Shown: positions 1 to 64,000 of the stretch, in pieces
Layout: the number at the start of each line of letters is the position of its first letter
How positions within the stretch are numbered: position 1 is the stretch's first letter
Assembly (NCBI GenBank): GCA_964537835.1
Contig: CAZICS010000001.1
Coordinates: 54,275-118,274 of the forward strand
Direction of reading: 5' to 3'
From: an uncultured archaeon
GTDB taxonomy: Archaea; Aenigmatarchaeota; Aenigmatarchaeia; CG10238-14; SCSR01
DNA: 64,000 nucleotides
The notes under the pieces: generated by a model
Databases searched by the model: none
Seen by the model: only the letters and a program-made list of their open reading frames with translations
Told to the model about the DNA's origin: nothing
Position numbers and translations under genes: made by a program

Positions 1-1
1 G

Positions 2-235
2 ATTTCTTCGGAGATACACCTGCTTCAAGATGAACTAGAAAATTTGCTTTCCTTAATAGATAAAAATTCCCTTGAATACCAAAAAGGGAAGATTTCAAGA
101 GAAGTTTTTGAGTCTAATGAAAAAAGGTTGAAAAAGGAGAGTGCTTTAAGGATAAAGAAAATTAATCAGCTAGTTAAAGAAGGATTAGAATTGCTTAAAA
201 AAGCTGAAAAGGAGATTAAAGCTCAAAAAGCTTAG
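2..235 (+). CDS. Small charged protein with a SHOCT-like motif, 5'-truncated by the window edge. The ORF-track TTG at 44 is probably internal.
   Basis: The same frame is open from nt 2 (ISSEIHLLQDELENLLSLIDKNSLEYQKGKISREVFESNEKRLKKE...). Its N-part parallels SSSQIKLLQEELEDVIL of the adjacent paralog at 244..540. GKISREVFESNEKRL resembles the SHOCT consensus (G.IT.EEF...K..LL). Confidence 0.5.
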   Translation: MSSEIHLLQDELENLLSLIDKNSLEYQKGKISREVFESNEKRLKKESALRIKKINQLVKEGLELLKKAEKEIKAQKA

Positions 236-243
236 GTTTTTAT

Positions 244-540
244 ATGGAGGTAATTAAAAAAATCGATTTGAGTTCAATAGAAGAATTCATGAAAGAAATA
301 GTAGCTTCTTCTTCCCAAATAAAATTGCTTCAAGAGGAGCTTGAAGATGTGATATTACATGCAAACGAGAATGAAAAACTTTTTTCTGCTGGAAAAATTT
401 CAAAGGAAGTTTATAAGAAGAATAAAGCAAGGTTAGTAAAGGAGAAGAATCAACTAAGAAAAAAGATAAACGTGGAGTTGAGTAAATTGATAAAAATAAT
501 CAACGAGACAAAAAAATTAATGGAAGCAAACCGAATTTAA
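244..540 (+). CDS. Small K/E-rich protein with a SHOCT-like motif; tandem paralog of 2..235.
   Basis: ATG start, 98 aa. It shares the motif LFSAGKISKEVYKKNKARLVKEKNQLRKKI with 2..235 and with the 537..2477 protein. It overlaps the convergent 537..2477 gene by 4 nt. Confidence 0.55.
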   Translation: MEVIKKIDLSSIEEFMKEIVASSSQIKLLQEELEDVILHANENEKLFSAGKISKEVYKKNKARLVKEKNQLRKKINVELSKLIKIINETKKLMEANRI

Positions 541-2477
541 ACTTTTAATTTTTTAAGTTCGTTCAACAATTTCTTTTTCCTTTCGATTTGGCTTTCTTTA
601 GCTTTTCTCTTAACTTTTTTTCTTCTTTTCTTCTCTTTAGCCTTTCTCTTTCTCTCAATTTTCTTTATCTCTTCCTTTAATTTTTCCTTCAGTTTCTTTT
701 CCTTTTCTTTCTCAGGTACAACCTCCTTAGATTTCTTAACTTCTTCCTTTTTAACTTCCTCCACTTCTTCGGCACTTCTTTCAGTTCTTCCTTTCACTTC
801 TTTAGCAGCTTCTTCCTTGCTCTCTTCAATTGGTTTTTCAGTTCTTTCCTTCAGTTTCTTTTCCTCTTCTTTACTCTCAACTTTTTTCTCAACCTCTTCT
901 TTCTTTTCTTCTTCCTTACTTTCAACCATCTCTTCAACTTTCTTTTCCTCTTCTTTAACTTCCTCTTTTTCTGCACCACCAACAAACTTCTCCAATTTTT
1001 TCCATTCTTCCTTTAACTTTTCCTCTATCTCTTTAAGCTTCTTCTCGTTAGCTCTTTTAACGTTTTCATATTCTTCTTTGCTTATCCTCTTCTCTCTAAA
1101 CTGCTCTTTCAAAGATTCTAGGAATAAGAGGATATTTTCCCTTTCTCTTTTCAGGCTAATTATAGTCTCTGGAAGCTTTGTTTGGAGTAAGGGTAAAACT
1201 TTATCTATTTCATCCAACCTTTTTCTAATTTCAATCAAATCCTCTCTTATAACATCCAAATCTTTCTTACTCACATAACTTTCTAACTTTGTATTTAATG
1301 CATCAACGCTCTTAATCAATTCTTTTAAGCTTTCATCAATCTCATCTTGCTTAGCCTTATAGACCACAAACTCATCCAAACTTTTGCTCAAATCTATGAA
1401 TATCCTTTCTGTTTTAGCTCCAACTCTCTCTATATACCTTACTGCTTCCTTTACCTCATCTACTCTCTTTTGCACATCTCTTGTAACTTTCATCAAGTTT
1501 TCAATACTCCCTATAGATTTAAGAATCTCATAGACTTTGTTTATTTTTTCAGCTAGATCCTGAGACTTCCTCTCGAGCTTTTCAAGAGTTAGTTGATGCT
1601 TTTCTATTATATCGTTAAACTCTCTGAACTTCTTGTTTATTTGCTGAGGTTTTATTTCCGAAATTTCATCCTCGATCTTTTCCATTTTTACCATAGCTTC
1701 TCTCAAGCTCGCGTCTGTTTGGAAAACCATAGACCTCAATTCCCCAATATTCTCAGAAAGCGTTCTTATAGTCTCATCTGTTGCTTGCTTAGCTTCCCTA
1801 ATTGTATCGATCATAAGCTTTAATTTCTCGATTTCTACCATCGCATCGCTTTTTACCCCCTCTTTTTCTTCATAAGTTTCAGTGGGAGCTACAGGTTGAG
1901 TTTGAACTTCATATACAGATTCAGCTTGGGTCCCATAAGGAGACTCGCTTTCTTCTTTTTTCTTCCTCCCAAAAATTCTTTGAAAGAATCCGATTTTAGG
2001 TTTCTCCTCTTTTTTTTCTTCCTTACTCTCAACAGGTTTTGCTTTCTCCTCTTCAATTTTTGCTTGAGCTAGTTCTTCTGCAATCATCTCTCCAACAGTT
2101 TTCTCTTCACTTGCTTCTTCAGATTTTTCCTCCTCTTTAACTTCTTTCTTCTCATCCTTTTTTGTTTCAACTCCTCCCTCTTTTCTAACTTCCTCTCTAC
2201 TTTCAACTTCTTTCTCCTCTTCCTCAACTTTTTGCTTTAATTTAAGCTTACTTCCCCCAATTTTTTTCTCTATCTCTTTCAATCTCTTCAAATACTTTTC
2301 TTTCAACTCTCGATAACTTTTCTCCGAAATATTGGCCTTCCTGTACTCATCTTCAAGATAACCTATCATTTCCTCCAAGTCTCTTTTTTCCTTCATTAGA
2401 TCTTCTTTAACTTCTTTCCTCTTTTTCTTAACTTTCCTCCTTTTTTTTCTCGCTATTTTAACCACCCAACCTCTCAA
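537..2477 (-). CDS. K/E-rich coiled-coil protein with two SHOCT-like motifs. The start is uncertain: the ORF track gives TTG at 2477, and in-frame ATGs lie near 2399 and 2369.
   Basis: Long ORF with extreme Lys/Glu content and KEE low-complexity flanks. The central ~300 aa has heptad-like coiled-coil character. Motifs ANISEKSYRELKEKYLKRL and KRISKEEYENVKRANEKKL match the SHOCT-like pattern of the two small upstream proteins. It is on the same strand as the giant ORF, immediately downstream, and overlaps its stop. Confidence 0.6.
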   Translation of the reverse strand: MRGWVVKIARKKRRKVKKKRKEVKEDLMKEKRDLEEMIGYLEDEYRKANISEKSYRELKEKYLKRLKEIEKKIGGSKLKLKQKVEEEEKEVESREEVRKEGGVETKKDEKKEVKEEEKSEEASEEKTVGEMIAEELAQAKIEEEKAKPVESKEEKKEEKPKIGFFQRIFGRKKKEESESPYGTQAESVYEVQTQPVAPTETYEEKEGVKSDAMVEIEKLKLMIDTIREAKQATDETIRTLSENIGELRSMVFQTDASLREAMVKMEKIEDEISEIKPQQINKKFREFNDIIEKHQLTLEKLERKSQDLAEKINKVYEILKSIGSIENLMKVTRDVQKRVDEVKEAVRYIERVGAKTERIFIDLSKSLDEFVVYKAKQDEIDESLKELIKSVDALNTKLESYVSKKDLDVIREDLIEIRKRLDEIDKVLPLLQTKLPETIISLKRERENILLFLESLKEQFREKRISKEEYENVKRANEKKLKEIEEKLKEEWKKLEKFVGGAEKEEVKEEEKKVEEMVESKEEEKKEEVEKKVESKEEEKKLKERTEKPIEESKEEAAKEVKGRTERSAEEVEEVKKEEVKKSKEVVPEKEKEKKLKEKLKEEIKKIERKRKAKEKKRRKKVKRKAKESQIERKKKLLNELKKLKV

Positions 2478-3560
2478 TCCTCTTTTCTATCGATTCTAAG
2501 TAAGTTTCTGCCATTCTGAATGCACCTGTCTTAATCTTATCCTTAGCTATGTTAAGCTCGATCTCTATATCATAAGTGTCGATCTTCTTTTTCTTCAACT
2601 CCTCTATTTTCTTCTCGAACTCCTCTATTTTCTTATTTAGTTTCACATATTGATTAATTTCATCGTCTGTTAGAGCGAATGGTGAGTGTAGCAATGGCCT
2701 GAAGCTAATGAACCATGGTTTTCCATAGTTATACTCTGGGTTCTGGAACAGTCCAGTTCCTATGGTAAGCTTAGTAACCTTAGAAGCATAGTCAGCACCA
2801 TACTTCGATTTAACCCTTCCTATATCTCCTTCATACTTGGTTCTTAGCTGGATTTCGTTTGCGATATTTGCTCTTATTGCTCCCTTGAAATCTAGTAAAA
2901 CTTGTGAAATTAAGAATAGACCAATTCCCCACTTTCTGAATTCTCTGCAAGCTCTTTCTATGGCTACATAACCTCCCTTCCCTCCATATTTTGGCAACAG
3001 CCTGTGAACCTCATCGTATACTAACAACAGCTTAATTTCTTTAGATTCAGGAGGTCTCATGTCGAATATGGCTTGAATGCTTCTTCTGACAAATCTGTCG
3101 AGCTGCTCTGGTTTGAGTCTGTTCATCACGAACACGGTGATTTCTCCAGGTCTCATGTACTTCTTAATATCTATTGGCATATCTGGGTCCTCAACCAGTA
3201 CTATGTTAGTCTTGAATCCTCTTGCATCAGTTGGTTTCAATCCAAACTTTGGATAGAGGTCAAGCATAGCCTTGAGTCTGCATGGTTTCATGAAACCAGT
3301 CCATTGAGCAGTTGGGTCAAATACTATTACAGGAATCTTTCTCTTTAGCAGTTCTTCTGCACAAACCATTGCAGAGACAGTTTTACCAGATCCAGTACCA
3401 CCCGCAGCTATAGAATGCATTATTAGTTGAGACAAGTCAAGGTAAGCTTTAACATTAGTTTCAGCTATTTTTCCAACCTCTATTGAATTGGGCCCAGGCT
3501 GAGGCAATTTCTTAAATTCTACAGGAGCAATATACCTTGCTTTAGCAGCTTTAGCAGCTC
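2458..3560 (-). other. Cytoplasmic HerA/FtsK-superfamily (DUF87/AAA_10-like) P-loop ATPase domain at the C-terminus of the giant protein.
   Basis: Walker A IAAGGTGSGKT is encoded at about 3381..3419. A D-P-x-x-x-W motif (VIVFDPTAQWTG) follows it. Walker B LLLVYDEVHRLLP is encoded at about 3007..3033. The domain lies right after TM2 and ends in a K/E-rich coiled-coil tail (KLNKKIEEFEKKIEELKKKK). Confidence 0.65.
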
Positions 3561-6500
3561 TATAAGCAGCTATCCATTTCATTCCTATTATAATGGAAGG
3601 AATGCCAACGAACAAGATTATGTAAGTTAACCAATGCATGAAAATAGTTCTTAAGATAAATAGCGGCAATGGCAAAACAGTTACATCAAAATTGTCTGAA
3701 GCAGTTGCATACTTAGTTCCATACCAATAGGTTGCATTCACTTCTATCAGATACTTACCTTCTGGCGTATCCTTTGGAATTTGAATACTCTCTCTATAAG
3801 TTAAAACTGTCCTTACTGCTTTAGTTTCCTTGCTCGTTGTTATTACCTTACTTGGATCGTACAAGGATCTTATGGTGTAGGTTACTGTTATATCCTCAAT
3901 TTTCTCGGTTTGACCCATGTTTATTAGCTTAACTTCAAAAGTTAGATTTTGTCCAGGATTTACAGCTTTTGAAAGTGCAGTTACCTTTACGTCTAGCAAT
4001 GGCTCTAGAACGGATTTAACAGTAATGGTTACCGGTATTCTATCCTCTACATCACCAGCTTTAACTACTATGTCACCAGTATAAATTCCGGGTGCTATGG
4101 TTACTGGAGCATAAGCTCTTATAGCTGTTGTTCCCAAATCTTTTGGACCTACGTTAAACACAGGCTTTTGAATGGTTAGGAGTTGAAATGCAGGACCTTC
4201 TACGGTTATTCTTACGCTGATAGTTTTGTCGAGATTATTGGTTACATGGATGGAGAACAATTTTTCTTCTCCTGGTACTAGAGTAGTTTCTAATAAAGTT
4301 GACTTAATTTCTACAGGAGCTAGAGTAACGTTTGCCCCACCAGGCCCAACTCCAGGAGGTATGGCAGGAATTGCCGGCAAGGTGATGGAGGGTGCAGCAC
4401 CTGCTGCGGGAGGAATTACTGGAGTGGGCGCAGGTGGTAATGTAGGACAGTCGGTTGGGCAATTATTAGTCGATTCTCCATATTCACTTTCACATTCCCC
4501 GTTTCCACAAATAAATTCAGCTATTATGTAGGCACCAGTTAAATCAGTTAAATTGGCTTTTACATAGAATGCTGATAAGTTAACTGAGTTATCACTGTTA
4601 TCTCTGTTCGGATTTGTAATTCTTACCCATAGGTTGTTTTGAGCGGTTGTTATCTTTGAAGTCCAATTTCCTCCATACTTGTAAATTCCTATCCTAGTTG
4701 GGTCATAAATAGGAACATTGCACCCACCTTCAACACAATCTGAAAAGTTTATGTATAAAATTGAGTAAGATGGTTTGAGAATCGTGTAAACATAAATTGA
4801 TTTAATTGCACTACTAGTCATTCTTACTGGAGGAATCTCTCCAAATATTATCGGGTTGAAGTAGTTTTGAGTTAAGCTCAAATTGTACATTTCTATTCTA
4901 TGAGTAAATCCAAATTCTTTAAGCTGGATTTTTAAATCATATGATTTTGCATCTATAGTTTCATTGTAATAACCAGTAGTTAGGTTTGGACCAAAATCGA
5001 ACCTAGTTATGTTTGTACCCACGTCAAAGAATGTGAAATTAAGATTGATTGGAGGTTCGCCCAAAAGTTCAACATTCTTTGCATACCCACTAAATATAAC
5101 TGTCGGGTAAATCTCAAAAGTTTTAGTTTCAAGAGCACAATTTCCTGAAAGGTCACAAGCAGTTACATTTATAGTATAATTGCCCAATTGAGAGGTATTC
5201 GAGAAGTTGAATTCGTATAAGTAAGTATCATCGGCTTTTGAAACAAAAGTTAAAGTAATTTTTTCAGTTGAATTGTCAGGGTATTTAATAGTTCCGCTCA
5301 CATTCTTTATTCCACCTGCTTCTACTATACTCGCCCTTATGTTTACCGTAGAGTTTGCAGGTATTCTTACAGGTATTATTAAGGTTATGAGGGGTGGTAC
5401 GTTGTCCTTATAAACTATTGAATCCTCTTCTACATCACTCCTAACCAATACCCTTGTTCCGTTATAAGTAGCAGTTATATTCAAGCTATAAACTCTAGCT
5501 ATAGCTAGGTCAGGAGCTATAAATCTAACTCTCCACAATTTTTCTGTACTGTTGTAGAAAGCTAGGCTAATGTTTGCGAATTTTGAAATAGTGGAATTGA
5601 ATATAGAAACGTTAAAGCTTACGTTTTGAGTTACATAACTTGAGTTTGCACTTATGTTTACCTTTGCTTCAACAGTGTCGTTTGGAAGTATTCCTGTTAA
5701 GGGTTGGACTTTTGTCGGATAAACTATTTTAACCTTGTAGACACTAACAAACATGCTTACAAAAGTTGTTTGCATTTTAACAGAAGCATTTTCTCTTAAT
5801 GCACCTGTAATATTGCTTATTATAGTTCCTGTATAGTTTGTATCATAGGGTATATCTGGAGACGAATAGTTTATATAAACCGTCTTTTGACCAGCATATG
5901 GTAAAGTAATTTCACTTTCACTCAATCTTAAGTAAGATTTAATCGTTCCATTAACTACCAAACTCAAGTTTATCTCAGCATTTCCTGTATTTATGATAGT
6001 TAAACTTCCAAAGTAGCCAGTATCATTTTGTAAAACACTTCTATGAATTTCTTTTTCCACATGTTCCCAAGAGATGTTAACAGGGACGCTTATGTAAATT
6101 GGTAGGTAAGCTGCTTTACCATTCCAACTTATTTCTATACTTCCATTCCAGGTCCCTGTTTGATAGTTAGTTGGAACTTTAATGCTTACATTAACCTTTC
6201 TCGTCTCCCCAATCGGAATCAAAGTGAAATTACTTGGTTTAAACGAAACGTTAAAGTCTTCACATACTTTCCCACTCTTACACGTTATGCTTACATTTGT
6301 TACATTCTCATTTCCTATAGATTTCAAGGTAAAGCTTGCATTTCCTATACTTCCACCAGGAATTATCTTGGTTATATTATCTTCTAAAACTCTAAGCTTT
6401 GGATTTGGCGTAACATTTATTAAGATGCTCTTCCTGCTTGAATTATAGGTATTGTTAAGATTTCTCCATCTTGCAGTCAGGTTTATGTAGTAAATTCCTG

Positions 6501-9500
6501 CTTTAGTACCGTTTGGGATTATTATTTTGGTTAGGTTAGATTTAGAAGTCCACTTAAGAATAGTACCAAATTTGAAGAAGTCCGGTGTAGCACTTACATT
6601 GCTAGAAGAATTTATGGTTAGGTTAGAATCGAAAGCTCTTGAACCGCCAGTATTGTTTAGAGTAATATTAATCGTGAAGTTCTGACCATACTCGATTGTT
6701 ATATCATCTGCCGTTATTACTGAAACATTCGGCAATATTTCTAGCCAGGTTGTTGCCGAACCTTCTACAGCTGTTGGTGAAGTACAAGCTTGTAAGGAAC
6801 GAGTATCGTTTGCACATATTCTAATCAAGTGAATACCTTCCATGAGACTTATATAAGTTGTGTTATAAATATCTCCTGCAAACTTCTCCATGAATTGAAT
6901 GTAGGTGGAACCGTTCGGTAGGGTTACATTTATCCATGCTTTATCAACAGCAAAGTTATCTGTTATCTTTGCTTGAACTGTCACATTTTCATAACCAATT
7001 TCGAATACAAGCGGTTTGATCAAAACATCAGTAATAATTGGTGGGATGTCCGTTACATTTAAGGTAATGTTTGTAATTCTTTCAGGTGGATTTGCAAAAG
7101 TTACGTTTCTTATTACTATTTTTACTGTATAAATTCCCTCTATAGCATTTGCAGGAACACTGTAATCTACGGTAACATTTCTTGAAATCTGTTTCTCTAG
7201 ATCAAATGCTCTAGTTTGAGGAACTCCTGCAGGATAAGCTGAAATAAAGATACTACCATTTCCTTGCTTTAGAATTTCGAACGGTATCTTAACATTTCCT
7301 ATGTTCTTTACAGTTATATTTCCTATAGTACCACTTGTATTCAAAGGCAAGAGAACTGTTCCAAATGTTTCTGGCTCTCTTAGCCAAGAAGTATTCAAAG
7401 GTATGCTTATATTCAAAAGCATTTCATCAAATCCAGCATTGCTTGTACTTGCTCTTATCTTAGTCCAATATATGCCTGGAGATTGACCAGCAGGTATGGT
7501 TATGTAAATATGGGAGAGCATGCTTTCTCCAGCGAGTAATAAGCCAGTTTCGCTTGGATTAATAGTCAAAACACATAGAGGACAATCTATTGCAAGATTT
7601 CCTCCTACTGCACTCAACTCAACATCCCTAAGTTCATCATTTCCAGAGGCTATGGTTGTTACATTCCCAACATAAGTTGTTGCATCATGAGGTGCCGTCT
7701 TGTTTATACTCTTTGGAGTAATTTCTACCACTGGGTTTGAAGAGACAGTTATTGAAGTTAAGTTTGAAGCATAATCTATTGAAAGATCAGGATTTCTCCA
7801 AGTTGAGATAACATAAGTTCTTATTAGCTGGGGTGCTGTTTTAGCTGGTACGGTAACTCTAAAGGTCCAATTACAAGATTGGCCAGCGTAAAGAGTTCCA
7901 CATTCTTTTCTAGTTTCGTTATAAACCAGAGAACCAATAGGTTCTTCTTGATGAGTTAGATTAACCGAATAAGCAGTAGCTGGTCCAAGGTTAATGAACG
8001 TAACGTTTACTTCAAACGTAAAGCTTTGGGTTTGTGTTATACCATAGGCTACTATTTCTTGAGGTTCTTGTTTAACTAAGCCAGAAATCTTACCCCAAAC
8101 GCTTAAAGTACCTACAAAAGTACTGTTGATGTTATATTCTGGTCCAGCATCCTTTGCGTATACCGTAACATTATAGGTTCCTCCTATTGGTGGAGTATAA
8201 ATTGCTCTATAGGTTGCTTTGAAGAAACCAAAGCTTTCTTCGGGTACAGTAATGTTAGACATCGGAAGTATTACTGGTGTGCCATTTGGCATGGTTATAT
8301 TTGCCCATGCGGAGACTACCCGATAATTATCTATTATAGTTGCAGTAATGTTTGTTGAGTTTAAGTTTGCTTCTATGCTTGAATTGGGTAAGAGCGAGGT
8401 ATTATAAATCTTGGGAGGTTCTATATCTTTAACCCAAATAGTTTCTGTAGCTTCTTTTATATTTGCTGAATAGTATTGGGTAACATTATCACCTATCTTG
8501 CATTTGAATGTAATATTTCCTTTTTGTTCTGGAGTAAAGTTATAGCTTGCATAACCAGTGACATTAGTCTGATAACTCCCATTGAATATGTATTCAGTAG
8601 AAGGCTCCCACTTGTAAGAGAAGTTGACAGTATAATCAGAAATTCCAGCCTTGGACACGCTATCTTCAACTTTACAGGTTGGTGCAAAAGTATTTGGATA
8701 GGGAACTATTCCTGTAGGCGAAATCCAAATTACATCTGCTAAGCTTGTTATGATTATGCTTACATTATCTATTCCATCATCGTAGTAGGGTAGGGTTGCG
8801 ACTGCCATTATTTGATGCGGTCCTGTCTTTTGTTCAGCAACTATTGATTGAGCCAAGAAAGTTTCCATTCCTTCAGCAATCTGTGCAGTCTCGTTATACC
8901 ACTTAACACTTGGATTTAACTCTGCAAAACTTTCTCCATTCTCGCTAGTACCATTTGCCTTCAGAGGAATTGATTGTGATTTAGAGTAATAACTTCCATT
9001 TACAGGCTCTATTATGGTCAAATTGAGAATTCCTTTTATTGTTATGATAGTTGTGTTTGTATCTGAATCCTCATTTTGTGGTCGAGTTGCATTTATGTAA
9101 AATGTATACGGGCCTGGTATCCATGTGTCAGCTACATTAAAGTTGATTAAAGAGCACCAACCGCTTGAATTTGTTAAGCAGCTATCCAAGAAATGAGTTG
9201 AATTATAGAAGCTAACGTTTGCATTATCCGCATCCCCTATTCCTGCATCTTTAACATGAACGCTTATATTAGTTGCATGAGGACTGAATGTATCATTTCT
9301 ATAAATCCAAGCATATTGGCTCACTATTTTGTCGATTATTAGCGGTCTTGATAACCTAATCCAAGTTTCTATCTGCGAAATTGAAGTATTATAATAAAGA
9401 GTTGAATTATCCTCTATTGCACAAGTTAAATTGTACCATCCAGCAGCTTCTCCGCTTGTATACCAAGTAAGACTTGCATATCCATCAGCATTTGTTAATC

Positions 9501-12500
9501 TTATTCCTAATAGTTCACCATTCTTTAGGAATTTAACCGAATAATTAGCTATAGATTGAGTAGTGTTACTATCTCTTACATGACAGGTAATTGTTATTGG
9601 CACACCTGCTGAAGAACTTGTTCCATTGGATGGAGAAATAGAATCTAATTCGCTCCATCCATATATGTAAACTAAGCTACTGTTGCTATTAGAGTCATAA
9701 TATTCCCTTGAAGCGTTCGCATAAATTATTTCGCTACCAAGCTTGTAATTCTCTGGGACATCCCATAGAGTATTATAACCACTTGCTAAGAGATGCCAAC
9801 TAGAATTATACCAGTTTATGGTTGCATCTGCTATTTGCTGATTACAATCATCGCTTACGCTGGCATTCAAAGTAGTTTTAATCCCCCTATTGATTATAGT
9901 TCCTGTTAATGGATGAATAAGTGAAACGTTCAATTGACCATAAACTGTTAAAGTAACGTTTGATGTGTTAACAATCTTATAACAGCTAAATCCATCTTTT
10001 TCTACAGTTCCACCAATCCAGTATTGTTTTCCAGCTATAGTATCGCAAGTTGGGTCATGGTAAGCGTTACAATGACCGTTCAAGGAAGTACAGTTATATG
10101 CTAGCGTATAAGTTGATCCATCTTCAGTAACCCAAATGGTTCCGTTGGCTCCGGTAACATAAGCTCCATTATCTGAATCATAAATTATAAATTCTAGGAA
10201 TGCCTGATTATTCCCTATCCTTCTTACACTTGAATTGCTGGCTGGATTTATGCTCAAGCTTACATCATCTCTTTCCAAAGTAATATTTTTAGAAATTGTT
10301 TCGTCAGTGAAGTTGAAAGGATCTGTTGTATTGAATTTGTAGTAGAGATAAGGAGATTGTCTAGCATAATCTTCGCATGTAAATCTATGTTTAAACGTAA
10401 CGTCTACGCTTATTCCTTGAACGCTCTTCGACTCAACCAAATACCAAGTTATATTGTCATAGCTCTTCCATAAGCTTAGATTATTTATATTTAGGTCGGC
10501 ATCTGTGAAAGTAACTGTAAAGGTATAGAGTTCTCCCCAACCTCCGAATGAGTGGTCAACTCTTGGGTTGCTTAAAGAAGGTTTATCTCCAAGGAAGAAT
10601 GCCTTTACCTTTAGTGTGGAGTTGCTAGCATAATAATCTTTGCTTACATCCATACTAACATTATACCATCCTTTTGGCTTTCCTGCTGTGCTTTTCGTAC
10701 AATTATACCATCCTTGTCCTTCATCCCAGCCATCATTATCTGCTATAGTGCACTGATAAGGAGAACCCACTTGAGGTATGAACGTATAAACAACAGTTGC
10801 ACCTTCAACAGCTTCACATTCGTCATGTAAGCTTCCATTTATGGATACAAGATCACCTCTTAAGTATCCTTCCCCATCTGGATAGACGATTGAAGGTAGC
10901 AATAGGGATTTAATTGTTAGAGTATAATTGGTTGAGTTCTTATCCTTATAACAAACATCATTATAAACTCCGCCAAACCACTTTTGAACACCTGTTTTGA
11001 AGTCACATCTTGTTTGCCCAGGAGGTAACTCTAGCGGGAATTTATAAATCAAGTTACTTTCTAGGTCTGTTTCTGTAATCTTTTGGCTAGCAAAAATATT
11101 ACCATCCTTAGTTACCCAAAAGCTTCCATTTACTCCATAACCTGCAAGATTTCCTGAGTCCGCATCTATAACCTTTAGAGTTAAGTTTATGTAAGCACTT
11201 CCATTTCTCCAAACCCATTCGTTATCCCCGCTAACCAATTGCAAACTTACATCATCCTTTTCTAAGGTGAAATTCTTTGGTTCGATAGTAGTTTCGTACA
11301 ATTCTCCATAAAGCAATGGACTGTTAGGATCATCTGTTGCATTAAACTTGAATTCCCAAATATGTGGATAAGGATCGTCTCTGCTTGCTTCACAGCTCCC
11401 TCTTGTCCAGCTTAGGGTTACAGTTTTGTTTATAACTGGAGAATCTAAATTCGTTTTATTTGCTTGAATCCAACTAGTTGAACCATACCTTCTTACGTAT
11501 AAAGTTAAATTGACAAAATCATAATCCTCATCTGTTACTGTAACATTGAAGTAGAACCTTTCTCCCCATCCTCCAACCTCACTACCTTGAGCAGATATTA
11601 CAGAGAGATTAGATAAAACTGGTTTTGTTTCTATGAAGAATTCTTTTGTTCTTGTTATAGACCTATTGATGAAGTATGGACCTGAAACGTTTATCCTTAC
11701 ATCGTACCATCTTGCCTTCATGTCAAAAGTATTTCTGTTACATCTATAAACTCCTGTTGCAGGGTTTGTTATTTCTGTACAACTATAACTTTTACCCGTC
11801 TCATTATGGACAGCTTCCATGGTTATTATAGCTGGGTCTATCTCACCACCACAGTCATCCTTTATTGCTACCTCTTCAGCAATTCCAGGATAGCCTGCAT
11901 CCAAAGTTACATTTTCTTCTGAGCGTAAGACTGTATCATCTGTATAATCTCCTTGTCTATATCCACTTGGATAATAGACGAAATCTCCATATATTTCTAA
12001 AGTGTAGTTTGTTGTATTTTGTTGAATAAAGCAAGCATCAGTCACACTCCCTTTCCATTTCTGCAACCCAGGATAATAATTACAGTCTGGATTGAAGTAA
12101 TAGGTTACGTATCCAGAAGAGTTTGTTTTATTAGTTTGCGCTAGGAAAGTGCTTCCATCTTTGGTTACATAGAAGGTTACTGTAGCATTATAAGCTGGAA
12201 CATTTCTATCTGTGTCATTAACTCCTAGTACAAGCAAAATAGTATTTCCTATATCGCTATCAGACCTATTAACCTTAGAATTATTCCCTGAAATGTAATA
12301 GATTACTACATCATCTTTTATTATGCTTGGAGCGGGTATGTTGCTAGTATTAAATATGTTTGTTCCATCATCGATTTGCCATTTGAAGTAAACCAAGCTC
12401 GTATTTATTTCACTACATTCAAAATTACTAACGTTTACTTCACATGTTCCTTTTCCATTGTAAACAGTGTCATTACCTCTATAAACCCAACCCTTTGAGG

Positions 12501-15500
12501 TATAGGTAAACAATTTGCAAGTCACGTTATCGAATTGAGCATCATCTATATCTACTCTAAATGTAAAGGTTTCTCCCCATCCTCCAACTTCAGGATAAAC
12601 GCTTTCATTTTCTGCTATTGGTGGGGTGTTATTTAGATAAATCCAATCTTCGAAGATAGTCGAGTTCGAATAGTAATAATCTCTCGATGAGTTAACTCTT
12701 ATATCATAATAACCTCCTTTATGGAAGCTTGTATTCCAGGTTGAATAGTACAATCCATTACCTTTCTCGTTCGCTGGATAAGGTTCAATTAGTCTAATTT
12801 CTCCTATTGAAGAAATTTCTTCGAACGAAACATTTGCTGAACTAACATTTTCTCCGCACTCTCCTTGAATTAAACCAGTAACATTAATAACATTTCCAAC
12901 AGGGATTACACTATCTTCTTCAGGTTCAACTAAGAAATTCATCAATTGCCCTATTAAAGTAATTTGTTGATTTCCTGTGGTTGCTGTAAAGTAACAAGCA
13001 TCTTCTAGGTCAATCTTCCAGTACTGAATACCAACATCAAAAGTACAATTTGGATCAAAGGTATAATTAAAGTAGCCGTTAGTTTGAGTTACTAATTTCT
13101 TGTCAAACAAGAAGTTCAAGCCATCTGTTGTTATATAAATACTTCCGTTTACGTCAGCAAAGTCTATTTCCGTTCCTTTTATAGTGTCATAGAACTTAGC
13201 AGCAAACCAAGCGCTATCATCACCAGGTCTTGTAATTTGAGTTTTCGACCAGTCTACATCAGCTACATCCGCTTGGTCTTTTGTAATTGTTATAGAACTT
13301 GATTTTTCATCCGTATAGTTGAAGTTATCGCTTGCGTTTATTTTATACATCTTACTTCCTATATCGCTATAAGTTCTGTTGCAAGTAAAAGTAATCGGAT
13401 AGAATTCTATATTAGTACAATTTCCAACAGCTGGAACACAAACTTTTTGATCAGCTAATTCCCATTCTCCAGTTAGATTAAGCCAGAAGTAAACGTTTAT
13501 AGTAGAACCTAGTTGAGCATTGTAATCTTCATCTTCAACGCTGAATGGGAAGTGCCAATTATCTCCCCATCCTGCCGAACCAGTATCTGTATAAACAGTT
13601 CCTAAGGTAATAACAGGCTTTGAAGCAAGATAGTATGAGTTTATAGTCAAATTAGTTTCACTTGCATTATAATACTCTTTTTCAGCTTTGATTGAAATGT
13701 TTGTATAACCATAGAGCCATGTTGGTTCTGGTTGAGCAGTAGTATCTGCCCTGAAAACACACTTATAAATTCCAGGAGATTCTTCAACTATCTGACCTGG
13801 TGGACTTTGATCTTGCACGCAATCTTTCTCTGAAGGACTTGCACCCAATTGTTGAGATTTAATGGTGACGCTTGCATTACTTACACCTCCGCATTCGTCA
13901 GTTACATTAACTCTTACAGGTACGTCTTCTATACCCTTAAGGAATAGTTTAGCGTTTAATGGCTCCAACAATTCTATTTGGAGAGGAAGTGTAGTTATGT
14001 TTATTGAGAATTCACTTGAATTAGAAGCCTTGTAAGCTTCTGAATACAAAACACCAGCTTTCCATTTCTGTGGTCCAACTTCATAGCTACAGTCAGGATC
14101 AAATTCTCCAGCAGAAGTATTTATAAAGCCGCTTGAGAAAATAGCAGGTACTTCTGAATAAGTTGAACCATCTTTAGTTACCCATATTCTTACATTAGAG
14201 CTTAAAATACCAGCTATGACATCGATTCCTTTATCTATATCGTAAGTTTTAACGCTTAGCTTCTGATAACTATCGTCAGCTCTGTAAACGCTTGTTTCAT
14301 TACCTTCTGCATGAATTAGAAGCAAATCATCTTTCCCTATAACAAAACTTCCATTTCCTACCTCAAAAGTATTGTTAACAAAATCTTTAGTCGTATTCCC
14401 AAATACATCTTTTACTTCACTTACATTAAACTTGAAAACATGTGTTCCTAATCCAGGATTACTGTAAGTTGGCCATCCTTCTATTTTAAATGTAACTGTT
14501 ACATTAACACCTTGAACGCTTGAATTTGTCATCGGGATTGGCAATGGTTGAGCCCAATCTCCTTCCACTAAGCTAGAGTTAACCCAGAGTTTAACTTCTA
14601 AGATATCATCATCCTCATCTGTAACATTAACCCTAAAGTACCAAGTTTCTCCCCAACCACCATCTCCAACATTCTGTTGCGAGTCATAGCTTATCACATA
14701 AAAGTCTGTAGTTAGGATTGGCTTAGTTTCAACCCAATACCCTTTTTCCCAAATTTGGAATTGGTCTATGGTTTCATTAGAGTTGTAATATTCTTTGCTT
14801 ACATTAAACCTTACATCCCAACCCTTGGCAGAAAAGCTTGAAGTATTGATTGTACAATTGTAATAACCGCTTCCTTCATTCAATACAGGGTTACAATATT
14901 TCACATCATTTCCTTGAATCGAAGAGAAGTTAACGCTTGCATCCTGAACAAAAACATTGCAGTCATCAACAACATAACCTCTTAGCAATACATTTTGTCC
15001 ATCTGGATAATTTCCTCTTAAGTATTTCCCTCCTCTAGGTTGAGTTATAACAGGTTTTAGGTCTCCAATAATTGTAAGTGTAGAGTCACTTATGTTTTTG
15101 TCTATGTAGCAAGCATCCGTTATTCCAGCTTTCCAATTTTGTAAACCTACCGAATAACTGCAATTTGGATCGAAATAATAGGTTGCATTCCCTAAGCTAT
15201 CCGTTTGATTTATTATATCTAGCTGATAATTAGAACCATCATGAGTAACCCAGAAGCTTACATCAACACCTTCAACTGTAGAATTCTTCTCCACATCGAA
15301 AATGTTAACTGAAAGTAATACAGCACCAATACTCCTATTAACTATTGAGTTATTACCTTGGATTAGAGCTATAACTGCTTCGCTTTCTTTCAACTTAGGT
15401 GCATTGATTGGAGTTGTATTGTAATAATTAGCCGGCTCCCCATTCTTTATCTCCCACTTAAACCAATTATCATTACCTATATCGCTGCAAGTGAAACCTT

Positions 15501-18500
15501 GGTAAGGAACCCAGCAAGTTCCTTTAGTAGGTGTACCAGGGGTTCCTGTTATGGTATAACTTCCTACTTTCTCCCAAGTTATTCCATCATCCTTGCTTAT
15601 GTATAAATTACAAGTTATTGTATCTCCTTCTTGGTCATAGATATCGATCGTAAAGTTAAAGTAGCTTGACCATCCTTTATACTCATCAAAGCTTAATTCT
15701 TCCCAGTCACCTAATACATAATTATAAACATAAACGCTAACATTCTCGCTTGTAGCGTTCACATTCTCTAGCCAGAACCAATTGTTATAGAGTGAAGAAT
15801 TAAAGTTGTAGTACTCCTTGCTTGCATTCAACCTAATACTCCAATATCCTTCTTTCTTAGCAGTAGAATCCCAAGTACAATTATACCATCCATCATACTC
15901 ATTATAAGCTGGAGTACAACCCTCCCAATTACCCAAAGGACTTCTTAACTCAATACTAACGCTAGCATTAGCTATTAAACCTTCATTCAAACAATCACTA
16001 GTAGTATTAAACCTAATCAAAATCTGATCAGTAACATTGAATACAGAATTATAAACAGGTACCAACAAATTATTCTTCAATTGGCCACGAATGGTTATCG
16101 ATTGAACTGTGTATCCGCTGATTGCACTAGAAGTATAACATTCATCACCCACATCCATTCTCCAATTTTGTATACCTACTGAGTAACTGCAATTTGGATT
16201 GAAATTATAGCTTAGATAACCTGAACTATCAGTAGTTAAAGCGATAGGCGGACCATAGTTCGCATTATCATAGGTTATTCTAATTGTACCATCAACTCCA
16301 CTTCCAACATATTCTCCTCTATCCCTATCATAAACTTGGGCTTGCAGTAAAACTGTTTCATCTTCTCTGTCAACTTCGCTTGGAGTTGTTGTTGCATAAA
16401 GAACGACATCATCTTTAATTATTTGTTGTTGTTGAGTTGTTGAAACTGTGTAATTCCAATAGTCTGTTGCGGTAACATTGAAAATTCTAGTTCCCATATC
16501 AGAGCAAGTGAATGTATTCTTGTAAGTGATGGTTTTAGTAATCTTACAATCAGGAGCAGAACAAATGCTTGAGTTTAACAATTTCCAGCCATTTGTAGTA
16601 TTACTCCATAAGCTAACGTTAAGTTTTTCAAAACTAAATGTTCCTTGATCTTCATCATACAGATCTATATCGAATATCCAAGTTTCTCCCCAGCCATAAG
16701 GATTAACAGAACTTCCAAAAGAATCTTGGGTTGTTATAGTTAAAGCACTTATAGTTGGTTGAGTAACCAAAACAAATGCATTCTCTTTAAGCAACACATC
16801 TGAACTATTGTAATAAGTCTTAGAAGCATTTATGGTAGCGTTATAATATCCTAAAGTCCAGGTTGAAGGATCGAAGGAATAAGTTACATAACCGCTCGCA
16901 TTGGTAAAGGCTTGAGCCGAATGAGTAGTTGCACCCTGTTTGGCTTTAAGGTCAACTAAAGCTGATGCTACTCCACCACAATCATCGTAAACATAACCTA
17001 GATAATCTACAGTATCTATACCCTTCCTATAGCTTTCACCATTTGGTTTGATTAAGCTAACTTCCAACGGTGTTGTTATCAAGGTTAAGTTCCATGCTGG
17101 GTTTGCGGGAGTGCTCCAAGTTGGCTTATAGCAGCTTTGTCCAAAGAAGACCTTCCATTTTTGAGGTCCTATATCATACAAACATCTATCTGAAGATGGG
17201 AAGTTATCAGTAATATATCCATTTGGTTCTATCGTATTTAGTTCTAAATCTTTCCTATAATTACTTCCATCATAAGTAACCCAGAATTGACCTAAATCAT
17301 TGTAAGCAACAGGGTTACCCGTATCTAAATCTTGAATTTGTACTTTCAGCGGAACCCTTTCACCATTGGTAACATTACTCCTATTAAGGATTGCATTATT
17401 CCCGAAAATCAAACTTATGCTTATGTCATCCCTTTCCAAACTAAAGCTTCCTACGGAAGATTCAGCATAATCCTTCTGAGAGCTAGCTGGAGTAACAGTC
17501 GAATAATCATCAGTACCATTAAAGAAGAATTCATGCGTAGCGTTAGTAAGTAAATCATCGCATACAAATGATGTAGTGAATTCTATTATTGCACTTTCAA
17601 CACCAGCAGCTTTGCTTTTTCCGGTAATCGGTGGTTTCACGCTCCAGCTTCCACCTCCAGGTCTCTCGTAGAACCATACTTGAACTTGATCTAAGTCTTC
17701 ATCCGTAACATTAACTCTGAAAGTCCAAGTCTCCCCCCATCCACCTATATTCCCTCCTTGTTCTGACTCGACGCTTGTTGATATTAATTGAATTGTTGGT
17801 AAAGTTTCTATCCAGAATGCATTTGTTTCTGTATAATCTACCAAATTATAGAATTGCTTCTCAGCATAAACTCTAATATCATAATACCGAGGCGACTTTC
17901 CGCTTGAATTGAAGGTTGTATTGTAATAGCCTAAGCTTTCTTGAACATGTTGCAAGTAGAAGATATCGTTAGTGTAAGTACTCTTAACTGAAATATTTAG
18001 GTAGTCTGGGTCGATTAAATTGTTACAATCCTCGCTTATGTTAAACCTTATGGAAACATTTTCTCCACGATAAAATTCTTCTGCATTCAATGGTTGAATT
18101 ACTTGAGTTGACAAGCTTCCTTTAATAGTTAGATTCCATGTGTCAGAGTATACGTCAAAATAACATGTTTGACCTTCTATAAAGGTTGTCCAGTTTTGAT
18201 ACCCAACTTGATAAGTACAATCTGGAGAGAAATCATAAGCTGCATAGCCTAAGCTCGTATTAACTTCAGCTGCTGTCAAATAATTACTTCCATCGTAAGT
18301 TATGTTGAACTTAACTGGTGTATTATCTGCAACCGCACTTCCTTTATCCTGGTCATACACATAAACCTTTAGGGTTAAAGTTCCAGAATTTCTATTAACT
18401 TCTTTCCCATCTCCGCTTACAATACTTATTTGTAAGGTATCTTTGGTTATGTTTGGTCCTTGTGAAGTTTCGGTATTAACTGTATTATACCCATCATCTA

Positions 18501-21500
18501 AAACAAAATAGTAATAATTATCAGTTCCTATGTCAGAGCAGGTAAAGTTAATTAGCCATGAACATAGACCATGGCCTCCGGTTATTGTAATCGGGGTTTG
18601 AGATTCAAAATAGCTACCTCCATCTGTCGAAATGTAAAGGGTACAAGTGACATCATCGTTGTCAGGATCATCGATTGAAATCGAATAGTTATAAGTTGTG
18701 CCCCACCCTCCTTCATTTGGAGAAACAGGTATTATCGTGTAAGTGGGTGGAGCATTTTGTAAATAGAACCAGTTGTCATACCAAGTTGAGTTTTTATGGT
18801 AATAGTTTCTAGTTGCATTCATCCTTATATCCCAATATCCTGGTGTCTTTAGAGTAGAATCCCAAGTACAGTTGTAATAACCATTTCCTAAATCTGTAAC
18901 AGGATAGCATTCTTCAATAACATCCAAAGGAGATCTCAGATTTATGTTAACTGTAGTCTCATTTAACAAACCTTCTTGGGAGCAATCTGAATAAACACTT
19001 CCATTTATCGGAATGAGAGTTGTTGTCTGGAAGGTTGAGTCATATTCTGGATAAGTAAGGTTGACTTTAAGTTGTCCATAAATGGTAAAGAGAACAGAAT
19101 CACTTTCTGCATCTTTGTAACAGGATTCTCCTATGGTTGCGATTCTCCAATATTGGGATCCTACAGTAAAGCTACAATTTGGGTCAAAGTAAAATCTAAC
19201 TTTGGAGTCTGCTTCAGTATAGTTAGTAAGCCAGATTAAGTATTCACTTCCGTTCCAAGTAACCTTAAGTTTGGTTTCGACACCAGAACCAACTGAAGTA
19301 TCCCTATCCAAATCGATAAGTGTTGCGACGAACTTAGCTTTATCAGTAAACTCCCTATCAACTTCGCTATCGGACAAAGCTGGTTCAGCAATTATCTGGA
19401 CATCGTCTTTTGCGATAGTAATTGTATCAGAAGTATTGTAACTATATCCATAAAAGTCTGTTGCTGTCAAATTCCATTCTCTTGTTCCTACATCTTGACA
19501 TGCAAAATCATCTTCTTGGATAAAAGTATAGCTGCACGGACTTGCTGTGCAAATCGTTGAATTCAATAATTTCCATCCAGAAGCCAAGTTAACCCATAAA
19601 CTAACATTTACTTCATCTTCTCTAGGAATAATCGCTAAATCATCATCTGTTAGAGTAAAACTAAATTGCCAGGTTTCTCCCCATCCTCCAGTTGTTGAAC
19701 CTTCTTCTGAAACAGCTGAGTAAGAGGTTATTTGTGGTTTTGTAACTAAAACAAAAGCATTCTCTTCTGTCCAAACAGAACTTGAATTGTAGTAAATTTT
19801 GCTTCCGTTGAAAGTAACATTCCAATAACCTAGATAGCTATTAGGCCATCCTGCTGTGTCAGTAGCAAGGATTGTGCAGGAATAATACCCATTCCCTTCA
19901 TCTGTTACAGGAGTGCATTCTATGTCTGTAGTTCCTTTGACTATGTGAAATTCTCCATTTCCATTCGGGATCAATCCACAATCATCCTCTAACCAACCCC
20001 TGAGCAGAATGTCATCTTCTCCTCTAACAAAGGATGTTCCTCCTGTAGGTTCTGAAACATAAGCTTCTAAAGCTTGAGTTATAATTGTAAAGGAGTAATT
20101 TGTTGAATTAACATCTTTATACCAATCATTCCCTACAGTCCCAACTTTCCATTTCTGGGGACCTACTTGATAGCTACAGTCTGGATAGAACTGATAGCTA
20201 ACATTTCCCAATTCGTTACCAGTTCCTGTTGTAAAGTAGCTAGGTGGGGTTGGATGAGCAACAAAATTAGTGTTATTCGTAGTAATGTAAAATCTAACCT
20301 TAGCTCCTCCTACAGCAGCGTTTTTATCCGTATCTATAACTTTAACCTTGAAGGTAACGTTTTGTAAAGGTTCTCCTAAAGAAGCACTTCTGTTTACAAC
20401 ACTATTATTCCCTTCCAATAGTTGGATTGCTATATCATCTTTCTCTATCGTAAATGTAACTATTGAAGTATTGGCAACATTACCATCATCATCACTTACG
20501 TTAAAGAAGAGTTCCCAATCTCCTATATAGCTTCCCGTCGCCCATGTTTTTGAAAATTGGACTTTCACATTGGTTCCGCTTACACTAGAATTACACCCAT
20601 GCAAAATCCAAGCAGTATCACCAACTCTTCTGTAGTAAGAGCAAACCGTTAGTGTATCATAGTCATAATCTGTGGCATTAACCACGAACCACCAATTCTC
20701 ACCCCAACCTCCTAAATTATTGGTCCCCTCATTAATTTCTTGCTCGCTTATCGCATCTTCTCCAACTAACAAAGGAATAGTTTCAACCCAGAAAGCTTGG
20801 TATTTTGTTGTTGAATTATCATTATAATCATCTTTCTGCAAGAAGGAGGTTACATCATACCATTGAGTTGGCAGGGAAGAAGTATTAAACGTACAACTGT
20901 AGTAGCCAGGCTCTTCGAAGTTTATAGGTTCGCAAACAAATTCTTCCCCTGTTTGTTGGGATTTGTAAGTGAAATTCATTTTAGAAAAGCCGGTTAAATT
21001 CACAGAGCAATCATCGTAAGTGTGAATTCTTATGGTTATATTATCTCCTCTCAAATATTTTTCGCTGCTTGGCTGAAGAATATCATTTAAAATACTTCCA
21101 ACTACATTCACCGCAAACTCACTACTATTAACATCTTGGTAACAAGCATCTGTAATTCCTGCTTTCCAGTATTGTTGTCCAACTGAATAACTGCAATTTG
21201 GATTGAAATAGTAGCTTGAATTTCCCTGAGAATCTGTTTGGTTTAATAAGTCAAACTGATAGTTAAGATTATCGTGAGTTACCCAGAAGCTAACATTAAT
21301 GTTTTGGGCGTATGCATTTTTTTCAACATCGAATACATTAACTCCTAGCCTTATTGTGTTTCCTAATTCTACATCACTCCTATTAACATAACTGTTGTTT
21401 CCTTCTATCAAGCTTATTCTTGCTAAGGATTCTCTTAGTTCTGGAAGTTGAATTGGTGTTGTGTTATAGTAATTAGAAGGCTCACCATTTTTAATTTCCC

Positions 21501-24500
21501 ACTTGAAGCTATTGATTCCTATGTCAGAACAGGTAAAGGATTGATAAATTACAGAGCAAGTTCCTTTAGTAGGAACTCCTGGAGATCCTGTAAGGATATC
21601 TGAGCCTGCTAGTTCCCATTCGTTTGTAGAGTTTCTTTTTATGTAAAGGTTACAAGTAATTGTATCTCCTTCTGGGTCGTAGATGTCAATAGTATAATTG
21701 AATTTGGATGACCAACCTGTTGGTTGAGTAACTACTTGCCATTGGTTGGTAGAATAGTTGTAAGCGTAAACAGTCGCATTCTCAGCTGTTGAGTTAAGAT
21801 TCTCTAGCCAGAACCATTTTTGATATAGGGTTGTGTTGGAGTTGTAGTCTGTCCTTGAAGAAGTAATTCTTATAGAATAGTAACCTTCATCCTTTCCAGT
21901 AGAATCCCAAGTACAATTGTACCAACCATCTCCCTCATTGTTAATTGCACCACAACCGCTTTCTTGTGAATATGGATCAATTAAAGCAACCTCTTGAATG
22001 GTAGAATCATTTATCAGACCTTCAACTTCACAATCAGTTGAAACATTAAACCTTATCAAGATTTGGTCTGTGACATTGAAAACTGAATTGTAAATGGGTA
22101 ATTCTAAGTTATTCTTGAGCTGACCAATAACTAGATAATTCTGCAAGGAATATTCTGGGGGTTGTAGAGATTCATCTTTGTAGCATGCATCATTAACTAT
22201 TTCAACATACCAGTACTGAGTTCCAGTTTGATATGTACAGTTGGGATCGAAATCATAAGCTAAGTAACCGTTCGAATCGGTCTGAACCTGATGACCTGAA
22301 TCATAGATTAGAGGTGATGCTTGGTAAGAGAAGTAGTAAGTACCAACTACACCAGCCTCCACTGGCGATTCGTGATCTGTATCATTCACAAGTACTTTGA
22401 AGGTTCCATATGTTGCTCCTTCTCTATTAATCGAGATACCAGAACCTTGAATTACTACAAACTGAATGTCATCTTTTTCTAAGGTGATATTAGGTGGAAA
22501 AACTTCTTTGACCAAGTTGTGAGAATCTTCTGCTCTAATTTTAAGGTAAAGTATAGGTCCATTAAGATAATCTTCACAAGAAAATCTTTCAAAAAATCTT
22601 ATTTCCCTGAAGGAAGTACAATCTGTGCAAAGTTGAGAATCAACATAATACCAAGTTTGATTGTCATAAGATTTCCATAAGCTTATGTTTACCGTATCTT
22701 TAGGATCATAATCTCTAAAACTCATGTTTATACTAAAATTATAACCCCATCCCTCTATTCTCGGGGTTACATTTGCATCGTAAATTTCTGGTCTGTACCA
22801 TAACTCAAAAGCATTAATTCTTGTTACGTTAATTGGATAGTAATAGGGTTTTGTAGCGTTTGCACTTAGATTATAAAATCCTGGAGAAGCACCAACCGTT
22901 GAATAAGTATAAGTATAGCTTCCGTTTCCTAAATCATTAGCTTGTGCATATTCTGGTAAAAGATAAGAAGAACCTTGCCAAGCTTTGAAGCTTACAGAAG
23001 CTCCACTTAAATAGCCATAATAAGCCAAACATTCATCAAAAGCTTCTGTTTTAGCAAGCACATCTTCACCGATACCATAAGCTTCTCCCTCTGGTTTTGA
23101 AATTGTAAGGTTTAGTTGGGTCCAAATATTTACAAACTGGAAGCTTGTTTGATTAGCAGCATAATACCTATCACTTTCGTCAACACCAGCAAACCATTTC
23201 TGCTTCCCTGGGTAATAAGTACAATCTGGATTAAAGGTAAAGTTCGCTATATTATTAGAAATTCCAACAGTCCCAGCAGATATATAATTATTTCCATCGG
23301 TAGTCACATAAAACCTTGCTGTAACTCCGCTTATAGTTGAAGAAGGATCTGTAGTATCAACAACTCTTACAGCTAAGTAAGTGACATTGTTCCTTCTATC
23401 AACATCTGTTTCATTACCTGCAACGTACTGAATTTCTAGGGTTCTTTTGGTTACGTTGAAAGTTAGAATTGGGGTTTCATTATAGTTTCCTAATTTATCC
23501 GTAACCCTTATCTTCCATTCATACTTACCTATTTCTGTGGCTAGGAAATATTCGTTAAATTGAGCTAGGTAATTAACAGGATCTGTAACATTAAAACTAT
23601 CTCTCAGAGTCCAAAGAGTCTCACCTAAAGGTCTTATGTAGAAGCTTACATTAACCAAATCATCGTCGTCGCTTACATAAGCTTTGAACGTTATTGTCTG
23701 TCCCCAAACTTGATCATGTGGAGTAACACTTGGATTTTCAACTCTAGGCCAAACTTCGACAAAAAATCTATTAGAAAATAAAGTAGAATTGAAATTGTAA
23801 TAATTCCTTGAAGAATTCATCCTTACAGAATAATATCCTCCTACAGCATTCGTAAGGTTTATTGAGCAATTGTAGTAGTTATTTCCTAAAGGAGATGCCT
23901 CACAAGACTTAGAGTAAGATTCATGAGCTATTGTAAAGTTAACTTGAGCGTCTGATATGCCTAATTCACATTCGTCACTTACATTCCCCTCTATACTTAC
24001 ATTCTCATTAGGATAGTAAATCTCATTTCCAGTGGGATAGGTTAACAAATTCCTTAACCAACCAATAATCGTTAAAGTATAATTTGTTGAGTTTGTATCC
24101 TTATAACATGTGTTATCAACAACACCTACCTTCCAGTATTGTGGGCCAGCTGAATAAGAGCAGTTTGAATTGAAATAGTAGCTAGAAGTTGCATCGCTTT
24201 GAGTATAATTGAGAGTCCCTGAATCAAAGTTTTGAGTATCATAAGTTATCCAGAATCGAGTCTTAACATTAGCGGGAACTAAAGTTTTATTATCTGTATC
24301 ATTGACTAAAACTTTAAGGAGAATTATATCTCCTCTATTTATAGTGCTACCATTGCCTTGTAGATGTATGATTTCAACATCATCTTTATCCAAACTAAAT
24401 GCTATCCCTGCTCTATCTGTAGCGTTATGGGCATCGGTTGCATTAAACTTAAAGTAATAGGTAGGCATATCGCTACAACTAAATCCTTTATACCAGAAAG

Positions 24501-27500
24501 TTAGCTCAGTTTTTTGTCCACAATCATGGCAAATTTGCGAATCTATGAATTGCCAGGTTTGGTTATCAGGAGATAACCAGAAGCTCACGTTTACATTTTC
24601 TCCATTTAAATCACTTACATTAACTTTAAAGGTAAAATTCTCTCCCCATCCCCAGTCTTCTTCGGGTAAAACAGTTTCGTCCTCTAGAACAGGAGGTACC
24701 CATTGCTGGATTATCCTAAAGGCGTAAGGTTTAGTTTGTGAATTATCATCATAATAACTAGCATTCGAAGCAAAAGTTGTTAGGTTATACCAACCCTCAG
24801 GAGCTTCAGTAGCATTCCATTCACAAACATAAGTTCCATTGTTTAAGTTTATTGTTTCATTACAATAGAATTGGTTACCGAAAGCTATGCTCTTAATAGT
24901 GTAGTTAACGTTTGCTGAAGTTATATTGTGCAGAGAGCATTCATCAACCACATGAGTTGTTAAATTAATGTAGAGAAAGTTCAACCTTACAAATTCGTTT
25001 CCATCCGGATAAGTTATGTTAGGAGTGAGCAAACCCACTATCGAAACATTATACTCAGAAGAATTTACCGCTTTATAACATGAATCAACTGTTTTTATAT
25101 AAGCATACCATTCTTGCTTTCCAACCTCAAATCTACAATCTGGATTAAAGTAATATTTGACGTATCCACTTGAATTTGTTTTGTTCCAACTTTGCTCAGA
25201 GGTAGGGCCTGCATCAATAAAATCTGTTCCGTTAAACACAGCAAAATAGAGTTTTGGTGAGTCATAGGTAGTGCTATAAACAGCCGGGGCATTTCTATCT
25301 GTATCGTTTAAATACATAATAAATAGAGTCTGATCATCACCGTATCTTCTAACATAACTTTCATTTCCTTCTACATACAAAATTTCCAAATCATCTTTTT
25401 TGATGGTATGGTAACTCGAAGAAGTTTCTGAATAAGATTCAGGGACTCCTGGTTCTGAGGCATTAAACTTATACCACAAAACACTTCCTTGGTCTGCGCA
25501 GGTATAGGTTCTCGTAAAGTTTACCAACTTATTAGTTGGATTTGCTATATACCTACATTCAGTTATTGAATAAGGTCCTGTTTCACTGCTTGCTTCAAGT
25601 AAGCAAACCTCTACACTTTCATAATGGTCTACTATAACACTAAAATTATGTACTTCTCCCCAAGAACCATCATTAGGAAAGCTAAGCGAAGGAGCGATAA
25701 GTCTAATTGGGGTTACAAGGAAAAATGCATTATCAAAATAGTCATAACCTGAGTGATAGTCAGCTCTTTCGGCATAGATTTCAATTCTATACCAACCTGC
25801 TGGTTTGTTAGTTGAATCCCAACTGCAATTGTAATGAGTTCCATTGAAGGTTGCATAACCTGAAGAAGGACATCTGTACCATTCGTTAGTTCTAAGATTT
25901 GTTAGATTGAAGTATACCTTAGCATCCCCTACCAAATTATTACAATCGTCAGAAAGATTTCCTACTAGTTCTATTATTTCACCCTCTGTGAAATTCTTAG
26001 AGCCATCTGGGAAGACTACTTTAGGATTAAGATCTCCAACTATTTTTATTAACAAAGTTTCGCTCGAGGTATTATCAGCGTAACAACTATCCTGGCTTAC
26101 ATTAACTTCCCATGAGTATATTCCCACATTATAAGTACAATCTGGGTTGAAATCGATATAGTAATACTCAGCTGTTGAGTTAAGGCTTGAAGTTATTTCA
26201 TAGGTTGAAGAATTTTTCAAAATAAATCTAACTTTATTCGTGTCTATAACTGTTACGTTCTGATTTAAAAGAAAGTCTCTTATCTGAATGGCTAATCTTG
26301 CTGTATTATTTGGCTTCGTATCATTTCTATTTATTACCGAATCATTGCCTGCATAATGTTTAATTGAAATAGGTTCTCTTGTAACATTAAACGAAACGAT
26401 TAAGGATTGATTAGCGAATCCGGAAATATCGGTTGCATTAGACTTGAAATACCAATCTCCAACTTCGTTTAGAGTAGCATTACAAGTAAAGTTTCTTTGG
26501 TAGAATGCCTCGAAGTTATTACATTGAGAGCATTGTTGTGTATCCTCTAAATTCCAAACACCTAAATCTTTTCTTAACCAAAGGCTTATTGTTACTGTAT
26601 CGTTATCCTCATCAGTTACAAACACACTAAAGTTAAATGGTCTAATCCCCCAGGGCCCAGAGGGATAAGGTGAAACTGTCAGATTTTCTAGGTTTGGGGT
26701 ACTTGCCAAATAAAACGCACTTTCAACTTTTGCTAAACCACTCCAGTGCAAACTCTTGCTAGAATACATGGTGATATTGTACCAGCCTAAAGGAGCTGAA
26801 GCTGTTGGGAAGTTACAATGATATTCCTGTCCAACTACCGTCGCTGAGCAAGTGTACGTATAGTCGCCATTAGTTAGATTAAAGTAAACCTTATCAGCAT
26901 TAGTAACGTTATCTCCGCAATCATCTTGCACATACCCTTTGATTGTAATGCTTGAAATTAATTCCTTGCTGAAGTTCAAGTTTATCGGATAGATTATGTG
27001 ATTAGTTAACTCACCCATGAGAGTGAAGTTTATGGGTGAGGTGATATTATCCTTAACGCAAGTTGCTCCATCAGTTCCTCCTTTCCATTGGTGCAAGCCA
27101 AGATAGTACTTAGTTTTATCTGAACACCATTTTTCATTGGTGAAAGTCCTTACTAAATGACCAGAAGCATTGGTATACCAATAGTCAGCGACTCCCAAAT
27201 CTTCCCATTGATCAAAAGTATAGGCCGAAACATAGATTCTTCCTCTCGAACCTTCTGGAGCTATTTGTTGCGCATCCCTATCCCAAACATAGATTACAAA
27301 ATCTGTCGATTGAGACCTATTAACTACATCGTTGTTCATCGGATAAATCGTGCTTACATCTACATCATCTTTTTCAACCATATAAGTATCTCCATATTCT
27401 TCCTTAGTTCCGTCTGCATTGCTCGCGTTGAACTTAAACTCCCAAGTGGTTATGTTTGCGCAAGAATAGTCATAGCTGAAGTTTATTTGCTGCCAATTTA

Positions 27501-30500
27501 AGCAGTTTATGCAAATCATGCTATCTATAGGTTTCCATTCCTGCCCAACTACTCTATGCCATGCATAAACAGTAACATTCCTCCCAAACCTATCCCTTAC
27601 CCATACGCTAAAAGTAAAGTTCTCTCCCCATCCACCGCTTGAAGCTTCAACACCGTTTATGTACAAAGTTGTATTTTCTAGCAAAGGCGCATAAGTATAA
27701 ACTTTTGATTTAACGAACAATTCCTGAGTTTCGTTGAATACTTTGCCATAATTCCACCTGTATGCAAGTTTTGTTACAGAAACGTTAGCAAAAGGATTTG
27801 CTGTCGCGTCTGTATGACCAAATATTTTTATTTTTCTTGTCGCTAACTTAAACGAATCTTGAAGGTTTGGAATAATGCTCGCGTTTGCCCAAACGGTTTC
27901 TTCAGATGGTTCAAAAACATAATGTTGATGAATAGTTTGATATTCTCCGCTATCTTTAGCTATTTCTATACTCATTTCTCCTATTGTAACATTATATCCA
28001 GTGAAATGATGTAAGTGTTGAATGCCAAGCCATGTTAAACGTTCATAGGGCATGGAAGGATGCTGGAATGTGTGCATAACTTCAGTCGTGCAATTATGGT
28101 TAGAGCAGAGATATGAAACAGAATCTTCATAATAGCTTGAGCCAGTAGTGTTTTTAACCCCGAATGGTTCTAAAACTATCTTTCCTTCATAGCTACAATT
28201 CAAAGTAAAGTTGAGATACTCGCTTGATCTTGAGGGTAGCTCAGAAAGATTCCATTTAATTAATCTTTCAGTTTTGTTCCAATCGCCTGTAGTCCAAGTG
28301 ACATTACAATAACTAGGTATCGGTAGATAAATCGTCCAGTTAGTAGCGTTAACATCCCCTATGTTAGTAACTTTCAAGCTGAAGTTGTAGGTCATGTTTG
28401 GCTGGATGCTTCTAGGTTCCTCCCAGGGATAGGCCTCTCTCTGTTCTACTAGCAAGGAATATTCAAGATGGCTTTCGCTTGTATAGTTCGAAGTTTGAAG
28501 GTAGTGTCTCTTATACTCTTTTTGAATTCTTCCAGCATATTGGAGTTCCCAGTTCATATAACCTTCTGTGCTTGAAGAAGTTGGGGATTTCACTTGATAG
28601 CTTGCAACCCCATATTCGTTTACTCCTATATACCCAATAACCCAGGTTATAACATTATTCTCTAAGTCAACGCTTGCTGATACTAATTGAAGATTGCTTG
28701 ATAAAGTTGGGTTTGCTGGGGTCCACCCAGAGCTTATGTTCTCTTTCAGAGTTAGAAGCTCATTAGTAGCGGCACATCCTTTGTTGTGAATGATCAAAGC
28801 AGATTCAAAAACTTTATCTGGAGCTACATAGGTTGGAGTTTCCCTTATTATTTCTATAACTGGTTGAATAGCGTTTGATATGTTTATTTGCTTGATTTGG
28901 GTAAAGTTTAACTCTAAATCAGGATAGCTAGTGAATATACTAACATTGATACTAACATTTTCGATTGAAGATGAGGTGTTCAAGTTGAACTTGACGCTTA
29001 TTTCTTTTTCTCTATGATCATGGAAGTAGTAATAGCTTGGCTCATAACTCCATCCAGAAGGAACTTCTAAGCTAATGTTTATATCACTTTCTTCCTCTAG
29101 AGTTTTAATCACATCTACTATCACTTCTTCTGTCGTGTTTGGGCAAGTGTATTCGTTTACATAAACATAAGTCTTTGGTTTGAGGTAATCGAATTCTTCT
29201 ACTCGCTTATCTATCTCGCTTGTATTCAGTTTAAGTTCTGCTACCCAATAATAGACTTTTTCTTCAAACGTAGAAAGGTCGATATTGTAGAAGTAAGATT
29301 TGGTTATTCCGCTAGAAATTTCCAAAAATTGCTGAGTGCTTGAATAGAATACTTGCTCTCCATCTGTCAGATTTAAAGTTAAATTGCCTGAATAAGTTTC
29401 TGAGAATGGATTTGCTATTATAACAGTTAGATTAAACAAATTGCCATCTTCGCTAGACCATTGGATGTCAGAAATCTTCACCTTCCTTACAAAATATCTT
29501 TCTAAGGATATTTTGTCCACATACAAAGGTTTGTTACCTTCATTTTCTAAGAGAATTAAACACTTGCTCTCGCTACTCAACCCTATCTCATCGTTTAGAA
29601 AGTCAACTTTAGTTAGACTTAAATTCTCCCCAACTTCAAATTCTTCGAATCTTAACTTCCATTTGGTTCCATTCCAAATTTCTATTCTTGCTGTGGTACT
29701 ACCATTGGCTTCCCAGAATAATTTCAGTCTATTCAATCTTCCTATTCCACTAGTACAATTGAATTTAACCCGAAGCTTCTTCCCAGGCATCACCAAAACT
29801 TCTACCGTTGAATTATCTGCTGAAGTGCCTAGACTTACATCTTGGCTAGTAACTCTATCGGTTACATCAGTTTCATTACTTGCTTCGCTTACGTTTAACT
29901 CTTCATACTCATAGGCCTTTACTGTTGTTGAATTCCAATCTTCGTAATAGTTTATTGGTGGAATTTCATCGCTTGTATTGGCTGTTACGTTAAGCTTATA
30001 ATAAGGAGATTTTTGAGTTAAAGAAGTTACATTGATATCCCAATGAACTGGAACATATTTTGTCTCACCTAAGCCAACTTTTATCTTTCCAAGGTATTGG
30101 TTTTTGCTTGGATTGACATTCCAGTTTGGTGCAAGTAAGGTTACGTTTGTGCTTGTTGCATTTCTGTCTTTAATCCTTAAAGTAGCATTAAGGCCGAAAG
30201 GCTTGTACTGGAATACTTCCTGAGGAGCAAAAACTTGGGTAACATTAAATTCTGGGCAAGCGATATCAAGATAAACTGTATATTCGCTACTATAGCTTGA
30301 TTGATAGCAAGAGTCTGCATCGCTTACCTTAACCCTCCATTTTTGCCATCCTGGGTCATACTTACAGCTTCCATAGAATTGATAATTAAGGTAGCCAGAA
30401 GAATTCGTTTGAGCTTCGCTCGCTTCAGTGAGCCAAATGTTGGAGTTGTTTAAGGTAACTTCTACATTAACCTTTGCTGTTTCTGTTATCAATCCAGAAG

Positions 30501-33500
30501 AATCTGTATCGTTTAATGCTAGAATAAAAGTAGTTGGCTGCTCTTTTGTTACTGTATCACCATCTCCGCTTATTAGAGTGAAGCTAACATCATCTTTTTC
30601 TACAGTAAAACTATTATCATCGTTCACATAATCTCCTTCCGCAACGCTTGTTTCATAACTATTCCCTTCTGTATCCGTAGCATTGAACTTAAAGTACCAA
30701 ATGCCAATGTCAGAGCAAGAATAGCTTTCTGTCCAATAGACTATTGTCCCACTTGGATTCACTATTTGTTGTGGGGAACCAACTTGGTACCAAGGTCCTG
30801 TCAAGGAAGTTGATCTCCACAACCAAACTGTTACCGTATCTGAATCATCAGTTACATTTACAGTGAAGTTAAACGTTCTGCTCCATCCTTCGCTTCTCGG
30901 AGTTACGTTAGCTTGTTTAAGGGTTGGAATTACTTTAAGGTAGAAAGCATTTTCAAGTGTGTAACTATCGTTTATATGATAGCCTTTCTCTGCTACTATT
31001 GTAACATTATACCATCCTGCAGGTTTTCCTGAAGAATCCCAGGTGCAATTATAATATCCATTTCCTTCATCGTTCGCATACCCAGAAGAAGGACATCTCC
31101 ACCATCCGCTAGCATGAGTTAAGTTAAAGTATACGTTTGTTTGAGTAACATTTTTGAGGCAGTCATCTGTCAGGTTACCCCTTAGTCCAATTTGGTCTCC
31201 TCTTGTATAGTTAATGCTTCCGTCTGGTTGGGTAAGATAGACGCTTAGAGTTCCTATTACAGAAACTTTGAATTGCTCGCTAGTGTTATCGTACCATCCT
31301 TGGCTATTGGTTACGTTAACAACCCAGTCTTGCAAACCAGCTTCATAATTGCAACCCGGTTCAAATTGCAAGTAGTAATGAGTTGTGTTAACAGATTCTA
31401 ATTCTTCAATCCAACCAGAACCGTTCCAAATCCAGAAGTGCAGGTTTTCGGATGGGATAGAAGTTATATAACTCATTGCATCGAAGTCATAAACTCTAAC
31501 TGCTAATTCAACCCAGTTAGTGCCCTCTCTCATAACTTCTGAATTATTTCCTCCAGCAAGTTCTATTTTAATGCTATCCTTGGTTACTGTGTGGAACTGA
31601 ACAGAAGTTTCTGCTTGATTATCATGCTGGTCTGTAGCATTAAACTTGAAATACCAAGTTGTTATATTATCTTGAGTATACTCAACAGGAAAGATTACTT
31701 CCTGCTCTTGAACTGTATTGCTTACTTGAGTTTGATTAACGAGCACCCATTGCCAGCCTGTTTGAGAAGAGTTTAGCCAGAAGTAAACGGTTACCGTATC
31801 GTTATCTTCATCGCTCACGTTAACCTTGTAATAATAAGGTGAAGCTCCCCATCCACTCTTGCCAGTTGAGGAAATAACTGAAGGAGCTTCTAGGAGTGGA
31901 GTAGAGCTTAAGTAGAATTGAGTGGTATCAGATCCTGGATTGTAATAATTTTCTTCTGCATAGAATTTAACCTCATACCATCCAACTGGTTGAGAGCTAG
32001 AATCCCAAGTACAATTATACCATCCTAAACCTTCTTCTTGAGCAACACATTGGCTTACATTACCGCTTGCTAAATGGGTTAAATTAAAGTAAATAGTCGT
32101 TAATCCGGTAACATTCCTTGAGCAATCCTCAGTTACATTACCCCTCAATAAGATGGAATCTCCCTGAGTAAAGTTAGCTCCAATGGGTTGCTCTATCTTC
32201 GGAATCAAATCTGCATAAACCTTAACTGTTAAAGTAGCATATGGATAGCTTGAGTTATCCGTGTAATAAGGAGAATTGCTCACATTGACTCTCCATTTAT
32301 GCTCGCCAGCTGGATATTCGCAGCCTGGGTTGAAATCACGATAATAGTCTGTTGAATTAGCGGATTCTTCAGCTTCATTAGCTAGCCAATCACTTTCATT
32401 GTAGATGTAGAAAGTTATTTGATCTAAGGTTATGTTAGGTATTCCAGGTTGGGTTTCATTCAAAACATTCCTATCTAGCACCAAATCCCAAACTTTAGCG
32501 CTTAGCCTGATAAAACCAGAGCTTCTATTTACTGTAGAAGCATTATTACCAAAATTGCGAATTTCTATGGGTTCTTTAGTGATGTTGAAAGTATGCTGAA
32601 CTATCCAGCTTGATTCAGAATAAGTATTGTTAATATAACCGCTCAAAGAGCTTGCATTGAAGATAAATTTCCACTGACCTATGTTATTCCAAGTAAGGTT
32701 CTTCTCATGATAGAGTGAAGTTTTAGTCGGATAATTACCTTGCCATTGGTATGCTTGTACCCATCCATGAGTTTCATTCCATAACCAAAGATAAACAGTT
32801 GTGAAAGTATTATCAGGGTTGGTGACCTCTATAGTAAAGTTGAATGGAGACTTACCCCAAGGCTGATTTCCTTGAGGAAGTTTTAATGGATTATCCAATA
32901 AGATTTTGCTCCTCAAGAAGAAAACACTTTCATTGAAAGCATAACCATCCCAATATCCAGTTTTATTCGAGTAAATGCTAACATTGTACCAACCGTAAGG
33001 AAAGCTCGAGTTTGTTTGAATTTGACAAGTGCCTGTAATGTCAGCAGTGCAATTCTTCTCAAAATTGTCATGCCTTATGCTTATTATTATGGTCGAATCT
33101 ACTGTTCTATCATTACCACAATCGTCTGTTACTTTTGCTTTCAAGGTTATCATATCGCCACGAGTGAAGTTTTGACCTATTGGTTCAAGCAGCTCATTGT
33201 ACAAATCTCCTTTTAGGGTAAAGTTTAACACAGAAGTAACATTATCCTTAACGTAAGAATCTCCGCTAGTTCCACCATACCAGCTATGCAATCCTAAATA
33301 CCACTTATTTTCATCACTACACCAATAAACATTCTTATCAGCTCCTGTACCTCCACGCATAGTCCTGTTAATCCATCCATCGTTTGATGTTAGTAGAGGT
33401 GGGGAAGATTCATAGCTCCCATAAGTGAAAGCATCTAGCCATATCTTACCAAAGCTACCGGTTGGATAGGTTTTATTGTCTCTATCCCAAACTCTTACAG

Positions 33501-36500
33501 AAAATGTGGTAACCGCAGCAGACCTATTAACTATGGAATTGGGAGATGGTGTTATGTTATAAACGTTTACATCATCCTTCTCCACGCTATAATCCTTTCC
33601 ATCCAATTCAGAATTTCCGTCTGCATTACTTGCATTGAACTTGAAATGCCATGCTCCTATATCGCTTGGCAAGTAATCATAAGTAAAGTTATGCTCTTCC
33701 CATTGCAAGCAATCTATACAAGTCCAAGAATCGACTAAGCTATAAGTTCCTCCAGTCTTCTTATGCCATAGGTAAACAGTTACATTCCTCCCAAACCTAT
33801 CCCTTACTTTTACGCTAAAGTTAAACTCCTCTCCCCACCCTCCTACGCTTCTAGAAGAATCCCCATTTATATAAAGAGTAGCATTCTCAAGCAAAGGAGT
33901 ATAGGTATAAACTTTTACCTTAACAAACAACTCTTGACTTTCGTTAAACAACTTACCATAACTCCAAGTATAATTTATCTGGCTAATCGTAACATTTGCA
34001 AATTCAGACTGAATACCGTCAGCATATGCATGCAACTCCATTTTTCTTGCTTTTGAAACAAAGTTGATAGATGGATAATAAACGACGATAGCTTTGCCAT
34101 TGTAATTTGCTAGGCTATAGTTTTGCCAAGTATAAGCATAATTATCTGAATCGTCTAGCAAGTAAACGTAGCCTTCACCTATGGTTAAGTTTGATGAAGA
34201 GAAATTGTAGAGTATGGTTAGATTAATGTTTGAAATTTTTTCATAGGGCAAAGAAGGATCGTTAAATATATGCGTTACTTGGCTAGTGCAATCGCTTCCT
34301 GAGCAACTATAAGAAGTGCTATCGCTATAGGAGATTTCATTTCTTGTATCGTTTAATGCTTCTACTCTAAACAACTGTTTTCCAGTTTGAGAACAGTTCA
34401 AAGTAAAGTTCAAGTAAATGGAGCTCCTGCTTGCTAATCCAGAAATGTTCCATGCTATTGAATTTTTAGTAGCGTTTATTACGCCTCCATCATAAGCATT
34501 AATTATTTCGCAAGTCGATGGAATGAACAATTCGACGCTCCAATTACCGCTTGTTACATCCCCTATGTTAGTAACTTTCAAGCTGAAGTTGTAGGTCATG
34601 TTTGGCTGGATGCTTCTAGGTTCCTCCCAGGGATAGGTTTCTCTTTGAATGGCTATCAAATTAAACTCTAGATGAGATTCACCCGAATAATTTGCTGTAT
34701 AGAATTTATAGTTTTCAAATTCTCGTAATTGTTTATTACCATCATAAGTTAAGTTCCACCGAGCATAACCCTCTTCAGCGTTGCTAACAGGTGCTTTTAT
34801 CTGATAGGATAGAACAGCATATTTATTAATGCCAATACTTCCAAGTTGCCATGTTATTAGATTATTCTCTAGGTTGACGCTTGTTGAAACCAGCTGAATA
34901 TCTCCTTCTATTCCTGGGTTTGCCGGAGTCCACCCAGGCTTAATGTTTTCTTGTAAAGTCAAATTATTTACTGGAGCACATCCCTTGTTGTGAACTATTA
35001 GCTTGCTTTCAAAAACTTTGCTTGCTCCTATGTAGCGTGGAGTTTCTCTTATTACTTCAATAACTCCTTGGTTAGCATTAGTCAGGCTTATGTTTTGTTT
35101 TGTTGTAGCTTGCTTATGAGGTAATTGGTATACAATTGAAACATTTAGGTTAGCTGTTTCTTCTGAGCTAGAAGAGGTTAAATTAAATTTAGCTTCATAA
35201 GTTTTTTCTTCATCAGCATTTATTAAAATGTAGGCTGGAGAGTAACTCCATCCAGAAGGAACTTCTAAGCTAACATTATAAGTAACCTTATCTTGATAAG
35301 CATGAGGTATCAAAACTTTCAGGCTTTCGGTAGTTGAAGGACAAATGTATGGATTATATCTTGTCTCATAACTTACATTCTTCCTTACTATACTCTCTAT
35401 TAACTGGCTTGAATTTCCATCATAGAAAATATAAGCTTTTATGTAATAAGTTCCAGCAGACCAGCCACTAACATTTATGTTTTCGATAGCTTCGCTGGTT
35501 ATAGCTCCTTGTGCCAAAGAAACTGTTTTATGAGTGTAGTTTACCACATTGTTACTTTCATCTGTCAGATTAACCCAAAGGTCTGCGTTTATCGTCTGAG
35601 CCAGAGAATTGAAAATTTTTACAGTAACATTTAGGTAATTATCTGCTAAATCTAAACTATAAGTTTCACTTTCGCTTACAGAAGGAACTATATCAACAAC
35701 TTTTGCCTTTCTTTCAAGATACGCTTTCATGGTCGCAGAATTTATTTGCACCTCATTTTCTCCTAGGTTTTCTATTCTAAGCAAGCAATGTCCAGTTCCA
35801 TTCGGTGAAAGGAATTGTTTAATCAATCGAATATCCTCTGTCACATCCCCAGAAACTGGAAGATAGTTTACTATCTCAACAAATTGAGTTGAGTTATAAA
35901 TGTAAATTCTAACTTCACTTCCAGCACTTGAATTCATTCCCATTGTAAATGAAGTTAGTCTATAATCTGCAGCTAGGCAATTAAATGCTAAATCTTGATG
36001 CTCATCGGGCGAAACTGTTAAAGGTAATGAGCTGGATGGGCTTGCTTGATAGTATTCATAATTTTTAACAAAGAATGAAACAGAATCCTCTATTCCGAAT
36101 GAATTGTTAACTTTAATCGTTAGGTTAAATCTACCAGAAGTAGTTGCGTTTACAAGCCAGGTAACATCTTTTGTAGAACCTTGAGCAACACCTCCTAAGT
36201 ATTTAACTCTATTATCAACTTGCCATTCTGAGGGTGCAATCAATTCGGCATAGACTTCGCTCGAGTCTGCTACATAGCTTGTTATCGTTGCCTTGATAGT
36301 AAAGTTTTTGTATTGTAAGGTTTCGTTAGGATGATAATAAAATTCAATCGAAGGAGTTGCCTGACAGCCGGTTAAATCTAAAGTTATGGTGAAATTCTCG
36401 CTAATGTTGTAATTATAAGCAGGGTCATCGCTAGCTATATAAGCACGCCATTCTTGATTTCCATTAACATATTCACAAGTTGGTTGGAATTCTAAGGTTG

Positions 36501-39500
36501 CGTAGCCGGCAGAATCTGTGTAAGCATTTCCTATAACCTTTTTACCTTCAGGATAATTAGCATGCAATAATTCAAAGGTTACTTTTGCGCTTGGAGTTAA
36601 ATTATAAGTTTGTGCTATCAAGTCATAAACTTTAACAGATAGATTGACAGCTTGGCTTAAGCTTGCTAAAGAATTATTTCCTTGATCTCCGTATTCGATG
36701 CTTACATTATCTTTGGTTAAAGTAAAGCTGTCATAACCAGAGGTCGATTCTGTAGCTAACTCAAACTTAAAGAACCAAGTTCCTATATCCTGATAGGTGA
36801 AATTCTTGTACCAATAAATTTGTTTGTTCAGGCAATCAGGATATTTGCAAGTCACTGGAGTTTGATTAACACAATCGCTACATTCGGTAAAGCCTGTGGG
36901 CGAAGTTTTTGCTAGCAAGATCTTCACATCATTAGGATTAGTATCACCGCTTGATGCAATCACGCTGAAATTCCAATTCCTATATCCCCAGCCATGGGAA
37001 GTTGGAACAACCTGCGGATTTTCAAGCTTATAAATCGGATAAAGATAGAATAAACCATTTTCTCCATAATCAGCAGTTTGGTTTGGATAATGGTATTCCT
37101 TTTCTGCCATCATAGTTGTATTATACCAACCCATTGGTGTAGTTATGTTAGTCTCCCAGTCGCAAGTGAAAGCGTTTGAACCTACTTGCGAAACTGGTGT
37201 GCATTCAAAATCTTGAGTTGAATGATTTGCAAAATATCTTACATTCGCTGTTAACGCATCACCACAATCATCTGTAGTTGCACCCAAGAAGCTTATCACA
37301 TCCTCTTGCGTGTAATTAACGCTTCCATCAGGCTTAACAAAATCTAAGATTATATCTCCTTTTACAGTTAGATAGGTTGGGATGTAATCAGAAGAATCGT
37401 TCGAGAAATAGCAGTTAAGCATTGAATCATTAACAACAACTTTCCATTGCTGCTGACCAACTTGGAATTTGGGTGCACCTTCATAATCTCCGCTACAAGT
37501 AGGGTTAAAGTAAAGTTTTACATATCCATCTGAATCGGTCAAATTCTCAAAGTTTGAATCAGAATAATAAGTTGATCCATCGATAGTTACATAAAACTTG
37601 ACTGCAAAATTTGCCAGATAGCTTGAATTTTCATCTTTAACTCTAAATTCTAATAGGTCTACTTGATTTCCTCTTCTATTTGCGATCGAATTATTACCGT
37701 AAATGTATTCTAGGTAAACCTTTTCTTTAGTTATTTCAAACTGATGCTCTGCAGTTTCATTAACGTTTGAAGAATTATCTTCAATTCTAAACTTATACTT
37801 AGCAACTGGGGTTATATCTGAGCAGCTAAATCTTGCAGTAAAATCTATTCTTTTCCAATTTGAACAGGCTAAGCATTGAGTTTTATTGATTTCTTTCCAT
37901 CCAGATCCAGTGTCTACATACAAAGTAATGTTTAAATCATCGCCTTCTCCATCCATTACTTCAATTGAAAAGTTCCAAAGAGTTGCCCAGCCTGCTGAAG
38001 CACCTTCCGTTACTCCATTAACACTTTCATTCGCATGCTTTGGCGGCCAGTTTACGTTAACATAAACCGTGAAATTGTCAGAGCGGTTGTATGCATAGCA
38101 GCTTGAAAGTATAGTGTCTACATAGCCATACCATCTTCTAGTTCCTGTCGTGAAATCTTGGTCCGGAAGGAAGTAGAAGTAAACATGACCAGAAGAATTC
38201 GTTTTATTATTTCCCACATACTTTTCAGGACCCTCATAGCTTGTTGTTGTAACGTTAAACTTTATATAAAGGTCTTCGGTTATTTCTTCAGTTGGATAAT
38301 CTAGATCTTTTGCTTTTAAAATAAATTCTGCTGGTGTTAAAGGTGTTGCAGTAGTTTCATTTCCTGAAACATATTCAATAACTATACTATCTTTTGAAAT
38401 ACTGAACGCTTGAGGAGTAGTTTCTCTTGCATTCCCCTCCGTATCTGTAACATTAAACTTGAAGTTGCGCGAAGGATTAGCAAGATCTGAGCATGTATAA
38501 TTCTTTGTCCACCATAGAATTGTTCCATCACAATTTGTACATTGCTTTGGCTGACCTATTTGAACCCAATTTCCTGAGCCAGCTGGAACTTCTTCCCAAA
38601 GATAGACTGTATCCGTATCTCCCGCATTATCAGTAACATTTATAGTAAAGTTTCTCTCTATACCCCATCCACCAGATGAAGGTGTTACAGTTGGATTATT
38701 AAGAACTGGAGCAAACTTAAGATAGAATGCATTTTCCTTAAAGTCGTAACCATCCCAGTGTTTTGATTTATTAGAAGTCATGGTAACATTGTACCATCCT
38801 GTAGGTGCTCCAGAAGGTAAGGTTATTTCCTTGTAATAAGCCCCCTGTTCAGCTGAATAGAAAACTTGGGTTGAGTAAGTATAAGTGCCGTGGGTAAGAT
38901 TAAAGTAAACAGTAGCATCAGTTATAGTATTTCCACAATCATCGGTTACTGTTCCTTTTAATGGTATAGAGGAATCTTGGGTATAATTGGTTGAACCATC
39001 AGGAAGTAGGATTTGATTAGTTAAAGAACCCTTGAGGAAGAAATCCATCTCACTAGTTGCATTATCTTCCCAGCATACATCATCTTTAACTCCCATTTGC
39101 CACTTGTGGGTTCCTAAATAGTACTTGCTCGTATCACTACACCAGTCATAATGGCTAAATTCTTGCACAAAATATCCTGTAGAGTTAGTGGAAACAGGCC
39201 ATTGGCCAATTTGATTATAAGAATAAATGGACATGTTAAATTTACCGGTAGCTCCATCAGCAGGTTGGTTTAAAGTTGTGTCTTGGACATGAAGTATGAA
39301 TTGAGTTTTTGAAGCACTCCTGTTAATTGTTGCATCGGCATTGGGTGTAATCAGTGTTATAGCATCCTTATTTTTCTCTAAAGTAATTGTCATTATGGGA
39401 TAATCCTCTGGCTCAAAATTCCATGTCTGATTTCTCGTGCATCCACCTCCATTACAATCGGTTGAGTCATCTGTAGCATTAAAGAACCATTCCCATACAT

Positions 39501-42500
39501 TTGATTGGGCTCTGTCAGTGCATGTATAGGTGTAAGTAAGGTTTACGGTACATGGTGAGGATTGAGAACAGCTAGAAAGCCAGTTTGTTTGATTTGCTAA
39601 GATCCATGTTGTCGAACCATAGGGTCTATGCCATAAGTAAACTTTTATACTATCTCCCTGTTTATCATAAACTTGGACATTAAAACTTCTCCTCACACCC
39701 CAACTATCAGATTGAGGAACTGCATGAGGACTAATAAAATGAGGTCTTGTATCTTTTCCACACCAAGTATAGTTTATTTTATACGATGCCATTCCACCTC
39801 CATTTCCAGATGATTGGAGATGTATAGTAAATGGAAAATCACTCTCAGTGTAAGTTCCTGATGGTACATCACATGCACCAGGATAAGTTCCTGTATCACA
39901 TGCACTACCTCCACAAGATGTTGCTAATCTATTTGTTCCACCGCTGACACAAGTATAAGCTTCACATTCCTGTCCATTATCAACATTCCTACACCATGGA
40001 TATCTTGTGGTAGAACCATCAGAAAAGCTAACGTAATGGATACCTCCAGTAGCACCACTTTGTGAGCTAATTGATGCCCAGGCATGAATCCATATTTCGT
40101 TTATATAACAATTTATAGTATCTTCTCTACACCTACCCTCAGGAGTGAAGTAATAATCGTTTCCACTACCAGTCGCTGCATGTCCAGATAGTGGTTCTTC
40201 GAACCATAAGCAATATTCATCGCTTGCTGGAGGGTCCGTAAGTAGAAGCCATCTTCTTGCTTCTTCATAAATCCTACTATCGTAAACAATTCTTGCTCTA
40301 ATCTCGTAAAGATAAGGATATTTCACTGGTGTCTTAAAAGTATACTGAACAGAGCTTCCATTAGATAAGTTCCAAGAAATTACTTTGCTATTAGAGGTTT
40401 CGTCTAAAATACCGGACGTATTTAAAATTTCAAAATCTGTTGGCAAAATTTCTTGCAAAGTAAAGTTAGAAATATTCTCGAAGGAAACAACTTTCATGCT
40501 GGAGAAGAAAGGAGGTAGTAATGGGTCTATTCTTATGGGTGTAGCTCTTATGAATTGGAAGCTTATGTTCTTTTCTACAACAAAATTAGAATAAATGTAG
40601 CTGTTTGTGTCCTTTCCTTTAACAACAGCAAATAAGGAGTAATTACCAACTTCCAATGTTTCATTGAAGAAAGCATAATAAGTTCCTACCTTCCCTTCTT
40701 TTATGCTTCCATCTTTTGTTGAAAGGTAGTAATGTTTTCCCGAGGGAGATTCTATAGTTAGTTTTATATCAGCTCCTGAAACTGGCTTTCCTTCATCATC
40801 GACAACAGCAAATAAAAGCTTAACACTTTCACCTGGATAATATCTATCCCTTTCCGAGTTAACAACAATGAGCCCCTGCTTAATTATAATATCTCTTTCA
40901 TGAATACCGTTGGTCAAATGTATCTTGTAGGGACTTAATCTAAAAGATCCTCTTAGATCTAACTTTACTCTGTAAACTCCTGGTTTAATTTCATCTACTT
41001 CTAGGAATTCCAGTGATAATTCTTCTTCCCTCCATTCTAGACATTCATTACTTTTCTTGAGAAAATCTTTGAAAATAGCAAATAAACTAGAGCTTAAAGG
41101 TAGAGGATTTGTTGCATTAAGTTTCTCTGGAGAAAATGCTATTTTTATTCCTCTTTCATCACTTTCTACATAAAATTCTGGATTTGGGACATAACAATTT
41201 AAAACCCATCCGAATTCTTCACTCTCCATCCAAGTGCAAGCGTAGGTTGAAATTACATGAGTTACAGAGGAAAGAGATGGTATGATCCATTCTAAAGTAT
41301 CAGGAATTTCGTCTTCATCCGTATCCAAAAGCGTATAGTTAAGGCTATAGTTAAACAAGCTTACTTCAAGGTCGAAGTCTTCTATTCCTTCTGGGATTTT
41401 AGTCCTTACTCTTATATTCGTATAATGCAAGGGGGCAGAGACATTTACTATTTTCTTCCAACCACTGTCAAAAATTATCTCTTCTTCCTTAATAGGGGCT
41501 GGGGTTGAATAGCTTACGATATATTCCTTGAAGCTTTCTGAAGGGATACGGGTTATGAGGAAGTAAGTTGAATTTAACCTAACTATTGGAGTTTCATTTT
41601 TTTCTATAGTAATATTAAAAGCCAATGGAGTAATGTTGAAGGTAGCGTTATATTCTTCCATATAAGAAGGTGTTGTGACTCTTACTATTTTCCTCCATCT
41701 TACTGGAACACCTACTATGGCTTCATCCTGTATTTCTTCTGTGTTTATTTTCACATCCTCGCAGATAACAAGAATTTTGATTAATTCTTCAAGCTTAGCT
41801 CTATAACCCTGAGCAAGGATCGAAATTTCTCCTAAACCACAAGCTTGAGCTGAAAAATTCAGTTTAACTTCCTTGCTTTCATCGGGAGAAGTAAACTCTA
41901 AAGGAAAGCTCGAATTTTCAAAAACTTGCTCGTCAACCTGAGCATTTAAAAACTCAAAACCTGTATAATTTATTGTAAGATTAATGAATGCTAGCGTACT
42001 CTTTAAAGTAAAATTGACAGAAAATTCTTGACTTAGGTTTAGTTTTTTGGGATAGGATAAGTTTTCTATGAAAATTAGCGGCTTAACTATTTTGAATGAT
42101 TTATTAGGCATAGAAACATTAAAGTTACCAAAAATGTCTCCTGCAAATGTTCTTCTCCACGTATAATTTCCTTCTAGTTGGGATGAAAAAATTGCCACAT
42201 ATTTTTCTCCAATCTTGTTTGTGGTTAGGTTAAATGTTTCGTTCGGTGATTCGACTTCAAACAATACCTGTTTAACTTTTATGTTATCCTCTACTCTTGC
42301 TGAAAGGTTAAGGGTTTCACCTATGTAAAGAAAATCTGTGCTTAATTCCTCATCATAGATTAAAGGAGCTTGCTTATCAGTTACGTTTACCGTTAAATTA
42401 AAAGCAGTAAAATTCTCAATAGAGTCTGCCTTTCCAAGAACTAGATAGGTGCCATTTTCAGCGAATAAAGCTTGAATTTCTAATAAAAAGGTTTTGTTAA

Positions 42501-45168: not shown

Positions 45169-45342
45169 TCAAAAACACTTTGTACGCTAGCGTACAACAG
45201 ATCTGTATAGATCTTAATAAAGAAAATGTTTGTCGACGGTGATAAACCTAAGCTTTAACAAAAATTTCGAAAGTTCCGACACTTCGAAGGTTAAAAAAAT
45301 TGTCGAAAGTTACTTTAAAATACCAAAAAGTTCAAAATTATT
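45169..45342. promoter_or_regulatory. Divergent intergenic promoter region between the giant gene (minus) and the wHTH regulator gene (plus). It has TATA-like boxes on both strands and palindromic candidate operators.
   Basis: Plus strand: tttaaaata at 45315..45323 lies about 20-28 bp upstream of ATG 45343, implying a leaderless mRNA. Minus strand: ctttattaag-like A/T box near 45212..45222, about 45 bp upstream of ATG 45168. Palindromes lie between that box and the start codon. Confidence 0.5.
45181..45206. promoter_or_regulatory. Perfect 16-bp palindrome tgtacgctagcgtaca (45181..45196) immediately followed by a perfect 10-bp palindrome acagatctgt (45197..45206). Candidate operator 13-38 bp upstream of the giant-gene start.
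   Basis: Direct reading: both are exact reverse-complement palindromes. They are GC-containing in an AT-rich intergenic region and lie between the putative TATA box and the ATG of the giant gene. Confidence 0.5.
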
Positions 45343-45738
45343 ATGATGTTGAAAGGTTTTTTGAACAAGAAAACTCAGGAAGAAAGTGTCGAAAATATAA
45401 TTAAGAGGCTTGACATGCAATACGCTCATCTAGCTTTAGAGTTTGAAAAAATTAAGCTCTTGAACGAAAAAATCGAAAAATTGAATTCAAAGATTAGAGA
45501 GATTGAGGAAATGATTTCTCGTGGTATCAAGTTTCAGTCGAGAAGTGTGTCGACAAGAACAAAAGAAGCAATTAAACTAATCCTTAAAAAATATGGAGAG
45601 TTGACTTCTGAGCAACTAAGCAAAATACTTAAACTGTCGAGAACGAGGTGTAACGAGTACCTGAAAGAGATGGAAGAAGAGGGAATAGCCAAGTCAAGAA
45701 TTTTCTGTCGAAAAAAGCTATATTCTCTTCGACAGTAA
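45343..45738 (+). CDS. Small coiled-coil plus C-terminal winged-helix DNA-binding protein, a putative transcriptional regulator.
   Basis: 131 aa. The N-terminal half is coiled-coil (LEFEKIKLLNEKIEKLNSKIREIEEMI). The C-terminus GELTSEQLSKILKLSRTRCNEYLKEMEEEGIAKS is HTH/wHTH-like. It is divergently transcribed from the giant gene. Confidence 0.6.
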   Translation: MMLKGFLNKKTQEESVENIIKRLDMQYAHLALEFEKIKLLNEKIEKLNSKIREIEEMISRGIKFQSRSVSTRTKEAIKLILKKYGELTSEQLSKILKLSRTRCNEYLKEMEEEGIAKSRIFCRKKLYSLRQ

Positions 45739-45773
45739 GTTTTTTTCTCAAATTTAAAAGTTTAAAACTTAGT

Positions 45774-46574
45774 ATGAAAAATATGAACAGGTTAAAGGTA
45801 TGGGTAAAAGGAATGAAATTACTAAGGGCTTTTTATGGTATTTTGCTTGCATTGTTGGGTGCTTATCTTACAAACAATCTCGACTTTTTCATTCTATTTA
45901 AAGTACTAGCTGTTTTCTTTGCTTGGGAATATACTGTAGTTTTAAACAATATTTATGATCTGGAAATAGATAAACTTGCTAAGAATGAAAATCCGTTTCT
46001 GCTTAAGCTAATCGAAAAAGAGGAATACCTTAAACTCGGTATTACGATGGGATTAATAGCTATAGTTTTCTCCTTTTTTCCTTCAATGATGGTAACACTT
46101 TTAATTTTGCTTGCACTTTTTCTAGGAACCATTTATTCTGTGCCTCCTTTAAGACTTAGAAGATATCCCTTAACCTCTTGTTTCATTGCTATAGGTAGTG
46201 TGATTTCATTAATGATAGGTATGCTCCCTTGCGAGCTATATAATTATGCAATTCTCTTTTTAGTTATTTTCTTTAGTGTTTCTATAGGTACTTTAATAAG
46301 AGATTTGGAGAGCTACGAGGCTGATAAAAAAGCTGGAGTTAAAACGATATTTACTTTGCTAGGAAAAGAAGAGGGGAAAAAGGTAGTTTCATCTCTCTTA
46401 TTTCTCTCTTTCCTTCCACCTATCTTGCTTTTTCAAAAAATATTCTTTCTCTTCATTTTAGGAGGATTCTTCTCTTCCCTCCTTTTTTTCAAAACTGAAA
46501 ATTATAGGTTAGTTATGCTCATAGTCATGGGATTGTTCATAGTATGTGCCCTTCAACTGAAAGGCCTTTTTTAA
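45774..46574 (+). CDS. UbiA-family prenyltransferase (for example a DGGGP-synthase-like enzyme).
   Basis: Multi-TM protein with an Asp-rich motif NNIYDLEIDK (N-x-x-x-D-x-x-x-D) and an IYSVPPLRLRR motif typical of UbiA (YS.pPlRlKr). Confidence 0.65.
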   Translation: MKNMNRLKVWVKGMKLLRAFYGILLALLGAYLTNNLDFFILFKVLAVFFAWEYTVVLNNIYDLEIDKLAKNENPFLLKLIEKEEYLKLGITMGLIAIVFSFFPSMMVTLLILLALFLGTIYSVPPLRLRRYPLTSCFIAIGSVISLMIGMLPCELYNYAILFLVIFFSVSIGTLIRDLESYEADKKAGVKTIFTLLGKEEGKKVVSSLLFLSFLPPILLFQKIFFLFILGGFFSSLLFFKTENYRLVMLIVMGLFIVCALQLKGLF

Positions 46575-46633
46575 AGGTTTTTACAAAGTTACTCATCAAT
46601 AAAAATTTAACTTAAATTTTTGAAAACTAAATT

Positions 46634-47758
46634 ATGCAATTTATTTCAAGAATTCAGAAGCTGATAGCTTCCCTTGAAAAGGAAAGGTTCAGTATTTTTT
46701 CAATTTTTTGGCTAGTTGTGATAATAGGTATAGTAAGAGCCTATGTAGAAGAAATTTGTTTTACTGGTAATATCAGCATTTGGTCTCTTAATGAAAATGA
46801 TATAATGACCTCCCTTGCCGCCTTCTTTGGATGTACTTTCTTAGTTTCAATCTTTTCGAAAGAAAGGATCAAAAAAGTATGGAATGCTACGATATTATTC
46901 TGGCCTATCTTTATTTCCCCTCCTATAATAGACTATTTATTCTTCGGTGGTTGTTCCCGATTTTCTTATGAATTTGTTTTTTTGAATAAGGTTGATTTAA
47001 CCCTCTTATTCCCGCCCTTATATTTTATTCAAGCTGGTGTATCGCCAGGACTTGTAATAGAATATATAGCTGTTATTTTGGCTCTGGTGTATGTTTATAT
47101 AAAATCTCACTCAATAAAAAGAACTTCCCTTTTCTACATTTTTTTAAATATTCCTGGATACTTGCTAGTAATTCATCCTCTCCCTCTCTTAGCAAACTTC
47201 GATATAGTATGGCAACTTAAAGCGTTGCCCTTTGCCTATGAATGGTATTATTTTCTGTTTACAGGGTCTTCTCTCTTAATTTTTATCTTTAATAGGAAGA
47301 AGTTAAAAATTCCAAGAAAAATCATAATCTTTCTCATCCCATTAACAATCTTCTATGCACTTGGGGTATTCCTTTCCTTTTACCAGTCTCCTAAACCTTT
47401 TTCCCAACTTCTCAAATTTTCTACTTCCTTTTTCCCATTTTTAGCTTTTTTCTTACTCCAAGAACCCTCTAAACTGAAAAAGGATATAGCATTTATATGC
47501 TTATCTTTCTCTCCTTTCCTATCCTTATATTTAAAGAATATCTATGTAACAACTCTTTCTACTATCCTATCACTTTTGGTTTTTCTTTGGTATAAGCTTA
47601 GAAAATTCCCCAGAATTTTCCTTACAATTCTCCTTACATCTTCTTTCTTTTTTGGATACTTTGCTTATGGTTCGATTAATCCCATAAACAAATTTTTCTT
47701 TGTTTTTCCATTATTAGGGGTTATTTCTTTTATAATAACTATTTTAGCAAAACCCTAA
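46634..47758 (+). CDS. Polytopic integral membrane protein of unknown function.
   Basis: 374 aa with about 10 hydrophobic helices and no recognisable catalytic motif. Confidence 0.5.
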   Translation: MQFISRIQKLIASLEKERFSIFSIFWLVVIIGIVRAYVEEICFTGNISIWSLNENDIMTSLAAFFGCTFLVSIFSKERIKKVWNATILFWPIFISPPIIDYLFFGGCSRFSYEFVFLNKVDLTLLFPPLYFIQAGVSPGLVIEYIAVILALVYVYIKSHSIKRTSLFYIFLNIPGYLLVIHPLPLLANFDIVWQLKALPFAYEWYYFLFTGSSLLIFIFNRKKLKIPRKIIIFLIPLTIFYALGVFLSFYQSPKPFSQLLKFSTSFFPFLAFFLLQEPSKLKKDIAFICLSFSPFLSLYLKNIYVTTLSTILSLLVFLWYKLRKFPRIFLTILLTSSFFFGYFAYGSINPINKFFFVFPLLGVISFIITILAKP

Positions 47759-47761
47759 AAA

Positions 47762-48907
47762 TTAAATCGTTTTTTCACTCAATTCTATCCCCTTTTTCAC
47801 AATCCAAAAATCTTTAATTTTAAGAAAGAACTTAGGTTTTAAAAGGAATTTTAGGAATATTTCAAGGTAAGAAACTTTTCTCCAATCTTTCTCGCTATAA
47901 ACATATCCAATAAAATTTAATTCTTCATTCTTGAATGAATAAAATATCTCACCAGCTTTTTTAAGAATGGGATTGCAAAAAGGACTGTTTCTAAGTTTAT
48001 CCTCATATTCTTTCAACAAGGAAATATCATCAAACTCAAAAGTTTTACAAATGGTTTCTCCAGCTAGTTTACCACTAAATAAAGCAGCATGGATACCCCC
48101 TCCAAATAGGGGATTGGTTAAACCTGCAGCATCACCAACAATTAGAGCAGATTGTTTTACAAAATTTTTTAATGTATAGTTTTTTGGTATAATTCCAGCA
48201 TTCACAGATATTTTTTTATTAAGGTCAAAGCCATTGGATTTACAAAAATCATCCAACCATTTTCCAATATTTCCAATCCCACCAACACCTACATTAAATT
48301 CATCTCCTCTAGGAAATACCCATGCATACCCGTTTTTGAATCTGGCATTTAGAAACATACACAAAAATTCATTTTCTGGGAAGCTGGATGATTTAAATTT
48401 ATATTGAATAGCTGTAACAAATTCTTTTTTTCTTAAGAGATTAAGCCAAGATGCTATATTAGCTTCTGGACCGTCTGCTCCTACTAAAATATGAGATTTG
48501 AAGATTCCTCTGTCCGTTTTTACATGCCACAATTTTTTCTTTCTAATTCCGCTTGCATTTGTTTTTAAAAGAAGTTTGCACCCATAGTCAATCGCTTCTT
48601 TAATTAGCCACTGGTCAAATTTAGCACGGTCTATTGAGTAGGATTTAGTGAAGGAAAAAAAGAAGTTACCATCCGGGACAAAAATTTTAATACCTTTATG
48701 CTTTTTTTTAACCCATTCTTTACATGGTTTTAATTTACTGTTTTTTAAGCCAAACTTGCTTATCACTTCACCACATTGAATAGGGTACCCCACTTTCTTT
48801 TTTTTATCTATAACTAAAACAGAATACCCTTTCTTAGAAAGGATTCTAGCTGTCATTCCTCCTGCAGGACCCGCCCCTACTATTATTACATCGTATATCA
48901 TAATCAA
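47762..48907 (-). CDS. Geranylgeranyl reductase family FAD-dependent oxidoreductase (archaeal lipid saturation).
   Basis: N-terminus MIMIYDVIIVGAGPAGGMTARILSKKGYSVLVIDKKKKVGYPIQCGE matches the GGR signature YDVvVvGaGPaG...CGg. Later motifs GADGPEANIA and VGDAAG match the FAD-binding signature. Confidence 0.8.
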   Translation of the reverse strand: MIMIYDVIIVGAGPAGGMTARILSKKGYSVLVIDKKKKVGYPIQCGEVISKFGLKNSKLKPCKEWVKKKHKGIKIFVPDGNFFFSFTKSYSIDRAKFDQWLIKEAIDYGCKLLLKTNASGIRKKKLWHVKTDRGIFKSHILVGADGPEANIASWLNLLRKKEFVTAIQYKFKSSSFPENEFLCMFLNARFKNGYAWVFPRGDEFNVGVGGIGNIGKWLDDFCKSNGFDLNKKISVNAGIIPKNYTLKNFVKQSALIVGDAAGLTNPLFGGGIHAALFSGKLAGETICKTFEFDDISLLKEYEDKLRNSPFCNPILKKAGEIFYSFKNEELNFIGYVYSEKDWRKVSYLEIFLKFLLKPKFFLKIKDFWIVKKGIELSEKTI

Positions 48908-48955
48908 ATACTCGGCTTTTCTAGAAATAAAAATTTAAATGTTAACTTTCTATAA

Positions 48956-49567
48956 ATGAAGGGAAAAATGAAATCAGAAAGATTTCTCATAGAAGCTCTA
49001 TATATCCTGGTTAACACACCTGAAAAAAGAGAAAAAGCAGTAAGTATGCTTAGGAGTATACAAGATTTTTTCTTGAAAAATAAATTTCATTATTCTATTG
49101 GTAGGATTTTAAGCAATTTTACTCTATCTCACCAAATACTTTCTTTTAAAGAAATGGAATCTTTGATAGAAAATGCTGAAGAAATAGTGATAACTTATTG
49201 TTCTTGTCAAGATTATAGTATAAAAGAGCTTTATGATGGAAGAAAAGAGTTTTATTTCAGTTGGGATGAAGATAGTATCGAGAAATTGAAGAAAATGGTA
49301 AGGCCAAGTATACATTATTGCTTTGAAAAGGGCGGTCTTGCTCCTTTTGTTAAAAAATTCTGGAATGATTGGATAGAGTTAGATAAAAAAGAAGCATTAG
49401 ATTTATGCAAGATTTATAAGGAGCATGGAGCTTTATTTACTTCTACAAGAATAAATCCACTTAAAAGGCCTGTAGGAGGAATATGTACATGCTTCAACTT
49501 GTACAATACCTGCATAAACCTTAGGCAACACTTACTAAAACTAGGTAAGGTAGAATTTCCTGAATGA
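48956..49567 (+). CDS. Hypothetical protein with Cys motifs (CSCQDY ... CTCFNLYNTC).
   Basis: 203-aa ORF with coding-like composition; no recognised family. Confidence 0.45.
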   Translation: MKGKMKSERFLIEALYILVNTPEKREKAVSMLRSIQDFFLKNKFHYSIGRILSNFTLSHQILSFKEMESLIENAEEIVITYCSCQDYSIKELYDGRKEFYFSWDEDSIEKLKKMVRPSIHYCFEKGGLAPFVKKFWNDWIELDKKEALDLCKIYKEHGALFTSTRINPLKRPVGGICTCFNLYNTCINLRQHLLKLGKVEFPE

Positions 49568-49597
49568 TATAAAAATTTTTGTGAACAAAAATTAAAT

Positions 49598-50014
49598 ATG
49601 GTTAAAAGATTTTTGATTACAATTATTTTGTTAATAGCCTTCTTTTTCTCCCTCTTCTTAATTTCTTATAAAAAATCATTCACAGGTTATCAAGTATCCT
49701 CAGGATTTTACATAACCCTAGATTCTATTGGGTTTATGATTTTTGGAGGTATAATAGTGCTCAGTGTTTTGATGGGAAAGTTTAAGAGAGATATTTTTAT
49801 TTTCACTTCTGGCGCAATTTTAGGATTTTTAGTAGAATGGTATGGTATCTCAAGAGAAATTTGGTCCTATCCTCATGGTCAACAACTCCCACCCCTTCTT
49901 ATGATATTGGCATGGGGTGTTGTAACCCTCTCAAGCTACCATTTATCCTTAATTTTGAGAACAGCTACTAAGAAGCTTTTAAAAATAATCAAAAAATCAA
50001 AGGAAAAGGGATAG
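49598..50014 (+). CDS. Small membrane protein (3-4 TM helices), hypothetical.
   Basis: 138-aa hydrophobic ORF that overlaps the convergent gene at 49997..50902 by 18 nt. Confidence 0.45.
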   Translation: MVKRFLITIILLIAFFFSLFLISYKKSFTGYQVSSGFYITLDSIGFMIFGGIIVLSVLMGKFKRDIFIFTSGAILGFLVEWYGISREIWSYPHGQQLPPLLMILAWGVVTLSSYHLSLILRTATKKLLKIIKKSKEKG

Positions 50015-50902
50015 TGCAGTAAAGAGTAGTGGATATCTGGTCATCATAAACCAAATTCGCATCTTTGGAGCGTATTTTTTAGCTGCTTCTTCCAAATCTT
50101 TCCCCTTATTAACAAGATAAACTTCTTTAGATGCATGAGATATACCTAAAGATAGAATAATGAGCATCAGATAAGAAATGCTTGAAAGTGATTTAGCCCC
50201 GAATAAAAAAGGTGCCAAGCAAAGAAAACCTGCGGTTGAAAAAAGAAATGCTAGCAATAAAGTTTTTTTCAGTCCAAAAACATGGGCCCATGTTTTTATC
50301 CCCTCTTCCCTATCTTCAGAATAATCTTCACAAGTATTTACCAAGGTAAAACCTTCGTTCATCAGAGCATATCCGGCAACAAAGAGTAAAAAGTGAAGAG
50401 GTAATGAATAATTAAAAAGAAACCAGCCTGCTAGAATGGGTAGGGTATAGAGACCAACGAGCACAGGAACTGGGCTAAGTATACCTCTTTTTTTAATCCT
50501 AAGAGGTTCCATCGAATAGGATATACCAAAAAATAAGCCTAGGATTGAAAGTAGTGCTGTGATAAAGTAACCTCCTTGAAATAGATATGCAATTAAAAAA
50601 GAAATTAAGAGGAGTTCCAAAACTAAAATTATCTTAACATTTTTAATTCCCATCGATTTTACCGCATTACTCAAATAAGTTTTGTACTTCCCATCTACTT
50701 TCAAATCACAAAGGCAATTTAAATTGCAGGAGAAGGTTAGTATGGTAAAGAATAGAACTATGTAAGCAAGAATATATTGGCTAAGAAGCATTTCTAAACT
50801 AGTAATCCCTAAGAGTATGCCTAAGACTGCTGTTGGTAATGAAGCGATTTGAATGTTTGCTCTGCTAATTTTTAAAAAATTTAAAATGAATTTTTTGACC
50901 AT
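49997..50902 (-). CDS. UbiA-family prenyltransferase-like membrane protein (second copy).
   Basis: Multi-TM protein. ISYSMEPLRIKKRG parallels the UbiA motif YS.pPlRlKr, and the Asp-containing segment CDLKVDGKY is weaker evidence. Confidence 0.5.
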   Translation of the reverse strand: MVKKFILNFLKISRANIQIASLPTAVLGILLGITSLEMLLSQYILAYIVLFFTILTFSCNLNCLCDLKVDGKYKTYLSNAVKSMGIKNVKIILVLELLLISFLIAYLFQGGYFITALLSILGLFFGISYSMEPLRIKKRGILSPVPVLVGLYTLPILAGWFLFNYSLPLHFLLFVAGYALMNEGFTLVNTCEDYSEDREEGIKTWAHVFGLKKTLLLAFLFSTAGFLCLAPFLFGAKSLSSISYLMLIILSLGISHASKEVYLVNKGKDLEEAAKKYAPKMRIWFMMTRYPLLFTALSLFL

Positions 50903-50939
50903 GTAACATAAATAATTAGCTTAAATTTTAAAAGTCTTT

Positions 50940-52208
50940 TTATCTTTTTGCCAATTCTGTAAAAACTCTTGCCTTAAAATCTGAAATTATGCTCATTAAA
51001 TTCACAAACCCATCTTGAGGGGTAGGAAAGCAAGAAAAGTATTTATGCACATCACCATCTTTCCACCATTTAGTGCAGCAGTAATATAAATGGTCGCTTA
51101 TTTGCAATAACCTCCATATCCTGAGCAGTTGAGTATCTCCAAGCCTTTTAACAGCTTTCTCTAAATTCTTTATTTCCTCAAAGCAAACTTGTTGCATTCT
51201 ATTACCAAGCCAGGCGGAAACATCTCTTTCCATATCCGCCCAAGAGACTGTACTTAACTCAAAAACATCTATTTCTCCAGCAGGTTCATATTTTTGAATT
51301 ATCTCGCTAGGCAAGCAAAATTCCAAATTCTCATATTTCAAAACTTCTCTTGGTAAAGCTCTTAGGAACCAAAATATTCCAGATTCTGGCCATTGATGTT
51401 CCCCAAAAGTTTCATAATCCATATACAAATTTATACACTGACCAGGAGTTGCAGCAAGCCATGCAGCAAATTTATCAGCAGTCAAAGGCCATTCATTCCA
51501 ATCTTTTGCTGAAAAGCGATAGCCGATATCATCGCTTAGCCTATAATTTCTTAAAAGAACTCTTATTCTTTTTTCAGGTCTAGGATCGTTTGGGAAGCAA
51601 TACTTCCTTATATAAACATAATTTGGACTTCTCCATCCTAGAATTCTTTCTGTCCCTTCAGTAAAAATTGCTTTAAAGCCTAAATCTTCAACGATTTTGG
51701 CTATCACATTGTTGTAAATCATTTCTGTGTTAACAAAAACTTTGGGGGTGAAATTAAACAAGTCTTTCATAACTTGTCTATGCATGTTGACTTGCTCTAT
51801 GAATTCGCCTTTATCTTCAAACAAGCTTGCCAGAGAATGATAATAAGTTTCGCCTATTAGCTCAACGCACTTTGTTTCAACCAATTGCTTAAAGCTCTCA
51901 AGCAAATCTTTGTTATATCTTTCACATAACTCCAAGAAAACGCCGGTAATAGAATAACTTACTTTAAACTTTTTCTTCTCTTTCTTAAAGTTATCTATAA
52001 GTTCAAGAATTATTTGATTTGTTGGAAAATAGCATCTGTTGCAAACTCTATCAAAAATCCATTTGTCTAGGCCATGGTTAAAATAATGGTTAAAGATTTC
52101 TTTAGCAGATATATTTCCATTTGGCTGAAAAGTAGCAAGCCTAAAAGGCTGATGAACCTGGAAGTTTAAAGTTATGGAAGCCATTTCTCTCTTTTTAATT
52201 AATTTCAA
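50940..52208 (-). CDS. Glycoside hydrolase family 57 protein (alpha-amylase or 4-alpha-glucanotransferase-like).
   Basis: N-terminus ITLNFQVHQPFRL matches the GH57 motif (compare INFIFGIHNHQP of the Thermococcus litoralis GTase). KVFVNTEMIY aligns to the catalytic-nucleophile motif GVWLTERVW. The true start may be at the internal Met (MASITLNF). Confidence 0.7.
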   Translation of the reverse strand: MKLIKKREMASITLNFQVHQPFRLATFQPNGNISAKEIFNHYFNHGLDKWIFDRVCNRCYFPTNQIILELIDNFKKEKKKFKVSYSITGVFLELCERYNKDLLESFKQLVETKCVELIGETYYHSLASLFEDKGEFIEQVNMHRQVMKDLFNFTPKVFVNTEMIYNNVIAKIVEDLGFKAIFTEGTERILGWRSPNYVYIRKYCFPNDPRPEKRIRVLLRNYRLSDDIGYRFSAKDWNEWPLTADKFAAWLAATPGQCINLYMDYETFGEHQWPESGIFWFLRALPREVLKYENLEFCLPSEIIQKYEPAGEIDVFELSTVSWADMERDVSAWLGNRMQQVCFEEIKNLEKAVKRLGDTQLLRIWRLLQISDHLYYCCTKWWKDGDVHKYFSCFPTPQDGFVNLMSIISDFKARVFTELAKR

Positions 52209-52252
52209 GTCTTATAAATAAATTTTTCTATCGAAGAAAACTAAGAAAAATT

Positions 52253-54262
52253 ATGGAATTGGTTTTAGCTAAGGATTTAAAATCTAAATCCTATATCCTA
52301 ACAGGAAAAAATTCATTCTTCTACCGATTCTGCGATACCGGGTTTAAAAATAAGTGGTGTGGTTTTTGGTTTGACGGAATTAAATTTTTAGACTATTTTG
52401 CTTTTAAACTAAATGATGAGTGGCTTTCCCCAGCTAATTGTAAGAGTTTTGAATATAATGAAATTTCTGCTTCCCATAATTTTTGCTTGGCTGATTTGGA
52501 CGCAAAGGAATTTTTATACTTATCTGAAACCACAGGCTCTTTAATTTGTGTTATTACTGTTAAAAACAATTCCTCAGAAAGAAGAAAAATCGATTTGTTT
52601 TTAGAAATGGGAGTAAACATTAAAGATTGGAATGAAAACTGGCATGAGAGAAGTTATTCAACCAAATGCTTGGAGAATAAGTTTGTCATAAATTCAGAGA
52701 AAGGTTCGATGGCTTTTGGTAGCTTTCCTTTTGGTTGCTTAGACTCTAAAGAAGAATATAAAGAGCATTATCCAGGTGGAGAAAAGCAAAGAATTTTTAT
52801 TCCTGGTATTTACAAGATTAGCTTTTATCTTGGCCCAGAATCGAGTCAAGAGGCTTTTTTCATCTTAGCCCCTGGGGCTAATGAACTTAATGCTTTAAAA
52901 AATTTTGAGAATGAGATAAATTCTTTTTCTTTTAGTTATTTAGAAAAAGAAAAAAAGTTGGCTAAAATTAAGAACATGGCAAGATTCGAATCTAACTTAG
53001 ATTTTCTTGATAAGCTTTTTGAATCTAGTGTAATAAGCTTGGAGAAGCTTGCCTTTAATTCAAGCTTCGGTTTTGGTTATTTTGCAGGCTATCCTTGGTT
53101 TTTACAATTTTGGGGAAGGGATTTAGCCTGGGTTTTACCAGCTATAATAGATTATGGAAATTTTGAGGCCGCAAAAAATGCTTTAAGAACACTTTTTAAA
53201 TTTCAGTCAAAGGACGGACAAATTCCTAATATAATTTTTTTGAATGGTGAAACAAGATATAACTCGGCTGATTCTACCCCTCTTACACTTATCGCTCTTT
53301 ATCATTATGTAATGAATTCAGGGGATGTTCTATTTTTAAACGAAATCGAAAGGAATTTGGAAAAAGTATTTGATTTCTATAGGAGTAAAAAAGATAAGAA
53401 TGGTTTTGTTAATAGTGAAGAAAAAGAAACTTGGATGGATAGCTTAGAGAGGAGAGGAAAAGTTTTAGAGATTCAAGCCTTTTGGATTCATGCTTTAAAA
53501 TGTGGAGCAAAGCTCCTTGAAATTTTGGGAAAAGATCCTAAGAAGATAAAGGAAGAGGCTTTAAAGCTAGAAAAAAATTTTGAAAAAGAATTTTGGAATG
53601 AGAAGGATAAATTTTATTTTGATAGAATTTTGAATGGAAAAAAATTCAAAGAAAAAACTGCGAATGTAATTTTCCCTCTATTCTTTGGGATTTCAAGAAA
53701 TTATGGTGAATCAATTAAAAGAATAGAAAGCGATGAATTCACTTCAAAGTTTGGTATAAGAACTATTTCAAAAAATGAAAATATTTATAATCCTGCAGGC
53801 TATCATACTGGTTCAAGCTGGGCATGGTTAATTGCTTTGTTTGCAGGAATAGAATTTAAATACGGGAATGTTAAGAAAGGACTAAATTATTTGAGAATTT
53901 TATTTAAGAGATTGAATAAAAACTGTATCTCTGCAATAGATGAAGCATGGAACTCAGAAAATGGAAGTTCTATGCTTCTAAAAGGAAATAAGCTGGAGGA
54001 AGGAGCTTGTTTGCAAGCATGGAGCTCTTTAGCTATTAGAGCTATAGATGAGTGCATGCTTGGAATTAAAGTTAATGCTTTGGAAAATAAGCTTATAGTT
54101 TCTCCCTGCTTGCTAGATGGAATGAAAATTAAAAGAAGGAAGAAAATAGGAGATGATTGGGTCAATTTAACCTTTAAAAGGAAGGGAAGAAAAGTTGAAA
54201 TAAAATATGAAAGCGAGCATAAAAAGGAGTATAAACTTATTAGAGCTCCTTTACTCAGTTAG
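52253..54262 (+). CDS. Glycogen debranching enzyme (amylo-alpha-1,6-glucosidase, GDE_C family).
   Basis: GYFAGYPWFLQFWGRDLAWVLPAII contains the hallmark WFGRD-type motif of archaeal and bacterial GDE. The 669-aa size fits. Confidence 0.7.
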   Translation: MELVLAKDLKSKSYILTGKNSFFYRFCDTGFKNKWCGFWFDGIKFLDYFAFKLNDEWLSPANCKSFEYNEISASHNFCLADLDAKEFLYLSETTGSLICVITVKNNSSERRKIDLFLEMGVNIKDWNENWHERSYSTKCLENKFVINSEKGSMAFGSFPFGCLDSKEEYKEHYPGGEKQRIFIPGIYKISFYLGPESSQEAFFILAPGANELNALKNFENEINSFSFSYLEKEKKLAKIKNMARFESNLDFLDKLFESSVISLEKLAFNSSFGFGYFAGYPWFLQFWGRDLAWVLPAIIDYGNFEAAKNALRTLFKFQSKDGQIPNIIFLNGETRYNSADSTPLTLIALYHYVMNSGDVLFLNEIERNLEKVFDFYRSKKDKNGFVNSEEKETWMDSLERRGKVLEIQAFWIHALKCGAKLLEILGKDPKKIKEEALKLEKNFEKEFWNEKDKFYFDRILNGKKFKEKTANVIFPLFFGISRNYGESIKRIESDEFTSKFGIRTISKNENIYNPAGYHTGSSWAWLIALFAGIEFKYGNVKKGLNYLRILFKRLNKNCISAIDEAWNSENGSSMLLKGNKLEEGACLQAWSSLAIRAIDECMLGIKVNALENKLIVSPCLLDGMKIKRRKKIGDDWVNLTFKRKGRKVEIKYESEHKKEYKLIRAPLLS

Positions 54263-54496
54263 TTTATAAAGCAACCCTTTTTTATCTTTGATTATTTCTA
54301 TTTTCCCTTCTCTTCCTAACCATCCTAAGGCTCCAAAGACTTCATTCAGTTTAAGCTTAGCTTGCTTGGCTATTGCGCTTGCCGATAAAGCTCCTTTTTC
54401 CTTTAGAACATGCCAGACTTTTCCTGCGTTTACCCCAAAGATTTCTTCTGGTTTCATACTATCAAATTTATTCTCCTGTAAAATAAATTTTTTCAT
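54251..54496 (-). CDS. Small winged-helix protein (81 aa).
   Basis: VWHVLKEKGALSASAIAKQAKLKLNEVFGALGWLGREGKIEI is wHTH-like. It overlaps the ends of both neighbours, so the call is less certain. Confidence 0.4.
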   Translation of the reverse strand: MKKFILQENKFDSMKPEEIFGVNAGKVWHVLKEKGALSASAIAKQAKLKLNEVFGALGWLGREGKIEIIKDKKGLLYKLTE

Positions 54497-55226
54497 ACTT
54501 TTCTGGATCCTCTAACATATCTTTCAGCTTTTCAGGATTTTTTTCTAGAAGATTCAACGGATTTAATTTCTTTTTGATCTTTTTTATAAGCTTATATTCA
54601 CCTCCCTTATACCTCTCATTTTTTCTAATCTCAAACTTATCTTTCTTTTTGTCATAGAATAAATGAAAAGGGAATCCTTTTCCTTTAACAGCAAGATAGT
54701 TATGCCCAGCTTTTTCTGGAGCAAATGTTATAAAAAGACAATCTTTTTTAAAACTTGTAGTTCTATGTAAAAATCTGGGATGAATATAGACAAAATCACC
54801 TTCTCTAAGTTCAATGATAAAAGTTTCGTAAGTTTTTTTATCGGAAAGTATGAGGAAGCATTTATTCTTTAGAACATAATGTGCTTCCCCTACTTCAGCC
54901 TCATGAGCATGTCCATAGGTTGAAAAAAGTTCACCTTTATTTGAAAGTGAAAATATACCATGGTTAAGAATAGTGACATCTGAAACTATTTTGGTTTTTT
55001 CATAGAGTTTCTTGAATTTTTCTACAGCTTTCCAAAGTTGGTAGAGTTCATAGACGATAAAATCTCCACAAGCTTCAACCATTTTTTTAGCATTTTCTAA
55101 ATCAAGTATAACTCTGTCTTTTATTAATTCAGAAGCATATCTTTTCCAGTTTGGAATTTCTTTCTTGAAATCGAAGAATAAACCATCTTTTATTTGCTTG
55201 AAATCAAATCCAAAGTTTATTTTCAT
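54468..55226 (-). CDS. pgiA: Cupin-type glucose-6-phosphate isomerase (cPGI) with an N-terminal extension.
   Basis: TYGHAHEAEVGEAHYVL parallels TKGHFHAKLDRAEVYVAL, DFVYIHPRFLHRTTS parallels VVYVPPYWAHRTVN, and PEKAGHNY parallels PADAGHDYG of Pyrococcus furiosus cPGI. These are the metal-ligand His/Glu motifs TxGHxH...ExY...H. Confidence 0.8.
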   Translation of the reverse strand: MKINFGFDFKQIKDGLFFDFKKEIPNWKRYASELIKDRVILDLENAKKMVEACGDFIVYELYQLWKAVEKFKKLYEKTKIVSDVTILNHGIFSLSNKGELFSTYGHAHEAEVGEAHYVLKNKCFLILSDKKTYETFIIELREGDFVYIHPRFLHRTTSFKKDCLFITFAPEKAGHNYLAVKGKGFPFHLFYDKKKDKFEIRKNERYKGGEYKLIKKIKKKLNPLNLLEKNPEKLKDMLEDPEKYEKIYFTGE

Positions 55227-55258
55227 ATTTAAATTTTGTTTTTCGGAAAATTAAAAAT

Positions 55259-56533
55259 ATGAAAGCTTTTTATGTTCCTTGGCTTCACATGCACCAGCCA
55301 TTAATCTGGCTTGATAATAAGCTGGTAAGCAACTTGGAAAAAATGCTTTTATCTAAAGATTCAAAAGAGGTTTGGGACGCAAAATTAATGGCAAGAGCTT
55401 ACAAAAATCCTGCTAAGTATGTAAAAAAGCTTAGGGAAGAAGGTTATCAAGCAAAAATTATGCTTGATTATTCTGGAGTTTTGCTTGAAAGTTTGGCTGA
55501 CTTAGCAAAAAGGAAAGTTTTGGATATAGAAGTTGAGGGAGAGAAGGTTGGAGATATAATAAAATTTTTTAAAGAAGTTTTGGAAAAATTTCCAGATTCT
55601 ATAGAGTTTGTTGCAACAGCCTATTCTCATTGCTATTTTCCCGCAACTCCTGAGCAAGATTGGAAGATGCAAATAGAAGAGTGGAAGCAGGTTTTTAAAA
55701 AATTATTTGGGAAGAAAGCTTTGGAGAGAGTAAAAGGATTTTGGCTGCCAGAACTTGGAGTTCCAGGGTTTGAAGATAAGCTCGAGAAATTGATAAAAGT
55801 TTTAAATGAGGAAGAAATAGAATGGCTTTTCCTACCTTTACAAGCTGTTGAGAATTATGAGAAGCTTAGCTATGAGGAACGAATAAGAATAGCTTGCATG
55901 CCTCATTTGCTTAAAATAAAAGATCAATCAATTCCAGTAATTTTTAGAACACCTTCCTATTTCATAGACCAGCAAGCTGGTTGCTTAGCTGGAGAAGTAT
56001 GCAAAAAAGTTAAGGAAGCAATTCAAATCTTTTCAAAATTTAACAAACCTGCTTTGATAGTTCCTGCCAGCGATGGGGAAAACGGGAATGTGATGATGAA
56101 TGAATTCTTTCCTTTAACTTTTGAGCCTTTATTCAAAAATTATGTTGGAAGAGAATTTGGTTCCTTAACAATTTCTGAATTTCTACACGAGTTTTATGAA
56201 AAGAGGGGAGAAATCAGGCCAGAAAGTGAAATCAAGCTTAAGACTCTAGGAGCTTCATGGATAGATGGACATGAACTTTGGCTAAAGGGTTCAAGAAGAT
56301 TAGAGATGGTTAAAAAAGTTTATGAGTTGAGCAAGAGATTTCACGAGCTTGAAAGAAAAATCTTGGAAAAGGTTGGAGAAATAGAAGAATTGAAAGAAGT
56401 TAGAAGGCTTTTACTAATTTCTGAGACTTCATGCTATGTTTATTGGAATATTGAGTTCTGGTTTAAACAAGGAGAAAAAACTATAGAGCTTGCAAACAAA
56501 AAAATTTCTGAATTAGAGAAGAAATATTTATAA
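55259..56533 (+). CDS. GH57-like glycoside hydrolase or transferase (second paralog).
   Basis: WLHMHQP parallels HNHQP, LDYSGVLLE parallels VHFSGPLLEW, FVATAYSHCYFPATPEQD parallels VVAGFYEPVLAAIPKED, and VKGFWLPELGV parallels AKGVWLTERVW (nucleophile Glu). Confidence 0.6.
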   Translation: MKAFYVPWLHMHQPLIWLDNKLVSNLEKMLLSKDSKEVWDAKLMARAYKNPAKYVKKLREEGYQAKIMLDYSGVLLESLADLAKRKVLDIEVEGEKVGDIIKFFKEVLEKFPDSIEFVATAYSHCYFPATPEQDWKMQIEEWKQVFKKLFGKKALERVKGFWLPELGVPGFEDKLEKLIKVLNEEEIEWLFLPLQAVENYEKLSYEERIRIACMPHLLKIKDQSIPVIFRTPSYFIDQQAGCLAGEVCKKVKEAIQIFSKFNKPALIVPASDGENGNVMMNEFFPLTFEPLFKNYVGREFGSLTISEFLHEFYEKRGEIRPESEIKLKTLGASWIDGHELWLKGSRRLEMVKKVYELSKRFHELERKILEKVGEIEELKEVRRLLLISETSCYVYWNIEFWFKQGEKTIELANKKISELEKKYL

Positions 56534-56568
56534 GAAAAATCAAAATTAATTTTTAATTAGGTTTTAGA

Positions 56569-57741
56569 ATGAGGATAGCTTTATTTTCTTGGGAATCCTT
56601 GCATTCTTTGCCTGTTGGTGGGTTAGCTGTTCATGTAACTGAGCTGGCTGCTGCTTTAGAAAGAAAAGGAAATGAGGTTCATGTTTTTACGAGGATTGGG
56701 CCAAACCAAAAGATCTATGAGGTTATAGATGGCGTGCATTATCATCGCTGTCCTTTTGCTTTTAATTCCAACTTCATCTATGAAATGACCAATAACATGT
56801 GTAAATCAATGGCCCATTTCTTTTTTGAAACTGAAAATGTAGCAGGTCATTTTGATATAATTCATGGTCATGATTGGCATGTTGTGAATGCTTTGGATGA
56901 AATAAAAAGAGCGAGGAATAAAAAAGTGATTTTTACTTTACATTCAACCCAGTACGGAAGAGATGGTAATCATTTTCATGATGGAGCAGCTCAAGATATA
57001 AGAAATATAGAATGGTTCGGGACTTATGTAGCTGATAGGGTTATAGTTTGTTCTAATGCGATGAAAAATGAGGTTATGCGAATCTATAGAGTTCCTGATT
57101 GGAAGATGAGAGTCATACCAAATGGAGTTTGGGCAAGGAATTTTGATGGATTTATTGATGCATGGAAAGATGTAAAACAATACTTTGGATTTGCTCCTCT
57201 TGATCCGATGATAGTTTATGTAGGTAGGATGACCGTTCAAAAAGGACCTGATTTATTGATAGAGGCTATTCCAGATGTTCTAAAAGATTTTCCTAATGCA
57301 AAATTTGTTTTTGTGGGCGATGGCTACATGAAACCACAGCTTGAGAAAAGGGTAGGCGAGCTAAATTTATGGCATGCAGTTAGATTTACTGGTTATATCC
57401 CAAATGACTGGAAAACCAAGATTATGAAGGCAGCTGAATGCATAGTTGTACCTAGCAGGAATGAGCCATTTGGAATAGTTGTTTTAGAAGGTTGGAGCTG
57501 CTATAAGCCTGTAATAGCAACTCATGGAACAGGAGCTGGCGAACTAATTTGGCACGATGTGACTGGCTTGAGAGTTTATCAAGCTCCTAATTCTATAGCC
57601 TGGGGCATAAAAGAAATTTTGAGAAATCCGGAGAAAGCAAAATGGATGGGAAAGAATGGAAGGAATGCTGCAGAAAAAGTTTTCAACTGGGATAGGATAG
57701 CCGAACAAACTTTGAAAGTTTATGAGGAAGTTTTGGGTTAA
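56569..57741 (+). CDS. glgA: Archaeal glycogen synthase (GT-B glycosyltransferase).
   Basis: MRIALFSWESLHSLPVGGLAVHVTELAAALERKGNEVHVFTR parallels the Pyrococcus GS MKVLLLGFEFLPVKVGGLAEALTAISEALASLGHEVLVFTP. C-terminal VVPSRNEPFGIVVLEG matches IIPSYFEPFGLVALEA. Confidence 0.8.
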   Translation: MRIALFSWESLHSLPVGGLAVHVTELAAALERKGNEVHVFTRIGPNQKIYEVIDGVHYHRCPFAFNSNFIYEMTNNMCKSMAHFFFETENVAGHFDIIHGHDWHVVNALDEIKRARNKKVIFTLHSTQYGRDGNHFHDGAAQDIRNIEWFGTYVADRVIVCSNAMKNEVMRIYRVPDWKMRVIPNGVWARNFDGFIDAWKDVKQYFGFAPLDPMIVYVGRMTVQKGPDLLIEAIPDVLKDFPNAKFVFVGDGYMKPQLEKRVGELNLWHAVRFTGYIPNDWKTKIMKAAECIVVPSRNEPFGIVVLEGWSCYKPVIATHGTGAGELIWHDVTGLRVYQAPNSIAWGIKEILRNPEKAKWMGKNGRNAAEKVFNWDRIAEQTLKVYEEVLG

Positions 57742-57773
57742 ATTTATAAGCTACCTTTTCTTAAAAATAGAGC

Positions 57774-57995
57774 ATGAAATGCTGGTTTTGTGAGAAGGAG
57801 GCAAGAGGAATTTGTATAGTTTGCGGAAGAGCGGTTTGTCATGAACATGGCTATAAGCTTGACCAATTCACTCATGCAAAAAGTGATACAAGCACAGGTT
57901 TTGCAAGCTACTTCAAAGCTTTTAATGTTCTAAAGTGTAAAGAGTGTAAGATAGAGTGGGAAACTTGGGAGCAAGGGAAGCGAATAGTTAAATAG
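57774..57995 (+). CDS. Zinc-ribbon protein (CxxC ... CxxC x2).
   Basis: 73 aa carrying CWFC...CIVCGRAVCHEH...CKECK. Confidence 0.5.
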   Translation: MKCWFCEKEARGICIVCGRAVCHEHGYKLDQFTHAKSDTSTGFASYFKAFNVLKCKECKIEWETWEQGKRIVK

Positions 57996-58653
57996 CTTTG
58001 GCCTTGATTACCAAGTAGTGAGGATAATAGTTTTCCTCTAAGCTAGAAGAACCTAGTTCCTTAATCTCTTCAATCTTAAATTCTTGAGAAATTATAGTAT
58101 TCAGATAATCTTCTAAGGTCCAGTGGTAGTTAAAATATCTAATATTTCCGTTTATTTTCAGAAACTTGCCTCTCTTGAAGTAATTTTTTGTATGTCTCAC
58201 CATTCTCTCTATAGGATGAGGGACTACTACTAAAAGTTCTCCATCTTTCTTTAAAATTCTTCTGAATTCTTTTAAAACAGCTTTCAAGTTTTTCTTATAC
58301 ATAAGAGAAAAAACCGAAAGGACTAGGTCAAAACTTTCCCTTTCGAATCCTGTCCTTTCCATATCTCTGAGGAAAAATTTTACTCCTAGATTTTTACATC
58401 TCTTTCTAGCTAATTTAATCATAAATTCGCTGACATCTATTCCAACAACTTTTGCGCCTCTCTTTGCTAGCAATTCACATTCTTTTCCCGTGCCACAGCC
58501 AGCATCCAAAATTTTCTTTTCTCTCGAATCATTAATCACAGAAATGATTATTTGTGAAATCTTTTTTCTGTCAGGATTTTTCTCTTCTTTCTTAACAAAA
58601 AATTTTCCATAGGTATTGTAAATTTTTCTCGCTTCTTTTGCATCTTCATCCAT
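57988..58653 (-). CDS. Class I SAM-dependent methyltransferase.
   Basis: Motif I ILDAGCGTGKECELLAKRGAKVVGIDVSEFMI (GxGxG) and motif II-like DLVLSVFSLMY. Confidence 0.75.
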   Translation of the reverse strand: MDEDAKEARKIYNTYGKFFVKKEEKNPDRKKISQIIISVINDSREKKILDAGCGTGKECELLAKRGAKVVGIDVSEFMIKLARKRCKNLGVKFFLRDMERTGFERESFDLVLSVFSLMYKKNLKAVLKEFRRILKKDGELLVVVPHPIERMVRHTKNYFKRGKFLKINGNIRYFNYHWTLEDYLNTIISQEFKIEEIKELGSSSLEENYYPHYLVIKAKAI

Positions 58654-58750
58654 AAGTCTTAAATTGATTTTTGGTGTTTTAAGCTCATTTTACCACCGAA
58701 GGGGTTAAAAATTAAAAATTTTCGCGCATCAAATAATTAATCGTGAGCCG

Positions 58751-59560
58751 ATGAATAGAGAAGAGATAGAAGAAATGTTAAAGAATTTTGGCTTGAGTGA
58801 GTATGAAGCAAAAGCTTACTATGCCCTTTTACTGCTTGGACATTCAAAAGCTAGCGAAATATGCAAGCTTGCAAGAATTCCTCAATCAAAGATTTATGAA
58901 GTTTTGGATAGGTTAGCTGAAAAAAATTTGGTTGAAGTTTATGAAGTAAGGCCAAAAGAGTTTAAACCAATTTCCCCTCAAGTTGTATTGAGAAATTTTT
59001 TAGAAGCTCAAGAAAGAAAGATTAAGGAAATGAAGGAGAAAATCGAGGAGCTTGTCACTTCTTTAAACTCGAGAGGAACTAAAGTTTTCGAGGGAATTTG
59101 GGCTTCTAGGGAAAGAGGATGGAAGGTTTTCATGAATAAGGCTACTGAAATGTTCGAGCATGCTGAGAACTATGTTTTTGTTATGAGTAAGTACTTTTCT
59201 TGGTCTTCAAGGCTAGCAAAAGCAGTGAAAGCTTGCATTAAAAGAGGAGTTGAAATTAAAACCATAGCTTCCAAAGGTATAGACGAGACAAATTACTATA
59301 GAGCTAAGTGGTACCATGACAATGGAGTTAAGATAAGAGTTTTAAGATCTGGCAAATACCCTAGCTTAATAGACGTAGATGGAAAAGAGGTTTTGCTAAG
59401 GCTGGATAAAAATTCTAGTAGAAGAAACCCAGTTTTTACTTCAATCTGGTCGAAGGATGAAGGTTTTACCAGGATAATCGATACTTTTGTTAAGCACATA
59501 TGGAGGAATTCGAGGCCAGTCGATTTCGAGAAGTTGAAGAAGTTAGTCGAGAAAGCTTAA
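58751..59560 (+). CDS. trmB: TrmB-family sugar-responsive transcriptional regulator.
   Basis: N-terminus LKNFGLSEYEAKAYYALLLLGHSKASEICKLARIPQSKIYEVLDRLAEKNLVEV parallels TrmB LSEIGFTKYEILTYWTLLVYGPSTAKEISTKSGIPYNRVYDTISSLKLRGFV. The 269-aa size includes a C-terminal sensor domain. Confidence 0.75.
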   Translation: MNREEIEEMLKNFGLSEYEAKAYYALLLLGHSKASEICKLARIPQSKIYEVLDRLAEKNLVEVYEVRPKEFKPISPQVVLRNFLEAQERKIKEMKEKIEELVTSLNSRGTKVFEGIWASRERGWKVFMNKATEMFEHAENYVFVMSKYFSWSSRLAKAVKACIKRGVEIKTIASKGIDETNYYRAKWYHDNGVKIRVLRSGKYPSLIDVDGKEVLLRLDKNSSRRNPVFTSIWSKDEGFTRIIDTFVKHIWRNSRPVDFEKLKKLVEKA

Positions 59561-59590
59561 AAGTTTAAGAACTTATTATTAGGTTTATGT

Positions 59591-61192
59591 TCAGCTAGAA
59601 AGATACCTATCTAAGAATTTTGTAAAAGCGTAAATGCTAAGGGTACCAGCTGCCAACCAAATAACATTCCTTAGCGTTTTATCATTTTCGATTCTAATGA
59701 AATTTCTCAGCCTATAGTTTCTTGAGTTGAATGAACGATTTTCTAATCTTCTAATTTGATTTAACTGATTCCTATATTCCTTTAAAAGTCTATCTATCTC
59801 ATTCAACCTTTTCCTATAATTTTGAATGTTTTGATTAATCTCATCCACCATAGCTTGCAATCTCCTTTCTCGGGCTACTTGCGGAGAAACTTCCTCTAAT
59901 CTTTTCTTCTTAACAAATCGCTTCGGAGGAATAGTTATCCCTCTTCTTAAGTAATTGTTCCTCAAAAAATCAAGATACCACTTAATTCCTTTTGGCTTAT
60001 GAAGGTCGACTTGCTGAGCAACATAAAGGTAAGCTAAGGGATAAACTTGAAATTCTGGTAAATAATAAGGAGCAGAAAGTTTTTCTCCTGTGTAAAAGCC
60101 AATCCCTCTTTCCAAATACTCTAATTTCCTTAGCTTAGCCCCGAACTTAACCAAACTCTTAAGAGAATTCTCTAGGCCAGCGAATTCTTTTGGAACATTT
60201 TCTATGCAAGCGTTTTCTATCGAAAGGTAAGAGGCTATTCCTTCTTCCAAAATCTTGAAGGGCAACGATTTAGAAATATAGCTAAAGCATGATTCATAAA
60301 GTTTGCTCAACGGAATTTTCGAAATGTCTGAAATTTCTATTCCATGCCTTCTAACGATTTCCCAAAAAACAAAAGGATTCGTTAGATCTTTCCCTCTTAC
60401 GTCAATTCCTTTTTGCTCAAGTTTTTCCCTCAATTTTTTATCTATTGAACCAAAGAGAATTCCCCTATCTCGAAAAATCCTGAAAATCGGTAAGTCTTTG
60501 AACGATTCGTCAAAAGCTTTGGAAACAGCTAGGGAAAAAGCATCCGAGTTGTACAAGTTTGAAACGTGGTGAAGAATTTCATGAGTAGGTGTGGTTATTC
60601 CGCTAGAAAGAGACCTAAAAACCGAGGGCTTAAGCCCGATTTCCACTTTCAATTTATTCTCCAAATAATACTCGTCTAAAACTTTTCCTGCGTTCTTTTC
60701 TATCCCAGAAATCCAAGGAGTAAGCTTGTATCCCACTTTACCTTTTCCTATCGGAGACAAATCGAGCTCCAATTCTTTTTCTTCCTCGTTCCTCAAATAG
60801 CTCTTAATCCCCATTTTTCTAAGGCTAGAAGAAATTATAGAATAAATTAGTTCGCTTTCAAAAGGCTGGTCAACAAATTCTCCGAATAGCATTTCGGCAA
60901 AAGTATTGGAAAGGTTTTGAAGCTTGTACCTGAATTTAAAGTAAGCATCTTTCTCTCCTTCTTCCAAATCTTTTTTACGCTCTAGGAGCCAGTTTAAATC
61001 GTTCAAAGTCCCTTCTTGACCTGAGCTAAAAAGAAACTCAGGATGGAGCTCATCCTTAAGCTCATACAAGCTTTCTACCAATTCCTTTTTTGTTTCCCTC
61101 AACTCTATTTCATAGAGGTTTGGTAAAACTTTAAACTCCTCCTTATCTTTTCTTGGAATGAACTTTAAGATTTCTTTAAAAAGTTCAGGCAT
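59591..61192 (-). CDS. Hypothetical 533-aa protein with a C-terminal hydrophobic helix and an Arg/Asn/Gln-rich coiled-coil tail; last gene of the Mrr-AAA operon.
   Basis: Long ORF on the same strand that overlaps the upstream gene by 8 nt (translational coupling). No recognised motif. Confidence 0.55.
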   Translation of the reverse strand: MPELFKEILKFIPRKDKEEFKVLPNLYEIELRETKKELVESLYELKDELHPEFLFSSGQEGTLNDLNWLLERKKDLEEGEKDAYFKFRYKLQNLSNTFAEMLFGEFVDQPFESELIYSIISSSLRKMGIKSYLRNEEEKELELDLSPIGKGKVGYKLTPWISGIEKNAGKVLDEYYLENKLKVEIGLKPSVFRSLSSGITTPTHEILHHVSNLYNSDAFSLAVSKAFDESFKDLPIFRIFRDRGILFGSIDKKLREKLEQKGIDVRGKDLTNPFVFWEIVRRHGIEISDISKIPLSKLYESCFSYISKSLPFKILEEGIASYLSIENACIENVPKEFAGLENSLKSLVKFGAKLRKLEYLERGIGFYTGEKLSAPYYLPEFQVYPLAYLYVAQQVDLHKPKGIKWYLDFLRNNYLRRGITIPPKRFVKKKRLEEVSPQVARERRLQAMVDEINQNIQNYRKRLNEIDRLLKEYRNQLNQIRRLENRSFNSRNYRLRNFIRIENDKTLRNVIWLAAGTLSIYAFTKFLDRYLSS

Positions 61193-61751
61193 AGACTACC
61201 ACTTTCTTCTTCTTTCTCTTCTTTTTCTTGATCAACGGTTTTTCCAGCTTTTTCTCTTTCTTCGGCAAGTAAGACTTGAGTTTCTTGAGCATAGGTTCTC
61301 TTAAAGGTTGAGGAAGCGTTTCAAGTATATCTTTAAGCAAATAGAGTAATTTCTCGAAATCCGTCGATTTCATGCTTTCTTCCAAAAGTTTTTTGAGTTC
61401 TTCCGAGCTTTCATAAGCTAGAGAAAAGATTAACCTATCGATCGGGCTTATTCTACCGACTGCATAGCCTCTTATCTCTGGATAATTGGATAGAAGATTA
61501 AGCAAGGTAGCTTTTTCAACAGCATTTAGCTTGTTTATTCTTTCCAATTCTTCTTTAAGAATAGAAAGGTCTAGAGCTCCCTTGTAAAGCAATTCATTCC
61601 TAAGATAGATTGAAACTTCTTTTTTAAGCTTATCTAAATAAAGTGATAAAGGGTTCATGCAAGAGTAAGGAGAGAGCATGAAATATATGCCGCTATCGTC
61701 TATCCTTTTTCTTAAAGTATAGTATTCAGAATCAGAAACTTTTAGTTTCAT
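61185..61751 (-). CDS. Hypothetical 188-aa protein with a poly-Lys C-terminus (KKKKRKKKKVVVYA).
   Basis: ORF within the operon that overlaps the downstream gene by 8 nt. Confidence 0.5.
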   Translation of the reverse strand: MKLKVSDSEYYTLRKRIDDSGIYFMLSPYSCMNPLSLYLDKLKKEVSIYLRNELLYKGALDLSILKEELERINKLNAVEKATLLNLLSNYPEIRGYAVGRISPIDRLIFSLAYESSEELKKLLEESMKSTDFEKLLYLLKDILETLPQPLREPMLKKLKSYLPKKEKKLEKPLIKKKKRKKKKVVVYA

Positions 61752-61814
61752 GTTTGATTATGGAAAGAATTTTTTATAAATCAGTTTAGGACAACCAAGG
61801 TAGTGAGTAATTAA

Positions 61815-62213
61815 TTACTTGCTTTTCTTTCTCTTATGATACCTAATCAGGGTTTTTGCCAAATAATCACAAAAATCGACTAGGAAAAATATACTCGAAG
61901 ATATCTTGATCGTTCGCATAAGCGAGGAGTTTTCAGAATCTTCGATTTCTCTAACCAAATCTTCTAAATGATTTATCTTCCCTTTAATACTAGGAGCTTC
62001 TGACTTATCCAGTGTCATTATACTTTTTGCAATTTGCTTAAATTCTTTTAGATATTTTTTCTTTCCGCTTTTCCATTCTGTATAGGATACGGAAAAGTAT
62101 TCAGCATCATCTAATTTGCTAGAATAATATTCACGAATTTCCCATAGTTTTTTCAATAAACCGACAGAGTTTGCATTTTTCATCTTTTTGGAAGGATAGA
62201 TGTATGCTACCAT
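61815..62213 (-). CDS. Hypothetical 132-aa protein.
   Basis: ORF 17 nt downstream of the Mrr-AAA gene on the same strand. Confidence 0.45.
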   Translation of the reverse strand: MVAYIYPSKKMKNANSVGLLKKLWEIREYYSSKLDDAEYFSVSYTEWKSGKKKYLKEFKQIAKSIMTLDKSEAPSIKGKINHLEDLVREIEDSENSSLMRTIKISSSIFFLVDFCDYLAKTLIRYHKRKKSK

Positions 62214-62230
62214 GGTTCAAAATAAAATCT

Positions 62231-63727
62231 TTAAATTTTAATTTTTAATCCTGTTTCTTCAATTTCCTTAAGCAATTCTTCTTCCCCATACCTCTTACAA
62301 GCTCTTATAGCTTCGGCAAACCATGCTTGGGTAGATGGCTTTTGCTTTTCTAGAATTTTTTCAAAATCCTTTTGGGTTAATTTTCTTTTTCTCCCTCTAA
62401 TCAAATCCAATAAATTCTTTTTCTTCGATTTTTCAACTAGTAATTTCAAATCAGCACCGCTCCATCCTTCAGTCCTTTCAGCAATCCTTTCTATCAAATC
62501 ATCAACGCTCTCTACCATTTGCGTAGCAATCAAATCTCTCATATGAATCCTTAAAATCTCTTTTCTGGCCTCGTAGTCTGGAGGAGGGACGAATATTCTT
62601 TCATCAAACCTCCCAGGCCTCCTTATAGCTGGGTCTAAAAGCCAGGGTTTGTTGGTAGCTCCTAACAGAGAAAATTTTCTTTCAGAGTTTATACCATCCA
62701 ACTGTTGCAAAAACTCATTCTTTATTCTCTCATCATAAGAAGAGCCCCCTCTTTTCATGTAAACATCCAGTTCATCGAGAAAAATTATACAATTATCCTC
62801 TTTTTCCCTTGCATAATCAAAAATCGATGAAATTACTCTAAGAGAATTTGCTGAATAGCGTTTAATTAGGTCGCTAACCCTTGGTGCTATAAACTTGCTT
62901 TTTGCTTCATTAGCTACTGCCTTAGCAAGCAAAGTTTTTCCACATCCAGGGGGACCATACAAAAGGATATTCCCGGGTTTTATGTCAAACTTTTCGTACA
63001 AACTTTTATAGAGAGTAGGATAAACTATGGAAATTCTCAACTCATTCTTAACTTCTTCCAACCCTCCTATATCTGAAAAGCTTATGCTCGGCCTTTCGCT
63101 AACTAATAATTTTTCGATTGGATTTTCTTTTTGTCGAGGTTTTAGTTCTGTATGCTGCTCTTCAAACTTTTTGTTTAAAGCCTGATAGAATTCCGAGTAT
63201 GGGTTTAAATCTAAGTACAGAATTCGATTTTGCGGCTTTGGCAATAAAATCTTGCTTAAGGTTTTTGAGTTATCTATTCGATCTAAGGCAAATTTTGCTA
63301 ACGGAAGAACTACATTATTCATTAAATCGTTCCTGATTATAACCCTATCGAGCTGATATTTTTCCAATTCTTTTTTCAATTGCTTTCCATCTATGAGCTT
63401 GATGTTATAGGTTAAAGCAAGGCTTAGAATGTTGTCGGAAAAATAAGAATTGGTTATCAAATGTGCTTCAGGGATTCTGCAATCATCTACAGCAGTCAAA
63501 AATCGAGAAAAATCGTCTAACCTTACAGGAGAGCCATTTAGAGAATACTTTGCCTCGAAAACCAAAACTTTCTTCCTATATTTTCCTTTAACGCAATATC
63601 CGTCAAACTCATGCTTTGCCCCACTCCTTCCTACCAAAGTTTTATTCAATTCTACTCTGAACCCCTTCCTCGTGTACAATTCAGCGAGCAAGACTTCAAA
63701 CTGATGAGCATAGCTCATCCTTTTCAT
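62231..63727 (-). CDS. Mrr-cat (PD-(D/E)xK restriction-endonuclease-like) N-terminal domain fused to a classic AAA+ ATPase.
   Basis: N-terminus YAHQFEVLLAELYTRKGFRVELNKTLVGRSGAKHEFDGYCVKG...VLVFEAKYS matches the Mrr_cat D...(E/Q)xK pattern. AAA domain motifs: Walker A ILLYGPPGCGKTLLAK, Walker B CIIFLDELD, second region of homology GATNKPWLLDPAIRRPGRFDERIFV. Confidence 0.75.
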   Translation of the reverse strand: MKRMSYAHQFEVLLAELYTRKGFRVELNKTLVGRSGAKHEFDGYCVKGKYRKKVLVFEAKYSLNGSPVRLDDFSRFLTAVDDCRIPEAHLITNSYFSDNILSLALTYNIKLIDGKQLKKELEKYQLDRVIIRNDLMNNVVLPLAKFALDRIDNSKTLSKILLPKPQNRILYLDLNPYSEFYQALNKKFEEQHTELKPRQKENPIEKLLVSERPSISFSDIGGLEEVKNELRISIVYPTLYKSLYEKFDIKPGNILLYGPPGCGKTLLAKAVANEAKSKFIAPRVSDLIKRYSANSLRVISSIFDYAREKEDNCIIFLDELDVYMKRGGSSYDERIKNEFLQQLDGINSERKFSLLGATNKPWLLDPAIRRPGRFDERIFVPPPDYEARKEILRIHMRDLIATQMVESVDDLIERIAERTEGWSGADLKLLVEKSKKKNLLDLIRGRKRKLTQKDFEKILEKQKPSTQAWFAEAIRACKRYGEEELLKEIEETGLKIKI

Positions 63728-63858
63728 ACCTCCTCAAAAATCTTGAAAAATTTTCCAACTTTTCTCGAACAATTTCTCCGTAGAAATTTTTTAAATTATT
63801 AAAGCTTCCGACAGGATCGACTAAGAATAAGACTAAGTTTAAAAGATGAATTTTAAGT

Positions 63859-64000
63859 TCATACTTTTTCATTTCCCATCCTCCTTAAGATCTCCTCCAA
63901 CTTTTTAGCAAAACCTTCTCTCAGCCCTCTTTCTCTAGCCTTTTTATTTTTCTCAGCATAGACTTCCCCAGCAAGGACTGAAACAGCTCCTAAGCTTAAA
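63859..64000 (-). CDS. 3' end (C-terminal 47 aa) of an upstream minus-strand gene that runs off the window; function unknown.
   Basis: Frame open from the window edge: ...LSLGAVSVLAGEVYAEKNKKAREGLREGFAKKLEEILRRMGNEKV then stop (TGA, complement of 63859..63861). Confidence 0.35.
   Translation of the reverse strand, partial: LSLGAVSVLAGEVYAEKNKKARERGLREGFAKKLEEILRRMGNEKV

Follow-up and report, generated by a model that had tools for sequence, protein, structure and literature searches.

Aenigmatarchaeota and other DPANN archaea are believed to attach themselves to host cells, a contact for which their giant surface proteins rank among the foremost candidates. In the 64,000-nt stretch of Aenigmatarchaeota DNA analysed here (the window), one such protein, of 14,236 residues, ends in a cytoplasmic ATPase tail, and three genes lie beside the 3' end of its gene: a long gene for a K/E-rich, coiled-coil-like protein (cc) and two small ones (S1 and S2). 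The question raised by the locus is what these three proteins do for the giant. They are moderately likely to belong to a conserved Aenigmatarchaeota (DPANN) module and to work close to the membrane as cytoplasmic partners dedicated to the ATPase tail.

Gene arrangement and conservation beside the giant gene

The cc gene (537..2477, minus strand) follows the giant gene on the same strand, and encodes a member of an unannotated family named solely in Aenigmatarchaeota; its maximal open reading frame (ORF) gives 646 residues, or 642 if a conserved GTG at 2465 is used. S1 and S2 lie on the strand opposite to the giant gene and cc, in convergent orientation. S2 (244..540, plus strand) encodes 98 residues, its stop overlapping that of cc by 4 nt (TTAA, 537..540), while S1 (2..235, plus strand) is represented by its last 77 codons and stop, the start being located 54 nt before the window; its full product of 95 aa was read from the near-identical contig L001. 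The description of the two small genes as tandem paralogs holds: at 45% identity (E 6e-14), their sequences identify S1 and S2 as true paralogues. In L001, a 21-nt, 81% inverted repeat flanks the S1-S2 cassette; an invertible switch was considered and rejected, since 54 such repeat pairs occur within 900 AT-rich bases, and the repeat is thus not meaningful.

At the junction between the giant gene and cc (2458..2477, minus strand), the giant stop occupies 2458..2460 and cc starts at either GTG 2465 or TTG 2477. The same-strand overlap noticed originally is therefore present, but its length of 20 nt applies to the longest ORF only (TTG 2477), the GTG giving 8 nt. The latter is the start conserved among the closest relatives, while the TTG frame contains a stop in one related locus (L004). 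The 8-nt GTG overlap is shared by the window and its closest relatives, and eight other loci display an ATGA stop/start overlap.

The expectation that cc would co-occur with homologs of the giant gene is borne out: in every related locus that extends upstream of cc (18/18), the gene immediately before cc is a giant ORF sharing the HerA-type ATPase tail, with tail scores of 132-1365 bits. The adjacency can also be followed in NCBI locus tags (QXU74_01060/01065, QXR09_01980/01975 and VJ343_02860/02855). These loci stem from independent MAGs and metagenomes, with cc identities of 54-79%, and were collected by pattern-based searches that reach fairly close relatives only, so that the counts say nothing on distant lineages. 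Downstream of cc, the S1-S2 pair occurs in either orientation in 18 of the 21 loci with downstream DNA, the S1 orthologues (18 loci) always standing beside S2, and a small HExxH membrane protein is usually encoded next. Loci L011-L013 keep the giant and cc, including both of the cc modules described below, and replace S1/S2 by one unrelated coiled-coil ORF of 114-117 aa; cc can thus do without the pair. That this ORF could be a divergent S homologue was rejected (whole-sequence hmmsearch E > 0.09, hhalign 0.1%). Co-conservation of the three genes with the giant gene is thus strongly supported, while literature searches returned no description of this gene module. As to its meaning, the gene order fits several arrangements alike, in that the neighbours may be partners of the ATPase, partners of another part of the giant, or members of a common regulon.

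The common turn motif and the SHOCT label

The original prediction had grouped the three genes by a long motif, taken to be SHOCT. In its full form that motif literally fits the 98-aa S2 only; a shorter core, [GAKR][KNR]IS[KRE][EK].[YF], is present in all three proteins, twice in cc. Among all ORFs of at least 60 aa in six frames (23,809 aa), the core occurs exactly four times, once in S1 (turn GKISREVF, 86..109, plus strand), once in S2 (GKISKEVY, 391..414, plus strand) and at cc residues 48 and 463. Charged residues make up 38-53% of the three proteins, which also have many weak Pfam coiled-coil matches, and one could suppose that the motif arose by chance from K/E-rich low-complexity coiled coil and that the small ORFs are not genes. 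Composition-preserving shuffles of S1, S2 and cc yielded 0.002 matches per set and none of 20,000 sets reached the observed pattern, so that the motif goes beyond generic K/E low complexity. The turn is, moreover, conserved in orthologues from 18 loci and in 44 protein clusters, with G47, I49 and S50 nearly invariant across 14 small-protein orthologues, and the S2 hairpin is modelled by AF2 with high confidence. The chance reading is vanishingly improbable and is refuted by the conservation data.

In structural terms, the motif is predicted to mark the bend of a helical hairpin. The AF2 model of cc places it inside 5-residue loops in two modules, an N-module (residues 27-75; 2253..2399, minus strand; helix, loop KANIS, helix; pLDDT above 90) and a C-module (residues 437-500; 978..1169, minus strand; helix, loop EKRIS, helix; family consensus GKISKxEYE), which are homologous to each other (hhalign probability 98.4%, E 4e-15). 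Their Y and N hardly vary across the family, and the turn glycine occurs in 45 of 83 C-modules, being absent from both cc copies in the window. S2 is predicted to be a single alpha-helical hairpin (pLDDT 90.4; helix 9-48, loop AGKIS at 49-53, helix 54-97) with a conserved C-terminal [NY][KR]I. Alignment of the small family with the cc C-module is in register at E 4.8e-5, while reversed, column-shuffled and other-helix controls all gave E >= 0.0027. Homology of the small proteins to the cc modules is thus moderately supported (hhalign probability 48-68%); by this comparison S1 and S2 appear as stand-alone versions of the cc-type hairpin. A fifth copy in the giant tail was sought and rejected, as the module HMMs score just about 0-4 bits there.

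Is this hairpin a SHOCT domain? Such domains comprise about 30 residues in two short helices, with a strongly conserved loop Gly and a conserved Glu, and 89% of members carry them within 50 residues of the C-terminus (PMC3581485). A two-helix hairpin with conserved E and Y is indeed found here, and its turn, G-K-I-S-K-E-x-Y, agrees with the pattern known from SHOCT, G-x-I-T-x-E-E-F. The helices, however, measure about 40 residues rather than about 12, the Gly is patchy in cc modules and missing from the window copies, and the motif is placed internally or near the N-terminus instead of C-terminally, starting from residues 48 and 463 in the 646-aa cc and lying mid-protein in the 95- and 98-aa proteins.

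Profile searches with PF09851, the check that had been proposed, went against the label: neither the three window proteins, in full length or cut down to their motif segments, nor any of 14 small-protein orthologues (0/14) had a match at E<=10, while all 14 verified SHOCT sequences used as positive control passed (best about 43 bits; gathering score 27 bits). Some relatives do give a direction-specific signal, namely SHOCT for 6/31 C-modules and 1/29 N-modules, SHOCT_2 for 5/31 C-modules, and GvpG for 5/31 C-modules and 13/29 N-modules, whereas reversed segments have none of these among their 25 most frequently matched families. As 13 of the 14 verified SHOCT domains also match GvpG, the SHOCT and GvpG matches represent one common signal. 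All of these matches nevertheless fall below the gathering score of their family (27 bits for SHOCT, where the best relative has E 0.0014), at E-values at which reversed controls also find matches. Alignment by hhalign with the 14 verified domains is in the expected register for the C-module (12%, E 0.0024), but reaches 2% for the N-module and 1%, out of register, for the small proteins, barely better than controls (reversed, E 0.2-0.5; best column-shuffled, 0.0062). In tblastn searches of 7.3 Gb of plasmids, a real C-module had 0 matches, while a SHOCT probe retrieved 296 records. A hand-filled consensus that matched SHOCT at E 2e-4 was discarded, the filled positions being the author's choice. 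A genuine SHOCT domain, which would make the three proteins SHOCT-family oligomerisation adaptors, is hence improbable. Calling SHOCT an established oligomerisation motif was itself an overstatement, the SHOCT paper's own experiments having given oligomerisation no support. Of the claim of three SHOCT-motif genes, the conserved turn motif in all three thus stands and the family name does not: the turn resembles those of SHOCT and GvpG, while SHOCT membership is not supported.

The resemblance to the SHOCT, SHOCT_2 and GvpG C-terminal regions lies in the helix, short loop, helix arrangement, the G-x-I-[ST]-x-E-x-[FY] turn, a conserved Lys one turn on, and the direction-specific character of the weak Pfam matches; the difference lies after the aromatic residue, where cc has an invariant Asn at +7 and SHOCT has Leu-Leu. 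Other families fared no better. Pfam, NCBIfam, PADLOC and PHROGs contain nothing above threshold for cc, S1 or S2, and the 44 clusters of S2 homologues include no credible Pfam domain, one having a single precomputed match to PF08649 (DASH_Dad1). A DruC match of cc (1e-4) is weak and was taken as coiled-coil noise. In sequence-profile searches of the PDB, neither the cc family nor the C-module nor the small family retrieved anything beyond designed coiled coils, the Rad50-binding helix of Mre11 and chains of that sort, and Foldseek had no match below E 0.3 for the AF2 models of cc and S2.

Architecture of cc and its MinD-like motif

The cc family is large and uniform: the homologue search found 87 clusters (E down to 1e-131), and the family comprises 243 representative clusters, nearly all of one architecture. 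Between the two modules lies a central conserved helical domain (residues 210-436, ~230 aa; 1170..1850, minus strand), which has no match in Pfam, PDB or Foldseek, and which forms with the C-module a ~294-aa block of constant length (294-304 aa) in 21 of the 26 relatives checked. The first 26 residues carry a net charge of +11 and the last 57 one of +21, the latter stretch constituting a C-terminal basic helix (residues 590-646; 540..710, minus strand) with a conserved ...LLNELKKLKV end. TM segments are absent from all three proteins, the maximal Kyte-Doolittle hydropathy over 19 residues staying below 0.7. As modelled, cc is a soluble, elongated protein in which two helix-loop-helix modules flank a helical core, with acidic disordered linkers and basic ends.

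One of these linkers carries a short, basic-flanked amphipathic motif, KPKIGFFQRIFGRKKK (residues 159-174; 1956..2003, minus strand), which resembles the membrane-targeting sequence (MTS) of E. coli MinD, KGFLKRLFGG (PMC5471200). The window protein has KIGFFQRIFGR, with a hydrophobic moment of 0.55 vs 0.45 for MinD; the family has K-x-G-F-F-x-R-[LI]-F-G-[GK]-K-K, with up to 8 of 10 positions shared with MinD in some members (e.g., KSGFFSRLFGG). The pattern G[FLIVMT][FL]..[LIMF]F was found in 61 of 172 cc-family representatives, vs 0.18 expected. In its strict form it is present in only about a third of the members, in a region of low prediction confidence. Unlike the MinD sequence, which is C-terminal, the cc motif is internal, and cc is not a ParA/MinD ATPase. 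Membrane targeting is nonetheless the likely role of the motif, as judged from these resemblances.

Two other roles for cc have to be weighed at this point. It could be a general cytoskeletal or division protein, a filament former of the CdvA-like or ESCRT-related kind that just happens to adjoin the giant gene, in keeping with the match of 6 of 29 N-modules to the Pfam CdvA coiled-coil model (PF18822; E about 0.003) and with the high place of the S. islandicus CdvA filament in the Foldseek results. All of these stay below threshold (Pfam best E 0.0029; Foldseek E 1.2, TM about 0.1-0.3), cc itself yielding no accepted match to PF18822 or to a CdvA structure, while strict adjacency to the giant gene and the start/stop overlap, seen at every locus, point to a dedicated role; a general division protein is highly unlikely.

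Alternatively, cc could handle nucleic acid, its basic ends binding DNA that is moved by a HerA/FtsK-type ATPase, much as DNA uptake has been considered for the SPEARE giants. Both the charge of those ends and the giant tail speak for this: the best NCBIfam match of the tail is the DNA-translocating ATPase CedD, with TraD, TraB and FtsK also matched, and SPEARE proteins have a conserved, nucleic-acid-enzyme-like cytoplasmic region, similar sequences being reported in Aenigmarchaeota (PMC6642349). Acidic lipids, on the other hand, would be bound equally well by basic tails, no DNA-binding domain was detected, the NCBIfam matches are far below cut-offs, and S1 and S2 have no tie to DNA, which leaves the idea unlikely.

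A putative cytoplasmic base and its known counterparts

The giant tail that the three proteins would serve contains a HerA/DUF87-type P-loop ATPase domain (2797..3513, minus strand; Pfam PF01935 E 3e-11, PADLOC HerA 1e-12, NCBIfam CedD/HerA sub-threshold), followed in the last 70 residues (2461..2670, minus strand) by a strongly conserved helical hairpin, near-identical in 13 loci, that is a candidate docking site. The module reads, in order, giant (C-terminal membrane anchor plus cytoplasmic HerA-type ATPase), cc, S1 and S2 in either orientation, and the HExxH membrane protein. Through the stop/start overlap, synthesis of cc would be coupled to that of the giant; held at the inner membrane face by its basic ends and amphipathic motif, cc might act there as a scaffold flanking the ring that the ATPase tails would form. 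By hairpin-to-hairpin packing, S1 and S2 may bind cc or each other and thereby assemble or regulate the giant's cytoplasmic base. A role of the three as cytoplasmic partners reserved for the ATPase tail is plausible, and the lack of TM segments, the translational coupling and the MTS-like motif agree with it.

What is gained is the definition of two unannotated families beside the giant gene, cc (243 representative clusters) and the S1/S2 hairpins (44 clusters), of their common hairpin module and of a likely membrane-targeting motif, while a tempting SHOCT domain label is corrected as unsupported. Being small and expressible, cc, S1 and S2 offer an entry to the cytoplasmic side of a giant-protein machine.

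Among known systems, the WXG100/Esx and Lap pairs come to mind for the small proteins. Like them, S1 and S2 are tandem paralogous single hairpins of about 95-100 aa with a conserved turn, encoded less than 2 kb from a membrane-anchored ATPase of the HerA/FtsK superfamily; the C-terminal tripeptide of S2 is conserved, and the generic Foldseek matches include LXG-Lap hairpin complexes. They could accordingly be imagined as substrates or targeting adaptors of the motor of the giant, exported or recognised by it in an archaeal type VII analogue used on the host cell. They have, however, no sequence similarity to WXG100 proteins and carry a GKIS turn, not WxG; WXG100 is missing from the 25 most frequently matched of 64 Pfam families, PDB profile matches include no Esx chain, and the Foldseek matches all have E > 0.3. 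The motor, moreover, has one HerA-type domain vs the multi-domain EssC/EccC, and L011-L013 lack the pair. An Esx-like function is thus improbable. Equally improbable is a broader analogy, in which the five genes would build a hitherto undescribed archaeal contact-dependent apparatus, with a SPEARE-like giant bearing the motor, cc as membrane-tethered scaffold, Esx-like S1/S2 as motor substrate or adaptor, and the HExxH protein, akin to intramembrane proteases, setting free one end of the giant, such as the winged-helix domain at its N-terminus, to serve as a signal.

For the giant itself, the closest counterparts by architecture are the SPEARE proteins of Nanohaloarchaeota (Hamm et al. 2019), relatives of which are reported in Aenigmarchaeota, and for which a DNA-uptake idea was proposed (PMC6642349). 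Accompanying hairpin or coiled-coil genes find no mention in the sections of that report considered here and would set the present module apart; the two kinds of giants appear alike in being mostly extracytoplasmic, with a TM segment close to the C-terminal end and a P-loop region that is cytoplasmic and conserved.

Organization of the giant gene, cc and the small hairpin genes

At the left end of the window, the 14,236-residue ORF of the giant surface protein (2458..45168, minus strand) is followed on its 3' side, on the same strand, by the gene for a K/E-rich protein of 646 residues (cc; 537..2477), upon which two small genes converge: S1 (2..235, plus strand), truncated by the window start, and S2 (244..540, plus strand), of 98 residues. 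The window matches a near-identical ENA metagenome contig (L001; 110,890 bp), which supplies the missing start of S1, 95 residues at full length, and encodes a cc of 650 residues (L001:10294-12246), with a 12-nt difference inside the gene; NCBI names identical or near-identical proteins as Candidatus Aenigmatarchaeota archaeon. In locus L004 the cc gene occurs in two pieces (9354-9818 and 10025-11197), and the K/E-rich linkers of cc seem susceptible to length variation or misassembly. With 45% identity (E 6e-14), S1 and S2 are clear paralogues, in agreement with their original description as tandem paralogues.

The longest cc ORF opens with a TTG at 2477, giving the 20-nt overlap with the giant ORF that was originally reported. 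This frame is closed by a stop codon in the closest relatives, L004 and L022, and the start common to these is a GTG (window 2465), which reduces the overlap to 8 nt; in 8 more distant loci the junction is ATGA, where the cc start codon ATG and the giant's TGA overlap. The overlap itself thus stands and, by comparison of these loci, is a conserved feature, which argues for co-translation of cc and the giant protein. In the convergent form the stop codons of S2 and cc share TTAA (537..540), and transcripts must therefore overlap; the same tight junction recurs in L004, L008 and L021.

Pattern-plus-tblastn scans with the cc core yielded 7 loci from GTDB species genomes and a further 15 from JGI metagenomes, whose gene content was scored by local HMM searches of ORFs. 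In all 18 loci with upstream DNA, the ORF directly before cc has a C-terminus matching the HerA tail of the giant protein and runs off the locus end. Of the 21 fetched loci with downstream DNA, 18 have S1-like and S2-like genes after cc (19/22 counting the window). The proposed co-occurrence is borne out. In the three loci of one subclade (L011:7226-7570, L012:7053-7406 and L013:4837-5181, all minus strand), a single convergent coiled-coil ORF of 114-117 residues takes the place of S1/S2; it has no detectable similarity to them and is conserved across the three loci (E about 1e-43 to 1e-47). The S1-S2 pair is convergent with cc in L004, L005, L008, L021, L024 and the window's contig, and co-directional in L007, L009, L010, L014-L018, L020, L023 and L025, some pairs in these lists being the same sequence from two collections.

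The S1-S2 cassette (window 2..540; L007:11250-12004; also L009, L010, L014-L018, L020) lies between cc and a gene for an HExxH protein, and its orientation varies by lineage as a precise inversion. In L001 it is flanked by a 21-nt inverted repeat of 81% identity (9684-9704 / 10291-10311), of a kind common in the AT-rich DNA found here. The HExxH gene (L001:9153-9626, minus strand, immediately beyond the window start; orthologues include L007:12012-12494 and L009:12111-12593) encodes a multi-pass membrane protein of ~157 residues with the motif IYIHEISHL and a sub-threshold Pfam Peptidase_M50B match (E 1.6e-4). In nearly all loci this gene comes after the small pair, and it invariably shares the strand of the giant gene and cc, however S1-S2 is oriented. 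Its product may be the module's fifth component, perhaps an intramembrane protease that acts on an anchor of the giant protein. A signalling cluster (CheX/CheC-like 207-residue protein, response regulator, 112-residue protein and PAS histidine kinase) also recurs beside the module (L001:4828-9163; L008:13159-16805; L011:7654-11966; L020:8686-9677).

A probable shared hairpin module and its comparison with SHOCT

The original prediction proposed a long motif shared by the three genes. Its full pattern matches literally only in S2; its core, [GAKR][KNR]IS[KRE][EK].[YF], occurs 4 times among the window's six-frame ORFs, each time in the S1, S2 or cc genes, a distribution seen in 0 of 20,000 composition-preserving shuffles. 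Across 14 small-protein orthologues the turn residues G, I and S hardly vary, and I, E, Y, K, N and L of the cc C-module each occur in 70-81 of 83 sequences. Generic K/E low complexity, named at the outset as a possible source of the motif, is ruled out by the shuffles and by this conservation.

AlphaFold2, run with 83 sequences, predicts for cc, at pLDDT above 90, an N-module hairpin (helix 2-46, loop KANIS, helix 52-94), a core of bundled long helices (210-434) and a C-module hairpin (helix 437-461, loop EKRIS, helix 467-509); the acidic linkers are predicted to be disordered and the C-terminal helix is basic. With an hhalign probability of 98.4% (E 4e-15), the two modules are mutually homologous. 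A word-indexed search recovered 87 clusters of cc homologues (E 1e-131 to 1e-13), none with a credible Pfam domain, and an exhaustive C-module profile search gave 243 representative clusters. The architecture, with one or two N-terminal modules, core, C-module and, in many members, a weak half-module as the last element, is family-wide, since nearly all of the best 150 of the 243 also contain the central domain. Sequence and structure searches found no relative in the PDB, and cc, S1 and S2 matched no defence-system or phage family. A general CdvA-like cytoskeletal role is a rival reading, very unlikely for a gene found directly behind giant-type tails. The first linker of cc holds a second conserved island (residues ~125-140, window about 2058..2105, minus strand), with family consensus EIxExTPEVIEKLAxQ and window version TVGEMIAEELAQAK; with low confidence (block pLDDT 37-54), AlphaFold2 models a short helix there (132-143).

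S2 is predicted to form one hairpin whose loop contains AGKIS (pLDDT 90.4). The small family aligns in register to the cc modules (E 4.8e-5 and 1.8e-4), all controls being at least 50-fold worse, and for this reason S1 and S2 are probably free-standing copies of the cc hairpin. Their profile recovers 44 clusters, all of 79-124 residues, with no borderline outsiders; these are Aenigmatarchaeota wherever named, and their locus tags adjoin cc genes. An Esx-like substrate or adaptor role for S1/S2 is an improbable alternative.

The assignment of the motif to SHOCT (Pfam PF09851, curated cut-off 27 bits) was not supported. At E<=10, no match was found in the three window proteins or their excised motif segments, nor in any of the 14 small-protein orthologues. 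Among cc relatives, C-modules matched SHOCT in 6/31 (best E 0.0014), SHOCT_2 in 5/31 and GvpG in 5/31, and N-modules matched GvpG in 13/29, all below curated cut-offs. Reversed C-module segments gave none of these three among the 25 most frequently matched families listed, but reached unrelated families at E about 0.002, so that such values are at noise level for these sequences. All 14 reference SHOCT domains, taken from annotated plasmid proteins, exceeded the cut-off (best about 43 bits), and since 13 of them also matched GvpG, both matches represent one signal. Against this set, hhalign gave the C-module a probability of 12% (E 0.0024, expected register), the N-module 2% and the small proteins 1%, in the wrong register (controls: reversed, E 0.2-0.5; best of 20 column-shuffled, E 0.0062). 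The resemblance is direction-specific but marginal, and SHOCT membership is therefore not established. The oligomerizing role initially cited as established was also too strong: in the original SHOCT paper the unit is ~30 residues long and mostly C-terminal, and that paper's own experiments gave no support for oligomerization.

A candidate scaffold at the membrane

The acidic linker of cc holds the motif KPKIGFFQRIFGRKKK, and many relatives carry KK-G-F-F-x-[RK]-L-F-G-[GK]-KK at the same site; a strict form of this pattern occurs in 61 of 172 family representatives, versus 0.18 expected from shuffles. It closely resembles, with a similar hydrophobic moment, the membrane-targeting sequence of E. 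coli MinD, KGFLKRLFGG (PMC5471200). Together with the lack of a hydrophobic segment in cc (as in S1 and S2) and with termini of net charge +11 and +21, this motif suggests that cc is cytoplasmic and retained at the membrane. The basic ends could alternatively handle DNA, in line with ideas about the SPEARE giants of Nanohaloarchaeota (PMC6642349); this role is unlikely.

The best-supported interpretation places cc, S1 and S2 in the giant's inner-membrane base as its dedicated cytoplasmic components. In such an arrangement, cc would serve as a scaffold tethered to the membrane and made along with the giant protein, and S1 and S2 would pack as small hairpins against the modules of cc or each other; we infer all contacts, the binding of cc to the membrane and any influence on the ATPase. 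The module is solid and testable, and the mechanism is a proposed one. In the literature, we found no description of the cc or S1/S2 families, the shared hairpin or the MinD-like motif.

The giant protein and known DPANN giants

Family matches identify the giant's tail as a DUF87/HerA ATPase. Its last 70 residues (2461..2670, minus strand; ALTDDEINQYVKLNKK…DTYDIEIELNIAKDKIKTGAFRMAETYLESIEKRIERLGG) form a hairpin, are almost invariant across 13 loci and more conserved than neighbouring sequence, and contain no copy of a cc-type module; this hairpin is a likely candidate docking element. At the other end, as read from the sequence alone, the N-terminus (44974..45168, minus strand) has a winged-helix-like segment and, behind it, a TM segment, and looks like a membrane-tethered transcription factor; residues ~236-400 (about 43970..44460, minus strand; …TREGWKYF…VTEGHKLYA…VPNHVILV…SSN) read like a Hint/intein-type insertion. 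The divergent neighbouring gene (45343..45738, plus strand) encodes a 131-residue protein that may regulate the locus; it combines a coiled coil with a winged-helix-like segment at its C-terminus.

Giant surface proteins whose cytoplasmic end carries a conserved P-loop region are already known from DPANN archaea. For the SPEARE proteins, Hamm et al. 2019 (PMC6642349) call the conserved cytoplasmic part 'type III restriction enzyme-like' and mention relatives in Aenigmarchaeota. Besides DUF87/HerA, the tail of the present giant (2461..4299, minus strand) gives weak ResIII (E 0.017) and DEAD (E 0.003) matches, the kind of signal behind that label, and the protein may belong to the SPEARE group.

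Follow-up and report, generated by a model that had tools for sequence, protein, structure and literature searches.

A 14,236-residue SPEARE-family surface protein of a DPANN archaeon with a wHTH membrane anchor and a predicted self-cutting Hint domain

Background

Attachment to other cells is the way of life of DPANN archaea. The main molecular candidates for how they attach and feed are the SPEARE proteins, which have been studied only in Nanohaloarchaeota. In PMC6642349 and in the re-analysis of PMC10266531, a giant ectodomain is followed by a TM helix, a P-loop ATPase and a coiled coil, and the sizes given are 5,998 aa for NAR1_1133 of Ca. Nanohaloarchaeum antarcticus, up to 8,553 aa in Ca. 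Nanopetramus SG9, 8,880 aa for BNXNv_0298 and 9,409 aa for SVXNc_0300. According to Hamm et al., intracellular domains of a similar kind also occur in Aenigmarchaeota, Woesearchaeota, Micrarchaeota and Altiarchaeales (PMC6642349), and published readings of the cytoplasmic domain conflict, with a restriction enzyme on one side and VirB4/TraG on the other.

Here we ask what kind of protein is encoded by a single 42.7-kb ORF in a 64,000-nucleotide stretch of archaeal DNA, referred to below as the window. A sequence-only reading of the window had found no described family with such a layout and proposed a new class of surface protein.

Results

The 42.7-kb frame and its layout

Reading-frame statistics and relatives show the ORF to be a genuine gene, and its host to be a DPANN archaeon. 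It lies on the minus strand, which the sequence-only reading had left unstated, and runs from an ATG through 14,236 codons with no internal stop, as had been claimed for it, whereas the remaining two minus-strand frames hold 1,261 and 1,521 stops over the same stretch; from base composition, the probability of so many stop-free codons is about 1e-473. The archaeal host that had been envisaged is likewise borne out; the nearest relatives of both protein ends are Aenigmatarchaeota MAGs.

That the long frame is an artefact, whether a mis-assembly, a collapse of separate repeat genes or a decaying pseudogene open by chance, can hardly be true. Short-read assemblies do break at repeat-rich genes, the N-terminal homologues P0122 and P0123 stop at contig ends, and in the closest relative on a long contig (L001) frame changes split the orthologue into six pieces, through either sequencing error or decay, so that the gene is not intact everywhere. 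Besides the chance figure, however, the longest exact DNA repeat within the gene is 82 nt, and unique N-terminal, inserted and C-terminal segments follow one another in coherent order. The C-terminal 2,300-3,500 aa are collinear in a single frame in five other assemblies, and among the best 80 of at least 589 related loci, 71 have a frame that remains open from the ATPase upstream as far as the available DNA reaches, exceeding 3,333 aa in 40 of them. The repeat copies have diverged, and the giant protein of one sister locus (L085) is collinear with aa 1757-3863.

The protein consists of a wHTH, a TM helix, a Hint domain, an array of ~335-aa modules, a second TM helix and a P-loop ATPase (Table 1). 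Every one of these elements of the sequence-only reading was upheld, including the HerA/FtsK-type assignment of the ATPase.

Table 1. Features of the giant gene and its surroundings (positions in the window; residues of the giant protein)
Feature	Residues	Position	Strand	Basis
Partner gene, K/E-rich coiled-coil protein		537..2477	minus	646-aa ORF; overlaps giant gene end by 20 nt
Giant gene, 14,236-aa SPEARE-family protein		2458..45168	minus	ORF list, hydropathy, stop count; stop codon 2458-2460
C-terminal coiled coil	14171-14236	2461..2658	minus	aligned with coiled-coil tip of SPEARE and relatives
HerA-clade P-loop ATPase	13869-14170	2659..3564	minus	Pfam, PDB profile search
ATPase motifs		Walker A 3379-3402; Walker B 3004-3030; REFRKWG 2926-2946	minus	
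TM2, out-to-in, KWIAAYRAAKAAKAR just after	13836-13868	3565..3663	minus	hydropathy; conserved in family alignment
Two membrane-proximal NEW3/CARDB-like domains	13613-13835	3664..4332	minus	Pfam NPCBM_assoc 46 bits; family alignment
Cys-knot-like motif, then Pro/Ala/Gly-rich linker	~13568-13612	4333..4467	minus	sequence
Non-repeated beta-sandwich region (NEW3, PKD, Big_3_3-like)	12108-13560	4489..8847	minus	Pfam
Array of ~335-aa modules	1796-12107	8848..39783	minus	single-copy HMM
Second copy of duplicated DUF11/CARDB/NEW3-like insert	5112-5795	27784..29835	minus	HMM, Pfam
First copy of duplicated insert in array (DUF11/CARDB/NEW3-like)	3059-3559	34492..35994	minus	HMM, Pfam
Non-repeated beta-sandwich region (Big_3_5, MG2, CarboxypepD_reg-like)	451-1795	39784..43818	minus	Pfam
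C-terminal half (4 strands) of Hint-hosting beta-sandwich	403-450	43819..43962	minus	model; uninterrupted homologues
Hint domain, BIL-like	243-402	43963..44442	minus	Pfam, fold, homologue alignment
N-terminal half (5 strands) of Hint-hosting beta-sandwich	190-242	44443..44601	minus	DSSP strands 191-238
N/S/T-rich disordered stalk, sequon-dense	117-189	44602..44820	minus	pLDDT 23-43; sequence
TM1, N-in signal anchor, KKWGVGRKSQVK just before	92-116	44821..44895	minus	hydropathy 2.28
Cytoplasmic wHTH (MarR/IclR/ArsR-like)	1-65	44974..45168	minus	Pfam HTH_IclR, Foldseek; pLDDT 74-88
18-bp perfect palindrome TTGTACGCTAGCGTACAA, located 11 nt before the ATG		45180..45197	none	conservation
Coiled-coil + HTH_24 regulator gene (131 aa), divergent		45343..45738	plus	Pfam HTH_24 32.7 bits

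Topology and ectodomain

Over the whole protein, a 19-residue Kyte-Doolittle mean above 1.8 is reached only by the two TM segments of Table 1, and both carry K/R-rich flanks on the proposed cytoplasmic side. The 654 N-x-S/T sequons, against 203 expected from composition, all lie between these helices, beginning immediately beyond TM1 (modelled as helix 89-120), and the two terminal regions (459 residues) contain none where about 22 would be expected at ectodomain density (P ~3e-10). On this hydropathy-based topology some 13,700 residues are predicted to be extracellular; the proposed two-TM arrangement with both ends cytoplasmic, and the sequon-saturated ectodomain between them, thus stand.

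An HMM built from one module copy, which also served as the reference for identities, matched 32 times between aa 1796 and 12107, with a period of ~335 aa and 20-56% identity. As 23 of these copies are near-full and 9 partial, the earlier count of about 26 modules was a fair estimate. Each module is built of three Ig/MG-like beta-sandwiches in a row, in which pairs of Cys are conserved (model pLDDT 85), and its Foldseek matches are MG domains of complement C5 and alpha2-macroglobulin and adhesin extender repeats. At a domain size of ~105 aa, the ectodomain would hold roughly 130 beta-sandwich domains; its Pfam families are Big_1, MG2, Big_3_5, NPCBM_assoc and DUF11. It is only mildly acidic, and the giant protein is not of the halophilic type. 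Relatives carry a Pro/Ala/Gly-rich linker similar to that of the window protein.

Giant bacterial repeat adhesins typically leave the cell by type I secretion and are kept in the outer membrane. Those with Ig extender domains (e.g. PDB 6xi3) are likewise long strings of diverged beta-sandwiches projecting a binding tip. Unlike them, the window protein would be inserted into the membrane in Sec-type fashion, is rich in predicted N-glycosylation sites and is tied to a cytoplasmic ATPase.

Membership of the SPEARE family

What the family conserves is a core formed by the last 620 residues, made up of two NEW3-like domains, a TM helix, a cytoplasmic HerA-clade ATPase and a coiled coil. BLASTP to the C-terminus of the Nha. 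antarcticus SPEARE (Hamm 2019 SI Fig. S18, PMC6642349) gave 40% identity over 359 aa (E 3e-104); the regions matched there are two membrane-proximal beta-sandwiches, TM2, the ATPase and the terminal coiled coil, and the membrane-proximal pair of domains is 27% identical over 193 aa to the same region (E 1e-12). In keeping with SPEARE topology, hydropathy makes the protein mostly extracytoplasmic, with TM2 near the C-terminus and a cytoplasmic region beyond it, and the ectodomain combines Ig-like adhesion-type domains with a NEW3-type membrane-proximal region. By homology and layout, then, the 14,236-aa protein belongs to the SPEARE family, whose members are giant surface proteins anchored in the membrane. 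Given the SPEARE order and the 40% identity, the statement that no described family matches, and hence the proposal of a new class, is unsupported.

With the nanohaloarchaeal SPEARE proteins it shares the Ig-like array, NEW3-like domains, a single TM helix before a P-loop ATPase, the coiled-coil tip and a homologous core, as well as a DPANN symbiont host and the presence of more than one paralogue in a genome, L008 and L082 having been found in a single MAG. It is larger than any SPEARE named in the sections of PMC6642349 and PMC10266531 on these proteins, and begins with a wHTH-TM and a Hint-split domain where the SPEARE section of PMC10266531 describes a Sec signal peptide followed by beta-propellers. 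The gene downstream encodes a coiled-coil protein, as against the second VirB4-like ATPase (SVXNc_0299) reported in that section.

Also unlike nanohaloarchaeal SPEARE proteins, the window protein yielded no laminin-G, protease or toxin-like region. Laminin_G was absent among the Pfam matches listed (whole-protein slices at E<=0.01, best 25 per slice; six sub-slices at E<=0.1), as were protease, nuclease and toxin-like regions from Pfam scans of slices of the giant protein. Hamm 2019 placed a laminin-G domain in all SPEARE ectodomains (PMC6642349), and the PMC10266531 section on SPEARE does not mention one. That re-analysis also finds protease and nuclease domains absent from the SPEARE proteins themselves, with which the lack of such families here agrees.

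Relatives occur at no fewer than 589 places in species-representative genomes. In the 150 listed of 371 clusters (E<1e-30), which comprise proteins of 356-7,665 aa, the ATPase is C-terminal or nearly so, and family ectodomains range from ~100 to >13,000 residues. The family is widespread in Aenigmatarchaeota and extends to MAGs labelled Micrarchaeota, Woesearchaeota, Nanoarchaeia, Altiarchaeota and others. The ~300-aa core of the partner protein is encoded directly downstream of the ATPase in ~72 of the best 80 of these loci. It matched no Pfam or PDB family, and its true start is probably internal to the 646-aa ORF.

The ATPase groups with the HerA clade

By profile comparison, the ATPase groups with the HerA clade, away from VirB4/TraG and restriction enzymes. 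Its core begins only ~28 residues after TM2 and carries Walker A (GGTGSGKT) and Walker B (LLLVYDE) motifs. DUF87 scored 45.4 bits against a cut-off of 23.2, and HerA_C 28.6 bits against 22; both were matched in 16 of 16 family members, and a profile search of the PDB returned HerA-type chains only (best E 7.7e-10), with no VirB4, VirD4 or FtsK among them. The best NCBIfam matches (CedD, HerA, CedB) were weak, HerA models reaching 25-38 bits against cut-offs of 800-970. T4SS-DNA_transf, TrwB and FtsK profiles were matched in 8-10 of the 16 members, the first of these reaching 24.1 bits across just the 60 residues that surround the P-loop; ResIII matches, weak and present in 12 of 16, reflect nothing beyond P-loop similarity.

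An identity with VirB4/TrbE or VirD4/TraG was rejected, as no such PDB chain was found and TraD and TraC models scored 12-19 bits against cut-offs above 360. The RecA-type core, Walker A/B motifs and DUF87/HerA_C matches are shared with HerA, CedB/CedD of the crenarchaeal Ced system, VirD4/TrwB and FtsK/SpoIIIE, and in VirD4, FtsK and CedB the ATPase likewise follows a TM anchor. Unlike these systems, the locus has no HAS-barrel, NurA or FtsK gamma domain and no type IV secretion neighbours, and the anchor is a 13,700-aa ectodomain: HAS-barrel and a NurA partner gene are absent from the ATPase and the downstream gene, and Pfam scans of nine neighbouring ORFs (537-2477 and 45774-55226) gave no type IV secretion family.

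The N-terminus is split in sister genomes and fused here

The wHTH scores over the cut-off for Pfam HTH_IclR (26.2 bits) and its model matches MarR-family structures with Foldseek probability 1.0, in an N-terminal model whose mean pLDDT is only 66. In sister genomes, a small protein composed of wHTH, TM, a predicted glycosylated stalk and one beta-sandwich is encoded separately, its stop overlapping the start of the giant gene; P0129 and P0131 are such genes, overlapping the giants of L085-L087. The L085 locus is syntenic with the window, aa 1-188 of P0129 equal aa 1-190 of the window protein, and the L085 giant aligns from aa 453 onwards, where the first non-repeated beta-sandwich region begins. 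In the window the two genes are one ORF, joined at a beta-sandwich domain into which a 160-aa Hint domain is inserted.

Among 145 representative family members, none showed the wHTH-TM or the Hint. As both are confined to one narrow clade, they give no general account of how the family works; most members lack a cytoplasmic N-terminal domain, and six others carry an unrelated basic motif before a TM helix.

The Hint-hosting beta-sandwich occurs uninterrupted in L055, L080 and L057. The AlphaFold model of the Hint has inteins and BIL domains as its best PDB matches (target-normalised TM-score 0.66-0.76, probability 1.0), with the BIL domains 6tmm, 6y75 and 2lwy (C. thermocellum) in the top six. 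Its sequence profile barely reached PDB inteins (E 0.18), and Pfam Intein_splicing, under its cut-off here (E 2e-6 on the slice), was matched in 7 of 7 homologues. Position 1 is Ser243, block B holds T305-x-x-H308, block F reads IFDLTVPNH and the domain ends in Ser401-Asn402, followed by Leu403 at +1. In seven homologues 53-60% identical over the Hint slice, Ser243, Thr305/His308, block F and Asn402 are invariant, and so are the penultimate Ser401 and Leu403.

A canonical class 1 intein was rejected: the Hint fold, N-terminal Cys/Ser, block B TxxH and C-terminal Asn are all present, but the +1 Cys/Ser/Thr and penultimate His are absent. Type A BIL domains combine a Hint without +1 nucleophile, a block G with C-terminal (His-)Asn and a non-conserved surface or secreted protein (PMC4031507). 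The window Hint resembles such BIL domains and the Hint release domains of large secreted bacterial proteins (PMC4031507; 2lwy, 6tmm) in fold, Ser/Cys, TxxH, Asn, missing +1 nucleophile, variable surface protein and expected outcome, autoproteolysis. It differs in its archaeal host, in ending with Ser-Asn and not His-Asn, and in lying near the N-terminus, within a beta-sandwich beside a membrane anchor, where release domains stand upstream of a C-terminal toxin. With neither +1 nucleophile nor penultimate His, and with the residues for N-terminal ester formation (Ser243, Thr305/His308, block F Asp/His) and Asn402 kept, the domain would be expected to act like a type A BIL domain and mainly to cut; it probably cuts the precursor instead of splicing it.

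Discussion

Taken as a whole, the locus is best explained, with a probability of about 0.6 in our estimate, by a host-binding SPEARE-family fibre whose N-terminus is cut by the Hint domain and which is anchored by its ATPase end. Cleavage would recreate the two-protein state of the sister genomes, yielding a membrane-tethered wHTH stub of 242 aa and a fibre, perhaps 0.4-0.5 um if extended, that is held solely by the C-terminal TM-ATPase and would attach to the host cell. By analogy with HerA, CedB/CedD, VirD4 and FtsK, the ATPase may form a membrane-anchored ring, and could power polymer transfer or remodelling of the contact. A motor-coupled surface adhesin for host attachment, as suggested by the sequence-only reading, is a function previously proposed for the SPEARE family. 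The regulator tether suggested with it holds in part: the wHTH is present, as a conserved neighbour gene fused here and not as an outside recruit, but a Hint exactly at the fusion joint argues for severing the tether and against lasting covalent retention, and the separate genes of the sister genomes indicate that the covalent link is dispensable for function.

The least unlikely alternative is that the precursor stays uncut, as a giant extracellular loop with both ends anchored in the membrane, the wHTH being a ToxR-like, membrane-bound one-component transcription factor that reports ectodomain state (host contact, for example) and the Hint an inactive structural relic. A cytoplasmic wHTH, one TM helix and an outside domain are the ToxR/CadC-type layout, found exactly in the small paralogues P0129-P0144; a conserved palindrome lies just upstream; and a Hint lacking the penultimate His and +1 nucleophile, and under the Pfam threshold, could be catalytically dead. 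Catalytic positions that stay invariant at such Hint divergence are, however, not expected of a relic, the wHTH-TM and the giant are separate polypeptides in sister genomes, and the archaeal wHTH is MarR/IclR/ArsR-like, unlike the OmpR/PhoB-type wHTH of ToxR/CadC regulators. Splicing, by which a working intein-type domain would rejoin the beta-sandwich halves into a ~14,076-aa protein anchored at both ends, is improbable. Insertion into a loop of a domain known uninterrupted elsewhere is intein-like, as are the fold matches, and type A BIL domains without +1 nucleophile can splice to some extent, but cleavage products predominate among BIL domains (PMC4031507), and the invariant Leu403 makes the canonical branched intermediate impossible. 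Moreover, a homing endonuclease is absent, and within its narrow clade the element has a single fixed site, where two genes that are separate elsewhere meet. More improbable still is a mechanosensor in which the cut halves would remain held non-covalently until the pull of a host separates them, altering the action of the wHTH at the palindrome of its own operon, while a HerA-type ring drives uptake of host material. This would resemble the SEA/GAIN autoproteolysis of mucins, Notch-type receptors and adhesion GPCRs and, if true, would constitute a self-processing signalling device through which a DPANN symbiont links its gene expression to contact with the host.

The ATPase-anchored fibre must also be weighed against a conduit, in which the ATPase ring would pump DNA or protein across the symbiont membrane in the manner of CedB/CedD, VirD4 or FtsK, the wHTH would handle DNA and six fibres would form a bridge or "straw" to the host. 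Conduits have been proposed for SPEARE proteins, for DNA uptake (Hamm 2019, PMC6642349) and for type IV-like secretion (La Cono 2023). The FtsK-HerA superfamily membership of the ATPase, its weak matches to CedD, HerA and CedB and the translocase profiles matched in 8-10 of the 16 members, a TM-then-ATPase order like that of VirD4/TrwB and the second, unrelated basic motif before the TM helix in six other members are consistent with it. We nevertheless regard it as decidedly unlikely: matches to named translocases all fall far under family cut-offs and the PDB search gave no VirB4, VirD4 or FtsK; neither the window nor the immediate surroundings of the ATPase in relatives contain further type IV secretion or Ced components, the neighbour there encoding the coiled-coil protein; subunits that have only one or two TM helices, and strings of beta-sandwiches, make no obvious channel; and a cytoplasmic N-terminal domain is missing in most of the family.

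To the work on SPEARE proteins, the locus and its relatives add a HerA-clade ATPase core with a fixed coiled-coil partner gene, and a family spread across Aenigmatarchaeota and further DPANN-labelled and other MAGs. In one clade they add a membrane-bound wHTH protein that is either a translationally coupled neighbour of the giant or fused to it via a predicted self-cutting Hint domain, a natural experiment indicating that the two proteins work together. This N-terminus is a local novelty, and an anchor of its kind is undescribed in the literature searched. There we likewise found no report of the HerA-clade placement of a SPEARE-type ATPase, a conserved coiled-coil partner after such an ATPase, a wHTH-TM encoded as a separate overlapping upstream gene and fused via a Hint-split domain as here, or a Hint variant with Ser1, TxxH, block F and Asn and no +1 nucleophile. 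At 14,236 residues the protein is among the largest archaeal proteins; those above 10,000 aa are rare and come mostly from Asgard archaea (survey, bioRxiv 10.1101/2023.11.21.568195).

The wHTH, or the divergently encoded HTH_24 protein, may act on the palindrome before the gene. The HTH_24 gene occupies the same position in L083-L087, and five related loci keep the palindrome, its centre taking four different forms that are all palindromic.

Integrity and topology of the giant gene

The reading frame described in the sequence-only reading as single and uninterrupted proved to be so: the coding frame holds no internal stop, compared with 1,261 and 1,521 in the other two minus-strand frames, and base composition gives such a stop-free run a chance of about 1e-473. 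In orthologues from five other assemblies, the C-terminal 2,300-3,500 residues align as one HSP in one frame. Locus L005 matches the C-terminal part of the giant protein at 72.5% identity over 3,436 aa and L004 at 69.7% over 3,506 aa, while aa 1757-3863 can be aligned with L085. The internal repeats are old, with protein identities of at most 61% and no exact DNA repeat within the gene longer than 82 nt. That the long frame is an artefact might be suggested by homologous locus L001, where the orthologous region is split into six frames, a breakage reflecting either sequencing error or an error-prone assembly, or else a decaying copy; weighed against the continuous alignments and the stop counts, we consider the giant ORF almost certainly a real gene.

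L001, from a close relative (JGI 3300050342, contig Ga0527077_0545, 1-11203; ATPase 83-85% identical), has its orthologue called as 8,615 + 123 + 401 + 123 + 380 + 66 + 400 aa, with frame changes and stops. On the opposite strand within the giant gene, a 157-aa ORF with a TTG start (29441-29914, +) is most likely spurious.

Hydropathy and sequon distribution also bear out the earlier proposal of two TM helices with both ends cytoplasmic. The 19-residue hydropathy mean exceeds 1.8 at only two stretches, aa 92-116 (TM1) and aa 13836-13868 (TM2), and each helix has a K/R-rich flank on its proposed cytoplasmic side. The protein, in which T, S, N and Y are abundant, contains 654 N-x-S/T sequons (203 expected from composition), all of them between the helices; the 91 aa before TM1 and 368 aa after TM2 contain none, where about 22 would be expected at ectodomain density (P ~3e-10). 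This confinement is the pattern expected of an N-glycosylated ectodomain whose two ends are cytoplasmic.

Features of the giant gene, its neighbours and the sister loci (aa, residues of the giant protein; other positions are those of the window unless a locus is named)
Feature	Position	Strand	Description
Giant ORF	2458..45168	-	14,236 codons, ATG start
Winged helix-turn-helix (wHTH)	aa 1-65		Pfam HTH_IclR above cut-off; Foldseek matches MarR-family structures
Stalk after TM1	aa 117-189		Disordered, sequon-dense
Host domain	aa 190-242 and aa 403-450		Beta-sandwich in two halves, split by a 160-residue insert (Hint), aa 243-402
Module array	aa 1796-12107	-	HMM: 23 near-full and 9 partial copies, ~335 aa each
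C-terminal part			Pro-rich linker, two NEW3-like domains, TM2, P-loop ATPase, 65-residue coiled coil
Partner gene	537..2477	-	K/E-rich coiled-coil protein; 20-nt overlap with end of giant gene
Divergent 131-aa gene	45343-45738	+	N-terminal coiled coil and HTH_24 wHTH
L085, small gene	8001-8849		
L085, giant gene	8839 onward		
L086/L087, small gene	8001-8864		
L086/L087, giant gene	8854 onward		

Membership of the SPEARE family

The giant protein had been thought to belong to no described family, a view that does not hold. SPEARE proteins of Nanohaloarchaeota reach 8,553 aa and have a C-terminal TM and a conserved intracellular domain (Hamm et al. 2019, PMC6642349); a later re-analysis describes a signal peptide, ~75 Ig-like domains, a TM, a "VirB4/TraG-like" ATPase and a coiled coil (PMC10266531). 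When compared with the C-terminus of the Nha. antarcticus SPEARE, taken from the supplement of Hamm et al. (PMC6642349), the TM-proximal cytoplasmic segment, ATPase and coiled coil are 40% identical over 359 aa (E 3e-104) and the two membrane-proximal domains 27% identical over 193 aa (E 1e-12). Based on this homology and the published architecture, we place the giant protein in the SPEARE family with a probability of roughly 0.9.

With TM2 and the ATPase as query, hundreds of relatives were found in DPANN MAGs at 50-87% identity. Searched exhaustively with the ATPase part, a set of 1.84 billion cluster representatives gave 371 clusters at E<1e-30, the best 150 of which are proteins of 356 to 7,665 aa that carry the ATPase at their C-terminal end or close to it; when one genome per species was scanned, matches came from at least 589 places. 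Aenigmatarchaeota predominate among the best 80 loci, the other labels being Micrarchaeota, Woesearchaeota, Nanoarchaeia, Altiarchaeota, "Nanohalarchaeota" and Haiyanarchaeum, and similar sequences had been reported in Woesearchaeota, Aenigmarchaeota, Micrarchaeota and Altiarchaeales (PMC6642349). In 71 of these 80 loci the frame 5' of the ATPase meets no stop before the available DNA runs out, and in 40 it stays open across the full 10 kb; since loci were taken with a 10 kb flank, full lengths of relatives are lower bounds. Short complete members (P0063, P0109, P0084) display a minimal architecture of signal peptide, one or two NEW3-like domains, TM, ATPase and coiled coil. In one MAG (assembly CAZYZB01), two paralogues of the ATPase-anchored protein occur (L008 and L082), one with an open frame of >3,700 aa and the other ~730 aa long, echoing the four SPEARE versions in Ca. 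Nanopetramus SG9.

The family and its general reading are thus already known. In the searchable literature we found no report of its breadth (at least 589 loci in species representatives), of a member of such size, of the coiled-coil partner gene, of the HerA-clade assignment of its ATPase, or of the wHTH-TM partner and Hint-mediated fusion. Few archaeal proteins exceed 10,000 aa, and most of those reported come from Asgard archaea (bioRxiv 10.1101/2023.11.21.568195).

Aligned copies of the ~335-aa module are 20-56% identical to the reference copy, and two copies of another segment of ~500-700 aa break up the array. The predicted module structure (22 aligned copies, pLDDT 85) consists of three tandem Ig/MG-like sandwiches resembling MG domains of complement C5 and alpha2-macroglobulin, and also adhesin extender repeats. 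Over the remaining ectodomain Pfam recognises only beta-sandwich families (Big_1, Big_3_5, MG2, NPCBM_assoc/NEW3, DUF11, CARDB, PKD, Big_3_3), and no enzymatic, toxin, laminin-G or beta-propeller regions. Judging by domain type, the DPANN lifestyle and the SPEARE literature, the ectodomain may form an extended glycosylated fibre of ~130 domains, perhaps 0.4-0.5 um long, for host attachment.

A HerA-clade ATPase and a conserved partner gene

We class the ATPase (Walker A GGTGSGKT, Walker B LLLVYDE) as a distinct family within the HerA clade of the FtsK-HerA superfamily. A 16-member profile searched against PDB reached HerA-type chains only (HerA 4d2i, YjgR and HerA proteins of defence systems), with no VirB4, VirD4 or FtsK found, and Pfam DUF87 and HerA_C match all 16 members. 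Weaker matches around the P-loop to T4SS-DNA_transf, TrwB, AAA_10 and FtsK profiles occur in 8-10 of the 16, and the best NCBIfam matches, all very weak, are CedD, HerA and CedB. Neither a HAS-barrel nor a NurA neighbour is present.

We therefore reject the VirB4/TraG-like label of PMC10266531, because the profile finds only HerA-type chains in PDB. The label of type III restriction enzyme (PMC6642349) is rejected as well; ResIII matches 12 of the 16 members, and this similarity probably explains the original label. The ATPase would form a ring that transports a polymer or reshapes the contact. A conduit for DNA or effectors would accord with the TM-then-ATPase layout that the protein shares with VirD4, FtsK and CedB; against it stand the lack of VirB4, VirD4 and FtsK among the PDB profile matches and an ectodomain of beta-sandwiches, which would not obviously form a channel, and we prefer the attachment fibre.

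The partner gene is conserved: its core of ~300 residues lies directly 3' of the ATPase in ~72 of the 80 loci, at 25-78% identity. PDB profile search and Pfam return only generic coiled coils for the core, with no family assignable in either, and NCBIfam gives a weak SMC-like coiled-coil match and nothing else. Downstream of nanohaloarchaeal SPEARE genes, PMC10266531 reports a second VirB4-like ATPase, whereas the giant gene is followed by the coiled-coil partner.

Many loci have a further gene in the same orientation 1.2-3.4 kb past the ATPase (offsets: L006 3385, L016 3373, L032 1256, L038 1736), often coding for a protein of ~1,910-2,050 aa whose C-terminal 40-270 residues are similar to a portion of the partner core; here this stretch falls outside the window, to the left. 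The L001 counterpart of the protein is 1,649 aa long with MG2/NEW3 matches, a ParA/CbiA-type gene lying in between. At the window's left edge, two short ORFs for coiled-coil proteins (1-536, +) share the motif GKIS.E.Y...K..L.K....L, which recurs towards both ends of the partner protein (NISEKSYRELKEKYLKRL, KRISKEEYENVKRANEKKL). Pfam does not report this motif, which presumably resembles the SHOCT oligomerisation motif.

Split and fused N-termini and the Hint domain

Queried with its first 470 residues, the giant protein matches eight clusters having the same wHTH, TM and Hint-split domain, all from Aenigmatarchaeota-type MAGs, and sixteen clusters (P0129-P0144) of 267-350 aa composed of wHTH, TM, stalk and one CARDB-like domain. 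Sister locus L085 shares the window's neighbourhood (GH57, GPI, GDE_C, HTH_24), and in L085 and L086/L087 the small wHTH-TM protein, of 282-287 aa, is a separate gene, while the giant genes carry their own N-terminal signal anchor. The giant-gene ATG lies upstream of the small-gene stop, an 11-nt overlap that suggests translational coupling. P0129, one of the small proteins, aligns over aa 1-188 with window aa 1-190 at 54% identity, and the L085 giant starts to align at aa 453; the segment in between, aa 190-455, coincides exactly with the Hint-bearing domain. Two genes coupled elsewhere are thus one gene here, with Hint at the joint. Neither wHTH nor Hint occurs in any of 145 representative family members, and 75 of the 115 with a Met start have an ordinary N-terminal hydrophobic segment.

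In six ATPase-bearing members of 855-4,906 aa (P0229, P0232, P0257, P0266, P0176, P0268) a short basic Tyr-rich motif before the first TM (for example MVYKKYIKRG.K.FGPYYYESYR..GKV..KYIG) replaces the plain signal peptide, so that the wHTH clade is not alone in having a cytoplasmic appendage at the N-terminus. Arm-type DNA-binding strands were considered for GPYYYESYR..GKVKKKYIG and set aside, Pfam giving weak DUF6788 matches only.

The Hint domain named in the sequence-only reading was upheld. Because sequence and profile searches against PDB were weak (chance matches only for the single slice; an intein reached only at E 0.18 by a seven-sequence profile), fold comparison was needed: the Hint part of the AlphaFold model (pLDDT 75-90) best matches inteins and bacterial intein-like (BIL) domains (6zgq, 6tmm/6y75, 2lwy, 1mi8) with probability 1.0 and target-normalised TM-scores of 0.66-0.76. 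Pfam Intein_splicing occurs below gathering score in seven of seven homologues, which are 53-60% identical to the window slice and which NCBI labels "Hint domain-containing protein". Invariant in all seven are Ser243 (position 1), Thr305 and His308 (block B), the Asp and His of block F (IFDLTVPNH), the penultimate Ser401, Asn402 and Leu403 at +1. The host domain is not recognised by Pfam, and its "spliced" form found no matches in a large-database search; uninterrupted copies were seen by tblastn in other DPANN surface proteins (L055, L080, L057), so Hint is inserted into a loop, in the manner of an intein.

The most economical reading, which we prefer, is that the precursor would be inserted via TM1, the ectodomain exported and transfer stopped by TM2, whereupon Hint would cut between Ala242 and Ser243 and perhaps a second time behind Asn402. 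The products would be a wHTH-TM stub and a fibre held solely by TM2 and the ATPase, mirroring the two-gene state of the sister genomes. Self-cleavage itself we favour by a little over even odds. True splicing would suit the intein fold and the placement in a loop; in the absence of Cys, Ser or Thr at +1, the canonical branched intermediate cannot form, and the lack of this nucleophile is what defines BILs, of which type A can splice a little and yield mostly cleavage products (PMC4031507). An uncut, double-anchored sensor would accord with the cytoplasmic position of both ends and with the regulatory role that the wHTH may have, and would be the less economical account. SPEARE ectodomain and TM/cytoplasmic part were found in different gel fractions (Hamm et al., PMC6642349), which makes processing plausible, though at the opposite end of the protein from Hint.

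Upstream region

An 18-bp perfect palindrome, TTGTAC-N6-GTACAA, lies at 45180-45197 of the window and 9980-9997 of L083, and the element is found 3-18 nt before the wHTH-gene ATG in six loci (window, L083, L084, L085, L086, L087), with one arm mismatch in L084 and likewise in L086/L087. Its centre varies (GCTAGC, ACCGGT, GAATTC, GATATC) and is always itself palindromic. Because symmetry is kept even at the innermost bases, which are unable to pair in a hairpin, the sequence points to a candidate dyad-symmetric DNA site more than to an RNA stem-loop. Could it be a putative operator for a dimeric wHTH?

The divergent HTH_24 gene keeps its place beside the giant gene or wHTH-TM gene in L083-L087, and TCGACA(A) boxes are found repeatedly between the two divergent genes in the window and in these loci. 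Across the window the exact 8-mer, TTCGACAA, is not enriched (4 versus 1.5 expected; 4 reached in 7 of 100 shuffles), and we claim local conservation only. Beyond lie typical archaeal housekeeping genes (45774-55226): two UbiA prenyltransferases, a geranylgeranyl reductase, GH57, an amylo-1,6-glucosidase-type GDE_C protein and a cupin-type glucose-6-phosphate isomerase, the glycogen and GPI genes being syntenic with L085.

Follow-up and report, generated by a model that had tools for sequence, protein, structure and literature searches.

A probable membrane-tethered HerA-clade ATPase at the end of a giant archaeal surface protein

In a tiny symbiotic archaeon of the DPANN group, a giant glycosylated surface protein very probably ends in a membrane-tethered, cytoplasmic ATPase tail of the HerA clade. 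Its gene is a single uninterrupted open reading frame of 14,236 aa in the window, by which we mean the whole 64,000-nucleotide stretch of DNA that was analyzed (Table 1). The fuller reading, to which we assign a probability of about 0.5, is that such tails would assemble into a ring-shaped translocase at the foot of a host-contact fiber.

Architecture and topology of the giant protein

All 654 N-x-S/T sequons of the giant lie between its two TM segments, and none falls in the 404-aa tail. Sequon density follows suit in the tail family, whose best 150 cluster representatives have 5.2 per 100 aa on the upstream side of the TM helix and 0.23 on the downstream side. Together with the K/R-rich stretch YRAAKAAKARY directly after the helix, these distributions place the ATPase tail in the cytoplasm. 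The helix itself extends through this basic stretch to aa 13876 (window 3541); the AF2 model contains helices at 320-330 and 332-362 (model numbering) and predicts one long TM helix. Expansion of the extracellular part in the Aenigmatarchaeota clade of the window has produced a glycosylated chain that exceeds 13,000 aa.

The C-terminal 722 aa form a base module that matches stand-alone family members of about 725 aa, with 47% identity over 663 aa to one such protein (L003). It comprises a Cys-rich knot, a Pro/Gly linker, two Ig-like domains, the TM helix, the ATPase, and a C-terminal helical bundle, and was modeled by AF2 with a mean pLDDT of 84. The Cys-rich segment is also found in the stand-alone homologues, where it follows a signal peptide. 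The Ig-like pair (AF2 strands 105-315, model numbering) gave Foldseek matches of the WxLIP/RbmA type. In the AF2 model, a tether of about 25 residues holds the ATPase directly beneath the membrane; the tether and β-hairpin align with HerA residues ~118-143 (HMMER, 4d2i). By the same model and alignment, the HAS barrel is absent from the tail, and the TM helix occupies its place. The C-terminal three-helix bundle is family specific, with model residues K697 and Y709 invariant, and is a candidate docking site for the coiled-coil partner described below.

At the other end of the chain, Pfam matched HTH_IclR (33.1 bits, cutoff 22) and MarR_2 (29.7 bits, cutoff 27). This wHTH and the first TM segment are kept in orthologues P0351 and P0352. 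Paralogues with a wHTH-TM-Ig arrangement and no ATPase also exist; therefore, the wHTH may be an anchor module of general use. An assembly chimera as the source of the fusion was ruled out by the same open frame in ~30 independent metagenome-assembled genome (MAG) loci. Upstream of the ATPase, the frame in these ~30 Aenigmatarchaeota species continues without a stop for 3,333 aa or more, as far as the retrieved DNA extends.

Table 1. Positions of the giant gene, its parts, and the downstream gene in the window
Feature	Position	Strand	Basis
Giant ORF; N to C: cytoplasmic wHTH, TM1, ectodomain of ~13,700 aa, TM2, HerA-like ATPase, helical hairpin	2458..45168	-	
Cytoplasmic wHTH (aa ~7-60) and first TM or signal-anchor helix (aa 94-112)	44833..45168	-	Pfam, KD scan
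Conserved 722-aa base module	2461..4626	-	L003 alignment, alignment A1, AF2
Cys-rich segment CGNGECESEYGESTNNCPTDCP, then Pro/Gly-rich linker	4444..4509	-	
Two membrane-proximal Ig-like β-sandwich domains (NPCBM_assoc/MG2-like)	3682..4314	-	Pfam, AF2, Foldseek
TM stretch, single pass (aa 13834-13869)	3562..3669	-	KD scan, AF2
Short tether and β-hairpin ahead of the P-loop, YIAPVEFKKLPQPGPNSIEVGKIAETNVKAYLDLSQLIMH	3415..3534	-	HMMER alignment to 4d2i, AF2 model
RecA-like ATPase core, HerA clade	2701..3486	-	
Walker A AAGGTGSGKT (aa 13921-13930)	3379-3408	-	
Walker A core GGTGSGKT; K13929, equivalent of HerA K154	3379..3402	-	
VIVFDPTAQWTG	3295-3330	-	
Strand 2 and family motif VIVFDPTAQWTGF; D13951, equivalent of HerA D176	3292..3330	-	
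Walker B DEVH, LLLVYDEVHRLL (aa 14047-14058)	2995-3030	-	
Walker B and next loop LLLVYDEVHRLLPK; D14052, E14053, H14055, basic loop R14056...K14060	2989..3030	-	
ERACREFRKWGIGLFLISQVLLDF; R14078 and K14079, equivalents of HerA R381/K382, then ISQ strand	2887..2958	-	4d2i alignment
C-terminal three-helix bundle (aa 14168-14235)	2464..2667	-	
Coiled-coil partner, ~640 aa, translationally coupled	537..2477	-	

Class and catalytic residues of the tail

Pfam DUF87 (PF01935) matched the tail with an E value of 1.6e-11 (45.2 bits, gathering cutoff 23.2), and HerA_C also scored over its cutoff (28.4 bits). A family profile searched against the PDB found HerA 4d2i at 4e-11, far ahead of FtsK (0.06) and TcpA, and Foldseek matched HerA at 1.4e-12. 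Pfam, the PDB profile search, and Foldseek thus agree with the first-pass annotation, which had placed the tail in the HerA/DUF87 class rather than among ABC or classic AAA proteins; no analysis of this sequence reproduced its additional label "AAA_10-like". Walker A, Walker B, the TM helix, and the ATPase fusion that it described are all in the sequence at slightly offset coordinates. Walker A lies at 3379-3408 instead of 3381..3419, and Walker B, with the His at the DExH position (H14055) as described, at 2995-3030 instead of 3007..3033. The TM stretch, at 3562-3669, therefore reaches ~30 nt past the upper limit of 3640 set for the region.

The check proposed at that stage, for a HerA-type Glu and Arg, found both present and invariant: E14053 aligns with the catalytic E356 of HerA, and R14078 corresponds to R381. 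The latter belongs to ERACREFRKWGIGLFLISQVLLDF, which aligned to AREGRKFGVGLTIVSQ of 4d2i and is invariant in alignment A1; the basic loop HRLLPK past Walker B is conserved in the same alignment. Equivalents of HerA K154, D176, E356, and R381 do not vary across 49 diverse homologues sharing 38 to 74% identity with the query, and Walker A, DExH, and RExRK motifs occur in 150, 146, and 150, respectively, of the best 150 cluster representatives. In HerA, these four residues are essential by mutagenesis (residue roles in PMC4351679, PMC5715905), with R381 acting in trans as an Arg finger (PMC4351679); the finger of DUF4297-HerA is R455/K456 (PMC11291478). Judged from the sequence, the DUF87 score and the family-wide motif conservation far exceed chance, and the tail is predicted to be a HerA-clade P-loop NTPase of the FtsK-HerA superfamily with an intact catalytic apparatus. 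The conserved, putative trans Arg finger argues for an oligomeric ring, and the tail is probably an active ring ATPase.

Although it lies within the HerA clade, the tail is no orthologue of the repair helicase HerA, an identity rejected on the missing HAS barrel, the TM helix at the barrel's place, and the lack of NurA. Compared with Sulfolobus HerA (4D2I), it also lacks a clear four-helix-bundle insertion and the NurA/Mre11/Rad50 context, while adding the C-terminal three-helix bundle, a membrane tether, and continuity with an extracellular chain. TrwB/VirD4/TcpA and FtsK/SpoIIIE are more distant from the tail than HerA and VirB4: Pfam FtsK_SpoIIIE stayed under its cutoff, and T4SS-DNA_transf matched 51 profile positions around the P-loop only. 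Those proteins have two to five TM helices versus one here, where relaxase or T4SS genes and a gamma or all-alpha domain are absent.

Family spread and gene neighborhood

The tail family is large and mostly DPANN, with 1,044 matches, of which 372 clusters reach an E value of ≤1e-30. Lengths exceed 1,000 aa in 113 of the best 150 representatives, and a TM helix stands just ahead of the ATPase in 140 of 147; the longest database representative has 7,665 aa. Ectodomains vary (Ig-like, PKD, Kelch). The family architecture is thus extracellular domains, a TM helix, and a HerA-like ATPase, and the tail in the window is its conserved base module. At unfused loci, the ATPase gene adjoins genes for proteins of 1,191 aa, >1,889 aa, and 3,406 aa. 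No description of a surface protein-TM-HerA-type ATPase design was found in the literature.

Coupling to a K/E-rich coiled-coil protein encoded immediately downstream, suggested in the first-pass annotation, gained strong support from synteny. The partner gene is present in 48/52 loci and begins a median of 4 nt past the ATPase stop in 32 of the 33 loci with enough downstream DNA; in the window, its start (probably TTG 2477 or GTG 2465) overlaps the giant's stop at 2458-2460. The partner is membrane-binding. Its termini are very basic (15 K/R among the first 30 aa and 35 among the final 70), it carries an amphipathic motif, KIGFFQRIFGRKKK, conserved as KxGxFxxLFGKK, and its conserved core (aa ~163-477) is all helical and filament-like; it has no detectable homologue with known function. 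Genes around the ATPase overwhelmingly encode secreted or surface proteins, including a second giant in 17/33 loci and, in L001-L004, small ORFs with signal anchors that separate the giant gene from the ATPase. A ParA/MinD-like gene occurs in 23/52 loci. No conserved multi-pass channel (CedA/VirB6/ComEC-like), nuclease, or relaxase was found beside the gene in the loci examined.

Possible functions of the tail

Given a trans Arg finger, the tails would have to oligomerize into a ring, probably a hexamer, for ATP hydrolysis. In such a ring, TM helices would be gathered together with the bases of several giant fibers, and the central channel would face the membrane, as in TM-anchored TrwB/VirD4, FtsK, CedB/CedD, and EccC. 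The coiled-coil partner and, in many genomes, a MinD/ParA-type ATPase would join it to make up the cytoplasmic foundation of an organelle for host contact. We tentatively favor, at slightly under even odds, a polymer translocase at the fiber base or contact site, for which DNA or another polyanion would rank ahead of protein as the likeliest substrate.

DNA itself is a possible but doubtful substrate. Hints toward it come from the nearest structural relatives (HerA, DptH, VirB4, TrwB, and FtsK), which work on DNA or take part in its transfer, and from the wHTH in the same polypeptide, the basic partner termini, the ParA/MinD-like gene, and a crenarchaeal precedent. CedB and CedD, the nearest functional precedent, are TM-anchored archaeal HerA-clade ATPases that are located at the membrane and required for DNA import during cell-cell contact (PMC11868833). 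In contrast to them, the tail lacks a VirB4-like N-terminal domain and a CedA/CedE multi-pass channel partner, its match to CedD (38 bits, NCBIfam cutoff 600) is confined to the P-loop region, and it belongs to a DPANN protein with a huge extracellular part that Ced lacks. Against DNA transport, six single TM helices would be a poor DNA conduit, no channel, nuclease, or relaxase is a conserved neighbor, and the missing HAS barrel is the DNA entry tier of HerA; MinD/ParA proteins, moreover, can position membrane complexes without contacting DNA. The sole invariant family feature is the covalent link to varied ectodomains, and a surface-protein-centered role fits at least as well as DNA transport.

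One rival reading, which we consider unlikely, is a clustering or mechanotransmission switch, in which ATP-dependent ring assembly is itself the function and no polymer passes through the pore. Host contact of the ectodomains might join the tails and turn on the trans-Arg-finger ATPase, or a nucleotide-driven ring might bundle, position, or tension the fibers together with the coiled-coil scaffold and MinD/ParA. An ectodomain-TM-ATPase link that is the only invariant architecture across hundreds of clusters with unrelated ectodomains fits a switch, as do the short modeled tether, the partner's amphipathic motif and filament-like core, and the frequent MinD/ParA-type gene. However, the HRLLPK loop is conserved as for a pore loop, and mechanotransmission via a single helix from a RecA-type ring has no experimental precedent. 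To our knowledge, no characterized member of the FtsK-HerA superfamily is purely a switch; all are translocases.

Also unlikely is a protein-handling motor that would move no DNA and would instead export protein subunits, pull them out of the membrane, or build them into a fiber organelle, like T4SS VirB4 or like T7SS EccC/EssC. The latter are membrane-anchored FtsK-HerA ATPases amid secreted-protein genes that energize export of protein, not DNA. The secreted and surface genes nearby, the second giant, and the small signal-anchored ORFs speak for such a motor, as does the lack of conserved DNA-processing genes; candidate substrates would be the large surface proteins encoded nearby or small anchored ones. 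Cis export of the giant's own ectodomain, raised in the first-pass annotation, is unlikely because the ATPase is the last-translated part of the chain and is made only after that ectodomain. In archaea, Sec is expected to export such proteins cotranslationally, which also counts against a protein motor, and neither WXG/LXG-like substrates nor an additional channel subunit was found, nor any pilin or prepilin-peptidase signature beside the gene in fused loci.

A degenerate pseudo-ATPase kept as a cytoplasmic structural plug or anchor is highly improbable: nothing specific favors it, and the Walker A Lys, strand-2 Asp, Walker B Asp-Glu, and Arg finger are invariant in the 49 homologues, with corresponding motifs in 146 to 150 of the best 150 representatives. 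A DNA-repair or anti-phage HerA placed beside or fused to a surface-protein gene by accident or misassembly, to which weak NCBIfam and PADLOC HerA matches might point, is effectively refuted by scores far under cutoff (37 bits versus 800, 25 versus 970), the missing HAS barrel, the absence of NurA, Mre11, Rad50, SIR2, and DUF4297 genes from the window and related loci, the TM helix that precedes the ATPase family-wide, and the recurrence of the fusion in ~30 species.

In its very long, repetitive, Ig-like-rich extracellular chain, the giant resembles DPANN SPEARE proteins, the Omnitrophota giants, and bacterial RTX/Bap adhesins. None of these is reported in the literature examined with a terminal cytoplasmic HerA-type ATPase and a wHTH at the opposite end; they are exported by T1SS or Sec, without a built-in motor. 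They belong to small-celled or host-dependent microbes and are presumed adhesins.

Identity of the C-terminal ATPase

The C-terminal ATPase of the giant protein, here called the tail, matched Pfam DUF87 (PF01935, "Helicase HerA, central domain") with an E value of 1.6e-11 and 45.2 bits (cutoff, 23.2) and Pfam HerA_C with 28.4 bits, above its cutoff of 22. Among PDB sequences, the top match of the tail was Sulfolobus HerA (4D2I). A profile of 49 family members retrieved the same structure with an E value of 4.3e-11, compared to only about 0.06 to 0.07 for FtsK and the coupling protein TcpA, and a Foldseek search with an AlphaFold2 (AF2) model ranked HerA in first place (E = 1.4e-12). The fold is RecA-like and nearer to HerA or VirB4 than to other P-loop classes. 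As sequence searches and structure comparison agree, we place the tail on the HerA/VirB4 side of the FtsK-HerA superfamily. This is the class that the first-pass annotation had proposed from sequence alone, and Pfam, the PDB profile, and Foldseek all led to HerA. An ABC or classic AAA+ identity was ruled out, as no ABC or AAA-lid/sensor-2 profile matched; ABC and AAA families were absent among Pfam, NCBIfam, and PDB matches of the tail at an E value of ≤0.1. NCBIfam holds no model for the family of the tail, whose top matches there were CedD (38 bits) and crenarchaeal HerA (37 bits), far under cutoffs of 600 to 970 bits.

In Sulfolobus HerA, K154 (Walker A), D176, E356 (Walker B), and the trans-acting arginine finger R381 proved critical when mutated (PMC4351679); the role of K154 was also reported elsewhere (PMC5715905), and an equivalent R/K finger is at work in DUF4297-HerA (PMC11291478). 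HMMER alignments to 4D2I paired these four residues with K13929, D13951, E14053, and R14078 of the giant protein, all invariant in the 49-sequence alignment, and matching catalytic motifs were present in 146 to 150 of the best 150 cluster representatives. Specifically, K13929 lies in the Walker A motif GGTGSGKT, found in all 150, and D13951 is the strand-2 Asp of a "DP" motif in which VIVFD13951PT pairs with VLIFD of 4D2I. In Walker B, LLLVYD14052-E14053-VH pairs with IIAVIEEAH, and both the Asp and the Glu are invariant in the alignment. The arginine finger CREFR14078-K14079-WG pairs with AREGR381-KFG, and an RExRK motif occurs in 150 of 150 representatives. The HerA-type Arg and Glu, whose absence the first-pass annotation had named as a refutation of its assignment, are both present and invariant (R14078 and E14053). 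Together, these data demonstrate that, by sequence, the tail is an intact HerA-clade NTPase; an oligomeric working form best explains the invariance of the predicted trans-acting finger.

Features of the giant ORF and of neighbouring genes, with positions in the window
Feature	Residues	Window position	Strand	Basis
Giant ORF, uninterrupted	14,236 aa	2458-45168	-	
wHTH, then TM/signal-anchor helix ending SLAIA/SN	1-112	44833-45168	-	Pfam
Hint/intein-like insert	~253-400	~43969-44412	-	Pfam
Hydrophobic stretch, 36 residues	13834-13869	3562-3669	-	Hydropathy scan
Walker A AAGGTGSGKT	13921-13930	3379-3408	-	Translation and motif script
VIVFDPTAQWTG		3295-3330	-	Translation and motif script
Walker B LLLVYDEVHRLL	14047-14058	2995-3030	-	Translation and motif script
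Partner ORF		537-2477	-	
Amphipathic motif KIGFFQRIFGRKKK of the partner	~161-174	~1956-1997	-	
Small wHTH protein		45343-45738	+	
Mrr-AAA gene		62231-63727	-	

At 14,236 aa, the giant protein is the longest version of the family found in this analysis; archaeal proteins of more than 10,000 aa are rare according to a survey of giant genes (bioRxiv 10.1101/2023.11.21.568195). Every one of its N-x-S/T sequons (654 of 654) lies between a hydrophobic segment at aa 94-112 and the 36-residue stretch near the C terminus, the 404-residue tail contains none, and the basic stretch YRAAKAAKARY directly follows the second hydrophobic helix. Based on sequon placement and this basic stretch, the tail was assigned to the cytoplasm and the middle of approximately 13,700 aa to the cell exterior. 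The AF2 model of the last 722 aa (mean pLDDT, 84) contains two Ig-like sandwiches, one long transmembrane (TM) helix, a RecA-like core, and a C-terminal three-helix bundle. The tail is covalently continuous with the glycosylated ectodomain via a single TM tether. The first-pass description of a TM helix followed by an ATPase was correct in content, while its coordinates were off by 2 to 12 nt and the TM helix passes slightly beyond the upper bound given for it.

The tail was also compared with known members of the superfamily. Only about 45 residues, comprising the tether and one hairpin, separate the TM helix from the P-loop, and HerA's HAS barrel is therefore missing. CedB and CedD are TM-anchored archaeal HerA-clade ATPases that are required for DNA import, and the architecture of CedD has been described (PMC11868833). 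Unlike these proteins, the tail has no VirB4-like N-terminal domain between TM helix and ATPase, its CedD match is restricted to residues 93-154 and far from the cutoff of 600 bits, and no multi-pass CedA-like gene is conserved near the ATPase loci. The tail likewise fell short of the TraC/VirB4 equivalog score and lacks the VirB4 N-terminal domain; its Pfam match to T4SS-DNA_transf was confined to the P-loop region, and FtsK_SpoIIIE scored 16.3 bits, under the cutoff of 24. An orthologue of the repair helicase HerA was rejected on the lack of an N-terminal HAS beta-barrel and of the corresponding gene context, as no NurA, Mre11, or Rad50 gene was found in the window or related loci; NCBIfam HerA models gave 25 to 37 bits against cutoffs of 800 to 970. 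A defence HerA (SIR2-HerA or DUF4297-HerA) was rejected because HerA-core matches were weak and effector genes were absent. Overall, we conclude that this is a HerA-clade motor whose membrane and ectodomain architecture is new, as is its partner.

Distribution of the family and its coiled-coil partner

A word-indexed search returned 464 homologues of the tail, of which those with named sources are almost all from DPANN lineages (Aenigmarchaeota, Nanoarchaeota, Pacearchaeota, and Micrarchaeota), and an exhaustive search of 1.84 billion representatives gave 1,044 matches, 372 of them at an E value of ≤1e-30. Complete members of approximately 725 aa consist, in order, of a signal peptide, a Cys-rich segment, a Pro/Gly linker, two Ig-like domains, a TM helix, the ATPase, and a helical bundle. 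These members align collinearly with the last 722 aa of the giant protein, the stand-alone homologue of locus L003 with 47% identity over 663 aa. Among the best 150 of the 1,044 matches, 113 exceed 1,000 aa, 61 exceed 2,000 aa, and 18 exceed 4,000 aa, with a maximum of 7,665 aa. In this set, a strongly hydrophobic segment immediately precedes the ATPase in 140 of 147 representatives, and sequons are frequent upstream (5.2 per 100 aa) and scarce downstream (0.23 per 100 aa). Database entries label the family "DUF87 domain-containing protein, partial" or "hypothetical." Full-text literature searches found no description of the architecture, partner, or distribution; an earlier mention (Iyer et al. 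2004, subscription journals) is possible.

A scan of GTDB species genomes located 44 loci with 60 to 93% identity, nearly all in Aenigmatarchaeota metagenome-assembled genomes and many of these from hot springs. Since the ATPase frame remains open as far as the retrieved DNA reaches (at least 3,333 aa upstream) in about 30 of the 44 loci, fusion of a giant ectodomain to the ATPase is the rule in this clade and not an assembly artefact. Where it is unfused, the ATPase directly follows a large surface protein (1,191, >1,889, or 3,406 aa). In one close relative (L005; JGI 3300050342 Ga0527077_0545, positions 1-11203), the ATPase is 85% identical and the sequence lines up in order with the final 3,700 aa of the giant protein, with the match broken by frameshifts into six reading-frame segments; this locus is either a decaying pseudogene or an assembly with indel errors.

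Other arrangements were seen in individual members. In loci L001-L004, the interval from a separate 3,406-aa surface protein to the 725-aa ATPase contains four small conserved ORFs (approximately 177, 200, 46, and 303 aa), of which three have an N-terminal anchor; no counterpart of these ORFs was detected in the giant ORF of the window. The same loci also encode, farther downstream, a prepilin peptidase (Peptidase_A24) and a DUF1512 protein. In many family members (P0258, P0263, P0273, P0280, P0287, and P0298), the ATPase is followed by a long linker, acidic or rich in Pro, and by one or two copies of a motif of approximately 60 aa, F.LENG..L.S..EL...L..M.D..F..HVN..KNDFA.W....F....LA.K, and in P0312 and P0313 a K/E/R coiled coil of approximately 400 aa takes the place of linker and motif.

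The ORF directly 3' of the giant ORF, which encodes a K/E-rich coiled-coil protein (the partner), overlaps its stop codon. In 48 of 52 loci, the helical core of the partner (aa ~163-477) follows closely after the ATPase; independent clustering of downstream ORFs recovered the partner in 32 of 33 loci, where it begins a median of 4 nt past the ATPase stop. Together, these data demonstrate that the partner is strictly co-encoded with the ATPase. Its family comprised 87 matches, and the AF2 model shows long helices throughout. Pfam returned only noise, profile sequence searches gave no PDB relative, and a Foldseek search with the model gave nothing significant (best, the FAT domain of FAK at an E value of 0.33 and a CdvA filament at about 0.7). 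A PADLOC match to DruC (1.2e-4, 18.7 bits) was judged to be coiled-coil noise. A fusion of ATPase and partner was rejected, as BLAST of the partner core against 143 representatives new to that search detected none; in some representatives, long K/E/R coiled coils or a different repeated domain follow the ATPase.

Both termini of the partner are very basic, and its amphipathic motif (family consensus, KxGxFxxLFGKK) is conserved. This motif resembles the C-terminal membrane-targeting helix of MinD, a likeness that we treat as a lead only. Similar motifs (K..LFGFL..RKK) occur in C-terminal extensions of the ATPase homologues P0307 and P0327. A SHOCT-like repeat, I-S-x-K/E-x-Y-x-E/x-L-K-x-K-Y, lies near both ends of the partner and at the C terminus of a 325-aa Ig-TM protein of L003 (11693-12670), with a tblastn cross-match between them, and may be a shared docking peptide.

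A gene for a MinD/ParA-type ATPase was present in 23 of 52 loci (14 of 33 by ORF clustering, 0 to 9 kb downstream, within L009-L052). Also downstream were a second giant surface protein of approximately 1,960 aa (17 of 33 loci) and a 154-aa multi-TM protein with an HExxH motif, IHELSHV (19 of 33 loci). The window ends approximately 540 nt past the partner gene, and this stretch contains no minus-strand ORF; the other 19 kb encode chromosomal housekeeping functions (UbiA prenyltransferases, geranylgeranyl reductase, GH57 and glycogen enzymes, and TrmB regulators). One further gene fuses an Mrr-type restriction-endonuclease domain to a classic AAA ATPase (Mrr_cat, AAA, and AAA_lid_3) and may be a defence gene; it is unrelated to the giant protein.

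Possible roles of the motor

From the conserved trans arginine finger alone, we infer that the tails would assemble into a ring, probably hexameric. This ring would be pressed to the membrane, its channel running perpendicular to the bilayer, and would bundle several fibres. The proposed membrane-facing geometry is that of TrwB/VirD4, FtsK, EccC, and CedB/CedD. To our knowledge, every characterised member of the FtsK-HerA superfamily is a polymer translocase, and for this reason we favour, by analogy, a host-contact organelle with a translocase at its base. For the substrate of this translocase, DNA is the first guess because the nearest relatives act on DNA, a winged helix-turn-helix (wHTH) domain is part of the same chain, and the partner has basic tails and a ParA-like neighbour. 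No channel protein or DNA-processing enzyme was found conserved near the ATPase in the window or related loci, and six single helices would form a poor conduit, which is a real weakness of DNA translocation. A role centred on the fibre fits equally well, either as protein handling of the VirB4/EccC type or as an ATP-dependent switch for clustering or mechanotransmission, and the invariant linkage of the ATPase to varied ectodomains speaks for it. The ATPase comes last in translation, which makes it unlikely to drive export of the protein's own ectodomain in cis.

With either role, the cell's largest surface protein is directly joined to an energy-consuming motor of HerA/VirB4 type, which bears on how DPANN archaea attach to hosts and exploit them, and the conserved module of motor, single TM tether, and coiled-coil partner spans hundreds of DPANN protein clusters. 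A motor that moves DNA or protein at host contact would add a new type of device to archaeal cell-cell transport, and one that only clusters fibres would be a new use of the FtsK-HerA ring. A far-reaching version of the translocase, which we consider improbable, is an unrecognised DPANN-wide trans-envelope machine in which a HerA ring motor, covalent host-reaching fibres (up to >13,000 aa), and a membrane-binding coiled-coil scaffold would drive the passage of DNA or some other polymer between the symbiont and a host cell in contact with it. DPANN archaea are ultra-small symbionts. If such a machine existed, it would constitute contact-dependent uptake or exchange built from parts unrelated to T4SS, Ced, or competence channel and pilus components, and it could account for the way in which nucleotide-auxotrophic DPANN archaea live off their hosts. 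Experimental handles include a soluble tail of approximately 360 aa with predicted catalytic mutants (K13929, E14053, and R14078), a defined partner, and a predicted ring below the fibre bases.

N terminus of the giant protein

The N-terminal wHTH matched HTH_IclR (33.1 bits) and MarR_2 (29.7 bits), each above cutoff. As this domain precedes a TM helix, both ends of the giant protein would be cytoplasmic unless the chain is processed. The orthologues P0351 and P0352 begin with the same wHTH-TM arrangement, as do small wHTH-TM-Ig paralogues (P0359, P0360, and P0363), and the wHTH is conserved in close orthologues only. It was rejected as a general trait of large family members, most long representatives of which begin with an ordinary signal peptide or anchor.

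A Hint/intein-like insert (Pfam Intein_splicing, E = 1.7e-4) was found inside an Ig-like domain, and NCBI names the orthologues "Hint domain-containing." The insert has a TxxH block (VTEGH) and ends in VWSSN/L rather than in HN plus Cys, Ser, or Thr, and it therefore resembles a bacterial-intein-like autoprocessing domain, which might cut the N-terminal anchor off the fibre. On the opposite strand, a gene transcribed away from the 5' end of the giant ORF encodes another, small wHTH protein (HTH_24, 32.7 bits), a candidate local regulator.

Follow-up and report, generated by a model that had tools for sequence, protein, structure and literature searches.

The closest described relatives of the locus studied here are the SPEARE giant proteins of Nanohaloarchaeota, which were presented by Hamm et al. 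2019 (PMC6642349) and re-analysed by Reva et al. 2023 (PMC10266531). The SPEARE protein has been seen by proteomics, and a role in host attachment or secretion has been proposed for it (PMC6642349; PMC10266531). Its ATPase was read first as a restriction-enzyme domain and afterwards as VirB4/TraG-like, and Hamm et al. pointed to similar intracellular domains in Aenigmarchaeota, Micrarchaeota, Woesearchaeota and Altiarchaeales (PMC6642349). The window analysed here, 64,000 nucleotides in length, comes from a Candidatus Aenigmatarchaeota (DPANN), a tiny symbiotic archaeon; the neighbouring genes are of archaeal type, and the GH57 protein near the giant gene has its closest named relatives in Aenigmatarchaeota. 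On the minus strand, where all protein features and the partner gene described below also lie, an uninterrupted open reading frame (2458..45168) encodes 14,236 amino acids, with a mass of 1.60 MDa unglycosylated and a pI of 4.66. We put at about 70% the probability that the repeat array within it is the glycosylated, disulfide-stapled extender, or stalk, of a SPEARE-family giant surface glycoprotein serving as a host-contact machine. The tri-domain module from which the array is made represents a building block without an earlier name.

An earlier, sequence-only reading recognised the repeats correctly but missed both their interruption and the identity of the protein as a SPEARE family member with a cytoplasmic HerA-type ATPase. 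The order of parts is a cytoplasmic winged helix, a membrane helix, an ectodomain of ~13,700 aa, a further membrane helix, a HerA/FtsK-type ATPase and a coiled coil. The N-terminal winged helix-turn-helix (aa 1-65; 44974..45168) scores above the Pfam cut-off for HTH_IclR, is MarR/ArsR-like and is kept in P0064 and P0070. The first membrane helix or signal anchor (aa 92-113; 44830..44895) follows a Lys/Arg-rich stretch and ends AIA|S, with sequons starting immediately after it, while the second hydrophobic segment (aa 13832-13869; 3562..3675) is followed by RAAKAAKAR, in keeping with the positive-inside rule, and no sequons occur beyond it. If the N-terminal helix is uncleaved, both ends would be anchored and the ectodomain would form a loop, not a free fibre. 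The cytoplasmic P-loop ATPase of the HerA/FtsK superfamily (2674..3528) exceeds the Pfam cut-off for DUF87, carries Walker A (AAGGTGSGKT, aa 13921-13930) and Walker B (LLLVYDEVH, aa 14047-14055) motifs and finds HerA 4d2i as its best PDB match (E 3.7e-7); the C-terminal coiled coil (aa 14166-14236; 2461..2673) aligns to the SPEARE tail. Using the reference sequence from PMC6642349, SI Fig. [quoted passage not shown] By these alignments, the giant protein is a member of the SPEARE family.

The array is flanked by two further extracellular regions. The N-terminal ectodomain region (aa 114-1812; 39733..44829) matches Big_3_5 above cut-off, contains MG2-like sandwiches and is rich in Cys at aa 1651-1812; one of its sandwiches hosts a Hint (intein-like) domain (aa 243-402; 43963..44442) with a block A Ser, TxxH and a terminal Asn, position +1 being Leu. 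The membrane-proximal ectodomain (aa 11849-13842; 3643..9624) is composed of NPCBM_assoc, MG2-, Big_3_3- and Nis1-like sandwiches with a Pro-rich linker (aa 13575-13611). Pfam-type profile searches of the giant protein recognised no domain of lectin, laminin-G or protease type. Directly downstream, and overlapping the end of the giant gene by 20 nt, lies a partner gene (537..2477) for a 646-aa Lys/Glu-rich coiled-coil protein which has no family match and no P-loop, but whose core (aa 214-477) is kept in this position in 78 of 80 related loci. A perfect 18-bp palindrome, TTGTACGCTAGCGTACAA (45180..45197), lies between a TATA-like CTTTATTAAG and the ATG of the giant gene, 12-29 nt upstream of the latter, and is a candidate operator.

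About 26 modules had been read from the sequence alone at 9660-39500, and a phmmer search with one module (aa 6830-7150) as query returns exactly 26 copies, the other 25 at domain E-values between 4.5e-12 and 1.3e-56; the measured limits are 9625..39732 (aa 1813-11848). Subdomain HMMs find 26 sd1, 26 sd2 and 23 sd3 domains, or 75 beta-sandwiches, such that the proposed three subdomains are present in 23 copies and sd3 is missing from three (aa 2157-2382, 2726-2940 and 4751-4960). Complete modules measure 314-348 aa (mean 332), shorter than the 350-400 aa first estimated, because two inserts inflated the per-module figure. These inserts, of 826 and 875 aa, also mean that the array is repetitive but not strictly tandem. 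Insert A (aa 2941-3766; 33871..36348) is a block of beta-sandwiches not of module type, which NPCBM_assoc, DUF11 and CARDB match below threshold, and insert B (aa 4961-5835; 27664..30288) is its paralogue (38% identity over 872 columns); each follows a truncated module. The motifs originally quoted all appear in the alignment consensus, which includes GGWGE..F.V.V.D.D.D.V.V.LW, F.C.DIG...FKFNA.D, KDD..I....GN.S.VNR, P.C.Y..G.Q.W........CY.D..S, V.DDC, G.Y.CT and P.G.Y. The suggested Trp/Cys framework is borne out by W12, W183 and C238 in all 23 complete copies, with C174 in 20 and C69, C192, C260 and C272 in 17 each. For 21 of the 23 modules the nearest match lies in another organism's protein, not within their own, often in collinear runs, and we therefore regard the array as old, with each position maintained.

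Conserved disulfides had also been suggested, and presence/absence co-occurrence across 437 complete modules from 146 proteins supports four pairs: C68/C194 (both in 264 modules, singly in 0 and 3, neither in 170; phi 0.99), C263/C276 (phi 0.92), C51/C54 (phi 0.78) and C176/C240 (both in 383; phi 0.55). Among the 23 complete copies of the giant protein the members of each pair always occur together, and two of the four pairs join different subdomains. We infer one disulfide between sd1 and sd2 (TCSD Cys to CYKD Cys), one between sd2 and sd3 (P.C.Y Cys to DDC Cys), one inside sd3 and, often, a CxxC pair in sd1, which together would staple the module into a rigid block. Sequons number 464 in the 10,036-aa array and 654 in the whole protein, whereas shuffles of the array residues yield 152 +/- 11 (maximum 182), around threefold fewer than observed. 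Their spacing (median 17, mean 21.5 residues) is somewhat sparser than the 10-15 residues first read from the sequence, and at 15 alignment columns 30% or more of the modules have a sequon. The cytoplasmic ends (92 and 357 aa) have none, and neighbouring genes have 0-0.76 per 100 aa. AglB is not encoded in the window. Dense N-glycosylation of the module, partly at conserved positions, is plausible, being consistent with the sequon excess, the topology and the recurrence of sequons at particular columns.

The architecture extends well beyond this genome. A module profile matches 919 cluster representatives, every one of them multi-copy, and 362 score below 1e-30; each named match comes from DPANN or from an archaeal MAG that is likely mis-binned, and is annotated 'hypothetical'. 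The module-plus-ATPase layout was found in Aenigmat-, Micr-, Woese-, Nano- and Parvarchaeal genomes, and the ATPase core in at least 582 GTDB species genomes. Of the 47 loci whose upstream side could be read for more than 2,500 aa, all have an open frame over the full 10-kb flank, and the module is present in 45. The module-plus-ATPase architecture and the downstream coiled-coil gene are conserved across several DPANN lineages, with module copy number among family members ranging from about 6 to 26.

Giant repetitive genes are prone to fragmenting and mis-assembly, the majority of database homologues are labelled 'partial' and the gene of one close relative is split over several calls, so one might ask whether the array arose from collapsed or chimeric repeats, or from fused adjacent genes. 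We find this scarcely credible. Module copies share only 17-56% protein identity (mean 26.6%), and a DNA self-comparison yields five matches in all, of which the best reaches 67% identity, and no near-identical repeats; the copies have thus diverged too far in protein and DNA for an assembly artefact. The gene contains no N bases, its 42.7-kb frame would stay stop-free over 14,236 codons with a probability of ~1e-473 given the composition, and an independent Logan assembly reproduces its start and first 2,541 codons. The open frames upstream of the ATPase in related loci and the collinear module order in other species also argue against an artefact. A less remote alternative, which we nevertheless think unlikely, is that the modules are ordinary bacterial Ig-like family members (Big_7, Big_1, MG2, FN3) and that only their copy number is new. 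AlphaFold2, given the 23-copy alignment, models module 12 (aa 6830-7143; 23740..24681) as all-beta with the three predicted sandwiches (mean pLDDT 94.5, pTM 0.81; sd1 ~aa 1-98, sd2 ~99-212, sd3 ~213-312 of the module), and sd1 alone at pLDDT 87.6. Foldseek against the PDB matches the whole module to MG-domain chains of complement C5, C3 and alpha-2-macroglobulin (E down to 7e-13, these being the top matches for three consecutive domains) and to giant bacterial adhesin extenders, which rank among its best matches (6xi3 at TMq 0.48, 5irb, SiiE 2yn3). The sd1 subdomain resembles TCR, C5 MG4, PapD, TRAP-beta and FN3 at TM 0.5-0.68, and is distantly homologous to sd2 (hhalign probability 87%). By model, then, the subdomains are ordinary at fold level, being generic Ig/MG/FN3-like sandwiches, and since the sequence-only reading had held that matches to Ig-like families would make them ordinary, they are partly so. 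Its statement that no named family applies holds at sequence level, however: no Pfam model reaches cut-off in the 23 complete modules (best sub-threshold Big_7, 8/23 modules, best E 8e-4, then Big_1, MG2 and Big_13, mostly in sd3), NCBIfam gives no match, a PDB profile search has a best E of 0.11 and sd1 alone has no Foldseek match below E 1e-3. PKD, excluded at the outset, and CARDB, thought not obvious, are likewise unmatched in the modules, as is He_PIG, which had been named as a possible match; cadherin, also excluded at the outset, appears once (E 0.099). Although the MG chains and Pfam MG2, Big_7 and Big_1 share the module's fold class, overall TM-score to the MG chains is only ~0.3 and sequence identity ~11%, and the module lacks a thioester or bait region and has a different Cys framework. 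Its three-domain order, inter-subdomain Cys pairs and conserved sequons form a unit described by none of these families, and one seen in DPANN-type giant proteins only.

A different proposal concerns role, namely that the giant protein helps to build the envelope, as an S-layer or sheath-like coat, and is not a host-contact device. High sequon load, acidic pI, beta-sandwiches and membrane anchoring are typical of archaeal S-layer glycoproteins and all are features of this protein, and the Deinococcus HPI S-layer protein is among the sd1 Foldseek matches (TMq 0.68). We nonetheless judge this improbable, given a size more than tenfold that of S-layer proteins, the HerA-type ATPase and winged helix fused at the cytoplasmic ends, the homology to SPEARE proteins and profile searches of the giant protein that left S-layer families unmatched. 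The variable copy number also means that a length-tunable stalk fits better than a lattice.

If the array is indeed a stalk, it would act as a long spacer resistant to protease and heat, and would carry the two CARDB/NPCBM-like inserts, together with the N-terminal region, hundreds of nanometres out from what is a very small cell. On the model of SPEARE proteins and the giant adhesins of bacteria, the projected non-module blocks may thereby bind the host cell. The membrane-proximal core, a presumably hexameric ATPase and the coiled-coil partner could then link contact to an event at the membrane of the symbiont that requires energy; if FtsK, HerA, VirB4 and Ced ATPases are a guide, this may be DNA or protein translocation.

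Several known systems share parts of this design. Giant bacterial adhesin extenders (MpIBP 5irb, the large adhesion protein 6xi3, Salmonella SiiE 2yn3, LapA-type) string together dozens of tandem Ig-like domains and, like the proposed stalk, form a long spacer that holds ligand-binding parts off the cell. Unlike the giant protein as proposed here, they are type-1-secreted and calcium-rigidified, their single repeats of ~100 aa being often nearly identical, and are without N-glycosylation, disulfide stapling or a fused membrane anchor or ATPase. Halomucin of Haloquadratum walsbyi, cited as an earlier size record, is an archaeal glycoprotein of giant size (~9,000 aa) that is extracellular, but is described as secreted and mucin-like, without a fused ATPase; at 14,236 aa the protein described here also exceeds the 9,409 aa reported for the largest protein of a cultivated archaeon. 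The likeness to SPEARE proteins goes furthest: in both, a very long, chiefly extracellular beta-sandwich chain is followed by a membrane helix towards the C-terminus, and beyond it by a P-loop ATPase in the cytoplasm and a coiled coil at the end. An HMM of the tri-domain module has no match in the Nha. antarcticus protein, however, and the laminin-G, serine-protease and toxin-like regions of SPEARE are not found in the giant protein, which in turn has an N-terminal cytoplasmic winged helix, a Hint domain and 4.6 sequons per 100 aa against 1.55. Its downstream gene, too, encodes a conserved coiled-coil protein, whereas beside nanohaloarchaeal giant genes a second VirB4-like ATPase gene has been reported.

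The single open reading frame at 2458-45168 (reverse strand) encodes a protein of 14,236 aa (1.60 MDa without glycans, pI 4.66); the largest protein reported from a cultivated archaeon, at 9,409 aa, is considerably shorter. The probability of a random frame staying open over 14,236 codons at this composition, a 42.7-kb ORF, is about 1e-473, and the ORF contains no ambiguous bases. Comparison of the gene with itself at the DNA level gave five internal matches, the best of them just 67% identical over 1 kb, and repeat collapse or chimerism is therefore very unlikely; the same genes upstream, together with the first 2,541 codons, are found again in an independent Logan assembly, and run SRR7051320 contains the start of the gene. 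In a genome of about 1 Mb this one gene would take up roughly 4%, which implies strong selection.

The protein begins with a winged helix (aa 1-65; HTH_IclR above cut-off, MarR/ArsR-like), a Lys/Glu-rich linker (aa 66-91) and a hydrophobic helix ending AIA|S (aa 92-113). An N-terminal ectodomain of Big_3_5- and MG2-like sandwiches follows (aa 114-1812), within which lie a Hint-like domain (aa 243-402, window 43963-44442, reverse strand) and, directly before module 1, a Cys-rich segment (aa 1651-1812, window 39733-40218, reverse strand) that has around 20 Cys over 160 aa (as in CRNVDNGQECEAYTCVSGG...SCGGSACDTGTYPGAC) and carries no family assignment. The module array occupies aa 1813-11848 (window 9625-39732, reverse strand) and leads into a stretch of about 2,000 aa (aa 11849-13842) made up of sandwiches resembling NPCBM_assoc, MG2 and Big_3_3 and including a Pro-rich linker. 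A second hydrophobic segment (aa 13832-13869), after which comes the positively charged RAAKAAKAR, precedes a DUF87/HerA P-loop domain whose Walker A motif reads GTGSGKT and whose Walker B motif reads LLLVYDE, and the last 70 aa form a coiled coil.

A phmmer search with one module (aa 6830-7150) as the query recovered 26 copies across the array. This agrees with the count of about 26 tandem modules proposed in the sequence-only reading, but the array is broken by two non-module inserts, A (aa 2941-3766) and B (aa 4961-5835), which are paralogous and 38% identical to each other. These inserts had inflated the module length, put at 350-400 aa in that reading, whereas the complete modules measure 314-348 aa with a mean of 332. 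HMMs for the three subdomains match the giant protein 26 times (sd1), 26 times (sd2) and 23 times (sd3); modules without sd3 precede both inserts, and the third truncated module lies at aa 2157-2382. Every motif listed for the modules at the outset is present in the alignment consensus, and the Trp/Cys framework proposed alongside them is indeed conserved, with W12, W183 and C238 invariant and five more Cys columns occupied in 17-20 of the 23 complete copies. Recent tandem duplication or concerted evolution could have produced such an array, but this is ruled out by identities of 17-56% between copies, whose best matches are found in other species. Another organism's protein is the best match for 21 of the 23 modules, often in collinear runs, which indicates that the array is old and that each position has been maintained rather than homogenised.

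The AlphaFold2 model of the whole module, for which the protein's own 23 complete copies served as the input alignment, is all-beta and comprises three sandwiches (roughly residues 1-98, 99-212 and 213-312; mean pLDDT 94.5, pTM 0.81), matching the three beta-sandwich subdomains anticipated from the sequence; sd1 modelled alone gave a pLDDT of 87.6. Against the PDB, Foldseek matched the whole module to generic beta-sandwich chains, including the MG domains of complement C5, C3 and alpha-2-macroglobulin (E down to 7e-13, with a TM of only about 0.3), the extender domains of giant bacterial adhesins (6xi3, TMq 0.48; 5irb; SiiE) and Ig and FN3 chains. Matches to MG, BIg, Ig and FN3 chains had a Foldseek probability of 1.00, placing the module in the Ig-like/MG-like beta-sandwich class. 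When sd1 was searched alone Foldseek found no PDB match below E 1e-3, its top structural matches (TM 0.5-0.68) being TCR, C5 MG4, PapD, TRAP-beta, FN3 and an S-layer domain. The subdomains themselves are unevenly related by hhalign, with sd1 and sd2 distant homologues (87% probability), sd2 and sd3 marginal (45%) and no relationship between sd1 and sd3.

No Pfam model reached its cut-off in any of the 23 complete modules. Big_7 came closest (E 8e-4, below the 24.1-bit cut-off, in 8 of 23), with Big_1 in three, Big_13 in two and MG2 in one, all under the gathering threshold, and this weak similarity is located in sd3. NCBIfam gave nothing in the modules, and a PDB profile search with the module had a best E of 0.11. 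The view that the modules are not PKD, not cadherin and not obviously CARDB was sound: across the 23 modules PKD, CARDB, He_PIG and FN3 had no Pfam match at E <= 0.1, Cadherin had a single one (E 0.099), and CARDB, DUF11 and NPCBM_assoc were restricted to the inserts and C-terminal region, sub-threshold or outside the modules. As to membership of known Ig-like families, the answer is thus divided, in that the generic Foldseek matches make the fold ordinary, while the lack of a Pfam, NCBIfam or PDB-profile match leaves the sequence families and the three-domain unit unnamed. As a tri-domain unit of ordinary fold the module is unnamed and confined to DPANN, and a literature search returned no earlier description of it or of giant Aenigmatarchaeota proteins, only the papers on SPEARE, the giant surface proteins of Nanohaloarchaeota, and general surveys of giant proteins.

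Conserved disulfides had also been proposed, and we scored the presence or absence of Cys per column in 437 complete modules from 146 proteins, comprising the giant protein and its database relatives. Co-occurrence supports four pairs. C68 in the sd1 'TCSD' motif and C194 in the sd2 'CYKD' motif occur together in 264 modules, singly in 0 and 3 and not at all in 170 (phi 0.99); C263 and C276, both inside sd3, together in 331, singly in 1 and 11 and not at all in 94 (phi 0.92); and C51 and C54, the CxxC of sd1, together in 136, singly in 41 and 6 and not at all in 254 (phi 0.78). For C176 in sd2 and C240 in the sd3 'DDC' motif the figures are 383, 3 and 31, and 20 (phi 0.55), and neither has another partner that is abundant enough. 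In the giant protein itself, none of the 23 complete copies has one Cys of the C69/C192 or C260/C272 columns without the other, and the three copies without C174 have a shifted 'WCSD' cysteine in its place. Two of the four disulfides would thus join neighbouring subdomains and would lock the module into one rigid block, with which the high pTM predicted for the three-domain chain is compatible.

The array holds 464 sequons against 152 +/- 11 in residue shuffles, a three-fold excess, and the whole giant protein holds 654; they are absent from the N-terminal 92 aa and the C-terminal 357 aa and are confined to the chain between the two membrane helices, and 18 neighbouring ORFs have at most 0.76 per 100 aa. 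Their density had been rightly recognised, although the spacing (median 17, mean 21.5 residues) is somewhat sparser than the 10-15 residues first estimated. Across the 437 modules density is 6.0 +/- 1.4 per 100 aa, and in 15 alignment columns a sequon is present in 30% or more of the modules, examples being FNAT (column 79, 63%), YNCT (column 275, 54%) and YNVT (column 289, 53%). Being both conserved in position and confined to the predicted outside, these sequons argue that N-glycosylation of the modules is probably real and maintained by selection. No AglB gene is present within the 64-kb window. Four disulfides and about 15 conserved glycosites are predicted per module.

At the N-terminus of the protein, aa 1-113 (window 44830-45168, reverse strand) join a cytoplasmic winged helix via a signal-anchor helix to the giant ectodomain. 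The same arrangement is found in P0064 and P0070, two related database proteins; plain signal peptides occur in other members of the family, and the N-terminus of another relative, P0022, appears AbrB-type by eye. A perfect 18-bp palindrome, TTGTACGCTAGCGTACAA, occupies window 45180-45197, between a TATA-like CTTTATTAAG just upstream of it and the start codon of the giant gene (at a distance of 12-29 nt); beyond the TATA-like element, motifs resembling ACTTTCGAA are repeated. The palindrome is a candidate operator for a divergent wHTH gene (45343-45738, forward strand) or for the giant's own wHTH. The Hint domain is inserted in one of the extracellular sandwiches close to the N-terminus; its nucleophile position is Ser243, it has a TxxH block B and a terminal Asn402, and its boundaries are kept in P0064, which NCBI names 'Hint domain-containing protein', and in a further relative, P0012. 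A true splicing intein at aa 243-402 would share these residues, but it would end in His-Asn and be followed by a +1 Cys, Ser or Thr, whereas Ser stands in the penultimate position here and Leu at +1, as conserved in three homologues, and the +1 Leu rules it out; Pfam Intein_splicing scored 22.9 bits against a cut-off of 35.8. We read the region from these residues as Hint-like and not as a canonical splicing intein, and it could act by cleaving the N-terminal anchor from the stalk.

The module profile matched 919 representatives among 1.84 billion proteins, of which 362 fell below 1e-30, all of them multi-copy and in proteins of up to 6,938 aa. The named matches come from Micrarchaeia, Aenigmatarchaeota, Parvarchaeales ('Haiyanarchaeum'), Anstonellales, Woesearchaeota and a few probably mis-binned MAGs, and all are annotated 'hypothetical', mostly 'partial'. 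Complete family members carry about six (P0016, 5,175 aa) or eight to nine modules (P0159, 5,226 aa), and the 26 described here are the most among the members compared. We also observed that P0001, a fragment from an ENA metagenome with 76% identity to modules 11-12, terminates in ...CLLYTSDAADE, which resembles a translated sequencing-adapter remnant at a contig end; the family's database fragments may carry artefacts of this type. The ATPase core occurs in at least 582 GTDB species genomes, and among related loci collected via the ATPase domain all 47 with more than 2,500 aa readable upstream have a frame open through the whole 10-kb flank, with the module present in 45. Related MAGs from hot springs carry the labels JZ and DRTY.

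Downstream, an ORF at 537-2477 (reverse strand) overlaps the end of the giant gene by 20 nt; its product is a Lys/Glu-rich coiled-coil protein of 646 aa that lacks a P-loop, for which Pfam, NCBIfam and PDB searches gave low-complexity coiled-coil noise only and no family. In 78 of 80 related loci the core of this protein (aa 214-477) is conserved immediately after the giant gene, making the two genes a conserved pair. Beyond the coiled-coil gene, relatives on Aenigmatarchaeota contigs (L005:12565-20329; L001:12666-20419) encode a ParA/MinD-like ATPase and then a small Ras-like GTPase with a 147-aa neighbour. Their cluster also includes a membrane-anchored, sequon-rich paralogue of the giant's proximal ectodomain of about 1,950 aa, which includes a short coiled coil besides its membrane helix; direct inspection found no Walker A motif in this ORF, ruling it out as an ATPase fusion. 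These genes may represent a conserved surface-machine cluster, and the window stops before the position at which they would be expected. On its other side the giant gene has archaeal-type neighbours (geranylgeranyl reductase, UbiA prenyltransferases, TrmB, cupin GPI). The reductase and two UbiA prenyltransferases (45774-50902) adjoin a glycogen-type carbohydrate cluster (50940-59560) containing two GH57 enzymes, an amylo-alpha-1,6-glucosidase-like protein, a GT4/GT5 glycogen-synthase-like transferase, a cupin-type glucose-6-phosphate isomerase and a TrmB regulator. A neighbouring GH57 protein has a 100% identical counterpart on a 163.7-kb contig, and the named relatives closest to it belong to Candidatus Aenigmatarchaeota. 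Further along, at 62231-63727 (reverse strand), a 498-aa fusion of an N-terminal Mrr-type restriction-endonuclease domain with an AAA+ ATPase (AAA lid) may be a defence or DNA-processing enzyme.

DPANN archaea make up a large fraction of archaeal diversity, and at the molecular level how they attach to and exploit their hosts is largely obscure; to our knowledge the nanohaloarchaeal SPEARE proteins are the only candidate giant effectors described to date. Most probably the 26 modules, disulfide-stapled and glycosylated, would form a long, stiff, protease- and heat-resistant spacer; on it the non-module blocks would be held at a great distance from the very small cell and could engage the host surface. 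The proximal core, an ATPase that would be hexameric by family analogy and the coiled-coil partner would then drive an ATP-dependent step at the symbiont membrane. If the N-terminal helix is uncleaved, the ectodomain would be a loop anchored at both ends. We regard as improbable a further proposal in which the array is more than a passive adhesin stalk and six chains, ordered by the hexameric ATPase ring and the coiled-coil partner, bundle into a tubular conduit, with the winged helix reporting contact. Were this so, the conduit would be hundreds of nm long and would be the long-sought DPANN-host bridge for exchange of DNA, protein or metabolites, and the winged helix, possibly freed by the Hint domain or signal peptidase, would signal contact to transcription. 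The module profile makes hundreds of 'hypothetical, partial' database entries searchable, and the compact unit of about 330 aa is suited to structure determination, antibody production and cryo-ET labelling.

The relationship to SPEARE is clearest at the C-terminus. The P-loop domain belongs to the HerA/FtsK superfamily (DUF87), with Pfam DUF87 (PF01935) at 39.9 bits against a cut-off of 23.2, HerA_C at 22.3 bits against 22, both Walker motifs, and a solved HerA (4d2i, E 3.7e-7) as its best PDB match; the NCBIfam CedD and HerA models fell far below their cut-offs, and CedD and TraD models showed weak similarity. Compared with the Ca. Nha. antarcticus SPEARE (PMC6642349 SI Fig. S18, as OCR text with a few errors), the C-terminal 362 aa are 40% identical over 359 aa (E 1e-105), and homology extends between SPEARE residues 4121-5931 and giant aa 12371-14231 (26% identity, E 1e-133). 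The SPEARE proteins, which reach 8,553 aa, lie largely outside the cell and have a membrane helix at the C-terminus and a conserved intracellular domain; proteomics detected one of them, for which roles in host attachment and pore formation were proposed, and similar intracellular domains were noted in Aenigmarchaeota, Micrarchaeota, Woesearchaeota and Altiarchaeales (PMC6642349). The giant protein shares this plan, being long and mostly extracytoplasmic with a near-C-terminal membrane helix and a cytoplasmic P-loop domain plus coiled coil. Reva et al. (2023, PMC10266531) reinterpreted the intracellular domain as a VirB4/TraG-like ATPase with a coiled coil after it, and described a second such ATPase gene adjoining the SPEARE genes; none is encoded by the ORF adjoining the giant gene, 536 nt past which the window ends. 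The definition of Hamm et al. (2019, PMC6642349) includes at least one laminin-G plus serine-protease or toxin-like ectodomain regions, whereas Pfam found no Laminin_G, peptidase or toxin families in aa 1-1900, insert A, the 23 complete modules and aa 11800-14236; Reva et al. (PMC10266531) also dispute such domains in SPEARE. The module HMMs had no match on the Ca. Nha. antarcticus protein, whose sequon density is 1.55 per 100 aa compared with 4.6 for the giant protein. The homologous C-terminal core and the lack of modules in SPEARE thus indicate a SPEARE membrane-proximal and cytoplasmic core with a different, much longer distal ectodomain. The giant protein is a very large, new form of the known SPEARE type, and what is new is the fusion of that core to a module-built ectodomain in Aenigmat-, Micr-, Woese-, Nano- and Parvarchaeal genomes.

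Follow-up and report, generated by a model that had tools for sequence, protein, structure and literature searches.

The window analysed here is a 64-kb stretch of DNA from a Candidatus Aenigmatarchaeota (DPANN) archaeon, a tiny, symbiotic-type, host-dependent organism. It carries a giant surface-protein gene, whose parts are given below by window coordinates or by residue number.

2458..45168, minus strand: giant ORF of 14,236 aa, the surface-protein gene that holds both units described below
aa 10-53: cytoplasmic winged-helix domain (wHTH) at the N-terminus
aa 92-116: transmembrane (TM) anchor
about 13,700 aa: glycosylated ectodomain of Ig-like modules
aa ~13836-13868: second TM segment
C-terminus: P-loop ATPase

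The C-terminal ATPase matches DUF87/HerA (1.5e-9) and its Walker A motif is GGTGSGKT; no ATPase match was found in the ORF downstream. A Hint-like stretch is also present in the giant ORF. For self-comparison the protein was tiled, as BLAST of the whole protein against itself gives the trivial self-match only. The tiling returned a base module of ~310-330 aa and two super-periods in the array, one of three modules (~1000 aa, M13-M26) and one of a head plus four modules (2068 aa).

The second super-period corresponds to two tandem units, each made of a head (~740-770 aa) and four ~310-aa modules, so that the layout of two collinear units with a distinct head, given in a preliminary description of this DNA, is confirmed. 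This type of head occurs only twice in the whole giant protein, and the first module is N-terminally truncated at HMM position 31 in both units. The heads of this window are labelled WIN_A and WIN_B where they are compared with those of relatives (L numbers).

34003..36216, minus strand: Head A, aa ~2985-3722; A-type clade, orthologous to L004 and to head 1 of L005
30112..34002, minus strand: modules of unit A
33070-34002 (M5), 32074-33027 (M6), 31114-32013 (M7) and 30112-31047 (M8), minus strand: individual modules of unit A
27793..30111, minus strand: Head B, aa ~5020-5792; B-type clade, orthologous to L001 and to head 2 of L005
23923..27792, minus strand: modules of unit B
26869-27792 (M9), 25897-26817 (M10), 24889-25827 (M11) and 23923-24825 (M12), minus strand: individual modules of unit B

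Head A is a string of Ig-like beta-sandwich domains, including a sub-threshold DUF11/CARDB-like domain. The head had been called CARDB-containing; matches of this kind do fall exactly at the 82-nt patch described below, but all of them stay under the Pfam thresholds (DUF11, PF01345: 23.1 and 23.9 bits in the two heads, cut-off 24.6; CARDB, PF07705: 19.7 bits in Head A, cut-off 22.7). Given the sub-threshold scores, but also the predicted beta-sandwich fold of the patch domain and the precomputed PF01345 matches on several homologues, we name the domain 'CARDB/DUF11-like'. A fold search gave only generic Ig-like adhesin-stalk matches of low TM-score, which leaves the head without a specific functional assignment. 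In the protein database the homologues are short and partial (≤831 aa), and a near-identical second assembly of the heads was not found there.

Units A and B were compared in a gapped codon alignment, as indels make an ungapped comparison at fixed offset show almost no similarity. Over the whole unit they are 39% identical in amino acids and 51% in nucleotides, instead of the 60-70 percent reported earlier. The N-terminal part of the head is at 26% aa / 44% nt and the head core at 48% aa / 56% nt (whole Head A vs Head B: 45%). Concerning the modules, identity is 52-53% aa / 58% nt for M5-M9 and 37-41% aa / 51% nt for M6-M10, while M7-M11 (27-32% aa / 50% nt) and M8-M12 (31-32% aa / 47% nt) are at the module-vs-module background of 26.7 ± 4.7% aa. 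By blastn, DNA similarity at the 6204-nt offset is confined to 27361-29075 vs 33568-35273. The two units are adjacent and have their parts in the same order, as a full 6.2-kb tandem duplication would, and the layout of the related contig L005 agrees; position-by-position reciprocal best similarity along the full 6.2-kb unit fails beyond M6-M10. Past module 2 the register is off by one module: the counterpart of the fourth unit-A module is the third one of unit B, and a module tree with the L005 orthologues places A4 in a group with B3 and U2 and joins B4 to C2. The alignments support fixed-offset paralogy for the head, module 1 and module 2 only (~4.1 kb).

The age of the duplication can be judged from relatives. 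A scan of genome contigs gave a single relative, L001, and the only other genome with both A- and B-type heads is L005 (Ga0190367_1000111), a related metagenomic contig of 35% GC. For the neighbouring genes there are cluster-mates from close relatives (90% aa identity or more). In the head tree one clade contains WIN_A, L004 and L005_1 and the other WIN_B, L001 and L005_2; Head B is 54% identical to L001 vs 45% to Head A. L005 has the same 4M-H-4M-H layout as this genome with a head spacing of 6141-6156 nt, and every one of its modules is 1:1 orthologous to a module here (51-79%). Across the relatives, 1-3 heads are found per locus, with 3-6 modules between heads. Outside the exact islands, the same codon is used at identical residues at a rate of 0.47 vs 0.44 expected in this genome, which shows the duplication to be saturated and old; the corresponding rate in L005 is 0.53 vs 0.47 expected. 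The two head clades together cover four lineages, and by these comparisons the duplication is older than the divergence of this lineage from at least three relatives.

Against this background the two heads share a stretch of DNA without a single mismatch, and two smaller exact islands lie in the same units.

34556..34637, minus strand: 82-nt patch, Head A copy; aa 3511-3538, (T)YPWEEPRSIQPNMTYNFSLKVTNIGDV
28352..28433, minus strand: 82-nt patch, Head B copy; aa 5579-5606
35243..35273, minus strand: 31-nt exact island, Head A; aa 3299-3309, SLEVPSGWSY
29045..29075, minus strand: partner of the 31-nt island, Head B
33782..33807, minus strand: 26-nt exact island, M5; aa 3788-3796, VRDRFGRNV
27575..27600, minus strand: partner of the 26-nt island, M9

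The identical core of 82 nt had been recorded correctly: it is exact, in frame (offset 6204 nt, or 2068 codons) and the longest exact direct repeat within the window, where the next ones measure 31, 28 and 26 nt. It encodes an inter-domain linker and the first beta-strand of the CARDB/DUF11-like domain, and its peptide is the most conserved motif of the head across the family. The edges of the patch are sharp, the flanks being ~45-55% identical in nucleotides between the heads. All 24-26 degenerate codons are identical (P = 1.3e-9 when calculated on codon usage and 8e-8 when calculated on the observed rate of synonymous matches), and in 5000 simulations at local identity the longest exact run was 30 nt (mean 14). 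The identity is thus real and far beyond chance, and it extends to the synonymous sites to a degree that neither protein conservation nor codon usage accounts for. A 50-mer of the patch had no match in viral contigs or in any related locus retrieved. Of the smaller islands, that of 31 nt is marginally significant (P 6e-5 to 4e-3), as is that of 26 nt on its own; L005 has a 26-nt island at the matching relative position, with its own species-specific synonymous codons.

The grouping of the heads changes at the patch. On its left side WIN_A pairs with the A-types (0.63-0.65 aa) and WIN_B with the B-types, and the same is seen on its right side (0.58-0.65 aa for WIN_A). Inside the patch the grouping flips to by-genome: WIN_A equals WIN_B (1.00 aa), and L005_1 vs L005_2 is at 0.96. 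In a sliding WIN/L005 quartet the paralogues reach 0.97-0.98 in the patch vs 0.70 for the orthologues, and in the flanks the paralogues are at 0.38-0.55 and the orthologues at 0.5-0.75; the patch is the sole place where the paralogues of this genome exceed the orthologues. In the same quartet L005 shows an additional conversion tract of ~400 nt in module 1. L005 also has its own exact island of 111 nt (10661-10771 = 16817-16927; P 1.4e-13), which overlaps the patch motif, is shifted 51 nt upstream and is 72% identical in nucleotides to the patch here. In a second ancient paralogue pair, L011/L019, conversion tracts (~700 and ~380 nt) lie in the same or adjacent zone. Longer tracts are found in L006 (2997 nt exact within 3.65 kb at 93%) and in an ENA contig, where 5.4 kb at >99% lie within an 8.14-kb tandem unit whose ends go down to 70%.

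With regard to the donor, the patch here is 79% identical in nucleotides to the B-type L001 and 70-72% to the A-type L004, which weakly favours the B side in this genome. The L005 tract reaches type-diagnostic residues that are A-like (LEF..QAIQR), so a transfer from A to B is likely in that genome.

We consider it very probable that the locus combines an ancient tandem duplication of a head and four modules with recent intragenic gene conversion at the 82-nt patch. This is the first of the two explanations offered by the preliminary description (an old duplication with a recent conversion patch), and it is borne out by the saturated codons, the A and B clades, the L005 orthologues and the by-genome tree of the patch. 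Both units would belong to the extracellular stalk of the giant surface protein, which is anchored in the membrane twice, and the island would have been left by a recent non-reciprocal exchange of a short homologous tract between the two heads. Strong conservation of the protein may keep the patch the most similar DNA between the paralogues; recombination would then nucleate there, and each conversion would reset the identity and favour the next one. Such a self-reinforcing island could account for the independent conversions at or near the patch site in other genomes. Homology in the flanks of the patch is low (exact runs of ~10 nt or less in cross-species A/B comparisons), so that initiation of the RecA/RadA type would need very short homology or an earlier, more similar patch, and for this reason the self-reinforcing step is one that we infer. 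Unequal crossing-over could plausibly use the in-frame perfect repeat, spaced at 6204 nt, as well; it would add or remove exactly one 2068-aa unit. Such gain and loss fits the variable head and module counts of the family, and it is at this level, with 1-3 heads and 3-6 intervening modules among relatives, that the suggested hotspot of length variation finds support.

A variant of the conversion reading is unlikely, though less so than the remaining alternatives: that the linker/first-strand motif is a maintained rather than a passive recombination site. Selection may hold the heads identical there, e.g. at a co-evolving partner-binding or strand-pairing interface, or the in-frame repeat may serve as a switch for the 2,068-aa unit that tunes stalk length within populations. 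The recurrence of independent conversions is compatible with both versions: this genome and L005 share the site, and the tracts of L011 and L019 lie in the zone next to it.

The second explanation of the preliminary description, an assembly or polishing artefact in which reads were copied or mis-joined between paralogous repeats, is very unlikely. The source is indeed a metagenome-assembled contig, and a Logan contig from the same strain (L027; k=31, 99.995% identical) breaks inside the module array at window position 37546, short of the two-unit region. L005, however, is an independent assembly of another species and has the same two-head layout with its own island at the site. The A or B type is kept on both sides of the patch, so no mis-join or swap passed through the shared 82-mer, and to bring 82 nt from ~70% to full identity, an assembler or error-corrector would have to make ~25 coordinated base changes, which none does. 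Besides the 82-mer, the gene has no exact repeat longer than 31 nt; as its modules are also just ~27% identical in amino acids, a collapse is implausible.

Equally improbable is a functional element kept by selection at the nucleotide level, such as a structured RNA, a regulatory or recombinase site or the TR/VR pair of a DGR. The identity of every synonymous site and the recurrence of the position in L005 would fit such an element, but the patch is only 72% identical in nucleotides between WIN and L005, the patches of Head A and L001 use identical codons at 12 of their 23 identical residues, and the tract borders differ among species (82 nt here, 111 nt in L005) and lineages. The predicted RNA fold has z = +1.18, with 178 of 200 shuffles folding at least as well. 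Synonymous sites that vary freely across species, together with the lack of RNA structure, disfavour an element of this kind. The TR/VR pair was rejected separately: with 0 mismatches it has no adenine-specific pattern, and no reverse transcriptase domain was found in Pfam scans of the giant ORF and of neighbouring ORFs of at least 150 aa.

Finally, a recent 6.2-kb duplication that diverged very fast except at a patch held by purifying selection and codon bias can practically be dismissed: no block of the head is better conserved across the family than the patch peptide, but A- and B-type heads are each closer to orthologues elsewhere than to one another, a phylogeny that refutes this reading, each module of either unit has its positional orthologue in L005, and selection on the protein cannot fix 24-26 degenerate codons (P 1e-9 to 1e-7).

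An ancient duplication with recent conversion means that the repeat architecture of the giant gene is real and old, and that its assembled length is largely trustworthy. It also means that concerted evolution and the gain or loss of units act on the giant surface-protein genes of DPANN archaea, in the manner of bacterial and eukaryotic adhesin genes. For annotation, paralogue trees built from the conserved DUF11-like strand will mislead. The repeat (82 nt, 6204-nt spacing) provides a concrete, testable in-frame recombination substrate for stalk-length variation.

Among known proteins, the giant ORF is a possible counterpart, by its architecture, of the SPEARE-type giant surface proteins of Nanohaloarchaeota (8,880-9,409 aa; PMC10266531): these DPANN proteins likewise combine giant size and a membrane anchor or signal at the N-terminus with long Ig-like arrays and, behind a TM segment, a P-loop ATPase (HerA/VirB4/FtsK superfamily) at the C-terminus. 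It differs in being longer (14,236 aa), in its N-terminal cytoplasmic winged-helix domain and Hint-like stretch, in a downstream ORF without an ATPase match and in its host phylum, Aenigmatarchaeota. The patch encodes the first strand and turn (xSLKVTNxGD) typical of CARDB/DUF11 'cell adhesion related' domains; all matches in this protein stay under the Pfam gathering thresholds. The base module with super-periods of three modules and of a head plus four recalls higher-order repeat (HOR) arrays; unlike satellite-like arrays of this type, the present one is protein-coding and its units are ancient and highly diverged, not near-identical.

Gene conversion and concerted evolution among surface-protein repeats have been described for yeast FLO adhesin paralogues (PMC3512402), concerted evolution also for the repeats of spider silk genes (PMC9779670), and bacterial antigen repeat systems have been reviewed (PMC4534519). 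Shared with these systems are the tandem paralogous units in a surface-protein gene, the mosaic tracts in which paralogues within a genome are closer than orthologues, and a repeat number that varies between lineages. No sign of a dedicated variation system or of silent donor cassettes was seen at this locus. In contrast to those systems, the paralogues here are old and, apart from the tract, saturated (39% aa), the converted stretch in this genome is only 82 nt long and lies on one conserved motif, and conversion recurs at or near one site in separate archaeal lineages. The mechanism is that of ordinary concerted evolution, and the locus is a new instance of a known process rather than a new mechanism.

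A profile HMM built from the protein itself detects about 30 module copies, each of ~310 amino acids (aa), in the giant ORF, and the dominant self-match offsets in a tiled self-comparison are ~330, ~1000 and ~2040–2070 aa. Two stretches of ~750 aa, Head A (aa ~2985–3722) and Head B (aa ~5020–5792), match each other only and no module in the dot-plot. The order is M1–M4, Head A, M5–M8, Head B, M9–M12 and an unbroken M13–M26, plus partial modules; in both unit A (Head A with M5–M8) and unit B (Head B with M9–M12), the module that follows the head begins at HMM position 31. Based on this layout, the preliminary description of a distinct head with about 3.5 modules, present twice, is accurate. The protein appears to be membrane-anchored at both ends; its features, all on the minus strand, are the following (window coordinates):

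2458..45168: giant open reading frame, 14,236 codons
45010–45141: cytoplasmic winged helix (wHTH), aa 10–53
44821–44895: TM1 anchor, aa 92–116
between TM1 and TM2: ectodomain, ~13,700 aa, with 654 N-x-S/T N-glycosylation sequons and 225 Cys
3565–3663: TM2, aa ~13836–13868
~2461–3483: C-terminal cytoplasmic HerA/DUF87-type P-loop ATPase (Walker A GGTGSGKT; DUF87/HerA 1.5e-9)

A Hint/intein-like stretch in the N-terminal ectodomain (aa ~253–400; 43969–44412, minus strand; C-end ...VPNHVILVKEYGKGVWS) is a candidate autoprocessing or intein-like domain; its Pfam Intein_splicing match is below threshold (E 1.7e-4), and the first residue of its putative block A is not Cys. Modules M13–M26 fall into three classes with a period of 3 (~1000 aa). 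M21 and M15 (15106–16077 vs 21139–22116, minus strand, offset 6033 nt) are 60% aa/67% nt identical over ~1 kb, far above the 27% module background, and form a second higher-order pair, possibly the product of a further, older conversion or duplication event. M21 also shares a 28-nt exact match with M6, 16 kb apart (15864–15891 = 31998–32025), in a conserved Cys/Trp-rich motif; this could be chance (~325 module pairs) or a micro-conversion.

Units A and B are 39% aa/51% nt identical overall, not 60–70% as previously estimated, and identity differs among their parts:

Identity between corresponding parts of units A and B
Head N-terminal third: 26% aa, 44% nt
Head core: 48% aa, 56% nt
M5–M9: 52% aa, 58% nt
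M6–M10: 41% aa, 51% nt
M7–M11: 32% aa, 50% nt
M8–M12: 32% aa, 47% nt

The module-vs-module background within the protein is 26.7 ± 4.7% aa, so only M5–M9 (99th percentile) and M6–M10 (97th) exceed it (M7–M11: 64th). Blastn similarity at the 6204-nt offset is confined to 27361–29075 vs 33568–35273. In a module tree with L005, a metagenomic homologue, the heads pair with each other, as do A1–B1 and A2–B2 (A3 being an extra relative), whereas A4 groups with B3 and U2, and B4 with a downstream module (U, A and B denote the modules before Head A, after Head A and after Head B). Thus the layout and offset of the collinear 6.2-kb units first described hold, but strict collinearity at +2068 aa extends over ~4.1 kb.

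The 82-bp identical core reported before is exact and in frame, 28352–28433 = 34556–34637 (offset 6204 nt = 2068 codons), and is the longest exact direct repeat within the window. Codon alignment of the two units gives two smaller exact islands, all remaining exact runs being ≤14 nt:

29045–29075 = 35243–35273: 31-nt exact island
27575–27600 = 33782–33807: 26-nt exact island

The edges of the 82-nt patch are sharp, with identity falling to ~45–55% within a codon or two. Outside the islands, residues identical in both units share the codon in 47% of cases, and codon usage predicts 44%; the units are saturated at synonymous sites. The probability that 24–26 consecutive degenerate codons are identical is 1.3e-9 when based on codon usage and 8e-8 at the empirical rate, and 5000 local-identity simulations gave a longest run of 14 on average and 30 at most. 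The 82-nt run is not chance. It encodes the peptide (T/A)YPWEEPRSIQPNMTYNFSLKVTNIGDV. DUF11 matches in both heads start at the patch, and Head A has a CARDB match there, all below Pfam's thresholds. Modelled with AlphaFold from a 13-sequence alignment (pLDDT 87.9, pTM 0.71), the head core is a chain of beta-sandwiches, in which the patch is predicted to form an inter-domain linker, the first strand (model residues 253–263) and the turn of the next domain. In Foldseek, the head matches Ig-like stalks of a generic kind (integrin alpha legs, PrgB, antigen I/II, alpha2-macroglobulin MG domains).

Neighbouring proteins of the giant gene match a 163,735-nt contig exactly, and their cluster-mates (≥90% identity) are annotated as Candidatus Aenigmatarchaeota MAGs. 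The genome scan gave a single homologous fragment, QMVD01000013.1 of the 'Nanoarchaeota' MAG B33_G15 (L001; 50% GC), a 13-kb contig with one open frame throughout, collinear with the giant gene from Head B onwards; Head B is 54% identical to it and 45% to Head A. A profile search gave 13 partial proteins, mostly of Aenigmarchaeota MAGs, and the metagenome scan 23 loci. In the tree of 31 heads, Head A clusters with L004 and the first head of L005, and Head B with L001 and the second head of L005. L005 (Ga0190367_1000111, 35% GC) has four modules, a head, four modules, a head and modules, as in the window gene, with a head spacing of 6141–6156 nt; each of U1–U4, A1–A4 and B1–B4 has a positional orthologue there at 51–79% identity, except the divergent U1 (34%). 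The two-unit structure is therefore independently assembled and, together with the head tree, places the duplication before the split of these lineages.

On the left and right of the patch, Head A is nearest to the A-types (0.63–0.65 and 0.58–0.65 aa, respectively) and Head B to the B-types, while within it the two are identical. In a sliding quartet over the whole unit, window paralogues (0.97) exceed orthologues (0.70) at the patch only. The L005 heads share their own 111-nt exact run (10661–10771 = 16817–16927; P 1.4e-13), which overlaps the patch motif and is 72% identical to the window patch; L005 has an additional ~400-nt paralogue-over-orthologue tract in module 1. The codons of VRDRFGRNV in the 26-nt island are AGG..GGG AGG in both window paralogues and AGA..GGA AGA in both L005 paralogues. 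A second independent ancient paralogue pair, shared by L011 and L019, has tracts in which paralogues are more alike than orthologues, one of ~700 nt that starts at the SLKVxNIGD strand and one of ~380 nt at the head/module-1 junction. L006 contains a 2997-nt exact block (1800–4796 = 8613–11609) within 3.65 kb at 93% (1358–5013 vs 8201–11823), which reflects either very recent conversion/duplication or misassembly of that contig. An 8.14-kb tandem unit of ENA ERZ1286166 contig_3049 (27943–56525; merged coordinates 2118–10353 vs 10256–18489) is 70%, 80%, 85%, 99.2–99.8% and then 92% identical along its length (5.4 kb >99%). Concerted evolution of head units is therefore recurrent and family-wide, and the 82-nt island is its latest and smallest trace in the window genome. 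The orthologue phylogeny and the patch/flank discordance support the earlier reading that the duplication is old and the gene-conversion patch recent.

The two L006 heads are 100% identical in protein, and beyond the 3.65-kb stretch similarity is at background. The homologous giant gene of contig_3049 has at least three heads and consists of many same-strand ORFs split by frameshifts, which are probably from long-read assembly; transposase genes (Y2_Tnp, DDE_Tnp_1) lie directly downstream. Exact islands of 152 nt between adjacent modules of L016 (19772–19923 = 20732–20883, offset 960) and of 109 nt in L020 (3650–3758 = 7286–7394, offset 3636) indicate that conversion islands are not confined to heads.

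An assembly artefact, the alternative first proposed, is very unlikely: the same phenomenon recurs in an independent assembly, the flanks hold their A or B type across the shared 82-mer, and the rest of the gene is too little repetitive to collapse. The only other assembly of the strain (L027, Logan SRR7051320) is 99.995% identical over 18,892 nt, ending at window 37546; this k=31-based contig stops inside M3, where no exact repeat ≥20 nt within the giant gene maps, and coverage or strain variation may be the cause. The orthologue phylogeny excludes a recent duplication that then diverged rapidly. A conserved DNA/RNA element is also excluded: the same residues use different synonymous codons across species (12/23 match, Head A vs L001), the patch RNA folds no better than shuffles (z = +1.18), and tract boundaries vary from genome to genome. 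A DGR pair is excluded by 0 mismatches between copies and no reverse transcriptase in Pfam scans.

Within the head, the patch falls on the longest stretch of invariant peptide, and paralogous DNA is therefore most alike there, which would make it the likeliest start point for homologous pairing; every conversion would reset perfect identity and favour the next. A few tens of bp of perfect identity are enough for RecA/RadA-type recombination, and archaea have been reported to undergo short-patch conversion. With the two 82-mers 6204 nt apart and in the same frame, crossing-over between them would remove or add exactly one 2068-aa unit; the variation among relatives (1–3 heads per locus, with 3, 4, 5 or 6 modules between heads) fits such gain and loss. 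The L005 donor was probably an A-type head, because the tract reaches into A-diagnostic residues, and for the window genome we lean slightly towards a B-type donor. Conversion is ordinary for repeat-rich surface-protein genes; of modest interest is that it recurs at one and the same motif across separate lineages of archaea.

A small, divergently oriented HTH_24 regulator gene (131 aa; window ~45340–45740, plus strand; called in L027 at 7798–8193) lies between the giant gene start and the UbiA gene, and its product might control the giant gene locally. At the other end lies:

537–2477 (minus strand): 646-aa ORF, overlapping the stop codon of the giant gene by 20 nt

This ORF carries low-complexity repeats (674–970) and has no Pfam match, whereas at the loci of SPEARE, giant proteins of nanohaloarchaea (PMC10266531), a second VirB4-like ATPase is found downstream of the giant gene. 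The domain plan (TM anchor, ectodomain, second TM and C-terminal ATPase) resembles that of SPEARE in layout, and at 14,236 aa the window protein is longer than the 9,409-aa protein described as the largest in cultivated archaea (PMC10266531).
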